This document shows positions 1 to 64,000 of a stretch of DNA of 64,000 nt, in pieces (the first letter of the stretch is position 1; every line of letters starts with the position of its first letter). The notes under the pieces were generated by a model, which was not told the DNA's origin, ran no database searches, and saw only the letters and a program-made list of their open reading frames with translations. The position numbers were made by a program, and so were the translations under genes. Source of the DNA: Fistulifera solaris (taxonomy: Eukaryota). The stretch covers positions 558,001 to 622,000 of the forward strand of contig AP026123.1 in the NCBI GenBank assembly GCA_030295235.1, read 5' to 3'.

Positions 1-1850
1 TAACTATCATCTCCATTCCAAATTTGAAACGCAGCTATATGCGTCGAAAAGCAATCCGCATCGTCGAATGCCATTTTCACTATAATGGTAAAGTGATGGT
101 TGTACGCGATCGCGACTAAATAATTTCAGTCACTATCAAAAGAAGAAAACGACATTGAAACGCCACCAAAGTGATCCTCAAACAAAAGCGCGAAGTCTAT
201 AATAAAATTCCTTTCAAATACCAATATATGAAATATGAACTAACTATCATCTTCATTCGAAACGCAACTATATGTGTCGAAAAGCATCCGTTTCGTCGAC
301 TGCAATTTTTACTATAATGGTAAAGTGATGGTTGTACGCGATCAAGACTAAATTTCAGTCGCTTGAAACGCCACCGAAGCAATGAGAGCACCAAAGTTGT
401 TCACAAACAAAAGCGCGAAGTGTATAATCAAATACCAATCAAATACCAATATATGAAATATGAACTAACTATCATCTTCATTCGAAACGCAACTATATGC
501 GTCGAAAAGCATCCGTATCGTCGAATGCCATTTTCACTATAATGGTAAAGTGATGGTTGTACGCGATCGCGACTAAATAACTTCAGTCACTATCAAAAGA
601 AGAAAACGACATTGAAACGCCACCAAAGTGATCCTCAAACAAAAGCGCGAAGTGTATAATAAAATTCCTTTCAAATACCAATATATGAAATATGAACTAA
701 CTATCATCTTCATTCGAAACGCAACTATTTGCGTCGAAAAGCATCCGTTTCGTCGACTGCAGTTTTTACTATAATGGTAAAGTGTTGGTTGTACGCGATC
801 AAGACTAAATTTCAGTCGCTTGAAACGCCACCGAAGCAATGAGAGCACCAAAGTTGTTCACAAACAAAAGCGCGAAGTGTATAATCAAATACCAATCAAA
901 TACCAATATATGAAATATGAACTAACTATCATCTTCATTCGAAACGCAACTATATGCGTCGAAAAGCAATCCGCATCGTCGAATGCCATTTTCACTATAA
1001 TGGTAAAGTGATGGTTGTACGCGATCGCGACTAAATAATTTCAGTCACTATCAAAAGAAGAAAACGACATTGAAACGCCACCAAAGTGATCCTCAAACAA
1101 AAGCGCGAAGTGTATAATCAAATACCATTCAAATACCAATATATGAAATATGAACTAACTATCATCTTCATTCGAAACGCAACTATATGTGTCGAAAAGC
1201 ATCCGTATCGTCGAATGCAGTTTTTACTATAATGGCAAAGTGATGGTTGTACGCGATCAAGACTAAATTTCAGTCGCTTGAAACGCCACCGAAGCAATGA
1301 GAGCACCAAAGTTGTTCACAAACAAAAGCGCGAAGTGTATAATCAAATACCATTCAAATACCAATATATGAAATATGAACTAACTATCATCTTCATTCGA
1401 AACGCAACTATATGTGTCGAAAAGCATCCGTATCGTCGAATGCAGTTTTTACTATAATGGCAAAGTGATGGTTGTACGCGATCAAGACTAAATTTCAGTC
1501 GCTTGAAACGCCACCGAAGCAATGAGAGCACCAAAGTTGTTCACAAACAAAAGCGCGAAGTGTATAATCAAATAACATTCAAATTACAATATATGAAATA
1601 TGAACTAATAACATCTTCATTCGAAACGCAATTATTTGCGACGAAAAGCATGCGTATCGTCGACTGCCATTTTCACTATAACGGTAAAGTGTTGGTTCCA
1701 CGCGATCGCGACTAAATTTCAGTCACTGCCACTGAAGCAATGAGAGCACCAAGGTTGTCCGCAAACAAAAGCGCGAAGTCGATAATCAAATACCATGGAA
1801 ATACCAATAACTGAACTAACACTATCATCTTCATTCGAAACGCAACTATC
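1..1850. repeat. AT-rich tandem satellite, about 225-240 bp monomers of two subtypes (A/B); runs off the left edge
   Basis: TAACTATCATC recurs at 1, 241, 466, 698, 923, 1156, 1381 and about 1606; the order is A-B-A-B-A-B-B then a degenerate unit. Confidence 0.97.
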
Positions 1851-2145
1851 CAGTTCGGGTAACCTTACAACAGATAGATTGAAAGTAAGTACCGGTAAGA
1901 TAGCTGACTATCACTCGCGTCTTAAAATAAAACACGAGTCGTGTTTTTGTATCTGCTTTATAGTACTCGACGATCTCTCGCTCGCGCATGCAGCTCGCTG
2001 GAAACTGCAAATAATAATGACCAGACGATCGGACGATACAATGATGAAAATACGGAGTAGACTATAAAAAATAAAAACAAGTCAACCGATCCTTTTCGTG
2101 CAATCACTATCCCATTGTCTTCTACTATAAGGAAATTAGGTCTTC

Positions 2146-4916
2146 ATGTCGGCTGCTGCTTCCTCATCTAGAGCTACCCAGAGTAGTTCGGAAAGGAGAA
2201 CGGGCATCATCACTCTGCGTTGAAAGATGAAGTGAACGTACCCGAGTCGATGGCTGCTGCACTCGATTGTGACGACCCTGTGCAAGCTTTGCATCTAATA
2301 TCCAGCCATTCGAATACGTTAGCAACCGAACTCTCGGAAAAACTACTGGAAGATGTTCAGACGTACAAATTGGTTCTCCCGGAGATTCTCGCGTCGACTC
2401 AACAACCCGACCATCCGCTACATTCGGCAATCGCCTGCTCGGAATCGGTTCGACAGTCTTTGAATAAAATTGCTTCCGGAGGCTCACAGGCTTCACAAGA
2501 AATTCGTCTTTTAGAGCAAGAAAAGAGCGAACTGGAGGGGCATGCTCGGGCCGTGCAAATGGCGCTGACGTTGCGAACGTCTTCCGATAAGGCCTTGCAG
2601 GCGATGCAAACGAATCAATTACGAGACGCTGCGGAGGCTGTCAAGCCATGGTTAGAATGGCATGAAGCGCATAGTCAAAGTAATGGGAAGAATACAGAAT
2701 CGGCTCGGTGTCGGGCGTACGCGGGAGAGTACTGTCTCAAACAACTAGCCACGACGCATGGTCACCTCAAAGAAACGCTATTGCAGCAATACGAAGCCGC
2801 TGTACTCAAATCGGATCTTGCCACACTCGGTGAACTGACTCCAGTTTTAAGTCTTGTGCAACTGGAACCCGATGCTGTTCGCTTGTATTTACAATTCCTG
2901 AAATCCATTATCATGGAAGACTTTCAAAAAGCGTCACAGCAGAAGACTAAAGACCAGCTTCCGCAACCCTTCGTACCCATGGCTCGAGTGTATAACGCAG
3001 CCGTTTCCTGTTTGCGCCACCATCTTCCCATGGTTTCACATTTTCTTTACAAAGCAGATGGCGACTCCTCTGTCGTGCAACTCGTGCACGGTGAAGTGGA
3101 ACAAGTCGTACTGCCCTTATTGGAGCAATATCAAAAGGACCGGCAACTCACGGCTGTATACAACCGCGCTCAACAAATATATGCAGCGCTGGAAGAGCGT
3201 TATACGGGTCGAGCTATTATGGATCATAATAAGGGGACATCCGATGATTCTGCGATCGATGATGAGGAAGCAGATGATTGTAATTTTTCCGTCGCCATTG
3301 GCTCGTTGAGCGATGCCGATGCTGCCATGGAAGAAGCTGCACGGTGCATTCAATCTGCAGAATCGTATTTGCGGTTCATCCGTCATTCTGCAGATCAAAT
3401 TAACGAAGCCCGGAGAATTCGCTTTGAACAGTCACGGCGACAGAGTCGATTGGATGGAGAACGGACCAAGTGGAAAAATTCAACAAAACAAAATGACGAC
3501 GGTCACAACGGCGGCGACTCTGACGAAGATGGAAAAGAATATCAACCTAGCATCATTGTTCCTGACAACACCTCGCTTCACACTATGATTACTGAGATTG
3601 GTGGGAAATACGCTGGAATTGAAAAATGTCTTTTATTGGCAAGCATGCAAAGAGCCTTTGTCTCTTCTGATCTTGATCCTCGATACTACCGACCACTCTC
3701 GCTGTCGCTGGAGTCGTCGGTCGCAGCCCTGAGCGTGCTCGCACGAAGGCGCTGCAAACGTCAATGGTGGACGCGTGCATGTACGCTGCCAGACACGGAG
3801 CTCAACGAGCATTTGCCACAGGCCACACGAGCACCGCTAGTGCAATGACCAACTTTGTTTCCGATTGCTTGACTGGAGTTCTCTTGGAAGTATTGAGTCA
3901 ACGAGCCGAAGAAGCAGGGGTCGCTCTTTTGAAACCAGGAGATGGTCTTCTTGTCGGTGTCGCAGGACTTTTCAATAATGCTTCAAATCTGATTCGGCAA
4001 GGGGCACATGCGAGCGGCGTTCGAAAAAGTCACGATGAAGAAGCTGTGAAAAGGCAGAATGATATTGCGCATGCCTGTGCGACGTTAAATGATGTAGAGG
4101 TTGCAGTTGATCAGGTCCAGAGGCTTTCTAAATTGCTGACTGACGCTGTTGCTCAAGGTTTTCCGCCAGGAATACACGAGACTGAACAGCTTAGTCTGTG
4201 CGTCCAATCGCTTTCAAATGTCGTAGATAGTTTCCGGATTGCTTCGAACGGGACGGTGGAATCTCTTGAGTCTGTTTTGAAGCCTCGCCTGAGGTCAATT
4301 GTGGGGGAAGCCGTAGGCAGTGAGGGTGGCACATTTATGGGATCGTCCGTGGCTGCCATGGGTGGCGCTAAGGCAAGCGATCGTGGAGCGATGGCGAGAA
4401 TGAATTATAATCTAGATGAAGAAGCATACAATCTTCTGCAACTATCCGAAGGGTATGTCGCTCGGCTCTGTCATTCTCTCGATGAACTCATGGATCCGCT
4501 CCGGCAATATCTAGCTCCGCGACTTTGGGACACACTGTTACTCAGTGCTATGGGAACCGTGTCCAAGCGTTTAGAGACCTCGATTCGAAAGTGTGAGTTC
4601 ACAGCTCTAGGTGCTTTGACACTGGATGCTGATGTCCGCGATATCGTCAACTTCGTGAAAGAACGTCTTTACGCTCCGGAGTATAACTCCACCGCTGCTG
4701 CTGTAAAAGCCTGCCCCGCTCTTTTCTCGCCTATTGCAAATAGCCAAGTTGCTGTCAGTTGACGATCTGGATGACGTTGTTGACTTGATCAGCAGCGCCA
4801 AGCGAAAAGGTAATTGGGATTTGAAGATAGACGACGCTAAATCTCTTCTGAGCTCAAGGGTTGAATTCGAGAGCTCCAAAGTCAATACATTGCTACGTCT
4901 TCCTGATAATGAATAA
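2146..4916 (+). CDS. COG4: Conserved oligomeric Golgi complex subunit 4-like (apparent frameshifts near 2220, 3735, 4730)
   Basis: Helical protein split over ORFs 2220..3848, 3764..4762 and 4734..4916; the C-terminal FTALGALTLDADVR..RLLQIAKLLS..L..DDAK..L..RVEF pattern matches COG4. Confidence 0.75.
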
Positions 4917-5003
4917 AGCTACAAGTCTCCGAGTCCGGGTTAAATGCTATATCTGCAATGTGAAACTGTGAAATGATAACTTATAACGTTTATACAGTTT
5001 ACG

Positions 5004-5887
5004 TTACTCTTGAAAACATCTCTTTACGAACTTCAGTATCTCTTCGCCGACCTGCTCGGGTTGTTCTAACATGACGAGGTGACTCGCTGAATCGACCACT
5101 ACAAACGTAGCCATGGGGAGCTGGTCAGCAAGATGCTGTCCACATTCTAGTGGGAGAACTCCATCATCCTTCCCGTGAATAATGAGAGCAGGAACATTGC
5201 GAATTGATTGAATGTCGTCTACGGTTGCCCACTGCATGTTGCGATGATAGTTTTTGGCAAGAGCCATATCATTGCGGTTGCTGCCTTTCCGTACTTCCTC
5301 ACGAAGCTCCGTATGATCCGGATGGACTGACATTTTGACAAATTCGTCTGTCATGGTTCTTTGCAGGAATCGTAACATGAAAAGGGGTAGTTTCATGATG
5401 GGATGTCCGCCATCGGAGTGAGGCAAATGCGGATTGCGAATTGACGTGCCGATGAGGACGAGGCCCTCAAATTTGGCAGCGGATTGGTTCGGAGAGTATT
5501 CAGAACAATCGTTGGTCCGTATGAATGTCCAATTACGATGATGGGCACAGTCGAATCAGTAAACTTATCCAAAATTGCAGCAAAATCTTTCGCAAGTTCC
5601 TCATTGTGAAAGGCGGACGGTCGGGTATCTGCAGGACTAGGCGATTGACCGCAACCGACACAGTCGTAGAGAATAAACTTGACGCCTTTCAAGGATAAGT
5701 ACTCGCCGCAACGCTGCTTCAGAGTATTCAAAACCAGGCCATATTGCTGCTCCGTTGCCATCGTTCCGTGCTGAAAAACAAGCTGGAGTTCAACATTGTC
5801 TTCGGCGTTTTCTTGATATTCCTGCCTTACGAAAACGCTACGACCGGGCCGTATCTCCTGTATGCAAGCATCCGGTACATGGTGCAT
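5004..5887 (-). CDS. Alpha/beta-fold hydrolase (one apparent frameshift near 5465)
   Basis: HG oxyanion motif, YDCVGCGQS, GHSYG nucleophile elbow, IIHGKDD and ASHLVMLEQPE. Confidence 0.9.
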
Positions 5888-6050
5888 TGTCGTTTGAGCA
5901 GCGAAGTAATGGGCAACTTTTTTCCAAAAGATAGACTCTTACAAAAACAACGCACGCAACATGCGCAACGTGCAACCTTTTTCTCGTCCCCTTTGGTGCT
6001 TGTGCGACACGATCTGAAATTCTACATACGTATAATATAAACGCTTGGGA

Positions 6051-6330
6051 CTATAAGCCCTTACTGTATCTTACGTTTTGCCGCGACTGCGTTTCAGTCA
6101 TGAATCAATATCATTTCGAGTGAGTCAGATTGCTACCTAACCTCCGTTCATTCTGCAAGCATGTTCAAATAGATTTGTCGCTATCACAGTGCAATTGTTA
6201 CTAGCATTTACATCGTTCATTTTCATTCTCATTCTTAACGTTGAAAGACTAGGGGACCTTGGCCTTCGCAACACTACGCATAGACCTAAAGTGTTCGTCG
6301 TTTTTGCCACGACTGCATTTCAGTCATGAG
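6051..6330 (+). promoter_or_regulatory. Dimer of the dispersed GACTG-N-CAGTCATGA module
   Basis: ccgcgactgcgtttcagtcatga (6081) and ccacgactgcatttcagtcatga (6307). Confidence 0.7.
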
Positions 6331-6748
6331 CTACACAATTCTTTATTCTTTCCTATGTTGTGTTGATTTTCTTTCCGCCCCACTATAAGCAATTGTTCAT
6401 AACATGCAAAGCCTTATGAGCGTGCCTTATGCCGGAATGAATGGGAAATGGGAAGTGAAATATTGCTGTTCCACGCTTGATCTAGCTTTATTAGTAAAAA
6501 AATGACCGTTCCTTATCCTTAATAATCAAAACCCTTCGAGTTAAAAGCCACGCTCGTCTATATGTCGAGGCGATGATGGCGATGAGCAAAAGAGCCGCCA
6601 TCTCCTTTTCATTTGAAAGTGATTGATGTCCTTTGAAACATGTCTAACTTATAATCAACATGGACGATTAGTTTTTCAAGTTTAAAGAGCCTTCTTCGTT
6701 CTCTCAAGCAATATCTATATCAGATACTCGCAACTTCTTTTTTATGAA

Positions 6749-7598
6749 ATGGCCGAGAGAGATCCGTTTCACACCGACGACGATTTTGGCGCTACGGTAC
6801 ATTCATTCGCTGATACGTTCGATTTCTCGCTAAATACAAAATTGGCTATATTGACGTCTATCCTTTTTGTTCTAATAACTCATTGGAAATGTGAGTGATT
6901 GCGCGTTTTTTCATTATTCTAGTGAGTTTTCTCACGGTCTTTTTTGTCAATGAACCGCAGCCTCAATAGAAAAGTGGTATAGAAGCCTGAGATTTCAACT
7001 AAAGCATATAACAATCAAGGAGTTTATCGTAAACTGGTGGTGGACGAATATTGAGTATGTTCGAGGAGCATGGTTTATCGGAAATGAGATTCTGCGGAAT
7101 ACTTTTTTGATCCTGAGGGGCAGCCCAGATTATTCTAAACGAGATGGTGTGTATACGGACTCGACGGAGAAGCAAGATGGCTATCGGTCGTTTATGCCAG
7201 CGTTACTGCATGATGAGCATCTGAATGATGTACTCGAGCCAAGCAGAAAAGAACAAGGAACAGAGGCCACTTTAACTAATGGTCATCATATTAGACATGA
7301 CAATCGCGCTATCACAAAAGTATCGGCGACAGAGAAAGTACCGTTAAGGCAAGAAGAAATTGAACCTGCGTTCCGTCTTGAAAAAAGCTATCCTCCTGGT
7401 TGGTTAGTATTCCACTCGCGTTTAGGTGTTGTTCCAAAGAGCGTAGCCGACGAATACGATCGGAGAAAAGTTCTTTTGGTGGACGAAGCATCACATGGTC
7501 TGATGCATAATAAAGCACGTAACGAGTGTTTATCCTCTCATGACCCACATCCGCTACTCGCCGGCAATAACAGTCAATCATCGCTTACTGTTCAATGA
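6749..7598 (+). CDS. Hypothetical protein with one N-terminal hydrophobic segment; intron 6891..6960
   Basis: ATG at 6749; removing the GTGAG...CCGCAG intron gives an open frame into ORF 7107..7598. Confidence 0.6.
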
Positions 7599-8383
7599 GG
7601 CTTGGGAATATCATTGTAACGACTTGACTTTCGCCAACGGCCCTTTGACAGTCAGATTTCTTTTCAAATTCATAGTTTACACAAGGTTGTGAAACTGGCC
7701 ACGAAACCCTAGCTATACGCAGCCGGCCCCTTTACATTAGCAATGCGAAAGTCAGATTCCAGACATGGTAATGAGCGATCCTTACTCTACAGAATAATCC
7801 AATCTGTGTTGCCAACATCACATACCATGTATGTTATATCTAATGGTGTGAATCATTTTTGTCTTGTTCATGTTTCGACGTCGACTCCGGTTATCCTTAG
7901 AATTGAGTCGTAGCGGCATAGTGCTAGGGTTGACGATTGACGACTGACACTCTTAGCTGCCACGTGGTAGTCACAAGTCACAATGCTGAAGAATAAGGTA
8001 AAGGACTGTACATTTTTCGTGATAGTCGCGTAAACAATGACGCAATGACCGCCGAACACCGGAGCAATCGTGTTCGGCGAAACGCTCCTCACTATAGGCT
8101 TATTCTGTGAATTCTGTCCCGGTACGCCGAAAGGCGGAAACCGTTACCGTTATTCCGCACACAATGTACCAGTCTGAATTATCAATGACGGTTTTTAGTG
8201 TACTCCGCAACAAAATCCTGTCGATTTCCTTATGCAGAACGTCTACCGCAACTGGCGTAGAAAAGATTGACATGGCCGAACCGCTTCGAAGGTCTCGCTC
8301 GCTGCGGAACTTTTCATAATTTTCGCAATCGTATCGAGCGAAGACTTTGTTGTTCTATTCCACTTACCAAGCAGATATCAAGC

Positions 8384-9544
<1,161 letters not shown>

Positions 9545-9796
9545 GGCCTTCGTAGATAACTTTGCTCCGGCACATAAGTAGCGTACGATTGTCTCTATGA
9601 GTGCTTTCATACTAATATGTATCATTATCTTTCTTGTTTGAAGAGTGATAACCGGTACTTTATTTTACTAGGGAGTGACTGTTGCCCTGTGTGGCTTCTA
9701 CAGTACGTAGAGGACTCAAGGTTCAGTGCAAGACTCTAGAGGGTCTAGGTTCAAAGTGCGTTTTATGAGAAATTTTTTTGCAAGTACCTGGTAGCA

Positions 9797-9828
9797 TAGA
9801 CTAGACTAGACTAGACTAGACCAGACCA
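9797..9828. repeat. (GACTA)n microsatellite
   Basis: tagactagactagactagactagaccagacc. Confidence 0.85.
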
Positions 9829-12179
9829 AGTTGATCAACACATTGAACTCTTCAACCAGTCGACACATCGCTCATAACAGCAACAAATGAATATGCAACT
9901 ATTATTAGTCAAGATGAGCCTTCCTTGAGCAGCCAAGTCTTACTACTTGCATACCTGGTACGACATGTTGCGAGAGCAGACTGCCGTCTCGAAACAATTG
10001 CACTGGTTTCGATCACACAATGAACACTAAGTTTGACAACGTCGGTATGGCTACCGACACCAAAGTTTTGAAATAAAGAATCAGCACATGCGATGAGTCG
10101 GTGTCAGATCAAAAAACATTGAGAGAGCCGATCATTGACATGATTCTGGTACGGAGTTGGTAGATTTACAGCATGGATCGGCTCTGTTGACAGAACGCGG
10201 CTGCTTAAAAATATTATTGTTGGCCTGGTCGGTAAAAAAAATCGGGGGGTTAGAATAGACGAGGATGCCTGTTGGTTGGACTTTTGCGCCTAAAAACCAT
10301 CAGTCCTAGTAAACATTGCCTTCATGCATTTAAGTCAAGAAAAAAGACTCTTCATATGGTCGAATGGCGCAAAATCGAAATCGTTTCACAACCTTACCAT
10401 CAAAACAGCAAACACAAGCCTATGCGCAGTCATACATCTCTCTTACTAAAGAGAGGCATCCTTAATAGTGCCGGTCAATGTGTTTCATGGTCTTAGTTAC
10501 ACTTCCGCACAAAAGTCTCTGTCTGTTTCGAAATAAGCACTTTTGCGCCTCTCCTTTAGCATACCTGTAGACCACAAAAGACAATATCATCCTTTTACCT
10601 TTTTTTTTAAAATTGTTAACGAAGAAATAATTATCATGGAATAATTTTGTTGCTTTTATTGCCATCAAAAATGCACCCGAAATCTAGAAAGCAGCGTGGC
10701 GTCTTGCCGAGAAAACCGTGTCCCGTGTAAGTTTAGGTACAGTCAATGTGAGTGTCATGCTTTCCACTCTATAAGTCACGAGTCTTAAAATGAATCCAGT
10801 CTGTCCGTGCGCCCTCCGCGACATTTCACAAGCACACTGCGACATGACATTTCTGACGAGTACCGTTCCGATCTATTTAACACTGTTTATTTGTTATACT
10901 GAAGTCCCTAGTACTTTAAAATCGTATGGTACCCAAACCGTGTTTTTCGGCCAAAAATGCAAGGGCATAGCACAGGATTTTTTCGACCCATTGCTTTTCA
11001 CCTTCATTTCATGCAATTGAGTAAGCTTTCAAAGGCATTTAACGTTTTCCTTCTCCATAATTTCAAGCACTCATGATGGAGATCGTAAGTCAGAGATGTC
11101 GACGATATCTTGCACGGAAATTCGTTGCGGTGAGGGTTTTACCCCTTTGTGAGAGGATGGGTTTGCTCGATGACTTCTGTCGCCGCAGCGTAAATGTCAA
11201 GCCACAACGACAGCAGTGCAAGTTGCGAAGTTTTTAAAGGGACGATCTCCAGTGATGGGTATTCTCAGATGTTCTTAGACGCCAAAATCGCACAGTCGAA
11301 GTCCTACGATAGATTAATATCCAAGCCAACGCAACCCAAGTCCCCCGTGTTAATCGGATCGTCCAGATGAAAGGCGGATTGTGAAACGCTAAATGACGGT
11401 AGTCGACCAGTTTTTAGAGCAACGAAGCAGTTCACGCAGTATACAGCCAAGTTTGGGGAGGTTGCGGTTTGTTACTCCGTAAGATGCTTTATTTACGACC
11501 AAGTTGGGGGCATATTCTTTTTTTCAAGTAGTTGCCACGAAAGAAGATGCCATGTTTTCATTATTAAAAAGAAAATTGAGCTGATTGCAACGGGAAATAA
11601 ATAGTAACGCAGCCACTGCTTTGCAATCTCACTTGAAACTCAACGTGTTGGCTTGCTAGTCAGGATGATCCTCGAATTGTGAAATGCCCAAACACTATGA
11701 TATTCGGTCGGATTAATTCGACCAATCCCATATGCACAGACACCAATCATTATTTTATCTACTCTCGTCGCTTGCACCGCTCGCCACTATTCTATGTTGC
11801 TAAGAGCTGAGGATTCAAGCAAGTCTTAATCGAGCTGAATAAAGACAATACTATCGGAGGTGTCAAACAAATCATTTTCTTTCCGCAACAACGTTACTCC
11901 GTCTATGTATCTTTTTATTTTCTGCTGCCGCCCGAATAAAGATTGCGCGCAGCAAATGCGCTACGTGACTCGATAAGTCAGTCTGGTGTGAATTATGGTT
12001 TCTGTCATCGAACTAAGAACGCTGTTAAACCATATCCCAAACACCAGATTTACGCGATCTAGACATCTCTAACGAAAAATGGAACATAAGGCGCAAAGGA
12101 GCAACATGAAAGCAAGTTGGCTCTGATTTTGTGATACGTGCTGTCCAAATATGCAGTGTTATTTATTGAGTGTAAACAT

Positions 12180-15100
12180 TTACAAGAAAGCTTTATATTG
12201 CTTCACGTCCTCCTTGGTACTAAGCTTACCCGAGGCAACAGATTGGCCGTGGGTACCGGGCATCGGCATGTTTTGCGGAATGGAGACGAGACTGGAGCCA
12301 CTAGGTGGGACGTTTGTCAATCTCGTAGCAATAGTAGATGCACCGAGCGAACCCGCATAGGAATCGGAATCATTATATCCGCGGTACCCACTCGAAGGGC
12401 CACCCGTTTTTTCGAGTTCCATCTTCAGAAGAAGATGTAGTAGACTCTTCGTCGGAATCTTCATCGGAATTGCTTCCTTCCGAGTCAGAAGCGTCGCCTT
12501 CTTTGTCGGTCGCTGTCGTAACTGTACGCGTTTTGCCCCAAGAGAAATCATCCATATTGGCGAAAGCGTAAATAGGAAGAATGAAGTAGAACACGGGAAT
12601 ACCAGCGACACAAAGACAGCGAACCACCACAGATAATCCCATCGCGAGCGAACAAGGAATGAAAGCATCTGTAGTGAGAACGAAACTGCATAGAATATCA
12701 ACACAAACGTGTCGATAAGCTCGGGCTGGGTGATGAAAAGATATGCCAGGTAACCAATGTAGATCAATGAGGCTGGGAGAATCATCGTGACGATCAAGTC
12801 CATGACGACGACCATTTTCATGGAAAACATGCAGATACCACACATTGTTTGGACCTTTAGCAGCTCGTACATGTTATGAAACGTAGAATTGATCCAGCGA
12901 CGGCGCTGTGAAAGAAGAATCCACATCGTGTGTGGCACGATCGTCCAACACATCGCTTCGGGTACGAAACTCAGTCTCATTCCTGGAAAGTACTGCAAAA
13001 GCAGTGTTGTAAGCATTCGATCCTCTCCTAGCTCAAAAGATTCTTCTCGTGAAGTGAAGGGATATCGTTGCGTGCGTAATCCGTGTATACCAAATCATGT
13101 GCGATCAAGCATTTCATATCTTCTGTCATCACACGATACCTTCAAAGAAAAAATTAGTCACGAAACGCGAAAGATTTGTAGGGTGTGCCGAGTAAACTTA
13201 CATTGTAAAACAACCGGGTAAGCATGTCACGCAACCGAAAACAGATTCGAAAGCTTTCTTCAAGTGGTGACTGGAATAGTACTCGAACACTTGAATCATG
13301 GTGACCCAAGATTGCGCCTTGTTGTCTACTTGGGTCTCTCCACAGCAAGCCAGAATCTTTTTATCCTGCTCCATGCTGTACACCATGTGGGACATCGAAT
13401 CTACATGGACCCTGGTGTCGGCATCAATTGTCATCAGGTATTCGATGTCTTTCGCGGGCATGCCTAAACTGAAAAGAGCTTTCACGAGAGCCATGTCAAG
13501 CTCACTAGGTTCGCGGTTGTAATGAATGCGATTGAACATGCCAGCCAGAACCAGCTGCGAGTCACGCTTCCCTCGATTACCAGGACGACCGCTAGATTGC
13601 TCTTCTGGGCCGCCACGCTTTACAACCACAACATACTTCAGCGACAATTCAACTTCCTGGACTTCTTTTTCGTAAACTCCAGCGTAAACACTTGCATAGT
13701 TGTCACGTCGACGTCCAAGAGATCGATAATGATGGGTTTCGTCGTCTTCATTTATTTCGAAACCAAGAATACGAGCGCAGATCTCGGGCGTACTGTACTT
13801 TTCACCGCTTCCAGTAATAACACCGTCCGCGACCACGCACACCAATTTGTTCTCCTCGGGGTAAGTTGTGTGGATCACGGAATCAAGAGTCTTACGCAAC
13901 TCGCCATCACCTTCATTGTAGCAAGGGACCATCACCATGACCGCCGCTTGCAAATCGTCCTCCGCAAAGCTTCGGTGAGATCTGCGGAACAAAAAAAGAC
14001 CAGAGAATGAGAAGAAAGACGCGATTTTTTCTCCGAGAACGACAACTCAAGCTGGATCTTACCTGCATAAGTAAACAAAGGAGCACAAAACCTGCGAGTC
14101 AAAAAGATCAAGACGGGAACGTGTCAGTCGCGATTATGGCGTGAGAAAAGCTATGTCCCACAAACGCATTTTTCTTCTCACCTGCACCGCAAGGAATCCT
14201 GTGATGAAGAATAGGAAGAAGTACCTGATAGAGGGGAAAAGAAAGAAGGCGAACGTTAGATGGTGGAAGAATGAGTCATATTTTTGTCGGCTTGGCTCAA
14301 TTGGGCCGTGCCAAGACTCTCCGAAGAGAATCCGGCACCATAGACCCGTCTAGACGCTTCTTGAATTCACATGCAGTTGGACTTACATTAATACACCAAT
14401 GGAATTGCACGCCGGATCGTAGCGGTCGTCCACAACTGCCTCGAAGAAGAGCTGATCCAAACAGCTGGGTGGAAAGGGGTTAGATTGGCGTTCATGTCGT
14501 GACAACGTCATCTGTCCGAGACTTACTATAAGTAATCGTCCGTGTCAAAGAGATCATAATAGATCGCAGTAGCGTCCCTGTTCAACTGGATCATGATCAG
14601 CTGGTGTAAATCCGCATAAAGATAAGCGTTGGGGTGATCGAGGCTCTCCGAGATGGTGTTCGTCTTGTTGTCCCAAAGATCGCTAACGTACTGCGTCACA
14701 TTGTAAATCGTATTCTTGATTCGAATGTATTGCATCCCATTTTGACCAAGCTCCCATTGTGGAATGACCAATTGTCCGGCCACGTCGTCTTTGAACTGTG
14801 CTTTGACGGCGTCGATGCCGACGATCTGATCGTGACAAGGAATTCCGGTAAGCAAATCGAGTTCCGTCAACTGCGTGCAGGTAGATGTATCATGCGTGGC
14901 CAAATACTCGTTCTTGGTCGTATTCAAGCAGAACGCGGGAAGTCGAGCCGGTGCTACACGGGGAAACAGGCGACTAGCGTCATTTCCCAGAAACTGGAGA
15001 ATTCCATCCTTACCACCGGGGTGGCGATCAACGTAGCCAGCCATGTCATAGATAGTTCCAAAAATTGTGATCCAAGCTTCTCCTTGTTGCTTCCAAATCT

Positions 15101-16057
15101 CCGACTGAGTGTACTTGTAACTTTCTTTGCAGAAATAGAGGGGTAAAAAGCCGATTCCTCCTACGGTGATGGCCGACATTAAAATCGCAATCATGCAAAT
15201 GGTCACTTTCTCACTGCGAGAATAAAATGAACATGTTAGTAACTGATGCCGCAAAACAGGTAGCAAACAAGACGAATGCCGCAAGCAACAAAAGTCGAAT
15301 TCAAAGACAAGGACCAGAATTGACAAGAAACGTACCGCCACGCTTGTTTCGGACCAGCACCCTCTTTCGGAACACAAGCATCCGGTATCAAGAAAGTACA
15401 GATAAAAGCAAGCGATCGCCAAGCCTGCGATCCAGGAGGACTTTCGGGACGCTTGTAATCTTGCAAAGGCGGCTCAAATCCGTTTTTGGCCCGCTTTGAA
15501 TTTTTGGAGGCCGCCGAACGCGCACTTCTCGCACTGCGAATACTGTGCACCGATTTCGAGCTGGTACTGCGTCCACTGCGATTCGATCGATTGCTTCGTA
15601 CACTGCGATCTTCGTGACTACCGACCGAAGTGTCGTCGGCGGCAGCTTCGCCGGGTGCGACCGACAATCCGTGTCGATACTCGTCGTACAATGCAGCATC
15701 GCCATCGCGAGGAGGTCCAGCGTATCCGTCATAGGGAATGGGCATTTCCTCGGGGTAGCGAGGAGGCGGGTAATTTCCATGAGGATATGCGCCAGGAGGA
15801 ATGTATCCGCTACCCAGACTACGTTCGTCGCGATAGCCTTGACTGTAGGCCGTCGAGTTGCCCCCATAAGAAGTTCCTGCATACGAAGTGCCCCCGTAGG
15901 ATGTTCCTGTAAACGACCCCGAGTAAGAGGCAGATCCTTGCAGCTGCTGTTTCAACATCATCACCTGTTCCGCCAGTTCCGCTTTCTCTCGAGCTAAACG
16001 TTCCGCTTCTTCGGGAGTGTAATGGCCGTTGTGGCCCATTCCGTTCTCCGGCATCAT
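12180..16057 (-). CDS. CHS: Chitin synthase A (GT2, division-2 type with cytochrome-b5-like domain), multi-intron
   Basis: VPCYNEG, NRGKRDSQ, IDADT, CVTCLPGCFTM, GEDR, SQRRRWINS, MDDFSWG; cyt-b5-like WITIFGTIYD..HPGG. Confidence 0.95.
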
Positions 16058-17074
16058 TGTGGATTCTTCAAATTGTGTCTGCCGCAGACGACTTTAGAAA
16101 AAGGCAAGATTCTCTTTGTGTTCTTGACAATCAAAAGAACGTTGTTGATGAAGTCCTTTTCGTCGACAGAAACAAATAAAAAATAATTGAGGTGCAGCTT
16201 GACCCGTCTCCACCGCAATGCTGTGTTTAGGTTTTAGAGTCTTTCGAGAAATTTTTAGTACCGTATCCAATTCGCGACTCTGCACTGGCTGTATGTATAG
16301 TTCACGTTCTATAGACCCCTAAGTGAAAAAGAACACAAGATAGTTTGTTGGACCGGGCTTAAGATGGCCGTGCCTGACAGCTACACTAAAAGCTATAGTT
16401 TCAATCCCTAATGCCAATTGTTTATTGGTTTTGATTGGCTTATCTACGCCAACTAAGCACAGTTCGATGTGCCCTTTGCCAACGAATAATCGAATCACGT
16501 TTCTGAGTTGACATTTAGACAAAGAGCGAAACGTAAAACGCGCCAAGAGCCAGCAAGGATTCTTTCGCCCTTTTTATTTTTTACCGCACAGCGCACAGCT
16601 CATTTTTTCGTTCACTTGTATGTGAAACGTATTCGCTGAACCGGTGCGATGAAAAATATCCATTAACACGGATTACGGTATCGGTCATTGACTATTGCCC
16701 CTGTCGTAGTGTGAAACTCCCATTTTACACCCATCGAATTTATGCAGTAGTGCGGTCCCGGTTCCACCCGTGCCGGTACTCAGGAAAAGCTTGTGAGTAC
16801 AGTACGACCTATTGTAATAAATCTCACTCCGTTTATGGTTCCGCGTCCTTTTGACCCTCTTGTTTTCAAAAGTCAAAAGCGCTTGGGCCGCCAGCATCTT
16901 GTCGGCCAAGAAAACGGAGGCCAACAAATCCATTGCCGTGAAAGTGTGTCTTGACGATTCACTAATCCCTTTTGACTTGCAATTTAACAAAGAGACTCTT
17001 CTCTCACTGAATCTATTTGAATACTCATTTGATTAGTAAAGAGCGAGCCGCAGAGACTCTTTGATTACGAGAAA

Positions 17075-20000
17075 ATGGACACTTCGACAATCTCTTCCAC
17101 CAAGTCGGAAAAGTCGTCCTCGCACGCCTTGTCCGTGTTGGCGAAAATGATGCATGAACAAACCGAATTGGTGAATGCCATGGCGGCAGCCGCAAATCGC
17201 CCCGCACGAACTCCGGAAGAAGCCGCGCGGATCGCTCAAGAAAAAGAAGAACTCGCGCAGCGTGTCTTGTACTTGCAAGGGCAAATGGCGGCCGCGACCG
17301 AAGATGCGAGTCGCATGAGTGCCGGCGGATCGACGTTTGCGGGGGGATCTATATTACCGCCGGGATCGACGTTTACGGCGGGAAATTCGACGTATGTTGA
17401 TTCGCAAGGGGGTCGACATTCCCGGGGAGCTATGTCGACGGAAACATCCCTCCGGGGCCGTATGCGGGTCATCCGGGCTTTGCCAACGGTCCACCGGTTT
17501 ATCCAGGAGGTTATCCTCCTCATCAATTCCATGGACCAGGTCCAATTTATCCGGGGGCTATCCGGTTGGCGCAGCCTATCCTCCTAGTGTGGGTTATTCG
17601 CAGGATGGCTATTCGCAGGGTTACTCCCACGACGGTCGTTCACAAGGTTACTCGCACGATGGCCATTCATATCATTCACAGGGGTATCCACACGCCCCGT
17701 ATCCCCCGGGTGGATACGATCTACCTCCAGGGCCGCCGCCTTACAATGGGCACATGGTACCGCCCGGTCCTTACCCCATGGACCCTCACGAACGAAGTCA
17801 AGGATACGGTGGGGCTCCCTACATCAGCGGAGGTTCCTCGGTGCACAGCGGCATGGGACGCAGTGTTCGAAGCAGTCACAGTGTTCGTAGTAGTCATAGC
17901 GTCCGCAGCAGTCACAGTCGCTCAAGTCGCAGCCGCGGAGCGCATCAACCCTATGATGTCGAAGTCACGTACGGTGCCGGACCCCGGGTTCCGATTGTCG
18001 TTTCGGCCGATTTCAACGGCCCGCCCATGGGTCGTTCCGATGATGAGTATTCGATGGGCAGTCAAAGCTACCATAGTAACAGAAGCGGACGGTCGAATCG
18101 TAGTGGCCGCAGCAACAAGAGTAGTCGCAGCACTGGCGTCTCTATCAGCAGTGGTCGCAGTTCGCGCAGTGGAAAGAGTTCCAAGAAGAAAAAGAAAAAC
18201 CATGGCTTTGAACCTCCCATTGAAGAGTTTGTTCGAGAAGAGAATCCACCGGGTTCGCGTACTTGGAAAAACATTTCTCGAGCTTGCACGTTTCTGGTGC
18301 CCGATGCGTGTGTCCCGAAAGAAGGAGCTGGTCCGAAGCAGGCGTGGCGGTAAGTGATACATGCAACAAATTTTGACAGAAAAGAGTTGTCCAAGATCGA
18401 TTCTAACGTTTCCATTTGCAATTGTAGTGAGAAAATTACCATTTGCTTGATTGCCATCTTCTTTTCTTTGCTCATCGTTGGTGGTATTGGTTTTCTGCCC
18501 ATCTTTTTCTGCCGATCATCGACCAGATTTACTGCAGAGGAAGCCAAGGAGGAGAATCTGATTGGGTTACCGTGTACGGTAACCTCTATAATTTGGGTGC
18601 CTATGAAAGTCAACACCCGGGTGGTGCTGACACGATTCGCGCGTATCGCGGCGAAGACGCGAGCAACCGTTTCCCCGACTTCCGATGGGTTGGATGCCAG
18701 AGTATTGCATGAACTCGAACAAGACAGATTACATCAAGTCCAATTTCATTACTCCCGAATGCGATCTGTCGGCCAAAGAAGAGGAAGGAAATCCTTTCTG
18801 TCACGTCAGCACGGTTGGTCTGGATAGTATTCGAAACCTTTTGAGTGATTACCGGGAAGGTGTGGTAGTTGTTCCTCAGTGGGATCTTGGAAAAGAACAG
18901 CAACAATGGATTCGCATCGACAAGAACATCTACAACGTTACCCAGTACGTGGATTCGTTGCGAGATCCTGCTACAAGGAGAATCAACACCAGCCCCTCGC
19001 ATCCCAACGCACTACTGAACGAAAATCTCCATCTCGTGTTGGTCAATAAGTTGAACCAAGACGCTACGTCGGTGTTTTATGATGTTTTCCAAGACGATGC
19101 TCAGGCGTACATGGAGTAAGTGAACTGCTAGCAGTGCCGACTAACATGATGACGTCGCAATCTCACACAGCTATCCGCAGATGCTTCGACGAGCTTTTTC
19201 TACGAGGCCAGGCTGGACGATCGGTATGATCCAGCCTGCCGAAGCATCGGTGTATTCATGTACTTCTTTCTCTTCTTCATCGCTGGTCTGCTTTTTGTGC
19301 AGGTTGGCTGCTCCCTTGTCTATCTGGCTCGAAAGCATCGAATCTTCCACGAAGATGATCTCCAGGCTGCTGTTATGGTGATGGTGCCTTGCTACAACGA
19401 AGGCAACACTGAGCTAGAGAAGACGTGCAACAGTGTTCTGAGAACCAGCTACCCCGTGGAGAACAAGGTGATGTGTATTGTGGCAGATGGTGTCATTACT
19501 GGCTCAGGAGAAACATGTAGTACGCCAGAGACTTGCGCCAAGATTCTCGGATTTGAAATAGACTTTGAAAAGGACGATACTCATCATTACCGAAGTTTGG
19601 GAAAGAATCGAGACAACTTTGCCGGCGTCTACACTGGAACGTGGAAGAAGAAGGACGGCGACATCGAGCGCGAACTTAAGTACATTGTGATAGTAAAAGA
19701 GGCGGACCGGAAGAAAGAGGCTCGAGTCGCGCCGGTAACCGTGGTAAACGCGATTCTCAACTTGTTCTCACGGGCTTGTTCAATCGTATTCATTATAATC
19801 GAGAGCCTAGCGAACTCGATATTGCTTTGGTGAAGGCCTTGTTTAGTCTCGGACTACCTGCCAAGGACATTGAATACTTGATGACGATCGATGCTGATAC
19901 TAGGGTCCACGAGGAATCGATTTCTCACATGGTTTACCACCTGGAGCACGACAAGTTGGTACTAGCGTGTTGTGGTGAAACACAAGTAGATAACAAGGCT

Positions 20001-21166
20001 GCCTCTTGGGTAACAATGATCCAAGTTTTCGAATACTACTCAAGTCACCATTTAAAGAAAGCTTTCGAGTCCGTGTTCGGTTGTGTCACCTGCTTACCCG
20101 GTTGTTTCACAATGTAAGCTTTCGCGAAAGTGATTCACCAATGAAAGCACCTTTAAACCGTACTCACCATTTTTAACGACAGGTACCGTGTCTTTACAGA
20201 CGAGTTGAAATGCTTGATCTCTAACGATCAAGTGTACATTGATTACGCCCGCAATGACATCCCTTCGCTTCATGAAAAGAACTTATTCGAACTTGGTGAA
20301 GATCGAATGCTTACAACGCTTCTTCTTCAGCACTTCCCGGGCATGCGTCTAAGCTTCGTTCCGGAAGCCATGTGCTGGACCATTGTACCGCATACATTGA
20401 AGATTCTTCTGAGTCAACGTCGACGATGGATCAATTCGACTTTCCACAACATGTACGAATTGCTTAAAGTTGAGACGATGTGTGGAATTTGTTGCCTGTC
20501 CATGAAAACTGTCGTGGTCATGGATCTCATTGTCACAATGATTCTCCCAGCATCTCTTGCCTATGTTGTTTACTTGACCTATCTCTTCGTGACCGAACCT
20601 GAGTCGATTGACATGTTTATCATCATTTTCTATGGTATCACTTTTGGTATGCAGATGGTGTCGTTCCTAATCAGATCCAGGTGGGATTATCTTTGGTGGT
20701 TCTTTGTTTTCACTTTCGTGGGTATTCCGGTCTTCTACTTTCTACTTCCAATTTACGCCTTCACAAACATGGACGACTTTTCCTGGGGAAAAACTCGTAC
20801 TGTTGCTGGCGGAGATGAAGGAAAACAGAAGTCAGGGGGGATGGAAAATCTAAGAGATTTGACTCGAAAGCTGACTTGTTACCGGAAGAAGCGGTATCGA
20901 AACGGCAAGGAGGATCAGTGTCTGGTACATCGCAGTCAAAAAAGCTCAGCAGATCAACGCGTGATTCGCAAACTGGTTCTACTCGAGGACCAAAAGGGGA
21001 TGCATCTATTGCTTCTGGGACGAACTCCGCAGTTTCTGGGGGACCAAGTGGCGCACCTTCAGTAATATCTGGGCTAACAGGGTTCACCGACGGATCCGGA
21101 TTCGTTGGATCTTCATCGGTGAAAGAATCCAAAGAAAAGTTGCAAGAATGCAAAGTGGAGCTTTGA
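17075..21166 (+). CDS. CHS: Chitin synthase B, paralog of CHS-A, divergently transcribed
   Basis: Same motif set (VPCYNEG, IDADT, LGEDR, QRRRW, MDDFSWG, WVTVYGNLY..HPGG); introns after AWR, YME and CFTM; several 1-bp frameshifts. Confidence 0.95.
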
Positions 21167-21448
21167 GACTTTATATAATATATTTTGTTTAACGTACTTT
21201 TCTTGTCAATTTCCATCCTTGTTCTCTGTATTGTATTTGACTCTAAGGAACAACTCCTTGTAAGACACGGACCCATTCGACTAAATCTGATGGCTGCTTT
21301 GAATAAACAGCTCCTGCACAACTGTGTAAGATCTTTTTCCTTTATTCCTGCACAAGGAAAGCAGCGAAAAAGATAGGCTACGGCTATTTGAAAAAGTTTA
21401 GTAATATTCGAAGTAAAAAGTAACAGATTAAATCCGTCGACGAAAAGT

Positions 21449-23296
21449 TTACGCCTCAACGAATTGGTTGGGATCGACTTCACGCAGAAGCTTTTCGTTA
21501 TCCTTCTTCAGCGTCGCCCCGCCACCAAACGCAATAGCTCCTTGTCCCTTCACACCAGCGGGTTTTCTTGGTTCGTACTTCTTCGCAGCCTCGATAATGT
21601 GTTGCTGAATCTCTTTCATGGGTGGAAGTTCCTTGCCAAGCGCTTTCTTCGCAACAACTTCCGCTGCCAACTTTCCTCCGAATACAGCTCCTTCCATGCT
21701 TCCAAGATATTTCTGCGACGTCCAATCACCAGCCATGGTGAAGTTAGGAATAGGCGTACGCTGACTTGGGCGGTACTTGTTGCGACCAGGGATAGCGGCG
21801 TAAACGGAACGTGGTACCTTGACCACTGCGTACTTGAGAAGCTTTGCCTTGGCGTTCGGATATGCAGAGCCCTGTTTCACTGTCGATGGCCACTTTTCGT
21901 CCGCAGCAATCTCGGTTGGGAATAGTCGCGCCAGTTCGCCCATGGTGGCGTCAATGATCTCTTCGTCTGACTTGGCGATCCAATTGACATTGCCACCAGC
22001 AAGAGGTGAGCATGGAGCAAACACAAGTTCGAGCATACTCTTATCAGGATCGGCGTATTCTTTGCAGGTGACGCTCATGTCAGCATACACAGACAGCAAA
22101 GGTGATCGAGAAAAGCACAAGTGATCAACGGCTTTTAACTTGCGATCAAACCACATGTGTAGGTTGATCACAGGGATACCCTCCAACTCATCGAACTGAC
22201 GGAAGTACGGCATGTTCTGCCATTTCATAGGAACAAAGCGCTTGACGATATCTACAGGCATGGCGGAAACGTATTCATCAGCTACAACCTTTTCGCCCGA
22301 GCGCAGCAACAAAAAATCCACTGAGCCGTCTTCTTTTGTTACAATTTCTTGGACCGGTGCATTTGTAAAGACCTTTCCGCCTCTGGCTTCAATGTGATCA
22401 ACCATGGGCTTACACAAACGATCGGGTTGGTTACCATCCAAGAACGCCATCTGCAAACCATTATCCTCATTGAGGAATCGGTTCATGGCTGTAAGAACCA
22501 CAGTCATGGATAGCTTGTCCGGGTCAATAAAGTCAAGAGCTTTTGCCATACTGATGAAGACTTCCTCGTTGATTCGTTCAGGCATACCGTATTTACGCAT
22601 GAACTCCAGAACAGAGAGTTCATCTTGTTCGTCAATAAAGTCCTGTCCTCGGATGAGCATGGGAATGAGCGGAGGAGCCGTTTGCAACTTCTCTCCCAAC
22701 GTAAGCATCTTTTGGTTGCTCAAGATTGCCAAAGCAAAGTTGAAGGGCGCAGGGATGCCCGGAATGAAATCAAAGGTGGTGAATTCACCCGGCAGCTCCT
22801 GCATGGCGAAAATCATTTTGTGCACTTTCCATTGCAAGCGATCGTGGATGCCGAGTTCATCGAAGAGGTTCATCATGTTGGGATACGCACCAAAGAAGAT
22901 GTGTAAGCCTGTTTCGATCCAATCGCCGTCTTTGTCTTGCCAAGCCGAGACTTTCCCGCCGAGAACGTCTCTGGCTTCGTAAACCACGGGCTCATGTCCA
23001 GCGTCACTCAAATACTTGGCACATGCCAAACCAGAGAGGCCTCCGCCGATGATGGCAACTTTCTTTTTGTTGGCCGGCGAGGCCTTGAGCTCGTTGCGAA
23101 AGGACGAGGATAGCTCGTTGTAAAGGCGATAGTTGTCAGTGTTTTCAACATTTGGCTTGGGATAATCTTTCATAACGAAAGTAGAGGAGGACTTCTGCTT
23201 GGATGGAATGCCCACGGGTGTGTGAGGCGCGAAAGCGAGTGTGCTCGAGGCCATAGCGACCGCGAGTAAGGAATAGAATGCCTTTTGCAAGTTCAT
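21449..23296 (-). CDS. PDS: 15-cis-phytoene desaturase, plastid-targeted
   Basis: GGGLSG dinucleotide fold, [38 protein letters not shown]; signal peptide plus TLA-FAP motif from Met at 23296. Confidence 0.97.
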
Positions 23297-23589
23297 TGTC
23301 TCTACAATGCGATGATTTTTGACTGATTCCAAACGTTATACCGTCGACACAGGCAAACCGTCGATCCAGGCAATGAATGACCTGGTAATTATCGAAAAGA
23401 AAGAGGTGTTTCTTGATGTGGTATCCTGACGGGCACGAAACGTAACATCCATCATTGACTTGGCCTCATTTTGTCATCTTTGTTGGCGGCCGCTTCTTCG
23501 ACGAAGGATGAATGACTACTTTCGGAAAAACTGTAGTACGTCAGCCAAGGGCAATTTACCGTCGACCGTCAGACGTCCTTTGAACGAGT

Positions 23590-23852
23590 ATGAATCAAAG
23601 TGTAGACGACGTTTTCAACGACTGCATTTTCAGTCATGAATCACATTTCGTGTGTGACTCCTCGCTCACTACTGGTAACGTCCATCTTTTCTGCTCGTTT
23701 AAATCAACCCAAGCGACTAAAATGTCCTTAGTTGCATCTGTATTCTACAAATCGACTTTTTACGGCAAAATCGGTGCGGATCATTGCCGTTTGTACTTAC
23801 TATACACCCAAAATGTTATTTTTAGGGAACCACGACTGCGTTTCAGTCATGA
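23590..23852 (+). promoter_or_regulatory. Dimer of the dispersed GACTG-N-CAGTCATGA module upstream of PDS
   Basis: cgactgcattttcagtcatgaatcac (23619) and ccacgactgcgtttcagtcatga (23830). Confidence 0.7.
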
Positions 23853-24182
23853 GTAATAATTCGAGCTATGTGCGACGTTGTTTGTTTGTGCAAACAAAAA
23901 AAAGTTGTGTCTATAGTAGCGCTATGGTTGAGAAGTGATGCATCGTTATCTAGTATCTTACCGGGAATCTAGGCGCTATGGTTCGTCAGGAACCGAAGCT
24001 TCGGTAGCATCAAAACGTGGTCGGTTACCTCAACTCATGAAAACATTACTTCAAAGTAGACATGCATTAAGGACGCTTTTGCTTTAACATGATCTTAAAT
24101 TTGTACTTATCATTATTTGCTCATTAATCTGATTTAATCATGACTCTTTTGTCATGTCACTCCGTCAGTGCGTTCGTACCTA

Positions 24183-24775
24183 CTAGACTAAATCAATCTT
24201 TGCCCCCACGGCTTCTAATCTCGCTTTGAGCTCTTCCGCTTTATCAGCACTAAGATCCTTCTGTAAAATGGTAGGAGCATTCTCTACGAATTCTTTGGCT
24301 TCCTTGAGACCCAGGCCCGAAATAGCACGAACTTCTTTGATGACTTTGATCTTGGCCTTGTCATCAAAACCCGACAATTGTACCGAAAAAAGCGCCGGTG
24401 CTTCTACGACTGGAGCACTTTCTTCCGCACTAGATCCACCTGTATTGCCGGACGCCAACATCTCTAACTGTCGTTCAATGGCGGCATTTTGCTTGGGTGT
24501 AATGGTCCTTCCTAATTTAAAGTTGATACTGGCCGTCAACAAAGCTGTTTCCATGGTATCCAGCCACAAAATTTTGTGAAAGATCGAGTCGACTTTTTGA
24601 TTTGTTCTTGTGTTAGTCGATGCGTCGTCCAAACGATTTCCTGACAGGCCGGCATTTCAACTTCTTGTTGCAGCCGTACGGCACTATCATGAAATTGCGC
24701 CCGTAAAGGACGTTCTAGACACCTCCGGGCGGATCTCAGTCCCAGTCCTGTACAAGTAGTACGTAATGGTAGCAT
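24183..24775 (-). CDS. Ribosomal protein L7/L12 family, probably mitochondrial (frameshift near 24595)
   Basis: [25 protein letters not shown]-terminal domain; Arg-rich N-terminal presequence. Confidence 0.9.
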
Positions 24776-25044
24776 TTGTAATTAACTCAAAGAAAATGCG
24801 CGATTAGAATGGAGATATAACAAGAAGGGCATCAATGGCTCATTTTCATCAACAACAGAATCATCAAGAAGGTCGCGCCTTTATTGCCGTACGACGTATA
24901 CTGCCCAGCAGCACAAATGTAGCTCGTGACTGACTCGTGACTGAGGTAACAAGACCTTTTCAAAAATAATGCTGATCGCGAGCCGGATCGATAGCGCCTC
25001 GAATTGTTTCACAACATTTATTAATCAAGTCAAGTGCATTTAGG

Positions 25045-26855
25045 ATGATAAAAATTACTACAAGTAGTTTGCTACGCTCTGTCTCTCGCTCAAACGAGCG
25101 TCGAAGACAGATACGTCGCCGCTTGTCGTCGTCGCAGACGTCGACTTCCTTTGTTCTTTCCTCCGCGGATAGCAACGGGTTCACATCCAATTCTGTCTAC
25201 AAATACTTCAGCAACAATGAATTTGTATCAAGTTCTTTCGAAGATAAACTTTTGCAGGTCACGAACCCCGCTACTGGTGACGTGATAGCTCATGTCCCCA
25301 GTAGTTTGTCTCCGGACGAATTTCAAACTGTTATGGACCGCGCACAGGAAGCCTTTCGAACATGGAGAACTGTGCCTCCTCAACAGCGACAACGTCTTTT
25401 TCTGGAATATCAACGCCTCATACGACAACATACAGACGAGCTGGAGGAACTTATTACCCTCGAGAATGGCAAAACGTTGGCGGATGCCCGCGGAGACGTT
25501 TTTCGGGGACTCGAAGTTGTCGAAACGGCGTGTCAAATTGCTTCGAGTCATTTACTAGGAGACTCACTGGCGGGAGTATCGAGAAATATGGACTGTATCA
25601 GCTACCGCGAACCACTCGGTGTTTGCGCGGGCATTGCGCCCTTTAATTTTCCGGCCATGATTCCGCTTTGGATGTTTCCTCTGGCCATTGCGGCTGGCAA
25701 CGCCTTTGTCCTCAAACCCAGTGAAAAGACACCCGGTTCGAGTATGAAACTGGCACAACTTGCTGTCGAAGCCGGATTTCCACCGAATGTTTTGCAAGTT
25801 GTACATGGATCGACCGAAATGGTGCAAAAGATTTGTCAGCATCCATATATTCGAGCTATTTCGTTTGTCGGAAGCAATGTGGCGGGAGAATCTATTTATC
25901 AACAGGGTACGCTTCATGGAAAACGTGTGCAAGCGAATTTGGGAGCCAAGAATCATGCAGTGGTACTACCGGACGCTATGAACAAGCAAGCGGTTGTACA
26001 GGCTTTGGTGGGGGCCGCGTTTGGTGCAGCCGGTCAGCGTTGTATGGCATTGTCGGTCGTCATTTTTGTTGGTGTGGACTGGGTAGACGATTTGAAGCAC
26101 GCGGCTCGAGAACTCACAGTCGGACCCGGATGGGAAACGGGAGTAGATGTTGGGCCTTTGATCACAAAGGAATCCAAAGAACGCGTGAAAAATATCATCG
26201 GACAAGCTGTGTCAGAAGGCGCCGAATTAATTTTAGATGGTCGAGATGTTACGGTGGAAGGTTACCGAAACGGTAATTTCATTGGTCCTACTATACTGAA
26301 GTGTGCTTCCACCAAGAATATTTGCTATCGAGAAGAAATATTTGGGCCTGTATTAACTTGTTTGCACGTGAATACGCTCGAGGAAGGTTAGTATACTTTT
26401 AAAAGATTCCTCGGTGCTGGTACTTCTTGCCCGTCTCACTTTCAATTCTACTTTTTGTTTCCAATCAGCGATTGCTTTGATTAATGAGAACCCATATGGT
26501 AACGGCTGTGCATTGTTTACATCCTCTGGCAGCACTGCGCGTTATTTTCAGAATGAAGTCGAAGTTACGCAAGTTGGTATCAGTAAGCTTCTACTGCTCC
26601 GTATGATCGTACTGATCGCAATGCTTCTAATCGTTTTTGACATCTGACGATCCGTGCTTTGCAGATACGCCCATTCCGGTGCCGTTGCCAATGTTCTCTT
26701 TTACGGGAGGAAAAGCCAGCATTCGAGGCGACCTGAACTTTTATGGCAAGTCCGGTGTTCATTTTTATACAACACTGAAAACGGTGACGAGCAATTGGCC
26801 TGAGATACCGCACTCTTCTTTGGGAGGTACGACGATGCCGACCATGGAGAAGTAG
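25045..26855 (+). CDS. MMSDH: Methylmalonate-semialdehyde dehydrogenase, mitochondrial; two 3' introns
   Basis: [63 protein letters not shown]. Confidence 0.95.
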
Positions 26856-27452
26856 TAATGTCGGCGCAAATTAATAATTCTGGCAACGTGACGGATTCAT
26901 AATTCGACGATTTTCTTGACTCGCACATAGTCGTATAGCATGTATAAGGTATGCGTTGCTTGTTATACGAAAGTTAAAGGTCGTTCTATGGAAATTTGTC
27001 GACTTGTGAGTAAGATTCGATATTTATTACTCCGAGCTAGGTAAAACCCCTATTACTTGTCCATCCTAGCTTGTCCATCGCAGTCCGTGACTTACGTCGT
27101 TCCTCAGACACAAATAATTCTCACTATCGTCTGTATGTCACCCGGAGCTTTTTTTCTGACGCCGCTCGACCGTCAACTTTCTCCCTCACATTCTCGACAA
27201 AAATAGTCGCCATTCGACTTGATCAGCAATAAACAAGACAATAATAATCACTGCCTGTCGATTACATCCTTGGAACATTCGTTCGCAGTGTAACCATCTT
27301 CATACGTGTTAACGATATCGCTCGGGGCTGATAAAGTGTCGGAATTTTCTCGAAAGCGACGGCGCGCTGTTATATCAATAGTTTCCGAAATAAGATCCGT
27401 CTATCAAATTGCGGCTCTGATTTCTCCCTTTTTCGTCTGTAATTTTCAGAAA

Positions 27453-28293
27453 ATGGTTCCCTGTTCACATCTTTCGCAGTCGATACATCGCCTCGCGCTA
27501 GCGAGACGAAACCTTGTTCACAATGTCGGACGGAACGCGTCTTCGCGGAACCAATTCGCACCGTCTTTGGATATTCTCGCAAGAACTCGACCTTTCCGTT
27601 CCATGTCTCGAATGATGATTCACTCCACATCGCTCCGGTGGGATGAAAGTAACGCGTCTACGGTAATAGCCAACAACGAAGCACCCAAGGAATACTCGAC
27701 GCCCGAGTTGACGCGCGATGCGGCCCTGCACAAAGCCGGCTTGGAGAATCCGGACTGTCCTTCGTGGCAAAATCCTTTGATTCACCAAAAATCCTCCCAG
27801 TGATCAAGTATTTAAAGAGGATTTTGCTAGTGAGGAAGCTTTTCAGGCGGCCGTGAATCCTGCGCCACCATTGGAAGACACCTCGGGGGCTCCTCCGGCG
27901 CCCGAGTATTTGAATGCTTTGGCGGATGAAATTGTAAATTTGACTGTATTGGAAATGAACGAGTTGGTGAACAAAATGGCAGAACATTACGGCTTTAATG
28001 AAGGAATGTTGTCTCCCGACGATGTGGCTGCGGGGGATATGGGTGATGGTGGAGAAGAAACCGAAGCGCCCGTGGCTAAGACAGTGTTTGATGTCAAGTT
28101 GACTGGTTTTGATGCTAGCTCCAAAATTAAAGTGATTAAAGAAGTTCGTGCGATTGCGGGTTTGGGTCTAAAAGAGGCGAAGGAATTTGTGGAAGGTGTC
28201 CCCGGTGTTTTAATGAAGGACTTGAAGCAAGACAAGGCCGATGAAATCAAAGCAAAGCTAGAAGCAGTCGGCGCGACCGTGGAAATTGCTTGA
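27453..28293 (+). CDS. Second ribosomal protein L7/L12, probably mitochondrial (frameshift near 27795)
   Basis: LADEIVNLTVLEMNELV oligomerisation helix plus [24 protein letters not shown]. Confidence 0.92.
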
Positions 28294-28396
28294 ATAAAAC
28301 ATTCAAAAGTAATAAAAACTATACTGAATTTTTTATTAGCAACTATTGTTTTGGTTTGTATACAATTTCAAAACAGGTAAGAATCAGGAGATTTCT

Positions 28397-29644
28397 TTAA
28401 AGAAGACCGACGGCGTATAGTGTACTGACGATAGTGGCAATTCCACCACACAGCAGGCAAAGGCCATCGACGAGCCGCACACCAAAAGATGCCTCTGAAG
28501 CCAATTGGAGATGCAATAGCGGCGGAAGACACAATCCCAGCACTCCCACGCAGGCACAGCCCACCAAGGCCAGTGCCTCGACAAAACTAGGAACTAGCAT
28601 AGCCAATCCCACCGCGATGGCGCCCATACTGCACCGGACGAAAGACATCTCTTGCCGTGACCGTTCTTGTCGGTTAGGAAAGAGCTTACCCTCGACAAGT
28701 TCACTGCAGGGCACCAGCAGTAACGGCGCTGTGAGCAGTACGACGCCCGCCATGGCGAGTCGCGTCAGTATAGGTATCAGGCCATTGCCCATTTCCTGCA
28801 AAAGTTCACCTTGCACATTGGGAAAAAGCGAATACAATCCAAGTCCGAGAAATACGTAAAACGCAAACACGACCGAAAGAGCACGGGACGTCGCTTCGAC
28901 CATGCGATGAGGTTCTGTCATAGAATCCCGTAGATTGTAAGTAAGTGGAACAACCCCGTACCCGATGACGACGATACCAAACCAATGACTCCATCCTTGA
29001 CGGGAAACGGGCCACCAATGAAGTGGAGATAGTGACGTTGGCTGTAGTTGTCGTAGTATTTGTTGGATGCCCACTAGAGCCACCAAAAGACAACTGGAAG
29101 CCAGAACGATCAATCCAAGCGCACTGGCGCGTGATAAGTCTCCCATGTCATGCACAAGCGATAACAAAACCATGCCCAGACCTGCTACGAAACTCACCAC
29201 ACCTCGATGATAAAAAGGCGTGTCACTGAGAAAATCATCTATCGCCGCGAGATAGGCCACAAGAACTCCCATGAAAAACACCAAAAGCAGCATTTCCAGT
29301 ACCCAAAGACCTCGTTTCCCAAAGGCATACCACATGACCGTTCCCAGTTGTGTGGTACCGTTTGGAGGAGGCGTTGCCCTCGTTATTTTAGCCGACAATT
29401 CCCAACACCGACACAATCGTTCGACCGCATAAACATTCCACAAAGCAATTAGTGCCACACCCGCCACATATAGAACAATTCCTCCCTGTTGACACGCAAA
29501 CGGCAAGGCTAAACAGCCGGTACCCATGCAACTTTTCATGATATTTAATATGGTTTCGCGGACGGAAGCGTGTCCGTGTGACGCGGTTGACTTGGGCAAC
29601 AACAAACACTCCGTTTCGGAGTAACACGTATCACCGGTTGACAT
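28397..29644 (-). CDS. Amino acid transporter (AAAP/SLC36-like)
   Basis: NIMKSCMGTGCLALPFA motif; about 10-11 hydrophobic segments. Confidence 0.9.
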   Translation of the reverse strand: MSTGDTCYSETECLLLPKSTASHGHASVRETILNIMKSCMGTGCLALPFACQQGGIVLYVAGVALIALWNVYAVERLCRCWELSAKITRATPPPNGTTQLGTVMWYAFGKRGLWVLEMLLLVFFMGVLVAYLAAIDDFLSDTPFYHRGVVSFVAGLGMVLLSLVHDMGDLSRASALGLIVLASSCLLVALVGIQQILRQLQPTSLSPLHWWPVSRQGWSHWFGIVVIGYGVVPLTYNLRDSMTEPHRMVEATSRALSVVFAFYVFLGLGLYSLFPNVQGELLQEMGNGLIPILTRLAMAGVVLLTAPLLLVPCSELVEGKLFPNRQERSRQEMSFVRCSMGAIAVGLAMLVPSFVEALALVGCACVGVLGLCLPPLLHLQLASEASFGVRLVDGLCLLCGGIATIVSTLYAVGLL

Positions 29645-29877
29645 TCTGTCTTGAATACCAGGTAGACAAATCTATAACATTCATCGGCGTTATTTTATGT
29701 TCTTGTTGTTCTTTTCGCTAATATTTCACAAAATTTCCAGTTGTCGAATGACAAGAAAACATTCGACCACACATAAGAAACGCCTGTTGCTAACTTCTAC
29801 GTGCATTTTCACGTAGGCCCCCGTAAGGAAATTTATCGATTGTTGGCTGGCGCCTTTGAGAGGCGGAAAAGTGATCA

Positions 29878-30490
29878 AATCCTTGAAATTTTACTATGAA
29901 ACGGAGTGTTGGTTTACGCCAGCCAAGACTGGATTGTACAGTAGTCATGAGTTATGAACAGAAACAACAAAGGGTTCCGTTTTGGTTTGCGTCTCCTGCC
30001 TCTCGCAACCGTCCATTGTCATTCAGCTGCGAATAATTATAATTACGGGTAGAAAAATTCGCAACAATGATGATTCTGAATTACTTGTTGAAAGTTTTTT
30101 TTCACGTCGAAATAATCCGAGGATCGACACCTTGAATTTCCACTATGAAACGGAGTGTTGGTTTGCGCCAGCCAAGACTGGATTGTACAGTAGTCATGAA
30201 TCATGAACCGAACAAACAAAGGGTTCCGTTTTGCGTCTCTCGCATCCGTCCATAGTCAATCAACTGCGAATATAATTATAATAACGGGTAATTAAAGTCG
30301 CAACAATGATGATTCTGAAATACTTGTTGAGAGTTTCTTTAATTTTCACGTCAAAATAATCCCAGGATCGACACCTTGAATTCCACTATGAAACGGAGTG
30401 TTGGTTTACGCCAGCCAAGACTGGATTAGACAGTAGTCATGAGTTATGAACTGAAACAACAAAGGGTCCGTTTGTGCGTCTCTCGCATAC
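29878..30490. repeat. About 2.5 tandem copies of a roughly 245-bp unit
   Basis: CTATGAAACGGAGTGTTGGTTT.CGCCAGCCAAGACTGGATT occurs three times (GACTG at 29927, 30176, 30419). Confidence 0.95.
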
Positions 30491-30560
30491 CATAAGAACG
30501 CGACGCGACGTTATTTCATTATTATGACATTGATACACCACATCCTCTTTCATTTTTTTA

Positions 30561-32261
30561 ATGATTCAAAACTACTCTAAATGCTATTTTTTGTCGCCAA
30601 AGGCATTGTTGTTGCTCGCGGCGGCTATCACGGGTGAAGCATTTTCTTTGCAGAAACGCACACATCGAAATTCATCAATTCTTCCTGCAGTTTCTAGGAC
30701 GACGACACGTTGCGAAGTCATTCATTACGATGCCTGGTCACTTCTATCAGGAGACAATCTTACACAGGAAGATTCTCTAAACGATCCGGAGCAAGTTCAG
30801 CTGATGTTGGATCAGATGCAAGTACCAACTGAGTCTCCATGGTGGCAATGGATGAAGGCGACGCCATGTCCTCTAATTGTCATTTGGAGTCAATCGCCAC
30901 GCTACATATGCCGAGTCATTGTTTTGCCTTCTGGAACGTCACTGACAAGTCCACTTCGCGAGCCCGAAGGCACCTTCATTATGACGAAACTATTGATGGG
31001 TGTTGTTTCGCAAGAAGATTTATCGGGAAGACGACAACAACAAACACGACAAAATGAACTATTATCGAAGGAATCAACTACTTGGACCACGCCTGGAGGA
31101 AAAGACCGCATGTTTCACGCGATGGACATGGGTACAGGGGTTCTATTCGAGGTGCTACTTTTTCCTTCGTCACCATCAGCACCAGCCACTCTCTCAACAG
31201 GAGACAACATGTGTCTCAATTCTGCGGATTGGCCTATTGAGCAACGACTGCACTTTCAAAGCTCAAGCACAAAAGAGTCGAAGGACGAAATCATAGAGCA
31301 AGATGAAGCACAGGTCGGCGCTTCCTCCATTCACACAGAATTTCAAGCCGCACTTGGAGGCTTGCAGCCACAAATCGACACCATCGTTCGACGTGTTCTT
31401 GAGGGTCGTGTCCTGCTCCGGTCAAATTCCTCCACAACACCAATGGAAGCGCGCGAATTAGTTTCTCTTGGGCTAGTACCCGTACGAGGACTCTTACTCT
31501 ACGGTCCACCGGGCTGTGGAAAGACGGCGTTGGCGCGAGAGCTGTCTCGTATATTGCGCGCACGGGAACCAAAAATCGTAGCCGCACCCGAATTGTTGGA
31601 TCGGTGGGTTGGCGGCAGCGAAAAGAAAGTCCGTGCTCTCTTTCAAGATGCTGAAGCTGAACTTGCCGCCTGTAGTGGGGATGCAACGAATAGTGCATTG
31701 CACGTTATTGTCATTGATGAAATTGATGCAGTCTTTCGAAAGCGCACTTCGTCCGAAGACAGCGGAGAATCCACGCGTTCGAGTGTCGTGAATCAAATTC
31801 TAACCAAATTAGATGGCGTGCAGGCCATTCCGAATGTACTCTTGATTGGTATGACGAATCGGAAAGAGCTTCTGGACGAAGCACTCTTGCGCCCGGGGCG
31901 TTTGGAGGTACAGATCGAAATACCCATGCCCAGTCGGGAAGGCCGTCGTGAAATATTGGCCATTCACTTTGCCGCTTTACGAAAAAATCATCGATTGTGT
32001 CCACGACTATGCGCTGCGCTGGATGGAACATCGTACGAGAATCAAACGTTTTGGCGCAGAACAGAGAAGTCGACGTACGATCTGGCGTCAAATCGAGCCA
32101 CGGGAGGATTTTCGGGAGCGGATCTGGCGGGCCTAGTGCGATGTGCTGCATCCATAGGATTTGCGAAAGCTAGGAAAGATGGGACAGGTGTCAGCGGTCT
32201 TTTCATAACTTTAGATGATGTTCAACAGGCATTGGTTGAGATGAGAAAATCGAAAGCCTAA
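30561..32261 (+). CDS. NSF/Sec18-like single-domain AAA+ ATPase with signal peptide and N-terminal cupin-like region
   Basis: GPPGCGKT, AREPKIV, IVIDEIDA, VVNQILTKLDG, IGMTNR, ALLRPGRLEV; N-terminal LLLLAAAITGEA-FS. Confidence 0.85.
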   Translation: MIQNYSKCYFLSPKALLLLAAAITGEAFSLQKRTHRNSSILPAVSRTTTRCEVIHYDAWSLLSGDNLTQEDSLNDPEQVQLMLDQMQVPTESPWWQWMKATPCPLIVIWSQSPRYICRVIVLPSGTSLTSPLREPEGTFIMTKLLMGVVSQEDLSGRRQQQTRQNELLSKESTTWTTPGGKDRMFHAMDMGTGVLFEVLLFPSSPSAPATLSTGDNMCLNSADWPIEQRLHFQSSSTKESKDEIIEQDEAQVGASSIHTEFQAALGGLQPQIDTIVRRVLEGRVLLRSNSSTTPMEARELVSLGLVPVRGLLLYGPPGCGKTALARELSRILRAREPKIVAAPELLDRWVGGSEKKVRALFQDAEAELAACSGDATNSALHVIVIDEIDAVFRKRTSSEDSGESTRSSVVNQILTKLDGVQAIPNVLLIGMTNRKELLDEALLRPGRLEVQIEIPMPSREGRREILAIHFAALRKNHRLCPRLCAALDGTSYENQTFWRRTEKSTYDLASNRATGGFSGADLAGLVRCAASIGFAKARKDGTGVSGLFITLDDVQQALVEMRKSKA

Positions 32262-34129
32262 ATTTTTGAGACCGTGTGATACGAGCCAGAGAACCGAACA
32301 CTAGCCACGCCCATATGGGGTGGATAGGTAGCAAAAGCATGCGCTTCATTTGCGACGTTTGATATAACTCGCGATAGTAATGACACAAGACGTTGTTGTG
32401 TTTTGTACTCACGATGTCAAAGATGAAGGATTGCGACAGACTGATAGTCAAAACTAGGAAAACAAGCCCGAATCGTGTCACCTCTTTCGAATCGGGAAAA
32501 CAAACAGCCCCAAATAGTGATCCTTATCTCAGAAATGAAGCTCTTGATCCCAACGATGGGGCTCAACTAGAGGAACAAGATTTGACCGCAACTACAAGTA
32601 GTGCTATCGACCGAAAAGTTGAGGATGTCGCGATTTATGTAGTGAGGAAAATGTATCCACCCTAAAAGCGTACCGGTAAATTGCTTGTTGATATTATAGT
32701 GGCCCTTTCGGTTTCCTGTCACTCTGTCACAAACAACACGTCATACAGGATACTGTCCTTCATTCTCTCTTTTCCCTATTCTATCTATCGACGAAAACCA
32801 TTCCTCATGACAGCGACCTTGTCCTGAGTCTTCTTCGCGCTTTTGTCGAAGTAGAAGCCGTGTCAGCGGACCCATTTTGTGGCGTAAGCGTTGTCTTCAG
32901 TTCCCTCGACTGTTCGTCCGTTCTTAACTAAAATAATGAACACCGTAAACTTTTGCGACTGAGCTATTTTTCTACAGCGCGTTCAGCATCTTCGCTAGAG
33001 CAATATTGGGTCCATAACGCAGACAAAGTGCTGAATGTTCCGCTCATAGACCACTACGGAGTTACAATTAGCGCCAATGTAAAAGCTCATCCAAATATAC
33101 TGAAGTCCGACTCCACTGAATCCAGTCCCGAAACTATTGACGTGATGATTTCATCATCATTGTTGTTAACGGAAGGTTCACGTGACCAAAACCAAGGAAC
33201 TTTGTTGTTGTCGAGCGTACCTACTTTTCTCGGTTCCATCGATGTTGACCACGGAAACACGCAGTTCATCCCCGCTACAGTGCCGTTAGTCCCAACATGT
33301 GAAACACCAGAACCACGGAAGTGACACGAAGTGCAACGCAATACGAGCACGAAGGCTTCTGTCCAGTTGGTGCCGAATGGCTAATAGACGAGGATTGAAT
33401 CCCTGGTATTCCAGCAATTTCCAATATTCTGTCACCCTGACAGTGTTCCAACACAACGGCGACTTGTTGTTTGAAATAGTCGCATCGCGTCTTGCTCTCT
33501 GCCAGATGAGCAGTTTGGTCAATGTAGACACGGGTGCCGCGAGAGATGTTTCTTGGTAAAAGCCCTTGGTCCGCTTCCAAATACCCGCCAGGATCTTATC
33601 GCTGCAATCCTGATATTTGTAGGTACCTAACGTAAAGTTGGTGACTTCCTTTCGTTTCATCCAAGAAGGTAAATTGCGCTGTGTTTCAACCATATTGTCT
33701 GTAAAATTCATGGCAAAAGCTCGCTCCTCGTTAGGCTGGTCCAGTGGGGAACAGGGTGGGTGAAACAATTTCGTAATGAAAGGATCGTATTTTCCACTCG
33801 ACGCGCGGCGATAGTTCCCGCCTTTATTCAGCATTCGCTATGCAATGAGTCAAATATTGTCGCATGAAATACGATTCAGTTCTGTAAAAGAAAATGCCAG
33901 GTCCATAAAAACCGCGCGTCGAAGCGCCGCAGCAGCAACAACAAGGTCCACTGCACCACCCGCAAAACCTTGTTGGCTGCAACGCTTACAGTCCACCGCT
34001 CCGCGTGCGCTTTTTCATTCCGATCCAAAGAATGGACGACAAAAATTGTTGCACGAAGATGGGTGAAGGTGAACTTGCGGCAATGTACATGCGGTAAACC
34101 TTACGGACTAAGACCCCACCATCGTCAGT

Positions 34130-34780
34130 TAATCTGGACCAGTTGTATTTCACGTTCCCAGGAAATCTGGGAGACTGGTATTTACACTTACACGAGGTCC
34201 AGAAAATCTGGACCAGTTGTGTTTTAACGTTCTCAGAAAATCTGGGGGTTTGGTCTTTACGTGGTCAGAAAATCAGGAAAGGACGTTAAAATTCTGCCTC
34301 TCAGTACAAGTTTCTACTTAGAGCCTACGGCGAGGCAGAATTTTAACGTCCTTTCCTGATTTTCTGACCAGTTGTATTTTCGAAATCCCAGAAAATTTGG
34401 GGGTGGTGTTTACACGTGGTCCAGAAAATCTGGACCAGTTGTATTTAGACGTTCCCAGAAATTCTGGATGTTTGTCTTGTTTACACGTGGTCCAGAAAAT
34501 CTGGACCAGTTGTATTTTCACTTTCCCAGGAAATCCGGAGGTGTGTTTTTCACTTTCCCAGGAAATCCGGAGGTGTGTTGTTTACACGTTGTCCAGAAAA
34601 TCTGGACCAGTTGTAATTTTACGTTCCCGGGAAATCTGGATGACTGGTATTTACACAATGGTCCAGAAAATCTGGACCAGTTGTAATTTTACGTTCCCAG
34701 GAAATCTGGATGACTGGTATTTACACAATGGTCCAGAAAATCTGGACCAGTTGTAATTTTACGTTCCCAGGAAATCTGGA
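34130..34780. repeat. Palindromic minisatellite, about 66-71 bp unit, about 8 copies
   Basis: TGGTCCAGA-AAA-TCTGGACCA alternates with TCCCAG-GAAAT-CTGG. Confidence 0.95.
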
Positions 34781-34895
34781 TTCAGCCTGCGTACTGGTAT
34801 GGCAAAGTTTTTGTTTCACTTCTGTATTCTGTATTTTTTATTACGAGTAAAGAGGAAAAAGATGAAGCTTGAAACGATTAACACAATCGTATAAG

Positions 34896-36090
34896 ATGGA
34901 ATGTGAGAGACGGAATCGAAAGTATTGCGTAGCGCTGTATATTCGATACGTAGCAGCTTTCTTCATTGTGTTCTTCTTCTCTCGACTGCTGCATCTTTGG
35001 CACTCGGTCGAGTCATCGTTCCCGAAAGACCTTATCATTCAGTCATTATCACATTTACCTCCCATTGTAACAACTCACAATGAGAAAGCAGAGCGAAACA
35101 TTATCTTTGTGCATGTAGGAAAAGCCGCAGGAGAGACCATCAAAAATATACTCAAGGCTGGATGTCTCGCTCGAACAGCACGAAGGCGGCAGGAAAAATG
35201 TTTGGCCAGACTTCCGGACAGCCGTCTTTCGGAGCTCGGTAAGATCATTATGCGTCACGAATATTATATATCGTAAGCGCTTGGACTCATAATTTATCCA
35301 GTGAGCGCATACTTTCATTGCTTTGATGTTCCTCGCCTCAAAAAGCTGAAACCGACATCATTTCTTTTCAATGTACGACACCCTGTAGATCGGTAAGTCA
35401 GCCTCGGTCACTCATCTTAGCGATTTGAGAAAGCGGAAACTTATCTGTTTCGCTCTTCGCATCAGTGCGCTTTCGTGGTACGGTTACATTCATCCGGATC
35501 ATTGTAAACATATGGCAACGCCCGCCTGTAAGGCCAAGTGGCAGCTCAAAAATGAAGATACATGGGTTCATCGTTTCTTCGATTGTTTTCCGACTGCGGA
35601 AGAGTGGTTTCTGCCGAAAACGTCACATTGTCGTGCAATCGCGCAACAAGCGTGGAAGGGATCGTTGGATTATAGAGAGGTGCCTTTGGCCGCTCACATG
35701 ATTGCCAATTATCAGCACTACGTCAATAACACAATACACGTATTACCTGACAGCGAGATACTGGTGGTACGCACCACCGAGTTGTGGCATGATTTGAAGG
35801 CCCTCGACGAGTGGTTAGGCGGTACTGGACGCTTTGGTCATGAAATTGAAGGAACAGCAGTTACGCATGGAAGTCATCGCTACGCGAATCCTGTTCTGAA
35901 TGGAACCTCCATGCTCGCCGCTTGTTGTGCATTGCTTCCAGAGCTTAGTGTATATCGGGACTTACTGGCAAGAGCTGCCAATTTAGACCAAATTACGAAA
36001 GATTTAGAAAGGGAAGAAGCTGTTAAACATTGCGGTTCAAAGTCATGGGAGGAACTTCAGGAAAGTTGTTCGCAGCTGCATGCATCCTGA
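34896..36090 (+). CDS. Type II membrane sulfotransferase-like protein, two introns
   Basis: N-terminal TM anchor; IIFVHVGKAAG (5'-PSB-like) and FNVRHPVDR..SWY (3'-PB-like). Confidence 0.7.
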
Positions 36091-36234
36091 GGCGGCAATT
36101 GACAGCAGATATCACCATCTATGGCATTTCGAATGTTATTACCTTTGTTGAAGCTACTTTCAACTGCTGCCGAGGACAATATCTAACTAGAACAAATTTA
36201 ATGGTAGAGGGATTTAGCAGATACCCTGCAAATA

Positions 36235-38712
36235 TTATTCATGAACGCCTTCGACTGCTTTCGCAATAACGGCAATCTCATCCTCCTCCATGGAGGGAAC
36301 ACTGGTTGCGAGGCTTGTTCTTGCCTCATTTTTCCTTTCTCCGTTCGCTTCTTCCAATACAGCTTTGCGACTGAGTCGAATCTTTCCTTTCTCTACACCC
36401 AGATATTTAACCGTCAACTCCTCAACTCCAAGACTTTTAATGTATCCTTCACAATTTCTGATACGATCACGTGCAAGTTCTGACACGTGAACAAGCCCCT
36501 CAAGACCAGGTGTGGATCCGTCCTCAGACCCGGGTAATATTTCGACAAATACGCCGAACGGATGGATTCCGGTAATTTTGCCAGTGTATGTTTCCCCTTC
36601 GACTGGGTCGGGCCCTGCGTATTTGGCTCTCTCTGTCTTGCCACCGCCACCCGCTCCTCCTTTGATCAAGTTCATCACGAACTCTTGGGCTTCTTTCATC
36701 TTCTGTGCATTAAATGAAGAAACTTGAATATTTCCGTCGTCTCTGACATCCATATTTGTCAGTTCAAAGTCTTCGATGATCGCTCGGATTTGTTTGCCAC
36801 CAGGTCCAATAATCTTTCCCAATGATTCACTCGGTACTGTAAACGACATAATTTTGGGTACTGTAGGAGGAAGTTCGGCTCGTGGCGCTGAAAGAACCTT
36901 GTCCATCTCATCCAGGATATGAAGTCGACCCTGGCGAGCCTGTTCAAGAGCGCGTTGCATCGTCTCAAATGTCAGACCTTCACATTTGATATCCAATTGA
37001 AAGGTTGTAACGCCGTGTCTATCGCCAGCGACTTTAAAATCCATGGTTCCCAAGGCGTCTTCTGTTCCAGTAATGTCGGACAAAATCAAAGCGTTTTCAT
37101 CAGACAAGCCTCCTTTGTCGCCCAAAAGCATTCCCATGGCAATACCAGCCACTGGTTTCTTGATGGGCACACCAGCGTCCATCAAAGACAGACAACCTCC
37201 ACAAACGCTTGCCATACTACTTGATCCGTGGGACTCAGTAATTAAAGATTCAACACGGATTGTGTATGGAAACTCTTCTTCGGATGGCAGAGTGGGAATG
37301 AGTGCCCTCTCTGCCAAATTACCGTGTCCCACTTCTCGTCGTCCCGGGGCTCCCACTCGTCCAGTCTCTCCAACGCTACTAGGTGGGAAACTGTACTGCA
37401 AATAGAAGCGCTTCTCTTCCAGACCATCCAATTTGTCGATTTTTTGACGCATTCCCGAGTCACCTAGCGTAGCAGTTGCGATTGCTTGTGTCTCCCCACG
37501 CGTAAACAATGCCGATCCGTGAACTCTCGGCAAGAAGCCGGCCTCAATGTCGATTCTCCGAACGGCACCGAGCTCGCGCCCATCCGCACGCATACCAGTA
37601 GTCCTGGCTCTTTCAAACATGCGGCGGGATAAGAGGTCTTTGAAAGCCATCTTGATCGCAATCGACTCATCCGGAAACTCTTCTTCGAGTCTTTCCACCA
37701 CATTTTTCTGCAATGCTGACATCAATGCACCTTGTTCCTCCTTGGTGCCCAGCGCGGCGTACATCTCATCTACCTTGGTAGTGAACAGTTCGTCGACGCG
37801 CTCCTGTAATCCGTCCGGTGGAAGCTTGAGAGTGTCCAAGTTCTTGGTGATCCCTACTGTCTCTCCAAATTCTTTGATACCTTTGCAAAGAATTTGAATA
37901 GCATCATGCCCGTGCTGTACAGCTTTTAAGAATATTTCTTCTGGTAAAAAATCAGCTGCACCTTCAATCATGAGAATCGCATCCTGCGTTCCAGCCACGG
38001 TCAAGTGTAGTGCGGACTTTGCCATCTGCTCATTCGTCGGATTTAGCAAGAAACTTCCGTCTTCGTCCATGCCTACTTGTACGGCTGCTACCGGCTTGAG
38101 AAGCGGTACGTCAGATAAATACAAAGCCGTGGCGCTGCTCACAATGGCAAGAGGATCGCAAGATCGAATTCCGTCATACGAAAGGACCCACGAAAGCAGC
38201 TGCGTTTCATGACGCCAGCCAGAAGCCACCAGAGGACGAATCGGCCGATCAATCAAACGACAGGTCAATATTTCGTGTTCCGCGGGGCGGCCGTCACGTT
38301 TGTTGTATGATCCACTGGTGAGTCCAGCGGAACTGAATCGTTCCTGATGTTCCACCGACAGCGGCAAAAAGTCAATTTCGGCCCTGGGCTTTTCATCTCT
38401 GGCAGCTGTAGCATACAAAACAGAATCACCACGGGTCAACGTGACAGCACCCGCTGCCTGACGACCGATTTTTCCTGTTTCTATAACAATGGGTGGCATA
38501 TCAGTGCCTTTGTCATTTAGCTTATGGAAAATGATCTTGTGAACAGCTCCACCTTGCGGGCCGTCGTTTGTTGTTTCGATTGAGTAGTATTCATCGGTAG
38601 CGCCGTTTGTTGCGGATCGAAATGTCGGTATTCTCTGGTACGACTGTCGATGAAGCGGCGAGAAAGCCACCGTGGAGACGAGCACGTAGCTTGTAATCAG
38701 GAGCAGCCGCAT
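36235..38712 (-). CDS. PNP: Polynucleotide phosphorylase, plastid-targeted
   Basis: RLIDRPIRP, HGSALFTRGETQ, RREVGHG, DFKVAG, KH and S1 domains; MRLLLITSYVLVSTVA-FSP presequence. Confidence 0.97.
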   Translation of the reverse strand: MRLLLITSYVLVSTVAFSPLHRQSYQRIPTFRSATNGATDEYYSIETTNDGPQGGAVHKIIFHKLNDKGTDMPPIVIETGKIGRQAAGAVTLTRGDSVLYATAARDEKPRAEIDFLPLSVEHQERFSSAGLTSGSYNKRDGRPAEHEILTCRLIDRPIRPLVASGWRHETQLLSWVLSYDGIRSCDPLAIVSSATALYLSDVPLLKPVAAVQVGMDEDGSFLLNPTNEQMAKSALHLTVAGTQDAILMIEGAADFLPEEIFLKAVQHGHDAIQILCKGIKEFGETVGITKNLDTLKLPPDGLQERVDELFTTKVDEMYAALGTKEEQGALMSALQKNVVERLEEEFPDESIAIKMAFKDLLSRRMFERARTTGMRADGRELGAVRRIDIEAGFLPRVHGSALFTRGETQAIATATLGDSGMRQKIDKLDGLEEKRFYLQYSFPPSSVGETGRVGAPGRREVGHGNLAERALIPTLPSEEEFPYTIRVESLITESHGSSSMASVCGGCLSLMDAGVPIKKPVAGIAMGMLLGDKGGLSDENALILSDITGTEDALGTMDFKVAGDRHGVTTFQLDIKCEGLTFETMQRALEQARQGRLHILDEMDKVLSAPRAELPPTVPKIMSFTVPSESLGKIIGPGGKQIRAIIEDFELTNMDVRDDGNIQVSSFNAQKMKEAQEFVMNLIKGGAGGGGKTERAKYAGPDPVEGETYTGKITGIHPFGVFVEILPGSEDGSTPGLEGLVHVSELARDRIRNCEGYIKSLGVEELTVKYLGVEKGKIRLSRKAVLEEANGERKNEARTSLATSVPSMEEDEIAVIAKAVEGVHE

Positions 38713-39034
38713 TCTTGTGAGTAGTGCGTGAAGTGGAAAAACGATCGGAATGAAAACAGCAAACTGAAAGGCCAACTGAGACAAGCTGTAGCACCGCAAG
38801 TGAAACGGGGGCAACCCAGATCTTTCAATACAGCAAATAAGAAGAATAACAAGCACAAAATGACGAACACTCGGCACCTTTTTTTGATCTGACTTCAGTT
38901 GTTGACGTTTTCTCGACAAAGGGGACGTGTGGAAGAGGAAATCAAAAGTCTGGTGTCCACCACGTATGTCCGAGTTTCCGGGACTGTAGTTGAGTCATGA
39001 AATCATTCCGGAAGTTTATTGAATGAATCATCAT

Positions 39035-39365
39035 CGGTGTTTGCAATCATGCAGGAATTCTGTGCATTTCCAGAAATTCCGGAAATCGGTGATTGCAATC
39101 ATACAGGAATTCAGTGCCGTTCCAGAAATTCTGGAATCGGTGTTTACAATCAAACAGGACTTCTGCCTTCCGGACAATCACGAATCGGTGATTGCGATCG
39201 TAGAAAAATTTTGTGTTTTTCCAGAAATTCTGGAATCGGTGTTTACAATCATACAGGAAAACTGTGTCGTTCCAGAAATTCAGGAAAAGGTGTTTGCAAT
39301 CATACAGGAATTTTGTGCCGTTCCAGAAAATCTGGAATCGCTGTTGCGATTATACAGAAATGCTG
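39035..39365. repeat. Palindromic minisatellite, about 51 bp unit, about 6 copies
   Basis: TTCCAGAAATTCTGGAATCGGTGTTTACAATCATACAGGAA-like units near 39068, 39121, 39168, 39219, 39270 and 39321. Confidence 0.92.
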
Positions 39366-39535
39366 TGTCCTTGTGCAGAGGTCGTCTTTGATCTCACGCC
39401 TGTATCTAGACTACCCGTTCATACATCATACGAAATGAAAGTTTACTTATCACTCTATGTCACCGATAAAGGTGAAACTCGCACTTCCGCTTCACGCAAA
39501 AGATCATCCATCCCAGAAATGAGAGAAATAAGTAT

Positions 39536-40510
39536 CTAGTCATTGTTACTACTATTTGCATTGTTCTTTCTTCTTCGTTTCGAACTTTCCAACAAAAACG
39601 CGGGGGCACTTGCTTCATCTCTTCCTTTCCGCTTGTTCGCTCGCACGAGTGAATCGGACGGATCGCTGCCGTCTACCTTTTGAGCAGGTGAATCTCCGTT
39701 ACTGCTCTTTGCACTTTTGGCATCCGCGGCTCGTGCTGCGCTGCTCGTCGATTCTGTTTTGTGCACACGAAAGCCGAAAACGCGAGGCACGTAAGTTGTC
39801 GGTATCGGTAATGGATCTGGAGATAAATTGTTGAACGTCATAAGAAACAAGTGCGGGAACGTAGTGCCGAAGGCGGCTCCATCAACGCCAGATGTGTTTC
39901 CCGTCCGACTGCTCCGGATGGGTGGTGGATGATAGACTTGTGAGCATTTCGGACAGTATATTTTAACGGTATCCACGCCTAGGTCGTCCTTGAGACCGAC
40001 CGGAAGAACTGGTTGACCACCGCATTGTACTAATGGACAAGTTCCAAAGTCTTTGGCCACGTACTAAAAGTAGAGATGAAGTGAGTGATAATTGACATGT
40101 ATTAGATGTTGACAAAAGCATGAAACCTACCTTCGAATACATCGCATCTAGACCATGGGCTGTTATTACGTAACGCGCATGAATGAGTGAATAGAGTGTG
40201 CACGCAGATTGTGTAAGGTGACTGTCATCGGAATCATCGGGTCCAATGCGGTCCAAAATGAGATCCAAGCAATCAGAAAAGTTCGATACACAGGTCCGCA
40301 GGCCGTAAAGATTAAAACCATCTTCAATGTAAGATCTCTCGACTTCGCAAAACATTTCATGCCCTTTCAGGCCACAAAACCTAAGTTGCAGAAGCCAATT
40401 CAGATGAGAACTCTTGCTTTTTGAAAAGATACGGAACGTAATAACAAAGCTTACCATTGAATCCAAGGTTCGTCATGACCTGACACTGAAGAATCTTCAT
40501 TGAATGCCAT
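39536..40510 (-). CDS. CK2B: Casein kinase II regulatory beta subunit, two introns
   Basis: [59 protein letters not shown]. Confidence 0.96.
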
Positions 40511-40971
40511 ATTCAACGTATTATTGAGTTTATTGATCTGTATTTTGGGCACCCCAACTTGGAGGTGAAACGAATTGTGTCAAAGTAGCGCGATAGAAAG
40601 AATGGCGACAAACAAACTATCGACCCCTTTACGGCAAAACTGAGATTCTTGTTGTGTCTTTTTAAACGTTGTCAGCTCTGTGTTAGTGTCAACGCTGATA
40701 TTTCACTTGTTGTATGTTGCCGAGGATCTTTTCATCGGTTTTGCTGTCATCCTTTTCTTGCTGCGGGGTGCTGCGTTTGCCAACAATAAAAAAAAGCTGC
40801 ATTCCAAACAAGATGGCGTCTGATTCTGATGGACGGAAAGACGGATCGCGGTGAATTTCGCTGTGACCAGTGACCAGCGACCAGTGACGACGACTTCTTT
40901 TGTGATAGTCGTAGTTCGCGGTGCGACTGGTCGTTCGACGGACGCCTCCCCGAAACATCGTTGAATGCAGA

Positions 40972-41905
40972 AAACACTATAGTATCAATGTGTTGGTTTA
41001 CCGAGACCGCGACTGAATTTCAGTCACGTTCCAATGACGGAAAACGAATAAAACGGCGATAAGCTGGGCCACAAATGATAGTATGAAATGTATAATCTAT
41101 TTTATAAGGCTTTAATGGGGGTCAAGGTAGATTGAGGTATTTATTTGAAACGCAAAATCTTATTTACGCTTCGAAAAGCTTTCCGGATCGTTGACCTTGA
41201 ATCTAAACGGTGTTTAGATTTATGCGTTGACTGCAAAAACCACTATATTATCAATGTGTTGGTTTACGGAGACCGCGACTGAATTTCAGTCACGCTCTAA
41301 TGACGGAAAACGAATAACGCCTTCGAAAAACTTCCGAATCGTTGACTGCAAAAAACACCATAGTATCAATGTGGCGATAAGCTGGGTTTAATGGGGCGTC
41401 AAGGTAAATAAAGTTGTTTATTTTTTTTAAACGCAAAATCTTGATTTACGCCTTCGAAAAACTTCCGAATCGTTGACTGCAAAAAACACTATAGTATAAA
41501 TGTGTTGGTTTACGGAGACCGCGACTGAATTTCAGTCACGCTCCAATGACGGAAATGAATAAAATGGCGATAAGCTGGGTTTAATGGGGCGTCAAGGTAA
41601 ATAAAATTGTTTTTTTTTTTTAAAGCAAAATCTTGATTATTTACGCCTTCGAAAAACTTCCGGATCGTTGACTGCAAAAAACACTATAGTATCAATGTGT
41701 TGGTTTACGGAGACCGCGACTGAACTTCAGTCACGCTCCAATGACGGAAAACTAAAGAACGGCGAGAAGCTGCGGGCCACAAAAGGTACCAGGTAGTACG
41801 AAATGTATAATCACATCAAAGGCTTTCATGGGTGTCAAGATAAATTGCGGTTTCAGTTGAAACGCAACATCTTGATTTACGCCTTCGAAAAACGGATCGT
41901 TGGCT
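40972..41905. repeat. Degenerate array of about 4 units (195-266 bp), related to the terminal satellite
   Basis: CACTATAGTATCAATGTGTTGGTTTACGGAGACCGCGACTGAATTTCAGTCACG with GACTG at 41011, 41277, 41523 and 41718. Confidence 0.93.
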
Positions 41906-42227
41906 GCCAGGGTAACTCTCCCCGCATGCATGCTCCGACAATCAGATGATTAGTCGTCCCATTGTTCCTAGTTTCAGATCAGCTTGAATCAGAAACTTAC
42001 AAAGAGAGCGCCCGCCCGGACTGTCTTTCCCGTTGAAAACGTGCTCAAGACTAGTAGTAGCACGTCCGGTTTGCCGCTTGGCTCCAGCATTCTCACACCA
42101 TGACGAATTCATTAAGATTTATGTTACTGTATAGATTTGCACAATGATCTTGGAAGCCACTACAACGAAAAAGTCAACCGCCTCAAACGATAAGGTTTCT
42201 TCTCTCCTCGAAAGGCACTAATTTGAA

Positions 42228-42900
42228 CTATAACATTATCAGATTGTCAGGCGGAATACTCGTCGTTTCCAGCATTTCTTTCCAACCAATTTTGTAGATG
42301 AAATCAGCACTCGTCGTCGGCAGCAATCGCATGGTGGACATTTTGTAAAGTCCGATACCGAGCCACACCAAATTCAAAGCCAGAAAAATCATTTTGGCCG
42401 TCGTTAAATCCACCTTCTGCAAAGCACTGAACTGCTGATTGATGGCAAAATGTTAGTCAGTGGACTCATGATTGCCGAGCTGCAAATATTGATGGAAAAG
42501 ATATTGAGTTGACTGCCCGACATGTACATCATAAAAGCGTTCATCAATATCTGTTGACCTGGCTTCATGGCAATCGCCATGGCCTTGGATTTGCGCTTCG
42601 CGGTGAGTGCATCTTGTTGCGCGACGCTCGACGTCGGAGCTGCGCGGACGACGGCGACGATTTGTGTTGCAGCCACGATTTGTAACCAATGGGGGCCTCA
42701 CACTGCAACAGAGTGGTGTGTCCGTCGTGGCCTTCCTTCACGTTCAAGTCAATGTTGTAAGTCGATCTGCTGTTTGAGTGTATGTAAGGTTCGAAGGTCA
42801 GAGAAACAAAGAGGATCAGAGAAGAAAAGGATGATCCACGGGAGATAATTAAGGTGCGGTCGCAATTTCAAATATAGACAACCGCTTACCTTCTGGGCAT
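42228..42900 (-). CDS. EMC4: ER membrane protein complex subunit 4
   Basis: [49 protein letters not shown]; short first exon ATGCCCAGAAG/GTAAG. Confidence 0.88.
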
Positions 42901-43377
42901 TTTACTACTGATAATCACGCAATATGTTCAACAGATACAGGGTTTCGTCCTTCGTTTTGAATAAGACAAGCGCAGTAATGGCAATCTTTGCTTATTATTG
43001 TGGGTTGTGGCTGCTGATGAACTGCACATCGCACCGGTAAGCGGTAAGACATGATTCATTCCCTCTTATGACCTCAAAATCTAAAAGTGACGTCACTACT
43101 AAATGAATGACATTGCTTTGAAGGCATAATAAACTTATAAGTGCCTCCAATCCGAAGGTAAATACTCCGTACAAAGTAAGTCTGACTCATTCGTGGCTTG
43201 TAATCTCTTACTATAGCCATTCGTGTAGCGAAGATCTTTGATTGCGGCCAAATTCCGCTCCGGTCGCCAACGTACCTTTTTTGACCGCGCTTCGCCGCAA
43301 TGTTTTCATTCGCAACGAGCCATCACTTTCATAAAAAAGCCTGTTGTTTGTGAACTTGTGCATCTTTTCAATAAAAA

Positions 43378-44364
43378 ATGGCCCCCACAACGGAAGAACT
43401 TCTCAAAGCGCAGAAATTGATCGACGATATCATTCTCGAAAAGAACTGCGGACCGATCTTTGTTCGTCTCGCTTGGCATGATTCGGGTACCTTCGACAAG
43501 GATGTGCAAGGAGAATGGCCGGCGGCCGGAGGCGCCAACGGTTCGATTCGCTTTGCTCCCGAAATCAATCACGGCGCCAATGCTGGTTTGATCAACGCTG
43601 TCAAGCTCTTGGAGCCTGTCAAAGAGGCCTGTCCCACTGTTTCGTACGCCGATATTTTTCAAATGTCGTCGGCTCGCGCCATCGCTCTCGCTGGTGGACC
43701 GGCCATTGACATGAAGTACGGTCGTCTGGACACTTCTGCTCCGGAACAGTGCCCACCGGAAGGCAACTTGCCGGATGGAAACGCGAATCCTGAAACGTAC
43801 GTCACTCTGACACTGTCGTCTCTGCTTTATTGAAACATGACTCTCACAACTTACCTTTCTCACTTTCTTATGCAGCCAAGAATTCGGTGGAGCCGGAGGC
43901 ACCAAACCTACTGTTTCCAAGTCTGCCGAAGGCTACTTGCGTGCCGTCTTTCATCGAATGGGTCTTTCGGATGAAGACATTGTCGCCTTGTCGGGTGCGC
44001 ACACGTTGGGACGCGCCTACAAGGACCGATCGGGAGAAGGCGCCGAAAGCACTAAGTTCACCACCGGACCACAAACGCGTGCGGATGGCACCGAAGCCAA
44101 TTACAAAAAGGTGGATCGTCGTGGACCACCAACTTTTTGCAATTTGATAACTCGTATTTCAAAATCATGAGTGACGAAAGTGCGGATCCGGAACTTTTGA
44201 AATTGGCCACGGACAAGATCATCTTTGTCGACCCTGATTTCAAACCGTTTGCGGAGAAATTCCGCGATGATCAGGATGCTTTCTTCCAGAGCTATGCGGC
44301 GGCTCACAAGAAGTTGTCGGAATTGGGATCCAAGTTTGAACCGGCGGAAGGTATCAAATTGTAG
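43378..44364 (+). CDS. APX: Class I heme peroxidase (ascorbate peroxidase-like), no obvious presequence; one intron
   Basis: [45 protein letters not shown]. Confidence 0.93.
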
Positions 44365-44596
44365 ACGCACAACATTAATACGTTAGGAAAAACAAAGACG
44401 ATAGACCCGTTTCGAACAAGAATAGCTTATTAGTGATGCCATCTCGCTACTCACTCGCTATGCAAAGAAAAGTTATGTAGTTTATGTAAACAGATTTCGA
44501 AGAGGAATGAGCAGTGTCAATGAAGGGACTAACCAATCGACGGAGACTGATGAAACATGAAGTCATGCATTTGCTTTCACTGCGACCTATCAACAA

Positions 44597-45911
44597 TCAG
44601 ATGAAGAATCCGTATCGTGATCGCTTTTCGGTGTCTTCCTCATCGCCACGCGAACGAGCACGTTTGCGACTACCGTGGATGTTCTTTAGCAATTCAGTTT
44701 CCTGAAATCGCGATGGCTTGTGAACCAAGCGACGACTGCGTTCCCGTACAGGAGTGTCGTAAATCGTGACCGGGACATTGCCTTCGTCCACAGCACCAAC
44801 ACTACTGGTTAATGACGGAATGCTAAAGGTCTCACTGATGAGGCGCCGCCGCTGAGTAGGTGGTGTTACAACGTTACATTCTTTTGTCGGTTCCTTGCCA
44901 AGGCTGTAGATGCCAATGGATGACGAACGCTTCAAAGAACTCGGAGCTTCGATGTTCTGAGACGCCACGATGGGACGAGGTGTTATGACAATAGGGCTGA
45001 TGCATTGAGTGTTGCCTACGACAGTGCAAGTAGTTTGTTGTTGGTGGATGCTGGTTCGGTCACGTTCACACTTCATCTCGTCGAAAGCGCTCACTTCTTC
45101 GTTTGAGTAAAGGTACAGCTCAAACGAGCGCCGATTAATGAGAACCTACTCCAGCAATGTGTACAGATACCCATCCGTTACCCCACTTCTCAACATGACC
45201 TGTGCGTCCTTTGAAAGGACCAGTTCCCACGCGAACTGCCGTCCGATACCAATGATCCGTGGAAAGGGTGGATAGCAGAGCACATGGATGTGCTGCGTCG
45301 ATAATGGGCACATTTCTCGACGATGCATCTAAGACGTCTTGATTCGCAGCTGAGCTGTCCACGGAATTCCCCGAAAGAGATGACGCAGCGGATGGAGGGC
45401 GCCCTGTATGAACAACAATGTCGTCTGCGGCATCTAGAATTTGTTTCTTCGCTTGTTTTCGTGCCCTTGATCTTGATTTCTGCTTCGATACGGTCCTTCG
45501 CGGGGGAGGGTTGGTATCATAATCGGCATGCATGTTGCAGTACTTCGATTCCCCTACAGCGATGTACGCACAACTTCGGCCTCGTGTTGTTGTAGCTGCA
45601 CATTGAGTCTCATTGGTAGATCCTGTATAACGTCGATCTTGTGGTGTCGTCGAGAGTGTTGAAAATTGTTGCGCCTGAAATGCAGATTTCGGTAGGCCTT
45701 GTGATGATTCCTTGCCTGATTCGAACTCAAGACAATGACCTTGCAGTTTGACTTCAAGAAAGTGATTGTGTATCGAAGTGACCGACGACTTACTTTGCCT
45801 GTGAAGGAAAGCATCATCGTCATCTCTGGAGACAGCGGTTACTATTTTCCTTTCGGAGGTAACAACATCACTATCAGGCGCACCGTGGAGATGCAACGGC
45901 GCACCTGCCAT
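44597..45911 (-). CDS. Hypothetical protein with a Cys/His cluster and a KOW-like motif (start uncertain, frameshift near 45137)
   Basis: CAATTTRGRSCAYIAVGESKYCNMH; VRVGTGPFKGRTGHVEKW; an alternative frame continues as HNRRSFELYL into ORF 44597..45094. Confidence 0.6.
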
Positions 45912-46781
45912 CTTAAACGGCTGGAAAGTCCGCTTTTTTAATGGGAAGGGAGCCAGACAATAGCCGCTTGCTGTGTGATGTGGCGACCTTGTTGCATCGC
46001 TTGGTGGAAGTCATCGCTCGAAGTCAGACGTGGTGAAGAGTCACCGGGGTGAAGACGCAAAGAACGCAAATTGAATCTTGATAGCAGCCTTAAGTCCACG
46101 AAGACTGGCGCAGCTTGAGTGGCGAATCAACCTTAGCAAATGTTGAACGATGGCTTAGTGCGTACTACGTAGATAATCTTGTTCGGTCTCTACAACGTAT
46201 TCTCACACCAATACTTGAGAATTCTTTCTTGTTCAAGGTTCCGCTAAAGAGAAAGTGAGAGTAGAATCTCGTCTCGGGCAACTGGTAATGATTATGAATG
46301 CAGCAGCGACTGCGACGTTCCTAATGCTTTGATTGTAGTCGGCAATAGACCTCCAGGCTGTTTGTGGACGATAACTGAGAAAGGTGATGTGTTATTTCCA
46401 TGTTGTCATGGAAGTTGTTTTTGTGGAAAATTCTCTTTATTTTTGCCAGTACAAAATCTACGTATTCCTTTCTCCCCCTCGCGGATCAAAAAGATACCGA
46501 AATGCGTAAGGAAAAACTGATTATACTAAATGCACCACAGCCACGCCGATCGCACCGGTGTAGCGATAACCGTCGACCAAAGAAAACGGGGCCGGTCGGG
46601 CAACCCTTGGGTCGAGCTTGGCCTAATGCCATGGCAATGGCAATGGATTTCCTCGCCCCCTTTTCGATGTCTCGAGAAAGCGCCAGTTGCTTCCTTGGTT
46701 CAATGCAATAGTGATGCAGAAAATTCTCGATCGAACAGAATACTCTAAATAGCAAAATAAAACGAGTTGAAAAATGTATCT

Positions 46782-49700
46782 TTAAAACCAAATATCATCC
46801 TCTTCTTCGGGATCTTCTATCGGTGCGAGGGCCAAACCTGTCATCCAATTCTTTGCAGGGGTTACATGTTCCTCTTGTCGGCCTAAGCTGAATGTATTCA
46901 TACTCAGTGATTTCGACATCGTGGGGGCACCAAGAACTTCACCATCGGAAAGTGAACGCTCGCCCACCGATGTCATCTTGGGTAAGGAAGCCAAATCTAG
47001 GGCGGAGTGGAAACGGTTGCCTCTTGTCGAGACCTTCACTAAACCTTCTAGCAATTCCAATGCCGAGTCAACGTCATTCAGGTAGCTAGCAGCTGCACTA
47101 GGTTTCTTCCCCACCGTACAGGTGAAGATATCCAAATCGGGGGAAACGTAATTGTCACAAGAAGACACATCCACCAGCTGTAAAGTGGCTGGCATCGGCA
47201 ACAGCGGCTGGTTCGGTCGTGGTCGAGCTTCGAGCACTCGCCTGCCGATTTGACGCATGACTGATAACATGGGCTCGTCACAGTGGTCGTCTCCCAACAC
47301 AAGGGCGAAATCGACCATTCCTTTTTGAGCAATGTCAGGAAAGCGCTTGATGACGCGCATGGCAAGAACACCTTTGTTAACACCCTTCGGGCGTACCTCA
47401 ACGTAACCACCCTCTTTTAGTCCTCCGTGCAACACATCTACGGGAAAGCTCCTAAGATATTTCGACAAGTGGTCTTCGAGCTCTTTCGCTTGTAGCGAAC
47501 CAAATTCAGTGTCTGCGTCACGGTACTGCCAGAGAACCTTCATCTCAGTCTCTTCAATATAACTTCCATGAGTTCTCGACGTGTATACTTCCATGATGGT
47601 GACAGCTAGAGATCGCCAAGTCCGATCGGTTTCGGGTACAAGTGTTTCCCAACGTCTCTTTGACGACGTCTTAGGTGTCGGCCATGAAATGAACATACCA
47701 TGCTCGGCAGCCAAGCCAAGATTAGGAATGTCACCAAGCGTCTTGGTGAGAGAATGACGCTCTTTCCACTCACGACGAAAACTGTGTTTCTCTTGTCCTC
47801 GCAAAGACCTCGTAGCGCATCTATCATTCGAGCAGTAGGGACCGATTTTCCGTCTCTCTCTTTCACCATTTGAAATCTGGTTAGAGAATCCAACTGAAAT
47901 GTAAAGAATGCAGCATGAGAAGCGATCCATAAGGAACAGAAAGTAAAATAGAGTCCAAATAACTTACGTTGTCGTTGCTCACAATGGTTCCGCCATAATC
48001 TAGCAAGATTAATCGCGCCTTAGACTTTTTGTATGCTCGGGTGACGAGCGCTGAGTCGAGTGATGTGAAACCTGTATCCATACCAAGCAAGCGATAATTC
48101 AAGCCTAGACCAGCCCCTGAGAACTGCACCGGATTAATGTTCTTGTGTACGCCCTTCAAGTCCAGCATTACCGCTAAAGCCCAGCGCTGCGTGGTGACGC
48201 GTGTGACGAACTCCGAAGCGATGCTCAGGCGACGAAGACGCTCTTCCTCCTGCATGTTTGCTGCTTGGAAAAATGCGCTGGCGATCTCCGATATTTTCCA
48301 CGGATTAATATGTAGTGCCCCACGCATCACACGTGTTGAACTGGAAAATTCTGAAAGAATGCAGATGCCCCGTTTACGACCGTCCGCACGTCCAAGGTCT
48401 GTCAAAGCATCTTGATGTGCGATCGTGAACTCAAGCGGAAGCAGATTCAAGCCATCGCGAATAGAAGTGACGACGCACACGTCGGCTGCTCGTAAGAGTG
48501 CCACTCGCTGTTGTAAGCGGATCTCTCGCTCATGAAGAATCTGGAGATGAACTGAGCCTGGCCACTTTTCATTGATCTTTTGCGCAAGGGCACAAGTTTC
48601 GGACTCCGTGCGATGAAAATCCTCTCCACGTTCAAATGCTTTTATTCCAACTTGGATCAAAACAATTTTACCTACCCATTCTGGGCAGCGTGTCAAGAAT
48701 CGTTCGAACCCAAGTAATTTCAACGGGATTCCCTTCAGACTCTCCAATCTGTCGACCCCGCAAAAAATGATTTTATCTGGAAACTGAGTTCGGAGACTGG
48801 ATACCCGCTCCATGGTACTTTGATGAATCAATACCTGCCTCAAGACAGGTGGCTCAATACCAGCGTGAATGCTCGTAACAGCCACATTTCGGCCAGCAGT
48901 GTCGATCGCAAGAGTGTGTCCACCTGATGCGTCAGGAATCATTCCATAATGAAGACCCAGCAGTCGACGGCACGACGTCAAGAAGTGACGAGCGTACTCA
49001 AAAGGTGAAAACCAACCTGATCTGCATTCAGCATACCTCGAAGCAAGTCCTCTCGGCACCATAGTGTTCGGAATATTTCCGATGACGGGAACGGAGTGTG
49101 AAGAAAGATTCCTACCTTTGCCATTGGGATGCGGCGGGTCAAGTAGGAAGGCAAGATTAGCAGATGGAAACCGTGCACCCAAACGAGGTCACCTTCGTGG
49201 AAGCATTGAACAACCTTCTCGGCAAACTGGCGATTGACAGCCGTGTAAGCAGCCCACAACTCTGCCTCGCGGCCACGACCGCCGTGGATAGGACCTTGTT
49301 CAACGTCATCCAAACTGTATTCGGAAAACTCATTTCCGTCAACTTCCGAGATTTTGGACGCGCCGTCACCATTGTCGTCTTCGGGGCCGTTCGAGTACAC
49401 GGACGTCACATTATGTAAAACTGGCCAAAGAACGCCTTTACAGAAGCCATTGTACATTTCACCAAATAGAATGGGGTCGACCCAAACTGGAACGCAGTTG
49501 AAAGGCAACAAACACTCTTCGACTAGCCGGCGCTCATTGCGAGGCACCCCTGCTTTCTCTTGCGTATTTCCATGCCAGCCGCGCCACTTGACAACTCCCA
49601 CGCGGGTCACGCGCAAGTGCGTTTGCATAGACAATAGCATTTCGTAATCCCATTCAGCGGACCACTTTCCGTCGTCGCTGCGATTCAAAATCACTGGCAG

Positions 49701-50640
49701 AAATGCGCTGACCACGACGAGACCGTCGGTTGAATTCAAATGCACAGCTTGTTTCGGAGCTGACTTGGATCCAGTCCCTCCACTTGAGCGGTGATGGGAA
49801 ACCGGAGCAGGTGCAAAACCCACTGCTTTTTTTGCGAGGGGCGCCTACTGGAGCACCAACACCTCCTTGGTTCGCCGAAATGCGCAGAGCAGATATTGTT
49901 AACGCTCCATCCGAGCTGTTGTGTCGTGCATGCAAGTTTTGTGCACGCTGCAACCCTTGATGTGATGGAAGACGATTGTGATCGATATTTGCGGGAGCAC
50001 CCGTGATACCGAGAACATCATTTACAGTGTAGACCTCTCGACTCTGGATGAGATGAAGTGGAACTTCGTGGACCGGTTCACCGCCTTCTGCAGGTTCAGC
50101 AGGAAAATCTGCAGCATGGGGTTGCTCAGGTCCTCCATCCGAAGGATTTTCCCAACGGTGGAAGACACCGGCACGATGAATCGCGTATCGGTAGGTAAAC
50201 TTGCTTTTTGGACGTCCCTCCGAACCGCCTTCAGCGACATCATGGGGATGTTTCGCCGAAAGAGGTAACGTGATCGGGTTAAGGGTATGATACCATGGAA
50301 AATCCGTAGGTGTCGTATGAAGAACAAACGACTGAATAGAAGGAGAGAGAGAGAATTGAGATTTCATGCTCAAAATAAAACCCTGAAAACTCTATATTGA
50401 TCCGAGACACGCAAATCATTCGCCTTTGCTGATAGTCTTGTGTCACTCGAAACACTCGACTGAATTAACAGAATTCTCGAGGATATAACAGTTCATAGAT
50501 AAATTTACCTTTCGTTGTCCTAAGCCCCCCGATGGTACGAGGAAGACCTCTTCACCATGAGACAAAGTCTCACAGCGCACCCGGAAGTTTACATGCGCCA
50601 CGGCGCCTAATTCGAAATCCGCTTTGTCGGTTGCGTTCAT
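46782..50640 (-). CDS. TPS: Trehalose-6-phosphate synthase/phosphatase fusion with N-terminal CBM20-like domain
   Basis: YNGFCKGVLWP, FLHTPFPSSEIFR, GVDRL..KG, RDGLNL; HAD motifs LLDYGGT, VSGK, AAEHG, VEVRPKGVNKG, GDDHCDE; N-terminal VNFRVRCET..GEEVFLV. Confidence 0.93.
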
Positions 50641-51470
50641 CTATTAATTACTTTAAGTCGACGATGAAACAAGCAAATCTTCTGTGGTGCGGACGAAATA
50701 GCAAAATCACCAACACTCGTGCTGCTTCTTCATGATCGTCAGGGTGTGTTTCCTTTGACACTTCGGGAAGGTGCTGAAGGGTCAAACGCGTCTCGTGTCG
50801 TGTACTTTATCGCAGAGAGTGGTCAAAATCATGACGTCTGATGACGGATGCAAGCACGGACGTAAATAAGTCGTCGATGTTTGTGGAATTAGATCATCTG
50901 TTTCTCGGGTATGTTGGACTGAAATGCCATCAGACCTAAACCAGCATCGTTTACTTGCGACAATGAACGATAAACACAAACAATTAGACATTGTGAAGTA
51001 GAGAAAAGCAAAGACATGATGCTTCGATTGTCTACGTCCAATTCACGTAGGCTCCGTAGGAATTTTATCGATGCAGGTAGCATCCGGAACTTTTCGAATT
51101 CGACCTCATCAATGGTCGGGTCCGATTGCGACCAACTTCATTGTAATAGCTATTCTCATACCTACATAGAGACGATAAGCGAGAATAGACATTGATTGGA
51201 ACGCCAAACATGCAAAAGACAACAGATTCAATGTTACAAATAAGGTCTACGTGACTGTCACGTAGGCTCCGTAGGGAAATTTATCGATAGAGGGGAAACC
51301 CGGATGTTTGATATAGCGTTCAAGGCAGACAGAAAGCCTGATAGAAGGCGACAAACAAGCTATGAAAAAGATCGATCTTTGATTTTCCTTTTAATGAACC
51401 TAACTTATCGAAGGGAAATAGAGAAGCAAGAAGCAAACCATACTAATCAGCAATCAAGCATAGCGTCATC

Positions 51471-52576
51471 ATGCAAAGTAGGACGAATGCAGAGTCAACG
51501 TATTGCGTAGCGATCGAGGATATAAAAGATGCTGCAAAACGGATCGAAGGGATTGCCCATCGGACACCGGTGCTAACTTCTACGTCCATCAACCAAAGGG
51601 CAAAGCGAAATCTCTTCTTTAAAGTGGAAGCCATGCAAAAACTGGGTCATTCAAATTTCGCGGCGCGCTCAATGCTGTCAGAAGTGTCTTGTCGGAGCAA
51701 CCCGACGACGAGATTATGTTTGTCTCCCATTCGTCCGGTAATCACGCCCAAGCGTTGGCCCTCGCTGCGAAGCTCTCTAGACAGAAGGCAACTATTGCAA
51801 TGCCAAACAATACTCCTTCCGTCAAAAGGCAGCTGTTGCTGATTTTGGGGCTTCTATTGTGATGGTCGAGAACACGAATGAAGCACGGGAAGACAAAGCA
51901 ACTGAAATTGTCAATGAAAATGGTGGAGGTGAGTTAATAGCGTGAACGGAAACACAGCCGCATTTCTTTACAGCACGGCTCAAACTATTTAATCGATTTT
52001 CGAAAAGTGTTTGTACATCCCAGTGAAGATTCCCGTGTAATAGCAGGACAGGGCACTGTGTGTCTTGAATTTCTGGAGCAGATGGGGGATATCAAGTTGG
52101 ATGCTGTTATTATTCCCGTTGGAGGAGGGGGCTTAGCTGCAGGAAATGTAATGACTCTTCGATCCTTGCAACCAGACGTCAAAATCATTCTGGCTGAACC
52201 GTCAGCACTAGACGACGCATACCGAAGTTTCAAGGAGAAGACATTACTGAAGCATGCGGAGGATAACAAATTGGAAAGTGTAGCAGACGGTTTGAAAACT
52301 ACGTTGGGACCGAACACGTGGCCGATTATTCGTGATAAAGTTGACAGTATATTTACTGTGTCGGAGAAGGAAATATTGCAAGCAACTAAACTTATTTGGG
52401 AGCGCCTCAAAGTGATGATAGAACCCAGTGCTGGAGTGGGTGTTGCTGTGGCACTGTCGGAAGAGTTTGCGCAAACGTACAGCGATGCACTCAATGTTGG
52501 TATAATTTTATGCGGTGGCAATGTGGATGTTGTAAAAATTGCTGCAAAAATCGATCAGTATGCTATTGCGGATTAA
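51471..52576 (+). CDS. PLP-dependent serine racemase / threonine dehydratase-like enzyme
   Basis: HRTPVLTS, FKVEAMQK(TGSFKFRGA after frameshift), HSSGNHA, IAGQGT, PVGGGGL, VADGL, IEPS, LCGGN. Confidence 0.9.
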
Positions 52577-52657
52577 TTATTTATTATACAGTAAAGACTT
52601 ATCACTGATCCCTCTAGCGGGCTATATCTTGGTAAGCTCAGGCAATCGACCAAAAAT

Positions 52658-53449
52658 TTAATCGTTTGACCTCAACAAATTATCAATTCGATCGATTGAG
52701 AGGTGCAAAACGATTGACACAACGACGTTATCGAGGCCACCGGGGCAAGTTGCTTCCACAATGGCAGCAATAGCTCCATAGGATAGGACAAGTCGAAGCG
52801 GCAAAACATCCAAGCCAAGAATATAAAAGAAGATATAAATACCAGCAACCGTCCCTAGAAAGACACCTACCACGGACCCTTCCATACTTTTGCGTGCTGC
52901 AAGAGGCATTTGATACACGTGGCGTCCGAAGAATTCTCCTATCAGCGGCGCCGCGCCAGAGTCCCCTAAACCTACGGCAGCAATTAGAATAGCGGCCCGA
53001 GCAGACATGAAATGATAGAGACCCAAGTAAATCAGAAGTGCAGTAAATTGCATCGGTCCCCATAATAGTTCGGAAGGAGAAGAAGACCGAGACAGCGCTT
53101 GAACTTCGATATCATCTGGATCTTTGCAAATGAAACCTTTGTACCAAAATCGAATCATGAGAGCTGCTGGCACAATTGTGTTGAATCTCCATGTCCAGTC
53201 CGTCGTATCGTAGAGCGGCCAGAAGATCAAACTGCTACTCAACACCATATGAATGCATGGTTTAGTCCAAGTTGATCGGCTTCTGTCCGTGCTGCTCAAT
53301 CGATTGACAAGTTCAAGGCTTATTTTAATGCATATCAACGTCCATTGCAGCACTAAAATATTATTGAAAATTGGGGACAGATTCTTCCATGGTAAGTATT
53401 CCAGAACAAAAGCCATGATAGCAGACGCGAACAACTTCAAGAGGTTCAC
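52658..53449 (-). CDS. Phytol/dolichol kinase-like membrane protein (start uncertain)
   Basis: KPCIHM, GLGD..A..IG..FG, KSMEGS and GLDN motifs; multiple TM segments. Confidence 0.8.
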   Translation of the reverse strand: MNLLKLFASAIMAFVLEYLPWKNLSPIFNNILVLQWTLICIKISLELVNRLSSTDRSRSTWTKPCIHMVLSSSLIFWPLYDTTDWTWRFNTIVPAALMIRFWYKGFICKDPDDIEVQALSRSSSPSELLWGPMQFTALLIYLGLYHFMSARAAILIAAVGLGDSGAAPLIGEFFGRHVYQMPLAARKSMEGSVVGVFLGTVAGIYIFFYILGLDVLPLRLVLSYGAIAAIVEATCPGGLDNVVVSIVLHLSIDRIDNLLRSND

Positions 53450-53682
53450 TCGGACTGAATGGTGCTGACCAGTATTCGATTCAATATCGATGCTCGGAAA
53501 AGTTTTGGGGCTGGCGTATTATTACGGCATGATGGTTCCTGGTAAGAAAGTGTCAATCAGGGTATGGACGTTCCTCATTCAATCCGAAAACAGCATCAAC
53601 AACAGCAATTATAAGAACCAAGTGTTGTTGTTCCTTTCATTTTCATCTGAATATGTTGTGAAAAGAGGCGCAGGCAGATTTA

Positions 53683-53740
53683 CTATAGACCCAATGTGTT
53701 GATCACATTATCCGCGACTGCTTTTTCAGTCATGAATCAC
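53683..53740 (+). promoter_or_regulatory. Solo copy of the dispersed module
   Basis: ctatagacccaatgtgtt..ccgcgactgctttttcagtcatgaatcac. Confidence 0.7.
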
Positions 53741-54132
53741 ATTTTGTATTTTTTTCATTCTTTCTGCACGCCTTTAAAGGAAGCTTAAAAATCGCCTGAC
53801 GAAAATAAAGTTTAAATGATGACTCATTTAGTTGGGAGCGAAAGACGTCGACAGCGTTTCGCGACCATCTTCTTATCCAACGGAGTTGACTCTGTTATGA
53901 AAGGCGAAAGGCGACACTTTTCCGACGACTCACCCCAATCCCAGTCAGTCACGGAAGAGCCTCGTCTGTCTGTCGACCCAACAGGTCGATCTTGTGGCTT
54001 GCGGCAATGCGGATGATTTTTCGTTCGCCCTTTTTTGTTTTGCATGTTGCTTTGCAAAAGACTGGATTACCTATTGTGCTTTCTTTGAGGGAAAGATTCT
54101 GCGGTGGCTTTTAATGCCTTTAAAATCAGACA

Positions 54133-57100
54133 ATGGAAGACGAAAAAGCGAGTAACGACCGCATTGGTCACGCCGAAGTGCACTTTAACGACGAGGACGA
54201 CGACGAGGATGAAGATGAGGAAGATGAGGAAGAATCCAGTGACGAAGATGAAGACTTATCTGATGTATCTCACGAGGAAGATGCTTCGGATGATGAAGAC
54301 ATTCTGCTTTATTCTGCTGATCACTACGACGAAGACAACTTACCGGACTATGCGTGTCGTTATTGCGGTATTCACAATCCGTCCTGCGTTGCGATGTGTG
54401 TGGAGTCCAAAAGTGGTTCTGCAATTCATCGGGTACAACCGGTTGCAGCCACCTTGTTCACCACTTGGTTCGATCGCGCTCTCACCAAGTTCAGCTGCAC
54501 CCCAACAGTCCCTTGGCAGACACCGTTCTGGAATGTTATAATTGTGCTTCGAAGAACGTCTTTGTTCTTGGTTTCGTCCCCGCGAGCGCCAGTTCGGTTG
54601 TTGTCTTATTGTGCCGTGTGTGCGTCGAGACAGTGCCTGCTTTGAAAGACATGGATTGGGAACTTTCACAGTGGCATCCGGTGTTGCAGGATCGACAATT
54701 TCTTCCGTGGTTATTATCGGTGCCATCGGAAAAGCTCCAGTTGCGTGCACGGGATATTTCGCAAGCTCAAATGACAAGGTTGGAGGAGTTGTGGAAAACG
54801 AATCCAGATGCGCGTTATGCGGATTTGAATCGCCCGGAAATAACGGAAGAACAGGATTTACCTTCCGTGCTGCGTGTGTACGATGATGGATATCATTACC
54901 AAAACATCCTTGCGCCGCTTGTACAGCTCGAAGGTGATTACGACAGGCAAATGAAAGAAAGTTTGACGGAAGAGAGTATATCTATTCGCTGGGACAAGTC
55001 GTTGGCGGGGAAACACGTGGCCACGTTTTCTTTCCATAGGTTGCAAGCGGAACAGTCGAGGATTGTGATTGGTGACGAACTACGGATCAAACTAGGACAG
55101 GGTTCGCAGTTCTTGTATGGACGAGCATGGGAGGGAGTTGGATATGTCAAGAGTATCATTGATGGTGAAGTCGAACTCGAACTACGTAACGTCTCTGTCC
55201 CTGAGAGTATTACGGATGATTACGTCGTGGAATACGTTTGGAAAAGCACGTCGTATGATCGTATGCAGAACGCTTTGAAAACGTTTGCGATCGATGACAC
55301 TTCGGTCACAGGATATATCTACCACAAGCTTCTCGGACATGCGGTTGAAGAACAGCGAATCGCTACCGCGAAAATACCAGCAACCGAAGCAGAATTCCAT
55401 GTTCCGGGCTTGCCTCCTTTGAACGAGTCGCAATTGGAAGCGGTCAGCACAGTCTTGCAGCGCCCCCTCAGTTTAATTCAAGGCCCCCCAGGTACAGGCA
55501 AAACTGTTACTAGTGCAACCCTTGTTTACCATCTGACGCGACAGAATATGGGTCAAGTGCTTGTGACAGCTCCTAGCAATGTTGCCGTCGATCAACTTAC
55601 TGAAAAGATTGCCGCTACTGGGCTCCGTGTTGTACGTCTTGCTTCAAAAACCCGTGAGCAGACGTCTTCCACAATCGATCATTTGTGTCTGCACGTCATG
55701 ACTCCTTTGGCTGCTGGTGATGAGTTTCAAAAATTGCAACGTCTGAAGGATGAGATCGGCGATCTCTCCGAACGGGATCAGCGCAAGTACCGGGCTCTAC
55801 GCAATCGTACTGAGAAAGAAATCCTTCAAGCAGCTGACGTGATCTGTTGTACGTGTGTTGGAGCTGGTGACCCGCGATTGAAGAACTTTCGTTTCCGCCA
55901 AGTGCTGATCGACGAGGCAACCCAAGCCATTGAAGCAGAAGCTTTGATTCCAATTGCCATGGGAGCAAAGCAAGTAGTTTTCGTTGGCGACCACTGCCAG
56001 CTAGGACCTGTCGTCATGTGCAAAGCAGCGGCAAAGGCGGGCTTGACGCAAAGTCTATTTGAGCGTCTTGTTCTGATTGGGACGCGCCCGATTCGTTTGC
56101 AAGTGCAATACCGAATGCATCCTGCCCTTTCTGAGTTCCCTTCCAATATGTTTTATGAAGGCAGTTTGCAGAATGGAGTGACGGAAGCCGATAGACAGTT
56201 GTTGACTATGCCCAGCTTTTCAGGCAAGGAAGATTTCCCCTGGCCTGTTCCCGAGAAACCCATGTTCTTCTATTGCATTAATGGAATGGAAGAGATTTCA
56301 GCATCTGGTACCTCCTATTTGAACCGAACGGAGGCCTCGTACGTGGAGAGGGTTGTGACCCATTTGTTGCGAATGGGCGTGACTCCCGCACAGATCGGTG
56401 TTATTACGCCATACGATGGACAGAAGAAGTATCTTTCTGATTACATGCGCCGAGTTGGCGCTCTGGCGAGTTCGCTTTATGAAGCTATTGAAGTAGCTTC
56501 GGTCGACGCTTTCCAGGGCCGTGAGAAGGACTTTATTCTTGTTTCATGTGTCCGTTCTAGCGAAACACAGGGTATTGGTTTCTTATCGGATCCACGCCGT
56601 CTAAATGTTGCGCTTACGAGAGCTCGTTTGGGAATAATCTTGTTCGGCAACCCTCGCGTATTGAGTAAAAACCCGCTTTGGGCTGCCTTGCTGATTCATT
56701 TTAAGGAGTACGAATGTCTTGTTGAGGGCCCTTTGACCAATCTGCAGGCAAGCTACATCACTATTTCACGCCCGAAGCGCAACCCGGCTAGTGATTCTCG
56801 TTACGCTTTTACTGCGCTAGCAAGAGGCGGTTGGGATGGACGTTGGGAAGACCGACGAGACCGCCCGAATGAGGCCCCCTGCCTTTAAGCGCCGTGGACG
56901 CAGCAAACAATCGGACTCGAGATTCGACCCTCGGTACGAATCATCTAACGGGGCTCCGGCTAACGCCAATGGATCCAGTGGGGTCTGCCCATTCCCAGCT
57001 TTGCTCCTCTGCCGAGTTACGCTGGCGGCGGTGATGATTTGAGCAGTGTAGGAGGCGACAGTGCTGTCGACTCGCAGTTTGGTGGAAGTAGGGCCAGTTT

Positions 57101-57210
57101 CTTCTCTCAGCAGACGCAGCGAAAAGACGAATCTCGCGGACCATCATTGGGCTACTTTGTCGGCGGACCTAGCGGTAATTTTTTTGGCGGCGATCACGGC
57201 AGAAAATAGT
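54133..57210 (+). CDS. UPF1: UPF1 nonsense-mediated decay SF1 helicase (frameshifts near 54410, 56880 and 56995; end approximate)
   Basis: CH domain (ACRYCGIH, KWFCN, SHLVHHLVR, LECYNC), QGPPGTGKT, DEATQ, VGDHCQL, QYRMHP, FQGREKD, RRLNVALTRA. Confidence 0.97.
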
Positions 57211-57609
57211 AACGACTATGGTACAAAAGAGCAGGAACAATGGACGCCGGATCGTCTATTATGAACGATAGCAGAATAGGGTAATCTTCTTTTACTTGAA
57301 AGTAGCTTTTCGGAGAGGAGGCGGCAGGGATTACCTTCCCATTCTTCTCGAGACGATCCAGGTGGTCCAAGCAGGACTTTCTTGTTGCGATCGCTAAACA
57401 GTTCACCACCCTACCAGGATACAACTGTGGATTTTGTCCAGCGACGTCGAACCGGCCATAAGAATTCAATTGAATAGTAAATCATAATAAGACAAGGGGT
57501 AGGTGGATAAGTGTCTAAATGTTTGAAAAACGGTAGATGCTTCTTGCATCGTTTGATTATTCGTAATGTCGAAAGTCGATTGCCTTGAAAAAGTTGGCCT
57601 CCGTATTTA

Positions 57610-57667
57610 CTATATAGACCCAAAGTGTTGTCCGTATTTACCACGACTGCATTTCAGTCATGAATCA
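57610..57667 (+). promoter_or_regulatory. Solo copy of the dispersed module
   Basis: ctatatagacccaaagtgtt..ccacgactgcatttcagtcatgaatca. Confidence 0.7.
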
Positions 57668-58136
57668 TTAGTGTTCCGAGTCGTCAGTGTGCTACCTCTA
57701 GCCTTCGTTCTTACTGCTAGAGTGCTAAACTATATTTGCCTTTATCATAATATTGAATATCCTTTAGCAGCATTCGCCATGCACTGATTGATGATGATTT
57801 GTGATAACAAGATGCCTTGGGAACAACGCATTTGTGTTTGCCCACTGATGATTAACCCTAACACTACTTTAGTGTACAAGCCACGTCACGGATGCAGCTT
57901 TTACGCGTTGGTCGCAAATTTTGCAACGGTCAAAACGAACATGAAACGAATGCGAGAACGACGATGGAGGCAGTTCGGTGAACCATTCTACCTTTTCGAC
58001 GTTGTTAATCGCTTTTTATATGCACTAATCCTGTAATTGTCGAAGCAGTGTGTGCAAAGGCCGATTGCCTTGGAATTCTGGTCCCTTTTGCTTTTCTTTT
58101 GAACATTGACCCCCCAGACGCCATCGCATCGAAATC

Positions 58137-61100
58137 ATGCTGGCAACAGAACCGACTACGCAGAGATCACGGAAATTGAAATATTTACAGCAACAGGAAC
58201 GGCGGATTTCTGCACTTTTAGACATTAGTTACGTGACGAATCGCATCGTTGCCGCTTCACAACCCATTTCGGACGAAGAACCAACCTATCGAGATCTGGG
58301 ACGGTCTACTTGTGAAGGAGAATCATTCACACAAAGCGAACAACAAAGAGACGCCTCGGAACGTGATGCAGGCACGTATCAAGAATTAGAAGATTCTGTT
58401 TCATCTGCCCGGCAAGTTTCTTATTCGAATTTTGGTGAAATCGGCAAATCAGACTTTCAGAGTCCCAATGACAACGATGATACGTCCTTGAGCTTACAAT
58501 CTGACATCCGTTCTCGCAAAACTTTTAACTCGTCAGTCAGAAACGGAAACAATCAACGAAGAAACACCCCGCATTCGCTGGCTAAATTTCTGAATAAGAA
58601 ACACGGCGAGGGCAACTACCTCTTGTTTTCATTGTGCGATGATCAAGCGGATGACTCCACATTGTTTCACCTGCGCCGTCAAATTGTACAGCTGCCTTGG
58701 AAACTGTCAAGAGACAATGCTTCGGAGCTTCCAACAGTCCCTTTGTTGCTAAATATATGCTACGCCTTTCATGCATGGCTTAACATGGAGGACATTTCGA
58801 ACGGAAACGTAGGTCACTCGTCGCTCAAGCGACCTCAACACGTGGCCGTGATTTACTGTCCCAATGGAAAGACTCGAACAGCTATTGCCATCGCTTGCTA
58901 TCTAAAATTTACTGGTCAAGTCGACAAGACTGAAGATGGTTTCTTACTTTTCCTCGAAAAGCGATGTCCGGATAGTGAGCTTTCACCGGCTACAGTGGCC
59001 AAGGCTCTCCCCGCGTCCATACGTACCTTCTTTAGAAATTTTGATTCCACGATCGAGCTCAAGCGATATATGAATCAACAACCGCTGTTACTTCGGTCAA
59101 TAGTAATGCGTGGTCTTCCCGTTGAAGAGAAACCGTGTTTGAATATTTTCAACGCCCAAGGTGACCATGTGTATTCGAGTCATCCTGACTTATTTGGAGA
59201 TATATCCGTGACGAATCCTTATGCTCAGCAAGATCGGAGCCAATGGGAGGAAGAGGAAGGCTTCTTTCCGGTCAATCAGATCTTGGACGGAGACTTCTAT
59301 TTGCTGTGTCGATTTGGAGGACATTACGCAGGCGATCTCTCTGATCCATCAAAGATCATTTTTCGTTATGCAAACACAACGGGTTTTCTCGGGGCTGGTC
59401 CTATTGACTTAAGATGTGATAGAGTTGATCTGATGCGTCGATACGCGCACCTAATTGATTGCAAGGAATTCTTATTTACTATGTCGTTTGAGGCATCTTG
59501 GAATTGCTCTACTCAGCAAGAAGCTACTTTGCTGCAGAGAGATAGTATATCTGACAATGTTCCTTGCGTGCGAAGCGGATACCAGGCTATGGAACAAGGC
59601 TGGGAAATGATTTCACGTCATCATTCTGCAAAGCCTTCGAACATCGATGTCGACCTTTTACACGCTTCCTGTGAAAGTCTGCGTGAGTGTCCTTATCATC
59701 TATCGGCTTTGGCCTTGCAGCTTAGCAACTTTGATTTGAATGGCGCTGAAAACATGCTCGTAGAAGGAAAAATGCGTATCTGGTGGAGTCCTCGGATAGC
59801 GACAGAGACTCCATCTCACCAATATCAAACTAGTAGCCACGCGCAGCCCGCAATTCGGCGAGAACATCTCGAAATACGAAACAGCATTTTAAATGTGGTA
59901 AGAGGCGTTGGGTCACTATCGACGTCGCATGGAAATGGTTCATTTCAGACAAGGGCTACGAAGCAATCCACAGGGGATATTGAAGAAGGATTCACACCTC
60001 TAATATTGTCAGATGCAGCTTCATGGTATACATCCCCATTGATGCGACCCAAGTCGGGCGATATCACGAATGCAATCGGCAATAATAAATTCATTTACCC
60101 AAAACCGGACCATCCGTCACGCCGAAAAGATCAACCTCTCATTCCCCTTTTCCACACCCGTTACCCATAAAAGAAGGTTCAAGTAGCGTACTCGACGATC
60201 CCCACAATCGCAATGCTTTTGAGATGTTGATGCTTTCAAGCTCTCCTACAATTTCCATGCATGATTTCCTTGCATTGCAGCGTTATCTCAGGGGTGAAAG
60301 TGAGCGTCTTGATTCTGATTCAGCTCAAATCAACGGTGATAGCGCAGATATCATGCAAGGTCGTGAAGGAACCAACGACCTCAACATATTACCTAGCGAG
60401 CTCCAAAATGATGATGTAGTCGACGAGAAAGGGAACGCATATTATGACGAAAACACAGTTCACACGGATGCAGAAGATATTCACTCATCGGGTCCTCCCT
60501 TGAAAGACGATGAATGTTTTACGAAATATTACAAGATGCTGAAGATGGGACTGCCGCGAGGAGCCGTTGAAAATGCGATGACTCGGGATGGCGCCGACTT
60601 GTCGCTCCTTGACTTGGATCCCGAAAAGAGTCTCGCGTCTCAGAGACCGACACAGACTGTATCCTCGGCCTCGGACCCTCCCTTGAAAGACGATGAATGT
60701 TTTACAAAATATTACAAGATGCTGAAGATGGGACTGCCGCGAGGAGCCGTTGAAAATGCGATGACTCGGGATGGCGCCGACTTGTCGCTCCTTGACTTGG
60801 ATCCCGAAAAGAGTCTCGCGTCTCAGAGACCGACACAGACTGTATCCTCGGCCTCGGACCCTCCCTTGAAAGACGATGAATGTTTTACGAAATATTACAA
60901 GGTGCTGAAGATGGGACTGCCGCGAGGAGCCGTTGAAAATGCGATGACTCGGGATGGCGCCGACTTGTCGCTCCTTGACTTGGATCCCGAAAAGAGTCTC
61001 GCGTCTCAGAGACCGACACAGACTGTATCCTCGGCCTCGGACCCTCCCTTGAAAGACGATATATGTTTTACGAAATATTACAAGATGCTGAAGATGGGAC

Positions 61101-64000
61101 TGCCGCGAGGAGCCGTTGAAAATGCGATGACTCGGGATGGCGCCGACTTGTCGCTCCTTGACTTGGATCCCGAAAAGAGTCTCGCGTCTCAGAGACCGAC
61201 ACAGACTGTATCCTCGGCCTCGGACCCTCCCTTGAAAGACGATGAATGTTTTACAAAATATTACAAGATGCTGAAGATGGGACTGCCGCGAGGAGCCGTT
61301 GAAAATGCGATGACTCGGGATGGCGCCGACTTGTCGCTCCTTGACTTGGATCCCGAAAAGAGTCTCGCGTCTCAGAGACCGACACAGACTGTATCCTCGG
61401 CCTCGGACCCTCCCTTGAAAGACGATGAATGTTTTACGAAATATTACAAGATGCTGAAGATGGGACTGCCGCGAGGAGCCGTTGAAAATGCGATGACTCG
61501 GGATGGCGCCGACTTGTCGCTCCTTGACTTGGATCCCGAAAAGAGTCTCGCGTCTCAGAGACCGACACAGACTGTATCCTCGGCCTCGGACCCTCCCTTG
61601 AAAGACGATGAATGTTTTACAAAATATTACAAGATGCTGAAGATGGGACTGCCGCGAGGAGCCGTTGAAAATGCGATGACTCGGGATGGCGCCGACTTGT
61701 CGCTCCTTGACTTGGATCCCGAAAAGAGTCTCGCGTCTCAGAGACCGACACAGACTGTATCCTCGGCCTCGGACCCTCCCTTGAAAGACGATGAATGTTT
61801 TACGAAATATTACAAGATGCTGAAGATGGGACTGCCGCGAGGAGCCGTTGAAAATGCGATGACTCGGGATGGCGCCGACTTGTCGCTCCTTGACTTGGAT
61901 CCCGAAAAGAGTCTCGCGTCTCAGAGACCGACACAGACTGTATCCTCGGCCTCGGACCCTCCCTTGAAAGACGATGAATGTTTTACGAAATATTACAAGA
62001 TGCTGAAGATGGGACTGCCGCGAGGAGCCGTTGAAAATGCGATGACTCGGGATGGCGCCGACTTGTCGCTCCTTGACTTGGATCCCGAAAAGAGTCTCGC
62101 GTCTCAGAGACCGACACAGACTGTATCCTCGGCCTCGGACCCTCCCTTGAAAGACGATGAATGTTTTACAAAATATTACAAGATGCTGAAGATGGGACTG
62201 CCGCGAGGAGCCGTTGAAAATGCGATGACTCGGGATGGCGCCGACTTGTCGCTCCTTGACTTGGATCCCGAAAAGAGTCTCGCGTCTCAGAGACCGACAC
62301 AGACTGTATCCTCGGCCTCGGACCCTCCCTTGAAAGACGATGAATGTTTTACGAAATATTACAAGATGCTGAAGATGGGACTGCCGCGAGGAGCCGTTGA
62401 AAATGCGATGACTCGGGATGGCGCCGACTTGTCGCTCCTTGACTTGGATCCCGAAAAGAGTCTCGCGTCTCAGAGACCGACACAGACTGTATCCTCGGCC
62501 TCGGACCCTCCCTTGAAAGACGATGAATGTTTTACGAAATATTACAAGATGCTGAAGATGGGACTGCCGCGAGGAGCCGTTGAAAATGCGATGACTCGGG
62601 ATGGCGCCGACTTGTCGCTCCTTGACTTGGATCCCGAAAAGAGTCTCGCGTCTCAGAGACCGACACAGACTGTATCCTCGGCCTCGGACCCTCCCTTGAA
62701 AGACGATGAATGTTTTACGAAATATTACAAGATGCTGAAGATGGGACTGCCGCGAGGAGCCGTTGAAAATGCGATGACTCGGGATGGCGCCGACTTGTCG
62801 CTCCTTGACATGGACCCAGATAGAAGCCTCATCTCTCAACTAACAAGCATCTCGAACAAAGATGTTGGGGTTCAACAAGATATTTTAGACAAGGCCGAGT
62901 TTGTTCAGCTGAAAGCCCAGGACATGGCCTCTCAGAAAGGTTCTTCTTCTCGTCTTCCTGCAGAGCCACGACAGAACGCAGCGAAAAAGAATGTGAGACG
63001 AAAAAAGATATTTTGGAATCCAATAAATCCTGGGGAATTGAGAGAGGATTCTTTGTGGTCGCTGGTGAAAGGAAAAGTTCAGATGGATAGTTTAAAATAT
63101 GATGTTCGAGAATTCGAAGATCTTTTCACCGAGTCGCCTGATACAGCAAAAGCCAAAATGATCAAAACAGAAAAGAGGGTAGAAACGAAGAAAAGCGTCC
63201 AGGTTATTGATGGGAAACGATCCATGAACGGAGGCATTATTCTTAAGCGATTAAGGATTGAGTACAAGGCACTTGCTGAGATGGTCGAATCAATGTAAGT
63301 CAAGATGATGATGGATGCTGTCGTTGAAAAGAAATCTTTCTCATGGCAACCTTTACGCCTCAGGGAAATTGGAGCCCTAGACGCTACATCGATCAAAGCG
63401 CTGAAAGAGTACCTCCCGACTGTTGACGAAAGAAACCAGCTTCAATCCTACTTAAAAGCGGCTGGTGATTCCAAGGATATACGAGAAAAGCTCTACGGTG
63501 ATCTTAGTGACTGTGAGAAGTACATGATTTGCATGATGGATATAGCTAAAGCCGATGACCACTTTGATTGCATGTTATTCCGGGTGCAATTTCGATCCAG
63601 ATTCGACGAGCTTATTGATTGCCTTAGAACGGTAGACAAAGCTTGTGATGAAGTCAGGTCTTCTGAAAAGTTTCGACAAATTATGGCAATTATACTAACC
63701 GTGGTCAATCAGATCAATACGGGCGGCGAAGGAAAGGGTCAGGCTATGGGTTTTAATCTTGAAACACTGTTGAAACTTAACGAGGTACGTCTTTGTTGTC
63801 TTGTCATTGGGCATTTTTGCAAATCTCACTTTTCTACTCAAAACAGGCGAAGGCTTTCGATAAAAAGACAAGCGTTCTTCAATATCTCATCAAAGTGGTC
63901 AAACGAAACGACGAGTCGCTAATTGAATTTCACAAAGACCTTCCACATACCAACGACTCAGTTAACATCATCTTGGATTCTCTATGTTCAGATATCAAAG
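58137..64000 (+). CDS. Formin with N-terminal PTEN-like/C2 region, 13 internal repeats and an FH2 domain (truncated by the window end; frameshift near 60150)
   Basis: LDISYVTNRIVA, YCPNGKTRT (degenerate CX5R), C2-like LDGDF..IIFR; FH2 KKIFWN, SLW, FEDLF, IDGKRSMNGGI, VNQIN, MGFNLETLLKL..KAFDKKT. Confidence 0.88.
60493..62830 (+). repeat. 13 near-identical 183-bp (61-aa) coding repeats inside the formin
   Basis: PPLKDDECFTKYYKMLKMGLPRGAVENAMTRDGADLSLLDLDP recurs every 183 nt from about 60495 to about 62690. Confidence 0.99.

Follow-up and report, generated by a model that had tools for sequence, protein, structure and literature searches.

An oriented intergenic repeat module with a putative composite protein-binding core in the diatom Fistulifera solaris

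Module copies and their loci

The window, the whole 64-kb stretch of DNA that we analysed, is nuclear DNA of Fistulifera solaris, an allodiploid pennate diatom. It contains 22 full copies and one partial copy of a short module at eight intergenic loci, every one on the + strand. The exact dyad CGACTG-N3-8-CAGTCA was matched 10 times, always on the + strand (6084, 6310, 23619, 23833, 41010, 41276, 41522, 41717, 53715 and 57644), compared with 0.05 matches expected by shuffling. A relaxed dyad search added eight units with the variant GACTA..CAGTC in an array at 1-1850. It gave a single - strand match, at 4196, which is unrelated to the module. The variant dyad GACTGGATTGTACAGTAGTCATGA was found in all three copies of an array at 29.9-30.5 kb.

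We then built an nhmmer profile from the 22 copies and searched both strands of the window. On the + strand the profile returned exactly those 22 copies (E 5e-7 to 2e-20) and the partial copy at 41338-41373 (E 0.007). The - strand gave 17 matches, all with E of 0.02 or higher, 14 of which are the palindromic echo within + copies. The first-pass annotation had described a recurring intergenic block with one degenerate copy at 38978, and had seen the same block as the core of the arrays at 1-1850, 29.9-30.5 kb and 41.0-41.9 kb. The dyad and profile searches agree with it on each point. The copy at 38978 is indeed degenerate, and the three arrays hold 8, 3 and 4 copies. No copy overlaps the ORF set, which makes up 58% of the window; the first-pass annotation likewise saw none in coding DNA. 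By our reading, ATG-initiated frames 3′ of the dyad are short and differ among copies. With head-to-tail units, eight loci and no coding capacity, the module has the features of a satellite-like tandem or dispersed non-coding repeat. Tandem Repeats Finder (TRF) reported arrays at 22-1849 (225/457 bp), 30000-30488 (243 bp) and 41372-41750 (195 bp).

Locus A (60..1728, +) is a head-to-tail array of eight copies in units of 225-232 bp, located at 60-143, 293-373, 517-600, 750-830, 975-1058, 1207-1288, 1432-1513 and 1656-1728 (nhmmer E about 2e-18). Two unit types alternate to give a 457-bp higher-order repeat. At 38%, the array has the lowest GC content of the window, and the gene downstream of it is COG4 (+, ATG 2250). 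The array reaches the left edge of the window, and its length is at least 1.8 kb. Locus B (6045..6337, +; exact dyad, nhmmer) is a dimer whose copies, 226 bp apart, are of the 'ATGAATCA' type (6045-6111) and the 'ATGAG' type (6260-6337). Between its start and the ATG (5887) of an alpha/beta-hydrolase gene on the - strand are 158 bp. Locus C (23583..23862, +; exact dyad, nhmmer) is a dimer as well (23583-23648 and 23780-23862). A phytoene desaturase gene (-, ATG 23296) has its 5′ end to the left of it, and a bL12-like gene (-, stop 24183) has its 3′ end to the right. The dimers of loci B (6.1/6.3 kb) and C (23.6/23.8 kb) are homologous and align only weakly beyond the cores.

Locus D (29876..30452, +; TRF, nhmmer) is a three-copy array (29876-29959, 30123-30210 and 30367-30452). 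Its units measure 243-249 bp and have the variant dyad GACTGGATTGTACAGTAGTC. To the left is an amino-acid transporter gene (-, ATG 29644), and to the right is an AAA ATPase gene (+, ATG 30561). Locus E (38934..39010, +; nhmmer E 5.4e-7) is the single degenerate copy; the PNPase gene (-) has its ATG (38712) at a distance of 222 bp, and a 51/99-bp repeat array follows the copy directly at 39033-39367. Locus F (40957..41747, +; exact dyad, TRF, nhmmer) has four copies (40957-41040, 41224-41306, 41469-41552 and 41664-41747) and the partial copy, in units of 195-266 bp. On its left is the 5′ end of CK2-beta (-, ATG 40457), and on its right the 3′ end of a small gene (ORFs 42228-42580), which is placed on the - strand because of a CT..AC joint at 42769/42890 in RNA runs. 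Loci G (53667..53743, +) and H (57596..57670, +) are single copies detected by both the exact dyad and nhmmer. At locus G, a CTP-transferase-like gene on the - strand has its ATG (53416) 251 bp to the left, and UPF1 (+, ATG 54133) follows after 390 bp. Locus H follows UPF1 (+) at its 3′ end and precedes the next + strand gene (ATG 58137).

Box architecture, copies elsewhere and orientation

The boxes of the module keep near-constant offsets. In 20 of the 22 copies the RTGWW box starts 20-21 nt, and the NNTATR box 33-36 nt, 5′ of GACT. The distance from GACT to AGTC is 11-12 nt in 16 copies, 14 nt in three and 16 nt in three. The remaining sequence is 34-71% identical between loci over ~90 nt, and the islands ACTATA, AAGTGTT, CC.CGACTG and TTCAGTCATGA persist despite this divergence. 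Block-wise conservation with fixed spacing, as first proposed, is thus borne out, although the spacer from AAAGTGTT to CCRCGACTG measures 11-12 nt and not 13-16 nt. Copies were recognised through their boxes, so this conservation is partly ascertainment; the first search used the dyad, and of the boxes only the upstream ones are independent of it. We read all four combinations at the R/Y positions flanking the dyad. Compared with the earlier delimitation, the conserved stretch extends ~60 nt further upstream in array copies and ~60-80 nt further downstream in 'ATGAATCA'-type copies, which have an additional common box ~55 nt downstream.

Many other assembled contigs of F. solaris share with copy H only a core of ~32 nt (57637-57668). 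Their flanks are unlike on both sides, with an agreement of 0.43-0.51 (X1: 13 contigs before the core and 11 behind; X2: 12+7 before and 8+7+11 behind). The consensus of the upstream flanks still has CCAAAGTG at the right distance. A match over ~32 nt in unlike flanks fits a conserved site whose surroundings have diverged better than it fits full-length copies of recent origin. A search of 795 kb of related algal contigs gave no copy of the module, which together with the head-to-tail arrays indicates a lineage-specific repeat. Given these arrays and the recurrence of the core in the assemblies of the organism, repeat or mobile-element ancestry of the module is likely.

All eight loci have the + orientation (two-sided p about 0.008, a value for a single window that was selected in a very large scan). 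As the first-pass annotation had noted, this is independent of neighbouring gene direction: locus C lies between two - strand genes and locus H between two + strand genes. With eight loci in one window, the polarity could possibly come from chance or regional history. At each of the seven assessable loci, an adjoining gene has its 5′ end in the same intergenic region, and none of these regions is convergent, so that a link with promoters is possible. At six loci a - strand gene on the left has its ATG 158-500 bp from the first copy, and at four to five a + strand gene lies within 109-860 bp to the right. A + strand gene is missing on the right side of loci C, E and F, and a - strand gene start on the left of H and probably also of A. 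By our tally in the window, 6 of about 14 - strand genes are preceded by a + oriented copy, and 0 of about 13 + strand genes by a - oriented one. The six flanks that face left-hand genes have no common motif beyond chance, and the adjoining genes are functionally unrelated.

Candidate explanations

Our preferred reading, held tentatively, is that the module is a lineage-specific repeat unit of ~195-250 bp in promoter-side intergenic DNA whose core is a putative composite protein-binding site on duplex DNA. The unit, specific to the Fistulifera solaris lineage, is present as singletons, dimers and short head-to-tail arrays. Its conserved blocks, the A/T-rich ACTATA box, AAAGTGTTG and the inverted repeat YCRYGACTG-N5-CAGTCRYGR, would form one site recognised by a sequence-specific factor or a complex of factors, and a dimer would occupy the inverted repeat. 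Selection or conversion may preserve this site as the remainder of the unit drifts, and the site would probably act in cis at promoter-side DNA as a regulatory or boundary site.

In favour of this reading, the box offsets are fixed while the spacers are free, and the diverged copies (34-71%) retain invariant islands. The core in unlike flanks on other contigs, the lack of an RNA fold beyond a short hairpin and the intergenic position beside gene 5′ ends also agree with it. Offsets of ~21 and ~11 nt are close to two and one helical turns, which may place the boxes on one face of the duplex. All four R/Y combinations beside the dyad are compatible with a palindromic duplex site, which tolerates them. 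The first-pass annotation had offered a selected, directional protein-binding or chromosome-organising site, with boundary, origin, centromere-like and recombination sites as candidate roles, or a small structured RNA. A selected, directional protein-binding site is our likeliest reading too; the structured RNA found no support. The sequence itself shows the repeat nature, the pattern of conservation, the position and the strand of the module. Protein binding and a regulatory or boundary effect are what we infer from this architecture. They would leave the polarity unexplained, since a regulatory site is expected to follow gene orientation, and any cause given for the shared orientation is likewise conjectural. 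Other points also count against a binding site. Master copies of a mobile family can give block-wise conservation as well, ordinary transcription-factor sites seldom form tandem arrays of 4-8 units, and the six left-gene flanks lack a common motif.

Satellites in short euchromatic arrays can carry a protein-binding box, such as the Drosophila 1.688 repeats and, for the CENP-B box, alpha satellite. Like these, the module has units of ~200 bp, occurs as singletons and short head-to-tail arrays between genes, and forms a lineage-specific family with a short invariant box inside diverging monomers. In contrast, its copies at different loci are far more diverged outside the boxes (34-71% identity), and all loci in 64 kb share one orientation. 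We know of no long heterochromatic source array for the module.

A purely selfish repeat, either a non-autonomous mobile element or a dispersed satellite, seems to us rather doubtful as an alternative to the binding site. The enzyme that mobilises the element, perhaps a rolling-circle or single-strand transposase that recognises hairpins, would then have the core as its recognition site, and the shared orientation would come from strand-specific insertion or local amplification. Such an element would fit the dimers and head-to-tail arrays with units of 195-266 bp, the lineage specificity and the core on other F. solaris contigs. It would also fit the short subterminal-type hairpin and a second unit hairpin in copy D1, which has different arms and a similar CATTT(T) loop. 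Confinement of copies to non-coding DNA would likewise follow from purifying selection against insertions. However, the contigs elsewhere match copy H over ~32 nt and not over a whole element, which makes recent full-length copies less likely. Along the window, units of the array type (A, D, F) and of the singleton type (B, C, E, G, H) interleave in one orientation, which simple local duplication does not explain. Among 34 ORFs compared with Pfam, there was no transposase, Rep or helicase-type protein of an element; the one helicase is the genuine UPF1.

As described in the available excerpt of PMC4067079, canonical Helitrons have a 16-20-nt palindrome ~11 bp before a 3′ CTRR, a 5′ TC and insertion between A and T, and Helentrons/HINEs have 12-15-bp subterminal inverted repeats close to both ends, a 5-10-bp 3′ palindrome and T-run boundaries. 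The module resembles both in its short palindrome near one end of a non-coding unit, its tendency to tandem copies and conservation confined to short end regions. It differs in having no 3′ CTRR end and no 12-15-bp subterminal inverted repeats, in that TC/T-run boundaries were not seen, and in having no Rep/helicase partner in the window. CTRR follows the dyad by 6-16 nt in just 3 of 22 copies, at non-homologous places, which does not fit a canonical Helitron. The palindrome size fits a Helentron/HINE, but a shared subterminal or terminal inverted-repeat pair was absent in 4 of 4 regions examined. Copy C2 alone has a partial inverted half-copy (23893-23918). For MITEs, there were no consistent TIRs around the module in the four regions, where element ends are undefined. 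A match to a known TE terminus had been named as evidence against a selected site; Helitron and Helentron hallmarks are lacking, and the MITE comparison extends to these four regions.

A sequence-defined replicator, ARS-like or centromere-linked, with polarity related to origin or fork direction, is unlikely. There is a precedent in the same organism. The accessible part of a preprint (10.1101/2021.11.10.468027) proposes an ARS/centromere role for three other F. solaris motifs, which were derived by MEME from putative centromeres (36-42% GC, 1.4-2 kb) and recur on 43 of 44 chromosomes. It obtained more episomal transformants from centromere fragments with motifs than without, and terms its own episome data preliminary. 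In our comparison with the accessible part, motif 1 overlaps the reverse complement of motif 3 by 16 nt, and the two joined read CCTAAAGT, about 20 nt and CGACTGAATTT, which resembles the module words CCYAAAGT-N17-CGACTGMATTT in similar spacing. The published motifs are, like the module, short conserved non-coding sequences recurring along chromosomes. They cluster in narrow low-GC regions, to which array A (38% GC, at least 1.8 kb) can be likened. As far as that part of the preprint goes, they differ from the module in having no second dyad arm, and no orientation rule or ~220 bp unit is described. The three motifs are missing from the window, modules included, with 0 matches at up to 3 mismatches each. 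The best ungapped matches were 27/49, 35/50 and 27/41, none at a module, and gapped Smith-Waterman similarity to the module copies exceeded shuffles only modestly (z about 2.3-4.2, better orientations). Eight loci in 64 kb, several of them arrays, are far denser than origins require. In Phaeodactylum, ORC ChIP gave no consensus in the portion of 10.1101/2024.07.07.602421 available.

By analogy, the module could be compared with budding-yeast ARSs, and this would favour a replicator. These consist of an ACS plus B elements and are modular, oriented, ~100 bp long and intergenic, with a species-specific consensus, all of which the module appears to share. The module, known here from sequence alone, is much denser, forms tandem arrays and is uniformly oriented; to our knowledge, yeast ARS orientation is not uniform along a region.

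Each copy might instead be a small transcription unit, in which a TATA-like box and a proximal element drive a short ncRNA starting near the hairpin; we regard this as quite unlikely. Some small-RNA gene families share an upstream element, and the module has an ACTATA/TATAWR-like box ~30 nt before CCRCGACTG, a strand-specific design and the further downstream box of 'ATGAATCA'-type copies. By our reading, the G..T flanking pair of copies B1, E and G might form a G-U pair on the + strand alone. One X4 RNA-run contig enters a module-like core at 57625 from unlike sequence, but this contig includes sequence upstream of the supposed start. RNAalifold gave only a weak 5-7 bp hairpin (-5.5 kcal/mol) with 0 compensatory pairs. 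Rfam had 0 matches at the gathering score and none at the modules even at E up to 1, and ARAGORN gave 0 tRNAs. Subfamilies do not share a conserved sequence after the hairpin, and by our reading T-runs that could serve as Pol III terminators lie at inconsistent distances.

An ordinary core or proximal promoter element of the adjoining protein-coding genes is very unlikely: the gene 5′ ends at all assessable loci and the distances to flanking ATGs would suit it, but the gene-independent orientation, the loci that lack a right-hand + strand gene or a left-hand - strand gene start, the lack of - oriented copies upstream of + strand genes and of a common flank motif, and the unrelated gene functions all argue against it. 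A function as regulatory or boundary site, which we infer for the putative binding site, is conditional, as would be one as replicator or selfish element.

A second conserved motif

A second motif, possibly related to the module, occurs in two copies 215 bp apart at 51030..51290 (+), with the consensus CTACGTG-N5/6-CACGTAGGCxCCGTAGG(G)AAATTTATCGAT. Only vague remains of the module core follow it there. The same motif also lies immediately upstream of module copy D1, at 29795-29840. The summed contig depth is raised in the bin of 51030..51290.

Architecture, position and strand of the module

The exact dyad CGACTG-N3-8-CAGTCA occurred ten times in the window, always on the plus strand, against an expectation of 0.05. 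With a relaxed dyad, eight more units were found in the array at 1-1850. In the array at 29.9-30.5 kb the dyad takes a variant form, and a degenerate copy lies at 38978. A profile built from 22 copies recovered exactly these 22 on the plus strand (E 5e-7 to 2e-20) together with a partial copy at 41338-41373. On the minus strand it gave 17 matches, all weak (E ≥ 0.02), and 14 of them were the echo of the palindrome itself. The copies form eight loci: arrays at 60-1728 (A), 29876-30452 (D) and 40957-41747 (F), dimers at 6045-6337 (B) and 23583-23862 (C), and single copies at 38934-39010 (E), 53667-53743 (G) and 57596-57670 (H). No copy overlaps an ORF, although the ORF set takes up 58% of the window. 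The first-pass annotation had described a recurring block absent from coding DNA, and these counts bear it out.

An RTGWW box lies 20-21 nt before GACT, and an NNTATR box 33-36 nt before it, in 20 of the 22 copies each. The distance from GACT to AGTC is 11-12 nt in 16 copies. Over a 90-nt region the loci are only 34-71% identical to one another, with ACTATA, AAGTGTT, CC.CGACTG and TTCAGTCATGA kept. Conserved blocks at set spacing within diverged flanks had been noted before, and we find the same; the spacer before CCRCGACTG, earlier given as 13-16 nt, is 11-12 nt, a minor correction. Conservation also extends past the roughly 55-bp block. The arrays have about 60 further conserved bases in common upstream, and the 'ATGAATCA'-type copies have a common box about 55 nt downstream. 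Each pair, at 6 kb and at 23.7 kb, is a dimer of two unit types, and the two dimers are homologous; arrays A and D have a similar alternation of two unit types.

At 23893-23918, 69 nt past the second copy of locus C, the upstream boxes of the module recur in part as an inverted half-copy (..GTTGTGTCTATAGTA). A similar GTTGTGT..ACTATAA follows the second copy of locus B at about 6350-6390. Both may be decayed further units.

At all six loci from B to G the neighbour to the left is a minus-strand gene whose 5′ end faces the module; the first copy is 158, 287, 232, 222, 500 and 251 bp from its ATG, respectively. To the right of C, E and F lies the 3′ end of a minus-strand gene. Locus H is located between two plus-strand genes and locus A upstream of one. 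A gene 5′ end is present at 7 of 7 assessable loci, and no locus is in a convergent intergenic region. By our own tally a plus-oriented copy stands upstream of 6 of about 14 minus-strand genes, and the mirror arrangement was found for none of about 13 plus-strand genes.

The orientation of the module is independent of the direction of the neighbouring genes, as had been claimed: all eight loci are on the plus strand within these 64 kb, in contexts as different as those of C, E and F on the one hand and H and A on the other. The two-sided p of about 0.008 is thin statistics, coming from a single window that was picked out of a very large scan. Along the window, array-type units (A, D, F) interleave with singleton-type units (B, C, E, G, H), so the common strand is not explained by one recent local duplication. 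The polarity, seen over these 64 kb, is the interesting part of the finding. A strand-specific insertion mechanism, a chromosome-level function or chance would account for it.

Copies and matches beyond the window

Contigs from four public F. solaris sequencing runs (X1-X4) were compared with window positions 38001-58000. None of the listed runs is registered as RNA. X1 and X2 were taken as DNA. X3 and X4 were taken as RNA from GT..AG spliced joints, which were found only there, and from a poly-A loose end. Many contigs match 57637-57668 only and continue into dissimilar sequence on either side (in X1, 13 before and 11 behind; in X2, 12+7 before and 8+7+11 behind). They have the core alone in common with locus H and no whole element, and CCAAAGTG is still visible in the consensus of their upstream flanks. 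Part of them must be the window's own B and C copies and their homoeologues; their numbers suggest more copies elsewhere in the genome. Summed contig depth at H was 203-276 versus about 25-37 alongside, a depth that is no measure of copy number. The X3 and X4 contigs, small assemblies whose cover has no bearing on expression, gave zero cover in the bins of F and G and little at H. An RNA-run loose end at 57229 was considered as a splice across locus H and rejected. It resembles the window's own next bases and so probably comes from the other subgenome.

The core CGACTG-N5/6-CAGTCATGAATCA had no match in metagenome contigs and none in viral contigs; three matches in bacterial MAGs are about chance level by our own estimate. 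The module was also absent from 80 metagenome loci around phytoene-desaturase relatives from other algae (795,081 bases; best nhmmer E 1.1). As far as we looked in these collections, the module is lineage-specific. We found no account of it in the literature searched.

Candidate explanations

The module is a real, undescribed, lineage-specific repeat of unusually regular architecture and locally uniform orientation. Its kind is already known, namely a non-coding repeat, both dispersed and tandem, whose conserved core resembles a binding site. Repeat nature, spacing, conservation pattern, position and strand are direct observations. What we infer is protein binding, an effect on transcription or chromatin, and selection rather than conversion. 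The likeliest mechanism, which we favour tentatively from sequence, would be a composite site read on duplex DNA. The repeat unit that carries it is lineage-specific and occurs in short arrays in promoter-side DNA. This reading is drawn from invariant boxes set about one and two helical turns apart, from free spacers and from palindrome half-sites YCRYGACTG. The inverted repeat would be occupied by a dimer, with more contacts upstream.

The next possibility, and a weaker one, is that the module is purely selfish, a mobile or satellite element with a core that serves the element's own spread. The module does form tandem arrays; none of the 34 ORFs run against Pfam was transposase-like. A canonical Helitron end was rejected: by the hallmarks in the available part of PMC4067079, only 3 of 22 copies have a CTRR, and its places are not homologous. 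Helentron/HINE was rejected by the tests possible, with no common inverted-repeat pair in any of four regions, and no consistent terminal inverted repeats of the MITE kind were seen there either.

It is doubtful that the module is an ARS-like or centromere-linked replicator. A preprint of 2021 that describes a chromosome-scale assembly of F. solaris (10.1101/2021.11.10.468027) gives, in its accessible part, three MEME motifs from putative low-GC centromeres. They lie at intervals on 43 of 44 chromosomes and are proposed as ARSs from a preliminary assay in which colonies were counted after conjugation. In composition and size, array A (38% GC, at least 1.8 kb) resembles the candidate centromeres described there. 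None of the three consensus motifs is present in the window at ≤ 3 mismatches; the best ungapped matches (27/49, 35/50 and 27/41) are not near modules, and gapped similarity to module copies is only 2.3-4.2 sd above shuffles. In our own comparison of the motifs as given there, motif 1 overlaps the reverse complement of motif 3 over 16 nt. Joined, the two read CCTAAAGT, about 20 nt and CGACTGAATTT, an echo of the module, and a distant family relation is possible. For Phaeodactylum, the available part of an ORC ChIP study reports no origin consensus (10.1101/2024.07.07.602421). Within these sources, the search for a diatom origin or centromere consensus was negative in Phaeodactylum (10.1101/2024.07.07.602421) and led to a tentative proposal in F. 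solaris (10.1101/2021.11.10.468027).

Small RNA transcription units are improbable. Comparative folding gave only a 5-7-bp hairpin (-5.5 kcal/mol) with no compensatory pairs, and no structure emerged from consensus folding of the 110 nt that follow the dyad or the 120 nt that precede it. The window has no tRNAs and no Rfam match at gathering score; at the modules there is none even at E ≤ 1. The small structured RNA suggested earlier is not supported by these results. Apparent R..Y covariation flanking the dyad was dropped because G..C, A..T, G..T and A..C all occur. A conserved peptide starting from an ATG after the dyad was also rejected, as the frames have 7-29 codons and are unlike between copies.

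Least probable of all are ordinary promoter elements of the adjoining genes: copies stand near gene 5′ ends, their orientation ignores those genes, and the flanks from the left-hand ATG to the module have no common motif or k-mer beyond shuffles.

The polarity is explained by neither the composite duplex-DNA site nor any of the four rivals with the data in hand. At long odds, the module could be a sequence-defined, strand-polarised chromosomal element such as a replicator, or a polar barrier to replication forks or transcription. Chromosome geometry (the direction of origin, centromere or telomere), not adjoining genes, would then set its orientation, and low-GC arrays like A would be the same kind of DNA as the proposed centromere/ARS.

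F. solaris is an oil-producing diatom used for engineering, and few promoter, insulator and episome parts are available for it. Should the core prove to be a real binding site, it offers a candidate cis-element and, via pull-down, a candidate factor. If the orientation rule holds along chromosomes, it gives a testable handle on diatom replication and chromosome organisation; a true strand-polarised element would be a consensus-defined chromosome-maintenance element outside budding yeasts. Should the module be no more than a decaying repeat, it still accounts for the length of the long promoter-side intergenic regions in a compact genome, and masking is advisable in motif searches.

Neighbouring repeats and genes of the window

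A second motif, CTACGTG-N5/6-CACGTAGGCxCCGTAGG(G)AAATTTATCGAT, was found at 29795-29840, 51030-51072 and 51245-51290, on the plus strand at all three. It has inverted arms with ACGT cores. Two copies are 215 bp apart, and one lies directly upstream of the first module copy of locus D (29876-29959). Summed contig depth in its bin was 401-436, compared with about 25-37 in neighbouring bins. It may be a better-kept form of the module's upstream block. Short-repeat arrays around the palindrome TTCCAGAAAxTCTGGA occupy 34366-34780 (34/70-bp units) and 39033-39367 (51/99-bp units), both in promoter-side intergenic DNA, the latter adjoining the module copy of locus E. Contig depth is raised there (118-177), and the DNA runs show many joints of array length.

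The products of the long ORFs are ordinary eukaryotic proteins, among them COG4, phytoene desaturase, ALDH, PNPase, UPF1, chitin synthases, trehalose-P synthase/phosphatase and polyubiquitin. The phytoene desaturase shares 79-87% identity with diatom proteins, and its 90% cluster includes a named protein of Fistulifera solaris. This identifies the window as nuclear DNA of the allodiploid raphid pennate diatom F. solaris. Over 38001-58000, F. solaris contigs fall into two identity classes (≥99% and 90-95%), and contigs of the RNA runs that differ by 3-5% lie over the same genes, a pattern that the two subgenomes of an allodiploid would be expected to give.

Many genes throughout the window are split into adjoining or overlapping ORFs (e.g. 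2250-3848/3764-4762 and 46782-50367). Single-base insertions or deletions relative to other F. solaris assemblies were seen at 40423, 44104, 47762 and 49827. Both point to introns, to homopolymer errors in a long-read assembly or to a mixture of the two, which makes the ORF boundaries approximate.

Two chitin-synthase genes lie head to head at 12180-16057 (minus strand) and 17075-21065 (plus strand), and the 1-kb divergent intergenic region separating them has no module. The minus-strand gene takes in an ORF with a cytochrome-b5 domain. At 60494-62814, a 183-bp unit is repeated 12.7 times at 99% identity, in frame within ORF 60224-63298. It yields 13 CCDC53-like stretches (Pfam), followed by an FH2 (formin) domain that carries on into ORF 63305-63922.

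What the first reader, a model, noticed from the sequence alone, without database searches (positions are those of the whole stretch)
58137..64000. PTEN/C2-formin whose FH1 position holds 13 CCDC53 (WASHC3)-like repeats
Seen: there is no polyproline FH1 tract. Instead, 13 copies of LKDDECFTKYYKMLKMGLPRGAVENAMTRDGADLSLLD precede the FH2 domain. From memory this resembles the C-terminal motif of WASH-complex subunit CCDC53 (DP.Y.KY.KM...GVP..A....M..EG.DP.LL), and similar motifs are annotated in some stramenopile formins. The N-terminus has a plant class-II-like PTEN/C2 region. Inference: a membrane-anchored formin using a multivalent, profilin-independent actin- or partner-recruiting array, potentially relevant to actin-based diatom morphogenesis or gliding.
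Basis: partly seen in the sequence, partly recalled or inferred. Interest (0 to 1): 0.7.

Follow-up and report, generated by a model that had tools for sequence, protein, structure and literature searches.

The report
Diatom formin with WASHC3-like repeats
This is a diatom gene for an actin-filament-building protein (a formin) in which the usual proline-rich feeder region is replaced by 13 copies of a tiny helical domain otherwise known only from the tail of a WASH-complex subunit, a design shared by many stramenopiles but apparently never studied.

Summary
Window 60494-62814 holds 13 tandem 61-residue units (183 nt, 99% identical) in the same ORF as the start of an FH2 domain. A single unit passes Pfam's own cut-off for CCDC53/WASHC3 (E 3e-9, last 39 of 147 profile positions). 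No exon has a run of three or more prolines.

The N-terminal ORF is a PTEN phosphatase-like plus C2 unit. It lies in another frame. Two sequencing runs show one more T in the T-run at 60148-60151, which fuses the frames, and the closest homologues are collinear there. The break therefore looks like an assembly error. RNA evidence was not obtained.

The layout is not unique. 99 of the 120 best relatives listed carry CCDC53 plus FH2, in diatoms, pelagophytes, brown and yellow-green algae, labyrinthulids and oomycetes. Oomycetes have it in Diaphanous-type formins. My searches found no paper describing it, and the scan's notes held no earlier finding of it.

The mechanism is inferred: a multivalent array in the FH1 position that recruits actin or a carrier of actin. 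This is a new variant of a known kind, interest about 0.6.

The parts
58137..63294 (+). Exon 1 of the formin gene. It is one continuous reading frame if the T-run at 60148-60151 has five T, not four.
   Evidence: The ORFs are 58137-60170 (frame 0) and 60224-63298 (frame 2). Homologues P0016, P0017 and P0019 are collinear across the frame change with no gap. An extra T lies behind 60147 in one contig each of runs X1 and X2 (table 4).
58197..59066 (+). PTEN-type phosphatase-like domain (ORF1 residues about 21-58 and 138-310). A low-confidence insert covers residues 59-137.
   Evidence: A phmmer search against PDB sequences finds PTEN 5bug_A at E 1.2e-4, residues 142-280 against 34-150. The AlphaFold2 model has pLDDT above 90 here. 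Foldseek finds Ci-VSP 3v0j_B at E 4.8e-14 (TM by target 0.76) and PTEN 1d5r at E 9.5e-13 (TM by target 0.70).
58854..58877 (+). P-loop YCPNGKTR. Cys and Arg of the C-x5-R signature are kept, and Tyr stands in place of the His that precedes the Cys in PTEN.
   Evidence: Alignment to PTEN. C241 and G244 are nearly invariant among 28 homologues. This matches the stramenopile-formin description in Grunt 2008 (passage).
59070..59501 (+). C2 domain of the PTEN type (ORF1 residues about 312-455).
   Evidence: Pfam PTEN_C2 is weak on its own (E 0.078, 13.1 bits, cut-off 27.1). The model shows a beta sandwich at 317-452. The Foldseek matches to the two-domain chains of Ci-VSP, PTEN and auxilin cover the whole targets, and C2-only chains such as 3w57_A also match.
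59514..59807 (+). Conserved helical domain after the C2 (ORF1 residues about 460-557), with no family assigned.
   Evidence: Helices 460-557 are mostly above pLDDT 90. The columns are conserved in alignment A2. Pfam gives no hit.
60148..60151 (+). T homopolymer where the window is one base short, which causes the apparent frameshift and the stop at 60168-60170.
   Evidence: table 4 reports T put in behind 60147 in X1 (record 8, 59723-60520, 0 other letters, 1 gap) and in X2 (record 16, 60032-60375, 0 other letters, 1 gap). The same kind of T insertion is seen at 57918, 58085 and 58096.
60494..62814 (+). Array of 13 units of 61 residues. Each is a core of about 40 residues like the WASHC3/CCDC53 C-terminus, followed by a linker of about 21 residues rich in Ser, Thr, Gln and Pro.
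   Evidence: The AlphaFold2 model of one unit is a small three-helix bundle (helices 16-23, 28-38, 42-46; mean pLDDT 80.8).
62815..62974 (+). Linker of about 53 residues between the last repeat core and the start of FH2. It holds no polyproline.
62975..63294 (+). FH2 domain, first part (Pfam FH2 profile positions 3-106).
   Evidence: E 2.1e-9, ORF2 residues 918-1023.
63295..63363 (+). Intron 1: 69 nt, GTAAGT...AG, phase 2, with an in-frame stop.
   Evidence: The sequence is. Full-length homologues P0009, P0013 and P0014 have a 23-residue gap exactly here; P0010's is broken by five aligned residues. The FH2 profile jumps from 106 to 111.
63364..63784 (+). Exon 2: FH2 profile positions 111-237.
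   Evidence: (E 7.1e-27).
63785..63846 (+). Intron 2: 62 nt, GTACGT...AG, phase 0.
   Evidence: The sequence is. Homologues read ...LLKLNE then AKAFDKKTSVL... straight across it.
63847..64000 (+). Exon 3: FH2 profile positions about 235-285. It runs off the window, so the rest of FH2 and the C-terminus are not in the window.

Best explanation
This is the 5' four-fifths of a diatom formin gene of the stramenopile PTEN type.

Shown:
- An N-terminal PTEN phosphatase-like plus C2 unit, followed by a conserved helical domain.
- A disordered stretch, then 13 nearly identical 61-residue units.
- An FH2 domain about 53 residues after the last unit.
- Each unit is a three-helix mini-domain of about 40 residues plus a flexible linker of about 21 residues. 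The mini-domain is homologous to the C-terminal end of WASH-complex subunit WASHC3/CCDC53.
- There is no polyproline FH1.
- The apparent break between the PTEN/C2 part and the repeats is a one-base undercall in a T homopolymer of the assembly.
- The same 'beads on a string directly before FH2' layout, with a period of about 60 residues and 2-11 units, recurs in stramenopile formins of at least three head types: PTEN/C2, Diaphanous GBD/FH3, and neither.

Inferred:
- The array does the job of FH1. It would act as a flexible, multivalent tether that captures a ligand and hands it to the FH2-bound barbed end. The ligand is most likely actin monomers, bound directly or through a carrier other than the polyproline-profilin pair.
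- The PTEN/C2 head would put the enzyme on a phosphoinositide membrane. It is probably catalytically dead, because the His before the catalytic Cys is missing.
- The near-identity of the 13 units reflects very recent expansion or homogenisation in this lineage.
For: Anatomy.

One frame:
- P0016, P0017 and P0019 are collinear across the frame change.
- The extra T appears in one contig each of two runs from different studies.

PTEN plus C2.

Introns.

Conservation of the layout:
- 14 of 14 long FH2 relatives carry PF10152 plus PF02181.
- 99 of the 120 listed profile hits do so.
- Of 249 fetched proteins with repeats, 177 also have FH2. In 142 of these the last repeat ends within 30 residues of the FH2 match. 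In the 32 with gaps above 80, the FH2 match simply begins late in the query.
- Named members come from diatoms, Aureococcus, Ectocarpus, Scytosiphon, Tribonema, Pinguiococcus, Hondaea, Mucochytrium, Phytophthora, Pythium and Lagenidium.
- Phytophthora ramorum P0218 reads Drf_GBD + Drf_FH3 + 8 repeats + FH2.

The motif is under selection: mean column identity is 53% over 53 units from 53 proteins.

Overlap with FH1:
- Tribonema P0135 and Scytosiphon P0181 have the repeats followed by proline tracts.
- Several Pythium-type oomycete proteins keep one short proline run just before FH2.
- The other long-gap oomycete proteins printed, among them several named Phytophthora, keep none there.
- Among the 177 proteins only 17 have any run of 3 or more prolines between the last repeat and FH2.
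- This reads as the repeats having been added upstream of FH1, and FH1 then being lost repeatedly.

A passage in PMC11420354 states that many diatoms lack profilin and the Arp2/3 complex, citing Aumeier 2015, which I did not read. That would make a polyproline FH1 useless in those species.
Against: - No binding partner was tested, and none could be: no actin or profilin sequence could be obtained.
- The fold gives no functional clue. Foldseek finds nothing at E <= 0.001, and the wide structural search has a best Z of 3.8 with generic small helical matches.
- The function of the WASHC3 C-terminus is not stated in the papers I could read.
- Oomycetes have the same arrays, and I did not check whether they lack profilin. 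The link to profilin loss is therefore weak.
- Where repeats and FH1 coexist (Tribonema, Scytosiphon), the two may do different jobs.
- Neither expression nor splicing in this organism was shown. No listed holder is on record as RNA, and X2 also covers the upstream intergenic region.
- The copy number of 13 rests on the assembly alone.
Confidence: 0.55

Rival explanations
1. The array is a docking or regulatory platform for a non-actin partner. Candidates are whatever the WASHC3 C-terminus binds in other eukaryotes, a membrane-traffic factor, or an intramolecular autoinhibitory contact. It would set where or when the formin works rather than feeding subunits to FH2.
For: - The mini-domain is a folded three-helix bundle, unlike known actin-monomer motifs, and has no match to any solved actin binder.
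- It coexists with a normal FH1 in Tribonema P0135 and Scytosiphon P0181.
- 21 of the 120 best profile hits have repeats without a recorded FH2. Some are on contigs of tens of kilobases (P0043, P0046), so the module is not strictly tied to FH2.
Against: - In 177 of 249 proteins the array lies directly before FH2. It does so in three different head architectures, which argues for coupling to FH2 itself.
- Many of the proteins without FH2 are short fragments.
- Loss of polyproline in most of these formins needs a substitute if they are to elongate quickly.
Confidence: 0.27
2. The 13-copy array in this window is a recent, selectively neutral expansion, or an assembly miscount, of an array that normally has 5-10 units. 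The exact number and the near-identity carry no functional meaning.
For: - Units 1-12 differ at 0-2 of 183 bases.
- Relatives have 2-11 units, and their units are only 60-86% identical to each other.
- The assembly has proven homopolymer errors.
Against: - This concerns only the number, not the nature of the array.
- The scattered unit-specific variants (units 2, 3, 4, 5, 7, 10) indicate a resolved array, not a collapsed one.
- The frame is kept throughout.
Confidence: 0.1
3. The frameshift at about 60150 is real. The locus would then be a pseudogene, or two genes: a PTEN/C2 protein and a separate repeat-FH2 protein starting at the ATG at 60224.
For: - As written, the window has a stop at 60168-60170 and an ATG at 60224.
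- No RNA evidence was obtained.
Against: - One contig each of X1 and X2, from two studies, is otherwise identical to the window and carries the extra T.
- Three further T undercalls lie nearby.
- Homologues are collinear over the junction, with conserved residues on both sides.
- 80 of 249 relatives have PTEN-like and repeat parts in one protein.
Confidence: 0.05

Closest known systems
Stramenopile PTEN-formins (Grunt, Zarsky & Cvrckova 2008, PMC2386819; Pruyne 2017, PMC5628938)
   Same: - N-terminal PTEN phosphatase-like plus C2 unit.
- P-loop with Cys and Arg but no His.
- FH2 at the C-terminal side.
- Diatom and oomycete distribution.

   Different: - Those papers write the layout as PTEN(-C2)-FH1-FH2.
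- They list FH1, GBD/FH3, PH, C2, PTEN, ANK and WW for stramenopile formins, and no CCDC53-like module (Table 1).
- Here the FH1 place holds 13 WASHC3-like mini-domains and no polyproline.
- I did not see their per-gene supplementary tables. A term search of the two held supplement files found nothing.
WASHC3 / CCDC53, the smallest subunit of the WASH complex (Pfam PF10152)
   Same: The core of each repeat, about 40 residues, matches the last 39-55 positions of the 147-position family profile above Pfam's own cut-off.
   Different: - There is no match to profile positions 1-92. That part includes the N-terminal coiled coil through which CCDC53 trimerises and enters the complex, according to the introduction of the 2026 preprint read.
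- The motif is present 13 times instead of once.
- It is embedded in a protein of about 2000 residues.
- This is a shared domain, not an orthologue.
FH1 domains of canonical formins (Bni1, mDia and similar)
   Same: - Position directly N-terminal to FH2.
- Several binding units spaced by flexible linkers.
- Variable unit number between paralogues and species.

   Different: - FH1 units are unfolded polyproline tracts that bind profilin-actin (established knowledge).
- Here the units are folded helical mini-domains with no proline runs.
- The ligand is unknown.
Plant class II formins
   Same: The order PTEN-like head, then a spacer, then FH2.
   Different: [quoted passage not shown]
- The window protein keeps the Arg.
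- Plant class II formins have a polyproline FH1.
Formins with extra actin-monomer motifs next to FH2 (WH2-like/DAD tails of mDia1, FMNL3, INF2)
   Same: The idea that a formin carries its own monomer-recruiting module besides FH1 (recalled from the literature, not checked here).
   Different: - Those motifs are single, short, unfolded helices C-terminal to FH2.
- This is a large N-terminal array of folded domains.

Membership tests
Formin (FH2-domain protein) | An FH2 domain recognised by the family profile. | tested here: met
   Pfam FH2 matches on three consecutive exons: profile 3-106 (E 2.1e-9), 111-237 (E 7.1e-27) and 235-285 (E 8e-5). The domain is collinear with full-length diatom formins. 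It is cut off by the window's end at about profile position 285 of 372.
Stramenopile PTEN-formin | An N-terminal PTEN-type phosphatase-like domain with C-x5-R but without the preceding His. | tested here: met
   The P-loop YCPNGKTR aligns to the PTEN P-loop (PDB 5bug/1d5r, E 1.2e-4). The feature is described in Grunt 2008.
Stramenopile PTEN-formin | A PTEN-type C2 domain packed on the phosphatase domain. | tested here: met
   The Pfam sequence match alone is below the cut-off (E 0.078). The AlphaFold2 model (pLDDT above 90 over 138-556) matches two-domain chains of Ci-VSP, PTEN and auxilin at E 5e-14 to 1e-12, with TM by target 0.62-0.76.
Stramenopile PTEN-formin | A polyproline FH1 between the head and FH2, as the layout is written in the literature. 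| tested here: not met
   No run of 3 or more prolines in any of the translated stretches checked.
WASHC3/CCDC53 (WASH complex subunit) | The conserved C-terminal motif of the family. | tested here: met
   One unit gives E 3e-9 and 37.9 bits (cut-off 24.6) on profile positions 109-147 of 147. There are 13 stretches, E 4.2e-129.
WASHC3/CCDC53 (WASH complex subunit) | The N-terminal coiled coil that builds the protein into the WASH complex. | tested here: not met
   The best stretch reported covers only profile positions 93-147, and a single unit covers 109-147. Nothing in the ORFs matches the N-terminal two-thirds of the profile.
WASHC3/CCDC53 (WASH complex subunit) | Association with WASH, FAM21, SWIP and strumpellin. 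| not testable with these tools
   No genome is held for the window, so the presence of a WASH complex in this organism could not be checked.
FH1-like monomer-delivery module (functional class) | Binds profilin-actin or actin and speeds FH2-mediated elongation. | not testable with these tools
Only position, multiplicity and linkers fit.
Plant class II formin | A PTEN-like domain lacking the catalytic Arg, and an FH2 of the class II clade. | tested here: not met
   The Arg is present in the P-loop. The criterion comes from Grunt 2008. FH2 phylogeny was not run.

The most novel reading that the evidence does not exclude
The C-terminal three-helix mini-domain of WASHC3/CCDC53 is a previously unrecognised actin-monomer (or monomer-carrier) binding module. 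An early stramenopile placed arrays of it upstream of FH1. Several lineages, diatoms included, then lost the polyproline-profilin route altogether, so that these formins elongate filaments through a profilin-independent, folded-domain 'FH1 substitute'. This would also assign a function to the unexplained tail of WASHC3 in animals and amoebae.
Probability: 0.3. Interest if true: 0.85.

Novelty: new variant of a known kind. Interest (0 to 1): 0.6.

Why it matters
FH1-profilin delivery is regarded as the general way in which formins reach fast elongation. A large, old and conserved group of formins has exchanged FH1 for arrays of a folded domain. The group spans diatoms, brown algae and oomycete plant pathogens. 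This points to a second solution.

It also offers the first functional handle on the conserved but unexplained C-terminus of WASHC3.

For diatoms, a passage read reports that many species lack profilin and Arp2/3. If so, such formins would be prime candidates for building the actin structures used in valve morphogenesis and raphe-based gliding.

The hypothesis can be tested directly with standard actin assembly assays.

Tried and rejected
- **Intron at the PTEN-repeat boundary.** I looked for a splice joining frame 0 to frame 2. Only GT..AG pairs 14-17 nt apart fit, which is too short, and homologues are collinear there. I rejected this in favour of the one-base T undercall.
- **RNA evidence.** No RNA holder is listed. 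X2, X3 and X6 are only guessed to be RNA. X2 also covers the upstream intergenic stretch and shows the same two-version bubbles as the DNA run X1, so I do not count it as transcript evidence. No joints were seen in 57800-60520.
- **Solved structures by sequence.** One repeat gave 0 hits at E <= 10. The profile of 53 units gave 3 hits at E 0.62-1.3, all chance-like.
- **Fold searches of the repeat model.** Foldseek against the PDB gave nothing at E <= 0.001; the top rows were MARK1 and ATP-citrate lyase fragments. VIA-align wide gave a best Z of 3.8 on generic small helical pieces. I had thought of a UBA-like or headpiece-like fold from the sequence pattern, but neither search listed such a match, so the idea stays open and unsupported.
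- **Pfam Zn_ribbon_Brz** (E 7.4e-22 for the whole protein, 0 stretches passing) is a summed artefact of the 13 repeats.
- **SLATT_4** (E 0.027) is noise.
- **The 784-residue antisense ORF** at 60485-62839 is a by-product of a repeat unit that happens to lack stops on the other strand.
- **Whole genome.** None is held, so there could be no census of profilin, Arp2/3, WASH or a true WASHC3.
- **Window scan for actin or profilin** to use in a complex prediction found none among 36 ORFs.
- **Literature.** CCDC53+formin+FH2 gave 0 papers. WASHC3+formin gave 36 papers; of the 15 listed, none by title or abstract concerns formin architecture. PF10152 gave 1 paper, a domain-count table only. The library covers open-access papers and bioRxiv only.
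- **Earlier notes of this scan.** Nothing near this place, and no finding holding all the search words.

Full report
**1. What is in the sequence**

On the + strand from 58137 to the window's end there are four ORF pieces:
- 58137-60170 (677 aa)
- 60224-63298 (1024 aa)
- 63305-63922
- 63793-63999

Tandem Repeats Finder reports one array at 60494-62814, with period 183, 12.7 copies, 99% matches and no indels. Translated, this gives 13 copies of a core of about 40 residues. Twelve copies have an identical 21-residue linker, and the 13th has a diverged tail. Units 1-12 differ from their consensus at 0-2 of 183 bases. Only two of these differences change the protein, in units 3 and 4.

Pfam matches the second ORF to three things:
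- CCDC53 (PF10152), with 13 stretches and E 4.2e-129. The best stretch lies on profile positions 93-147 of 147.
- FH2, on profile positions 3-106.
- Zn_ribbon_Brz, which I reject as an artefact (section 9).

A single 52-residue unit on its own scores E 3e-9 and 37.9 bits, above the curated cut-off of 24.6, on profile positions 109-147. The feature is far beyond chance.

None of the translated stretches checked contains a run of three or more prolines. The only PP pairs are the 13 at the start of the units. There is thus no FH1 in the usual sense.

**2. Gene model**

FH2 continues after two short introns.
- Intron 1 is 63295-63363 (GTAAGT..AG, 69 nt). It carries the stop that ends the second ORF. 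Three full-length homologues have a 23-residue gap exactly there; in P0010 the gap is interrupted by five aligned residues.
- Intron 2 is 63785-63846 (GTACGT..AG, 62 nt). It is bridged by the conserved sequence LLKLNE/AKAFDKKTSVL in all eight homologues tested.

The window ends at about FH2 profile position 285 of 372, so the C-terminal fifth of the protein is missing.

The PTEN/C2 ORF and the repeat ORF are in different frames. This is not an intron. The closest homologues (P0016, P0017, P0019) run collinearly from frame 0 into frame 2 at about 60150 with no gap, and conserved residues lie on both sides.

Laying public runs on 57800-60520 showed a T 'put in behind 60147' in one contig of X1 (a wetland metagenome) and one contig of X2 (organism A, another study). 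Both contigs are otherwise identical to the window there (tables 4 and 8). With five T instead of four at 60148-60151, the two ORFs fuse.

Three more T undercalls lie at 57918, 58085 and 58096, so the assembly behind the window loses bases in T runs. I conclude that exon 1 is one ORF of about 1720 codons, 58137-63294.

What is not shown is transcription. No listed run is on record as RNA, and I do not treat X2 as RNA (see Tried and rejected).

**3. The N-terminal head**

By sequence, residues 142-280 match human PTEN in the PDB (5bug_A, E 1.2e-4), along with Ci-VSP and TPTE2 (13 hits). The P-loop reads YCPNGKTR. The Cys and Arg of C-x5-R are kept, and the His before the Cys is replaced by Tyr.

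Grunt et al. 2008 describe exactly this for stramenopile formins and suggest loss of activity (passage). In the phmmer alignment a Leu also stands opposite the Asp of PTEN's 'FED' segment. That this Asp is the general acid is my recollection.

Pfam PTEN_C2 alone is below threshold (E 0.078). An AlphaFold2 model built on 28 homologues has mean pLDDT 74.4, and above 90 over most of residues 138-556. It matches the two-domain phosphatase-plus-C2 structures (33 matches at E <= 0.001):
- Ci-VSP 3v0j_B: E 4.8e-14, TM by target 0.76
- PTEN 7jul: E 1.1e-13
- PTEN 1d5r: E 9.5e-13, TM by target 0.70
- auxilin 3n0a: E 3.2e-13

A further conserved helical domain at residues about 460-557 has no family. 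Residues 59-137 and 559-677 are predicted to be disordered.

**4. The repeat unit**

An alignment of 53 units from 53 proteins gives the consensus PLKDDPxYxKYFKMLKMGLPxxAVxxKMxxDGxDPxxLDxDP, with mean column identity 53%. AlphaFold2 on this alignment gives a small three-helix bundle with helices 16-23, 28-38 and 42-46, mean pLDDT 80.8 and pTM 0.58.

Neither sequence searches nor fold searches of the PDB give a convincing relative. The structure therefore offers no functional clue, and no solved structure appears to contain this motif.

**5. How widespread it is**

- A search with the FH2 start among long proteins found 14 relatives. All 14 carry PF10152 plus PF02181. The named ones are Nitzschia inconspicua, Nitzschia sp. 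Nitz4, Seminavis robusta and Mayamaea pseudoterrestris.
- One unit searched against 1.84 billion cluster representatives found 1208 proteins at E <= 0.001. Of these, 582 are at <= 1e-10 and 90 at <= 1e-30. The 150 listed have 2-11 matched stretches.
- The profile of 53 units found 709 proteins among the 8000 candidates scored. Of the 120 listed, 99 have FH2 on record.

Named sources of these proteins are all stramenopiles:
- diatoms: Thalassiosira exigua, Cyclotella cryptica, Cylindrotheca fusiformis, a Bacillariaceae MAG
- the pelagophyte Aureococcus
- brown algae: Ectocarpus, Scytosiphon
- labyrinthulids: Hondaea, Mucochytrium
- many oomycetes: Phytophthora, Pythium, Lagenidium, Nothophytophthora
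- the xanthophyte Tribonema minus and the pinguiophyte Pinguiococcus

I saw no named member outside stramenopiles. Most hits are unnamed, so the range is a lower bound.

In my own tally of the 249 fetched proteins that hold repeats:
- 177 also have FH2.
- 80 have a PTEN-like head.
- In 142 of the 177, the last repeat ends within 30 residues of the FH2 match.
- In the 32 with gaps above 80 residues, the FH2 match begins only at query position 59-180. The printed gaps contain the FH2 start motif soon after the last repeat.

The remaining 72 proteins have no FH2 match. Many are short fragments, but a few are on long contigs (P0043, P0046).

The unit period is about 57-75 residues from diatoms to oomycetes. 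Units per protein range from 2 to 11, so the window's 13 is the largest seen here.

Phytophthora ramorum P0218 reads Drf_GBD, Drf_FH3, 8 repeats, FH2. The array thus sits in the FH1 place in Diaphanous-type formins as well.

**6. Relation to FH1**

Only 17 of the 177 proteins have any run of three or more prolines between the last repeat and FH2. The exceptions are instructive:
- Tribonema P0135 has 4 repeats, then four proline runs of the PPPLPG kind, then FH2.
- The partial Scytosiphon P0181 has 8 repeats followed by a tail with 31% proline and six proline runs. It has a sub-threshold Drf_FH1 match.
- Several Pythium-type oomycete proteins keep a single run of 5-9 prolines right before FH2. 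The other long-gap oomycete proteins printed, among them several named Phytophthora, show none.

The simplest reading is that the array was added upstream of FH1 early in stramenopiles and that FH1 then decayed in several lineages. This is an inference; I built no tree. Such decay would be tolerated if the array overlaps in function with FH1.

**7. Mechanism**

Shown:
- the position directly before FH2
- the multiplicity of units
- the flexible linkers
- conservation of the core
- absence of polyproline
- recurrence in three head architectures

Inferred: the array is a tethered, multivalent capture device serving the FH2-bound barbed end. Its most probable ligand is actin monomers or a monomer carrier. 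I put this at about 0.4 on its own. The combined statement, including the anatomy, I put at 0.55.

Two context points:
- A passage in PMC11420354 says that many diatoms lack profilin and the Arp2/3 complex, citing Aumeier 2015 (I did not read the cited paper). This would leave a polyproline FH1 without a partner.
- The same motif sits on a flexible tail of a subunit of an actin-nucleation-promoting complex. This fits an actin-related ligand, but it is not evidence.

Against the inference:
- No binding test was possible.
- The fold is uninformative.
- Repeats and FH1 coexist in some species.
- Some proteins with repeats have no FH2.

The main rival is a docking or regulatory platform for a non-actin partner (0.27). 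The PTEN/C2 head most likely targets the protein to a phosphoinositide membrane as an inactive module. This is inferred from the P-loop change and from what is known of PTEN-type C2 units.

**8. Comparison with what is known**

PTEN-formins of stramenopiles have been known since 2008. They are written in the literature as PTEN(-C2)-FH1-FH2. Table 1 of Grunt 2008 lists FH1, GBD/FH3, PH, C2, PTEN, ANK and WW for stramenopile formins, and no CCDC53-like module. I did not see their per-gene supplementary tables.

Public databases already carry the automatic domain pair, for example the JGI name 'Formin Homology 2 Domain/Subunit CCDC53 of WASH complex'. The architecture is therefore visible but, as far as my searches reach, not described or interpreted:
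- 0 papers for CCDC53+formin+FH2
- nothing relevant among the 15 listed of 36 papers for WASHC3+formin
- 1 paper for PF10152, holding a count table only

The papers on CCDC53 that I opened deal only with its coiled coil or list it among interactors.

The protein is a formin and a stramenopile PTEN-formin, except for the missing FH1. It is not a WASHC3 orthologue, because it has no N-terminal coiled-coil part and the motif is multi-copy.

**9. Verdict**

- The gene itself is one more member of an annotated family. The family's design, a folded WASHC3-like domain array in place of FH1, is a variant of the formin plan that I could not find described.
- Interest is 0.6.

Noticed in passing
window 57918, 58085, 58096, 60147: Contigs of runs X1 and X2 carry one more T than the window at four T-runs within 2.7 kb. 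The assembly behind the window seems to undercall homopolymers. Other split ORFs in the window may therefore be artefacts.
   Followed up: partly
window 2187-4762 (+); 46785-49844 (-); 39539-40472 (-): COG4, trehalose-phosphate synthase/phosphatase and casein kinase II beta each appear as two or three overlapping or adjacent ORF pieces. The cause could be introns or the same homopolymer errors.
   Followed up: no
window 12183-14046 (-) and 19153-21062 (+); 14529-15473 (-): Two chitin synthase (Chitin_synth_2) genes lie in divergent orientation about 5 kb apart. A cytochrome-b5-domain ORF sits next to the first.
   Followed up: no
window 54321-56888 (+): A complete UPF1-type RNA helicase gene (UPF1_Zn_bind, 1B domain, AAA_11/AAA_12) ends about 1.2 kb upstream of the formin start.
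   Followed up: no
window 59132-59354 and 59423-59730: Both X1 and X2 hold two versions of these stretches. One is identical to the window and the other has 20-29 differences (table 8). This suggests two diverged haplotypes or two co-occurring strains.
   Followed up: no
window 59514-59807 (ORF1 residues about 460-557): A confidently modelled, conserved helical domain lies between the C2 domain and the disordered spacer. It has no Pfam family.
   Followed up: partly
window 63295; proteins P0016, P0017, P0021 and others: Many ORF-called diatom homologues end exactly at the position of the window's first FH2 intron. This suggests that the intron position is conserved among related diatoms.
   Followed up: partly
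proteins P0135 (Tribonema minus), P0181 (Scytosiphon promiscuus), P0218 (Phytophthora ramorum): The repeats coexist with a polyproline FH1 in a xanthophyte and a brown alga. In oomycetes they sit between Drf_FH3 and FH2.
   Followed up: yes
window 60485-62839 (-): A 784-residue antisense ORF spans the repeat array. It is a by-product of a unit without stops on the other strand.
   Followed up: yes
protein P0022 (Pinguiococcus pyrenoidosus), residues 383-412: This PTEN-head repeat-formin also carries a UBA domain upstream of its 9 repeats.
   Followed up: no
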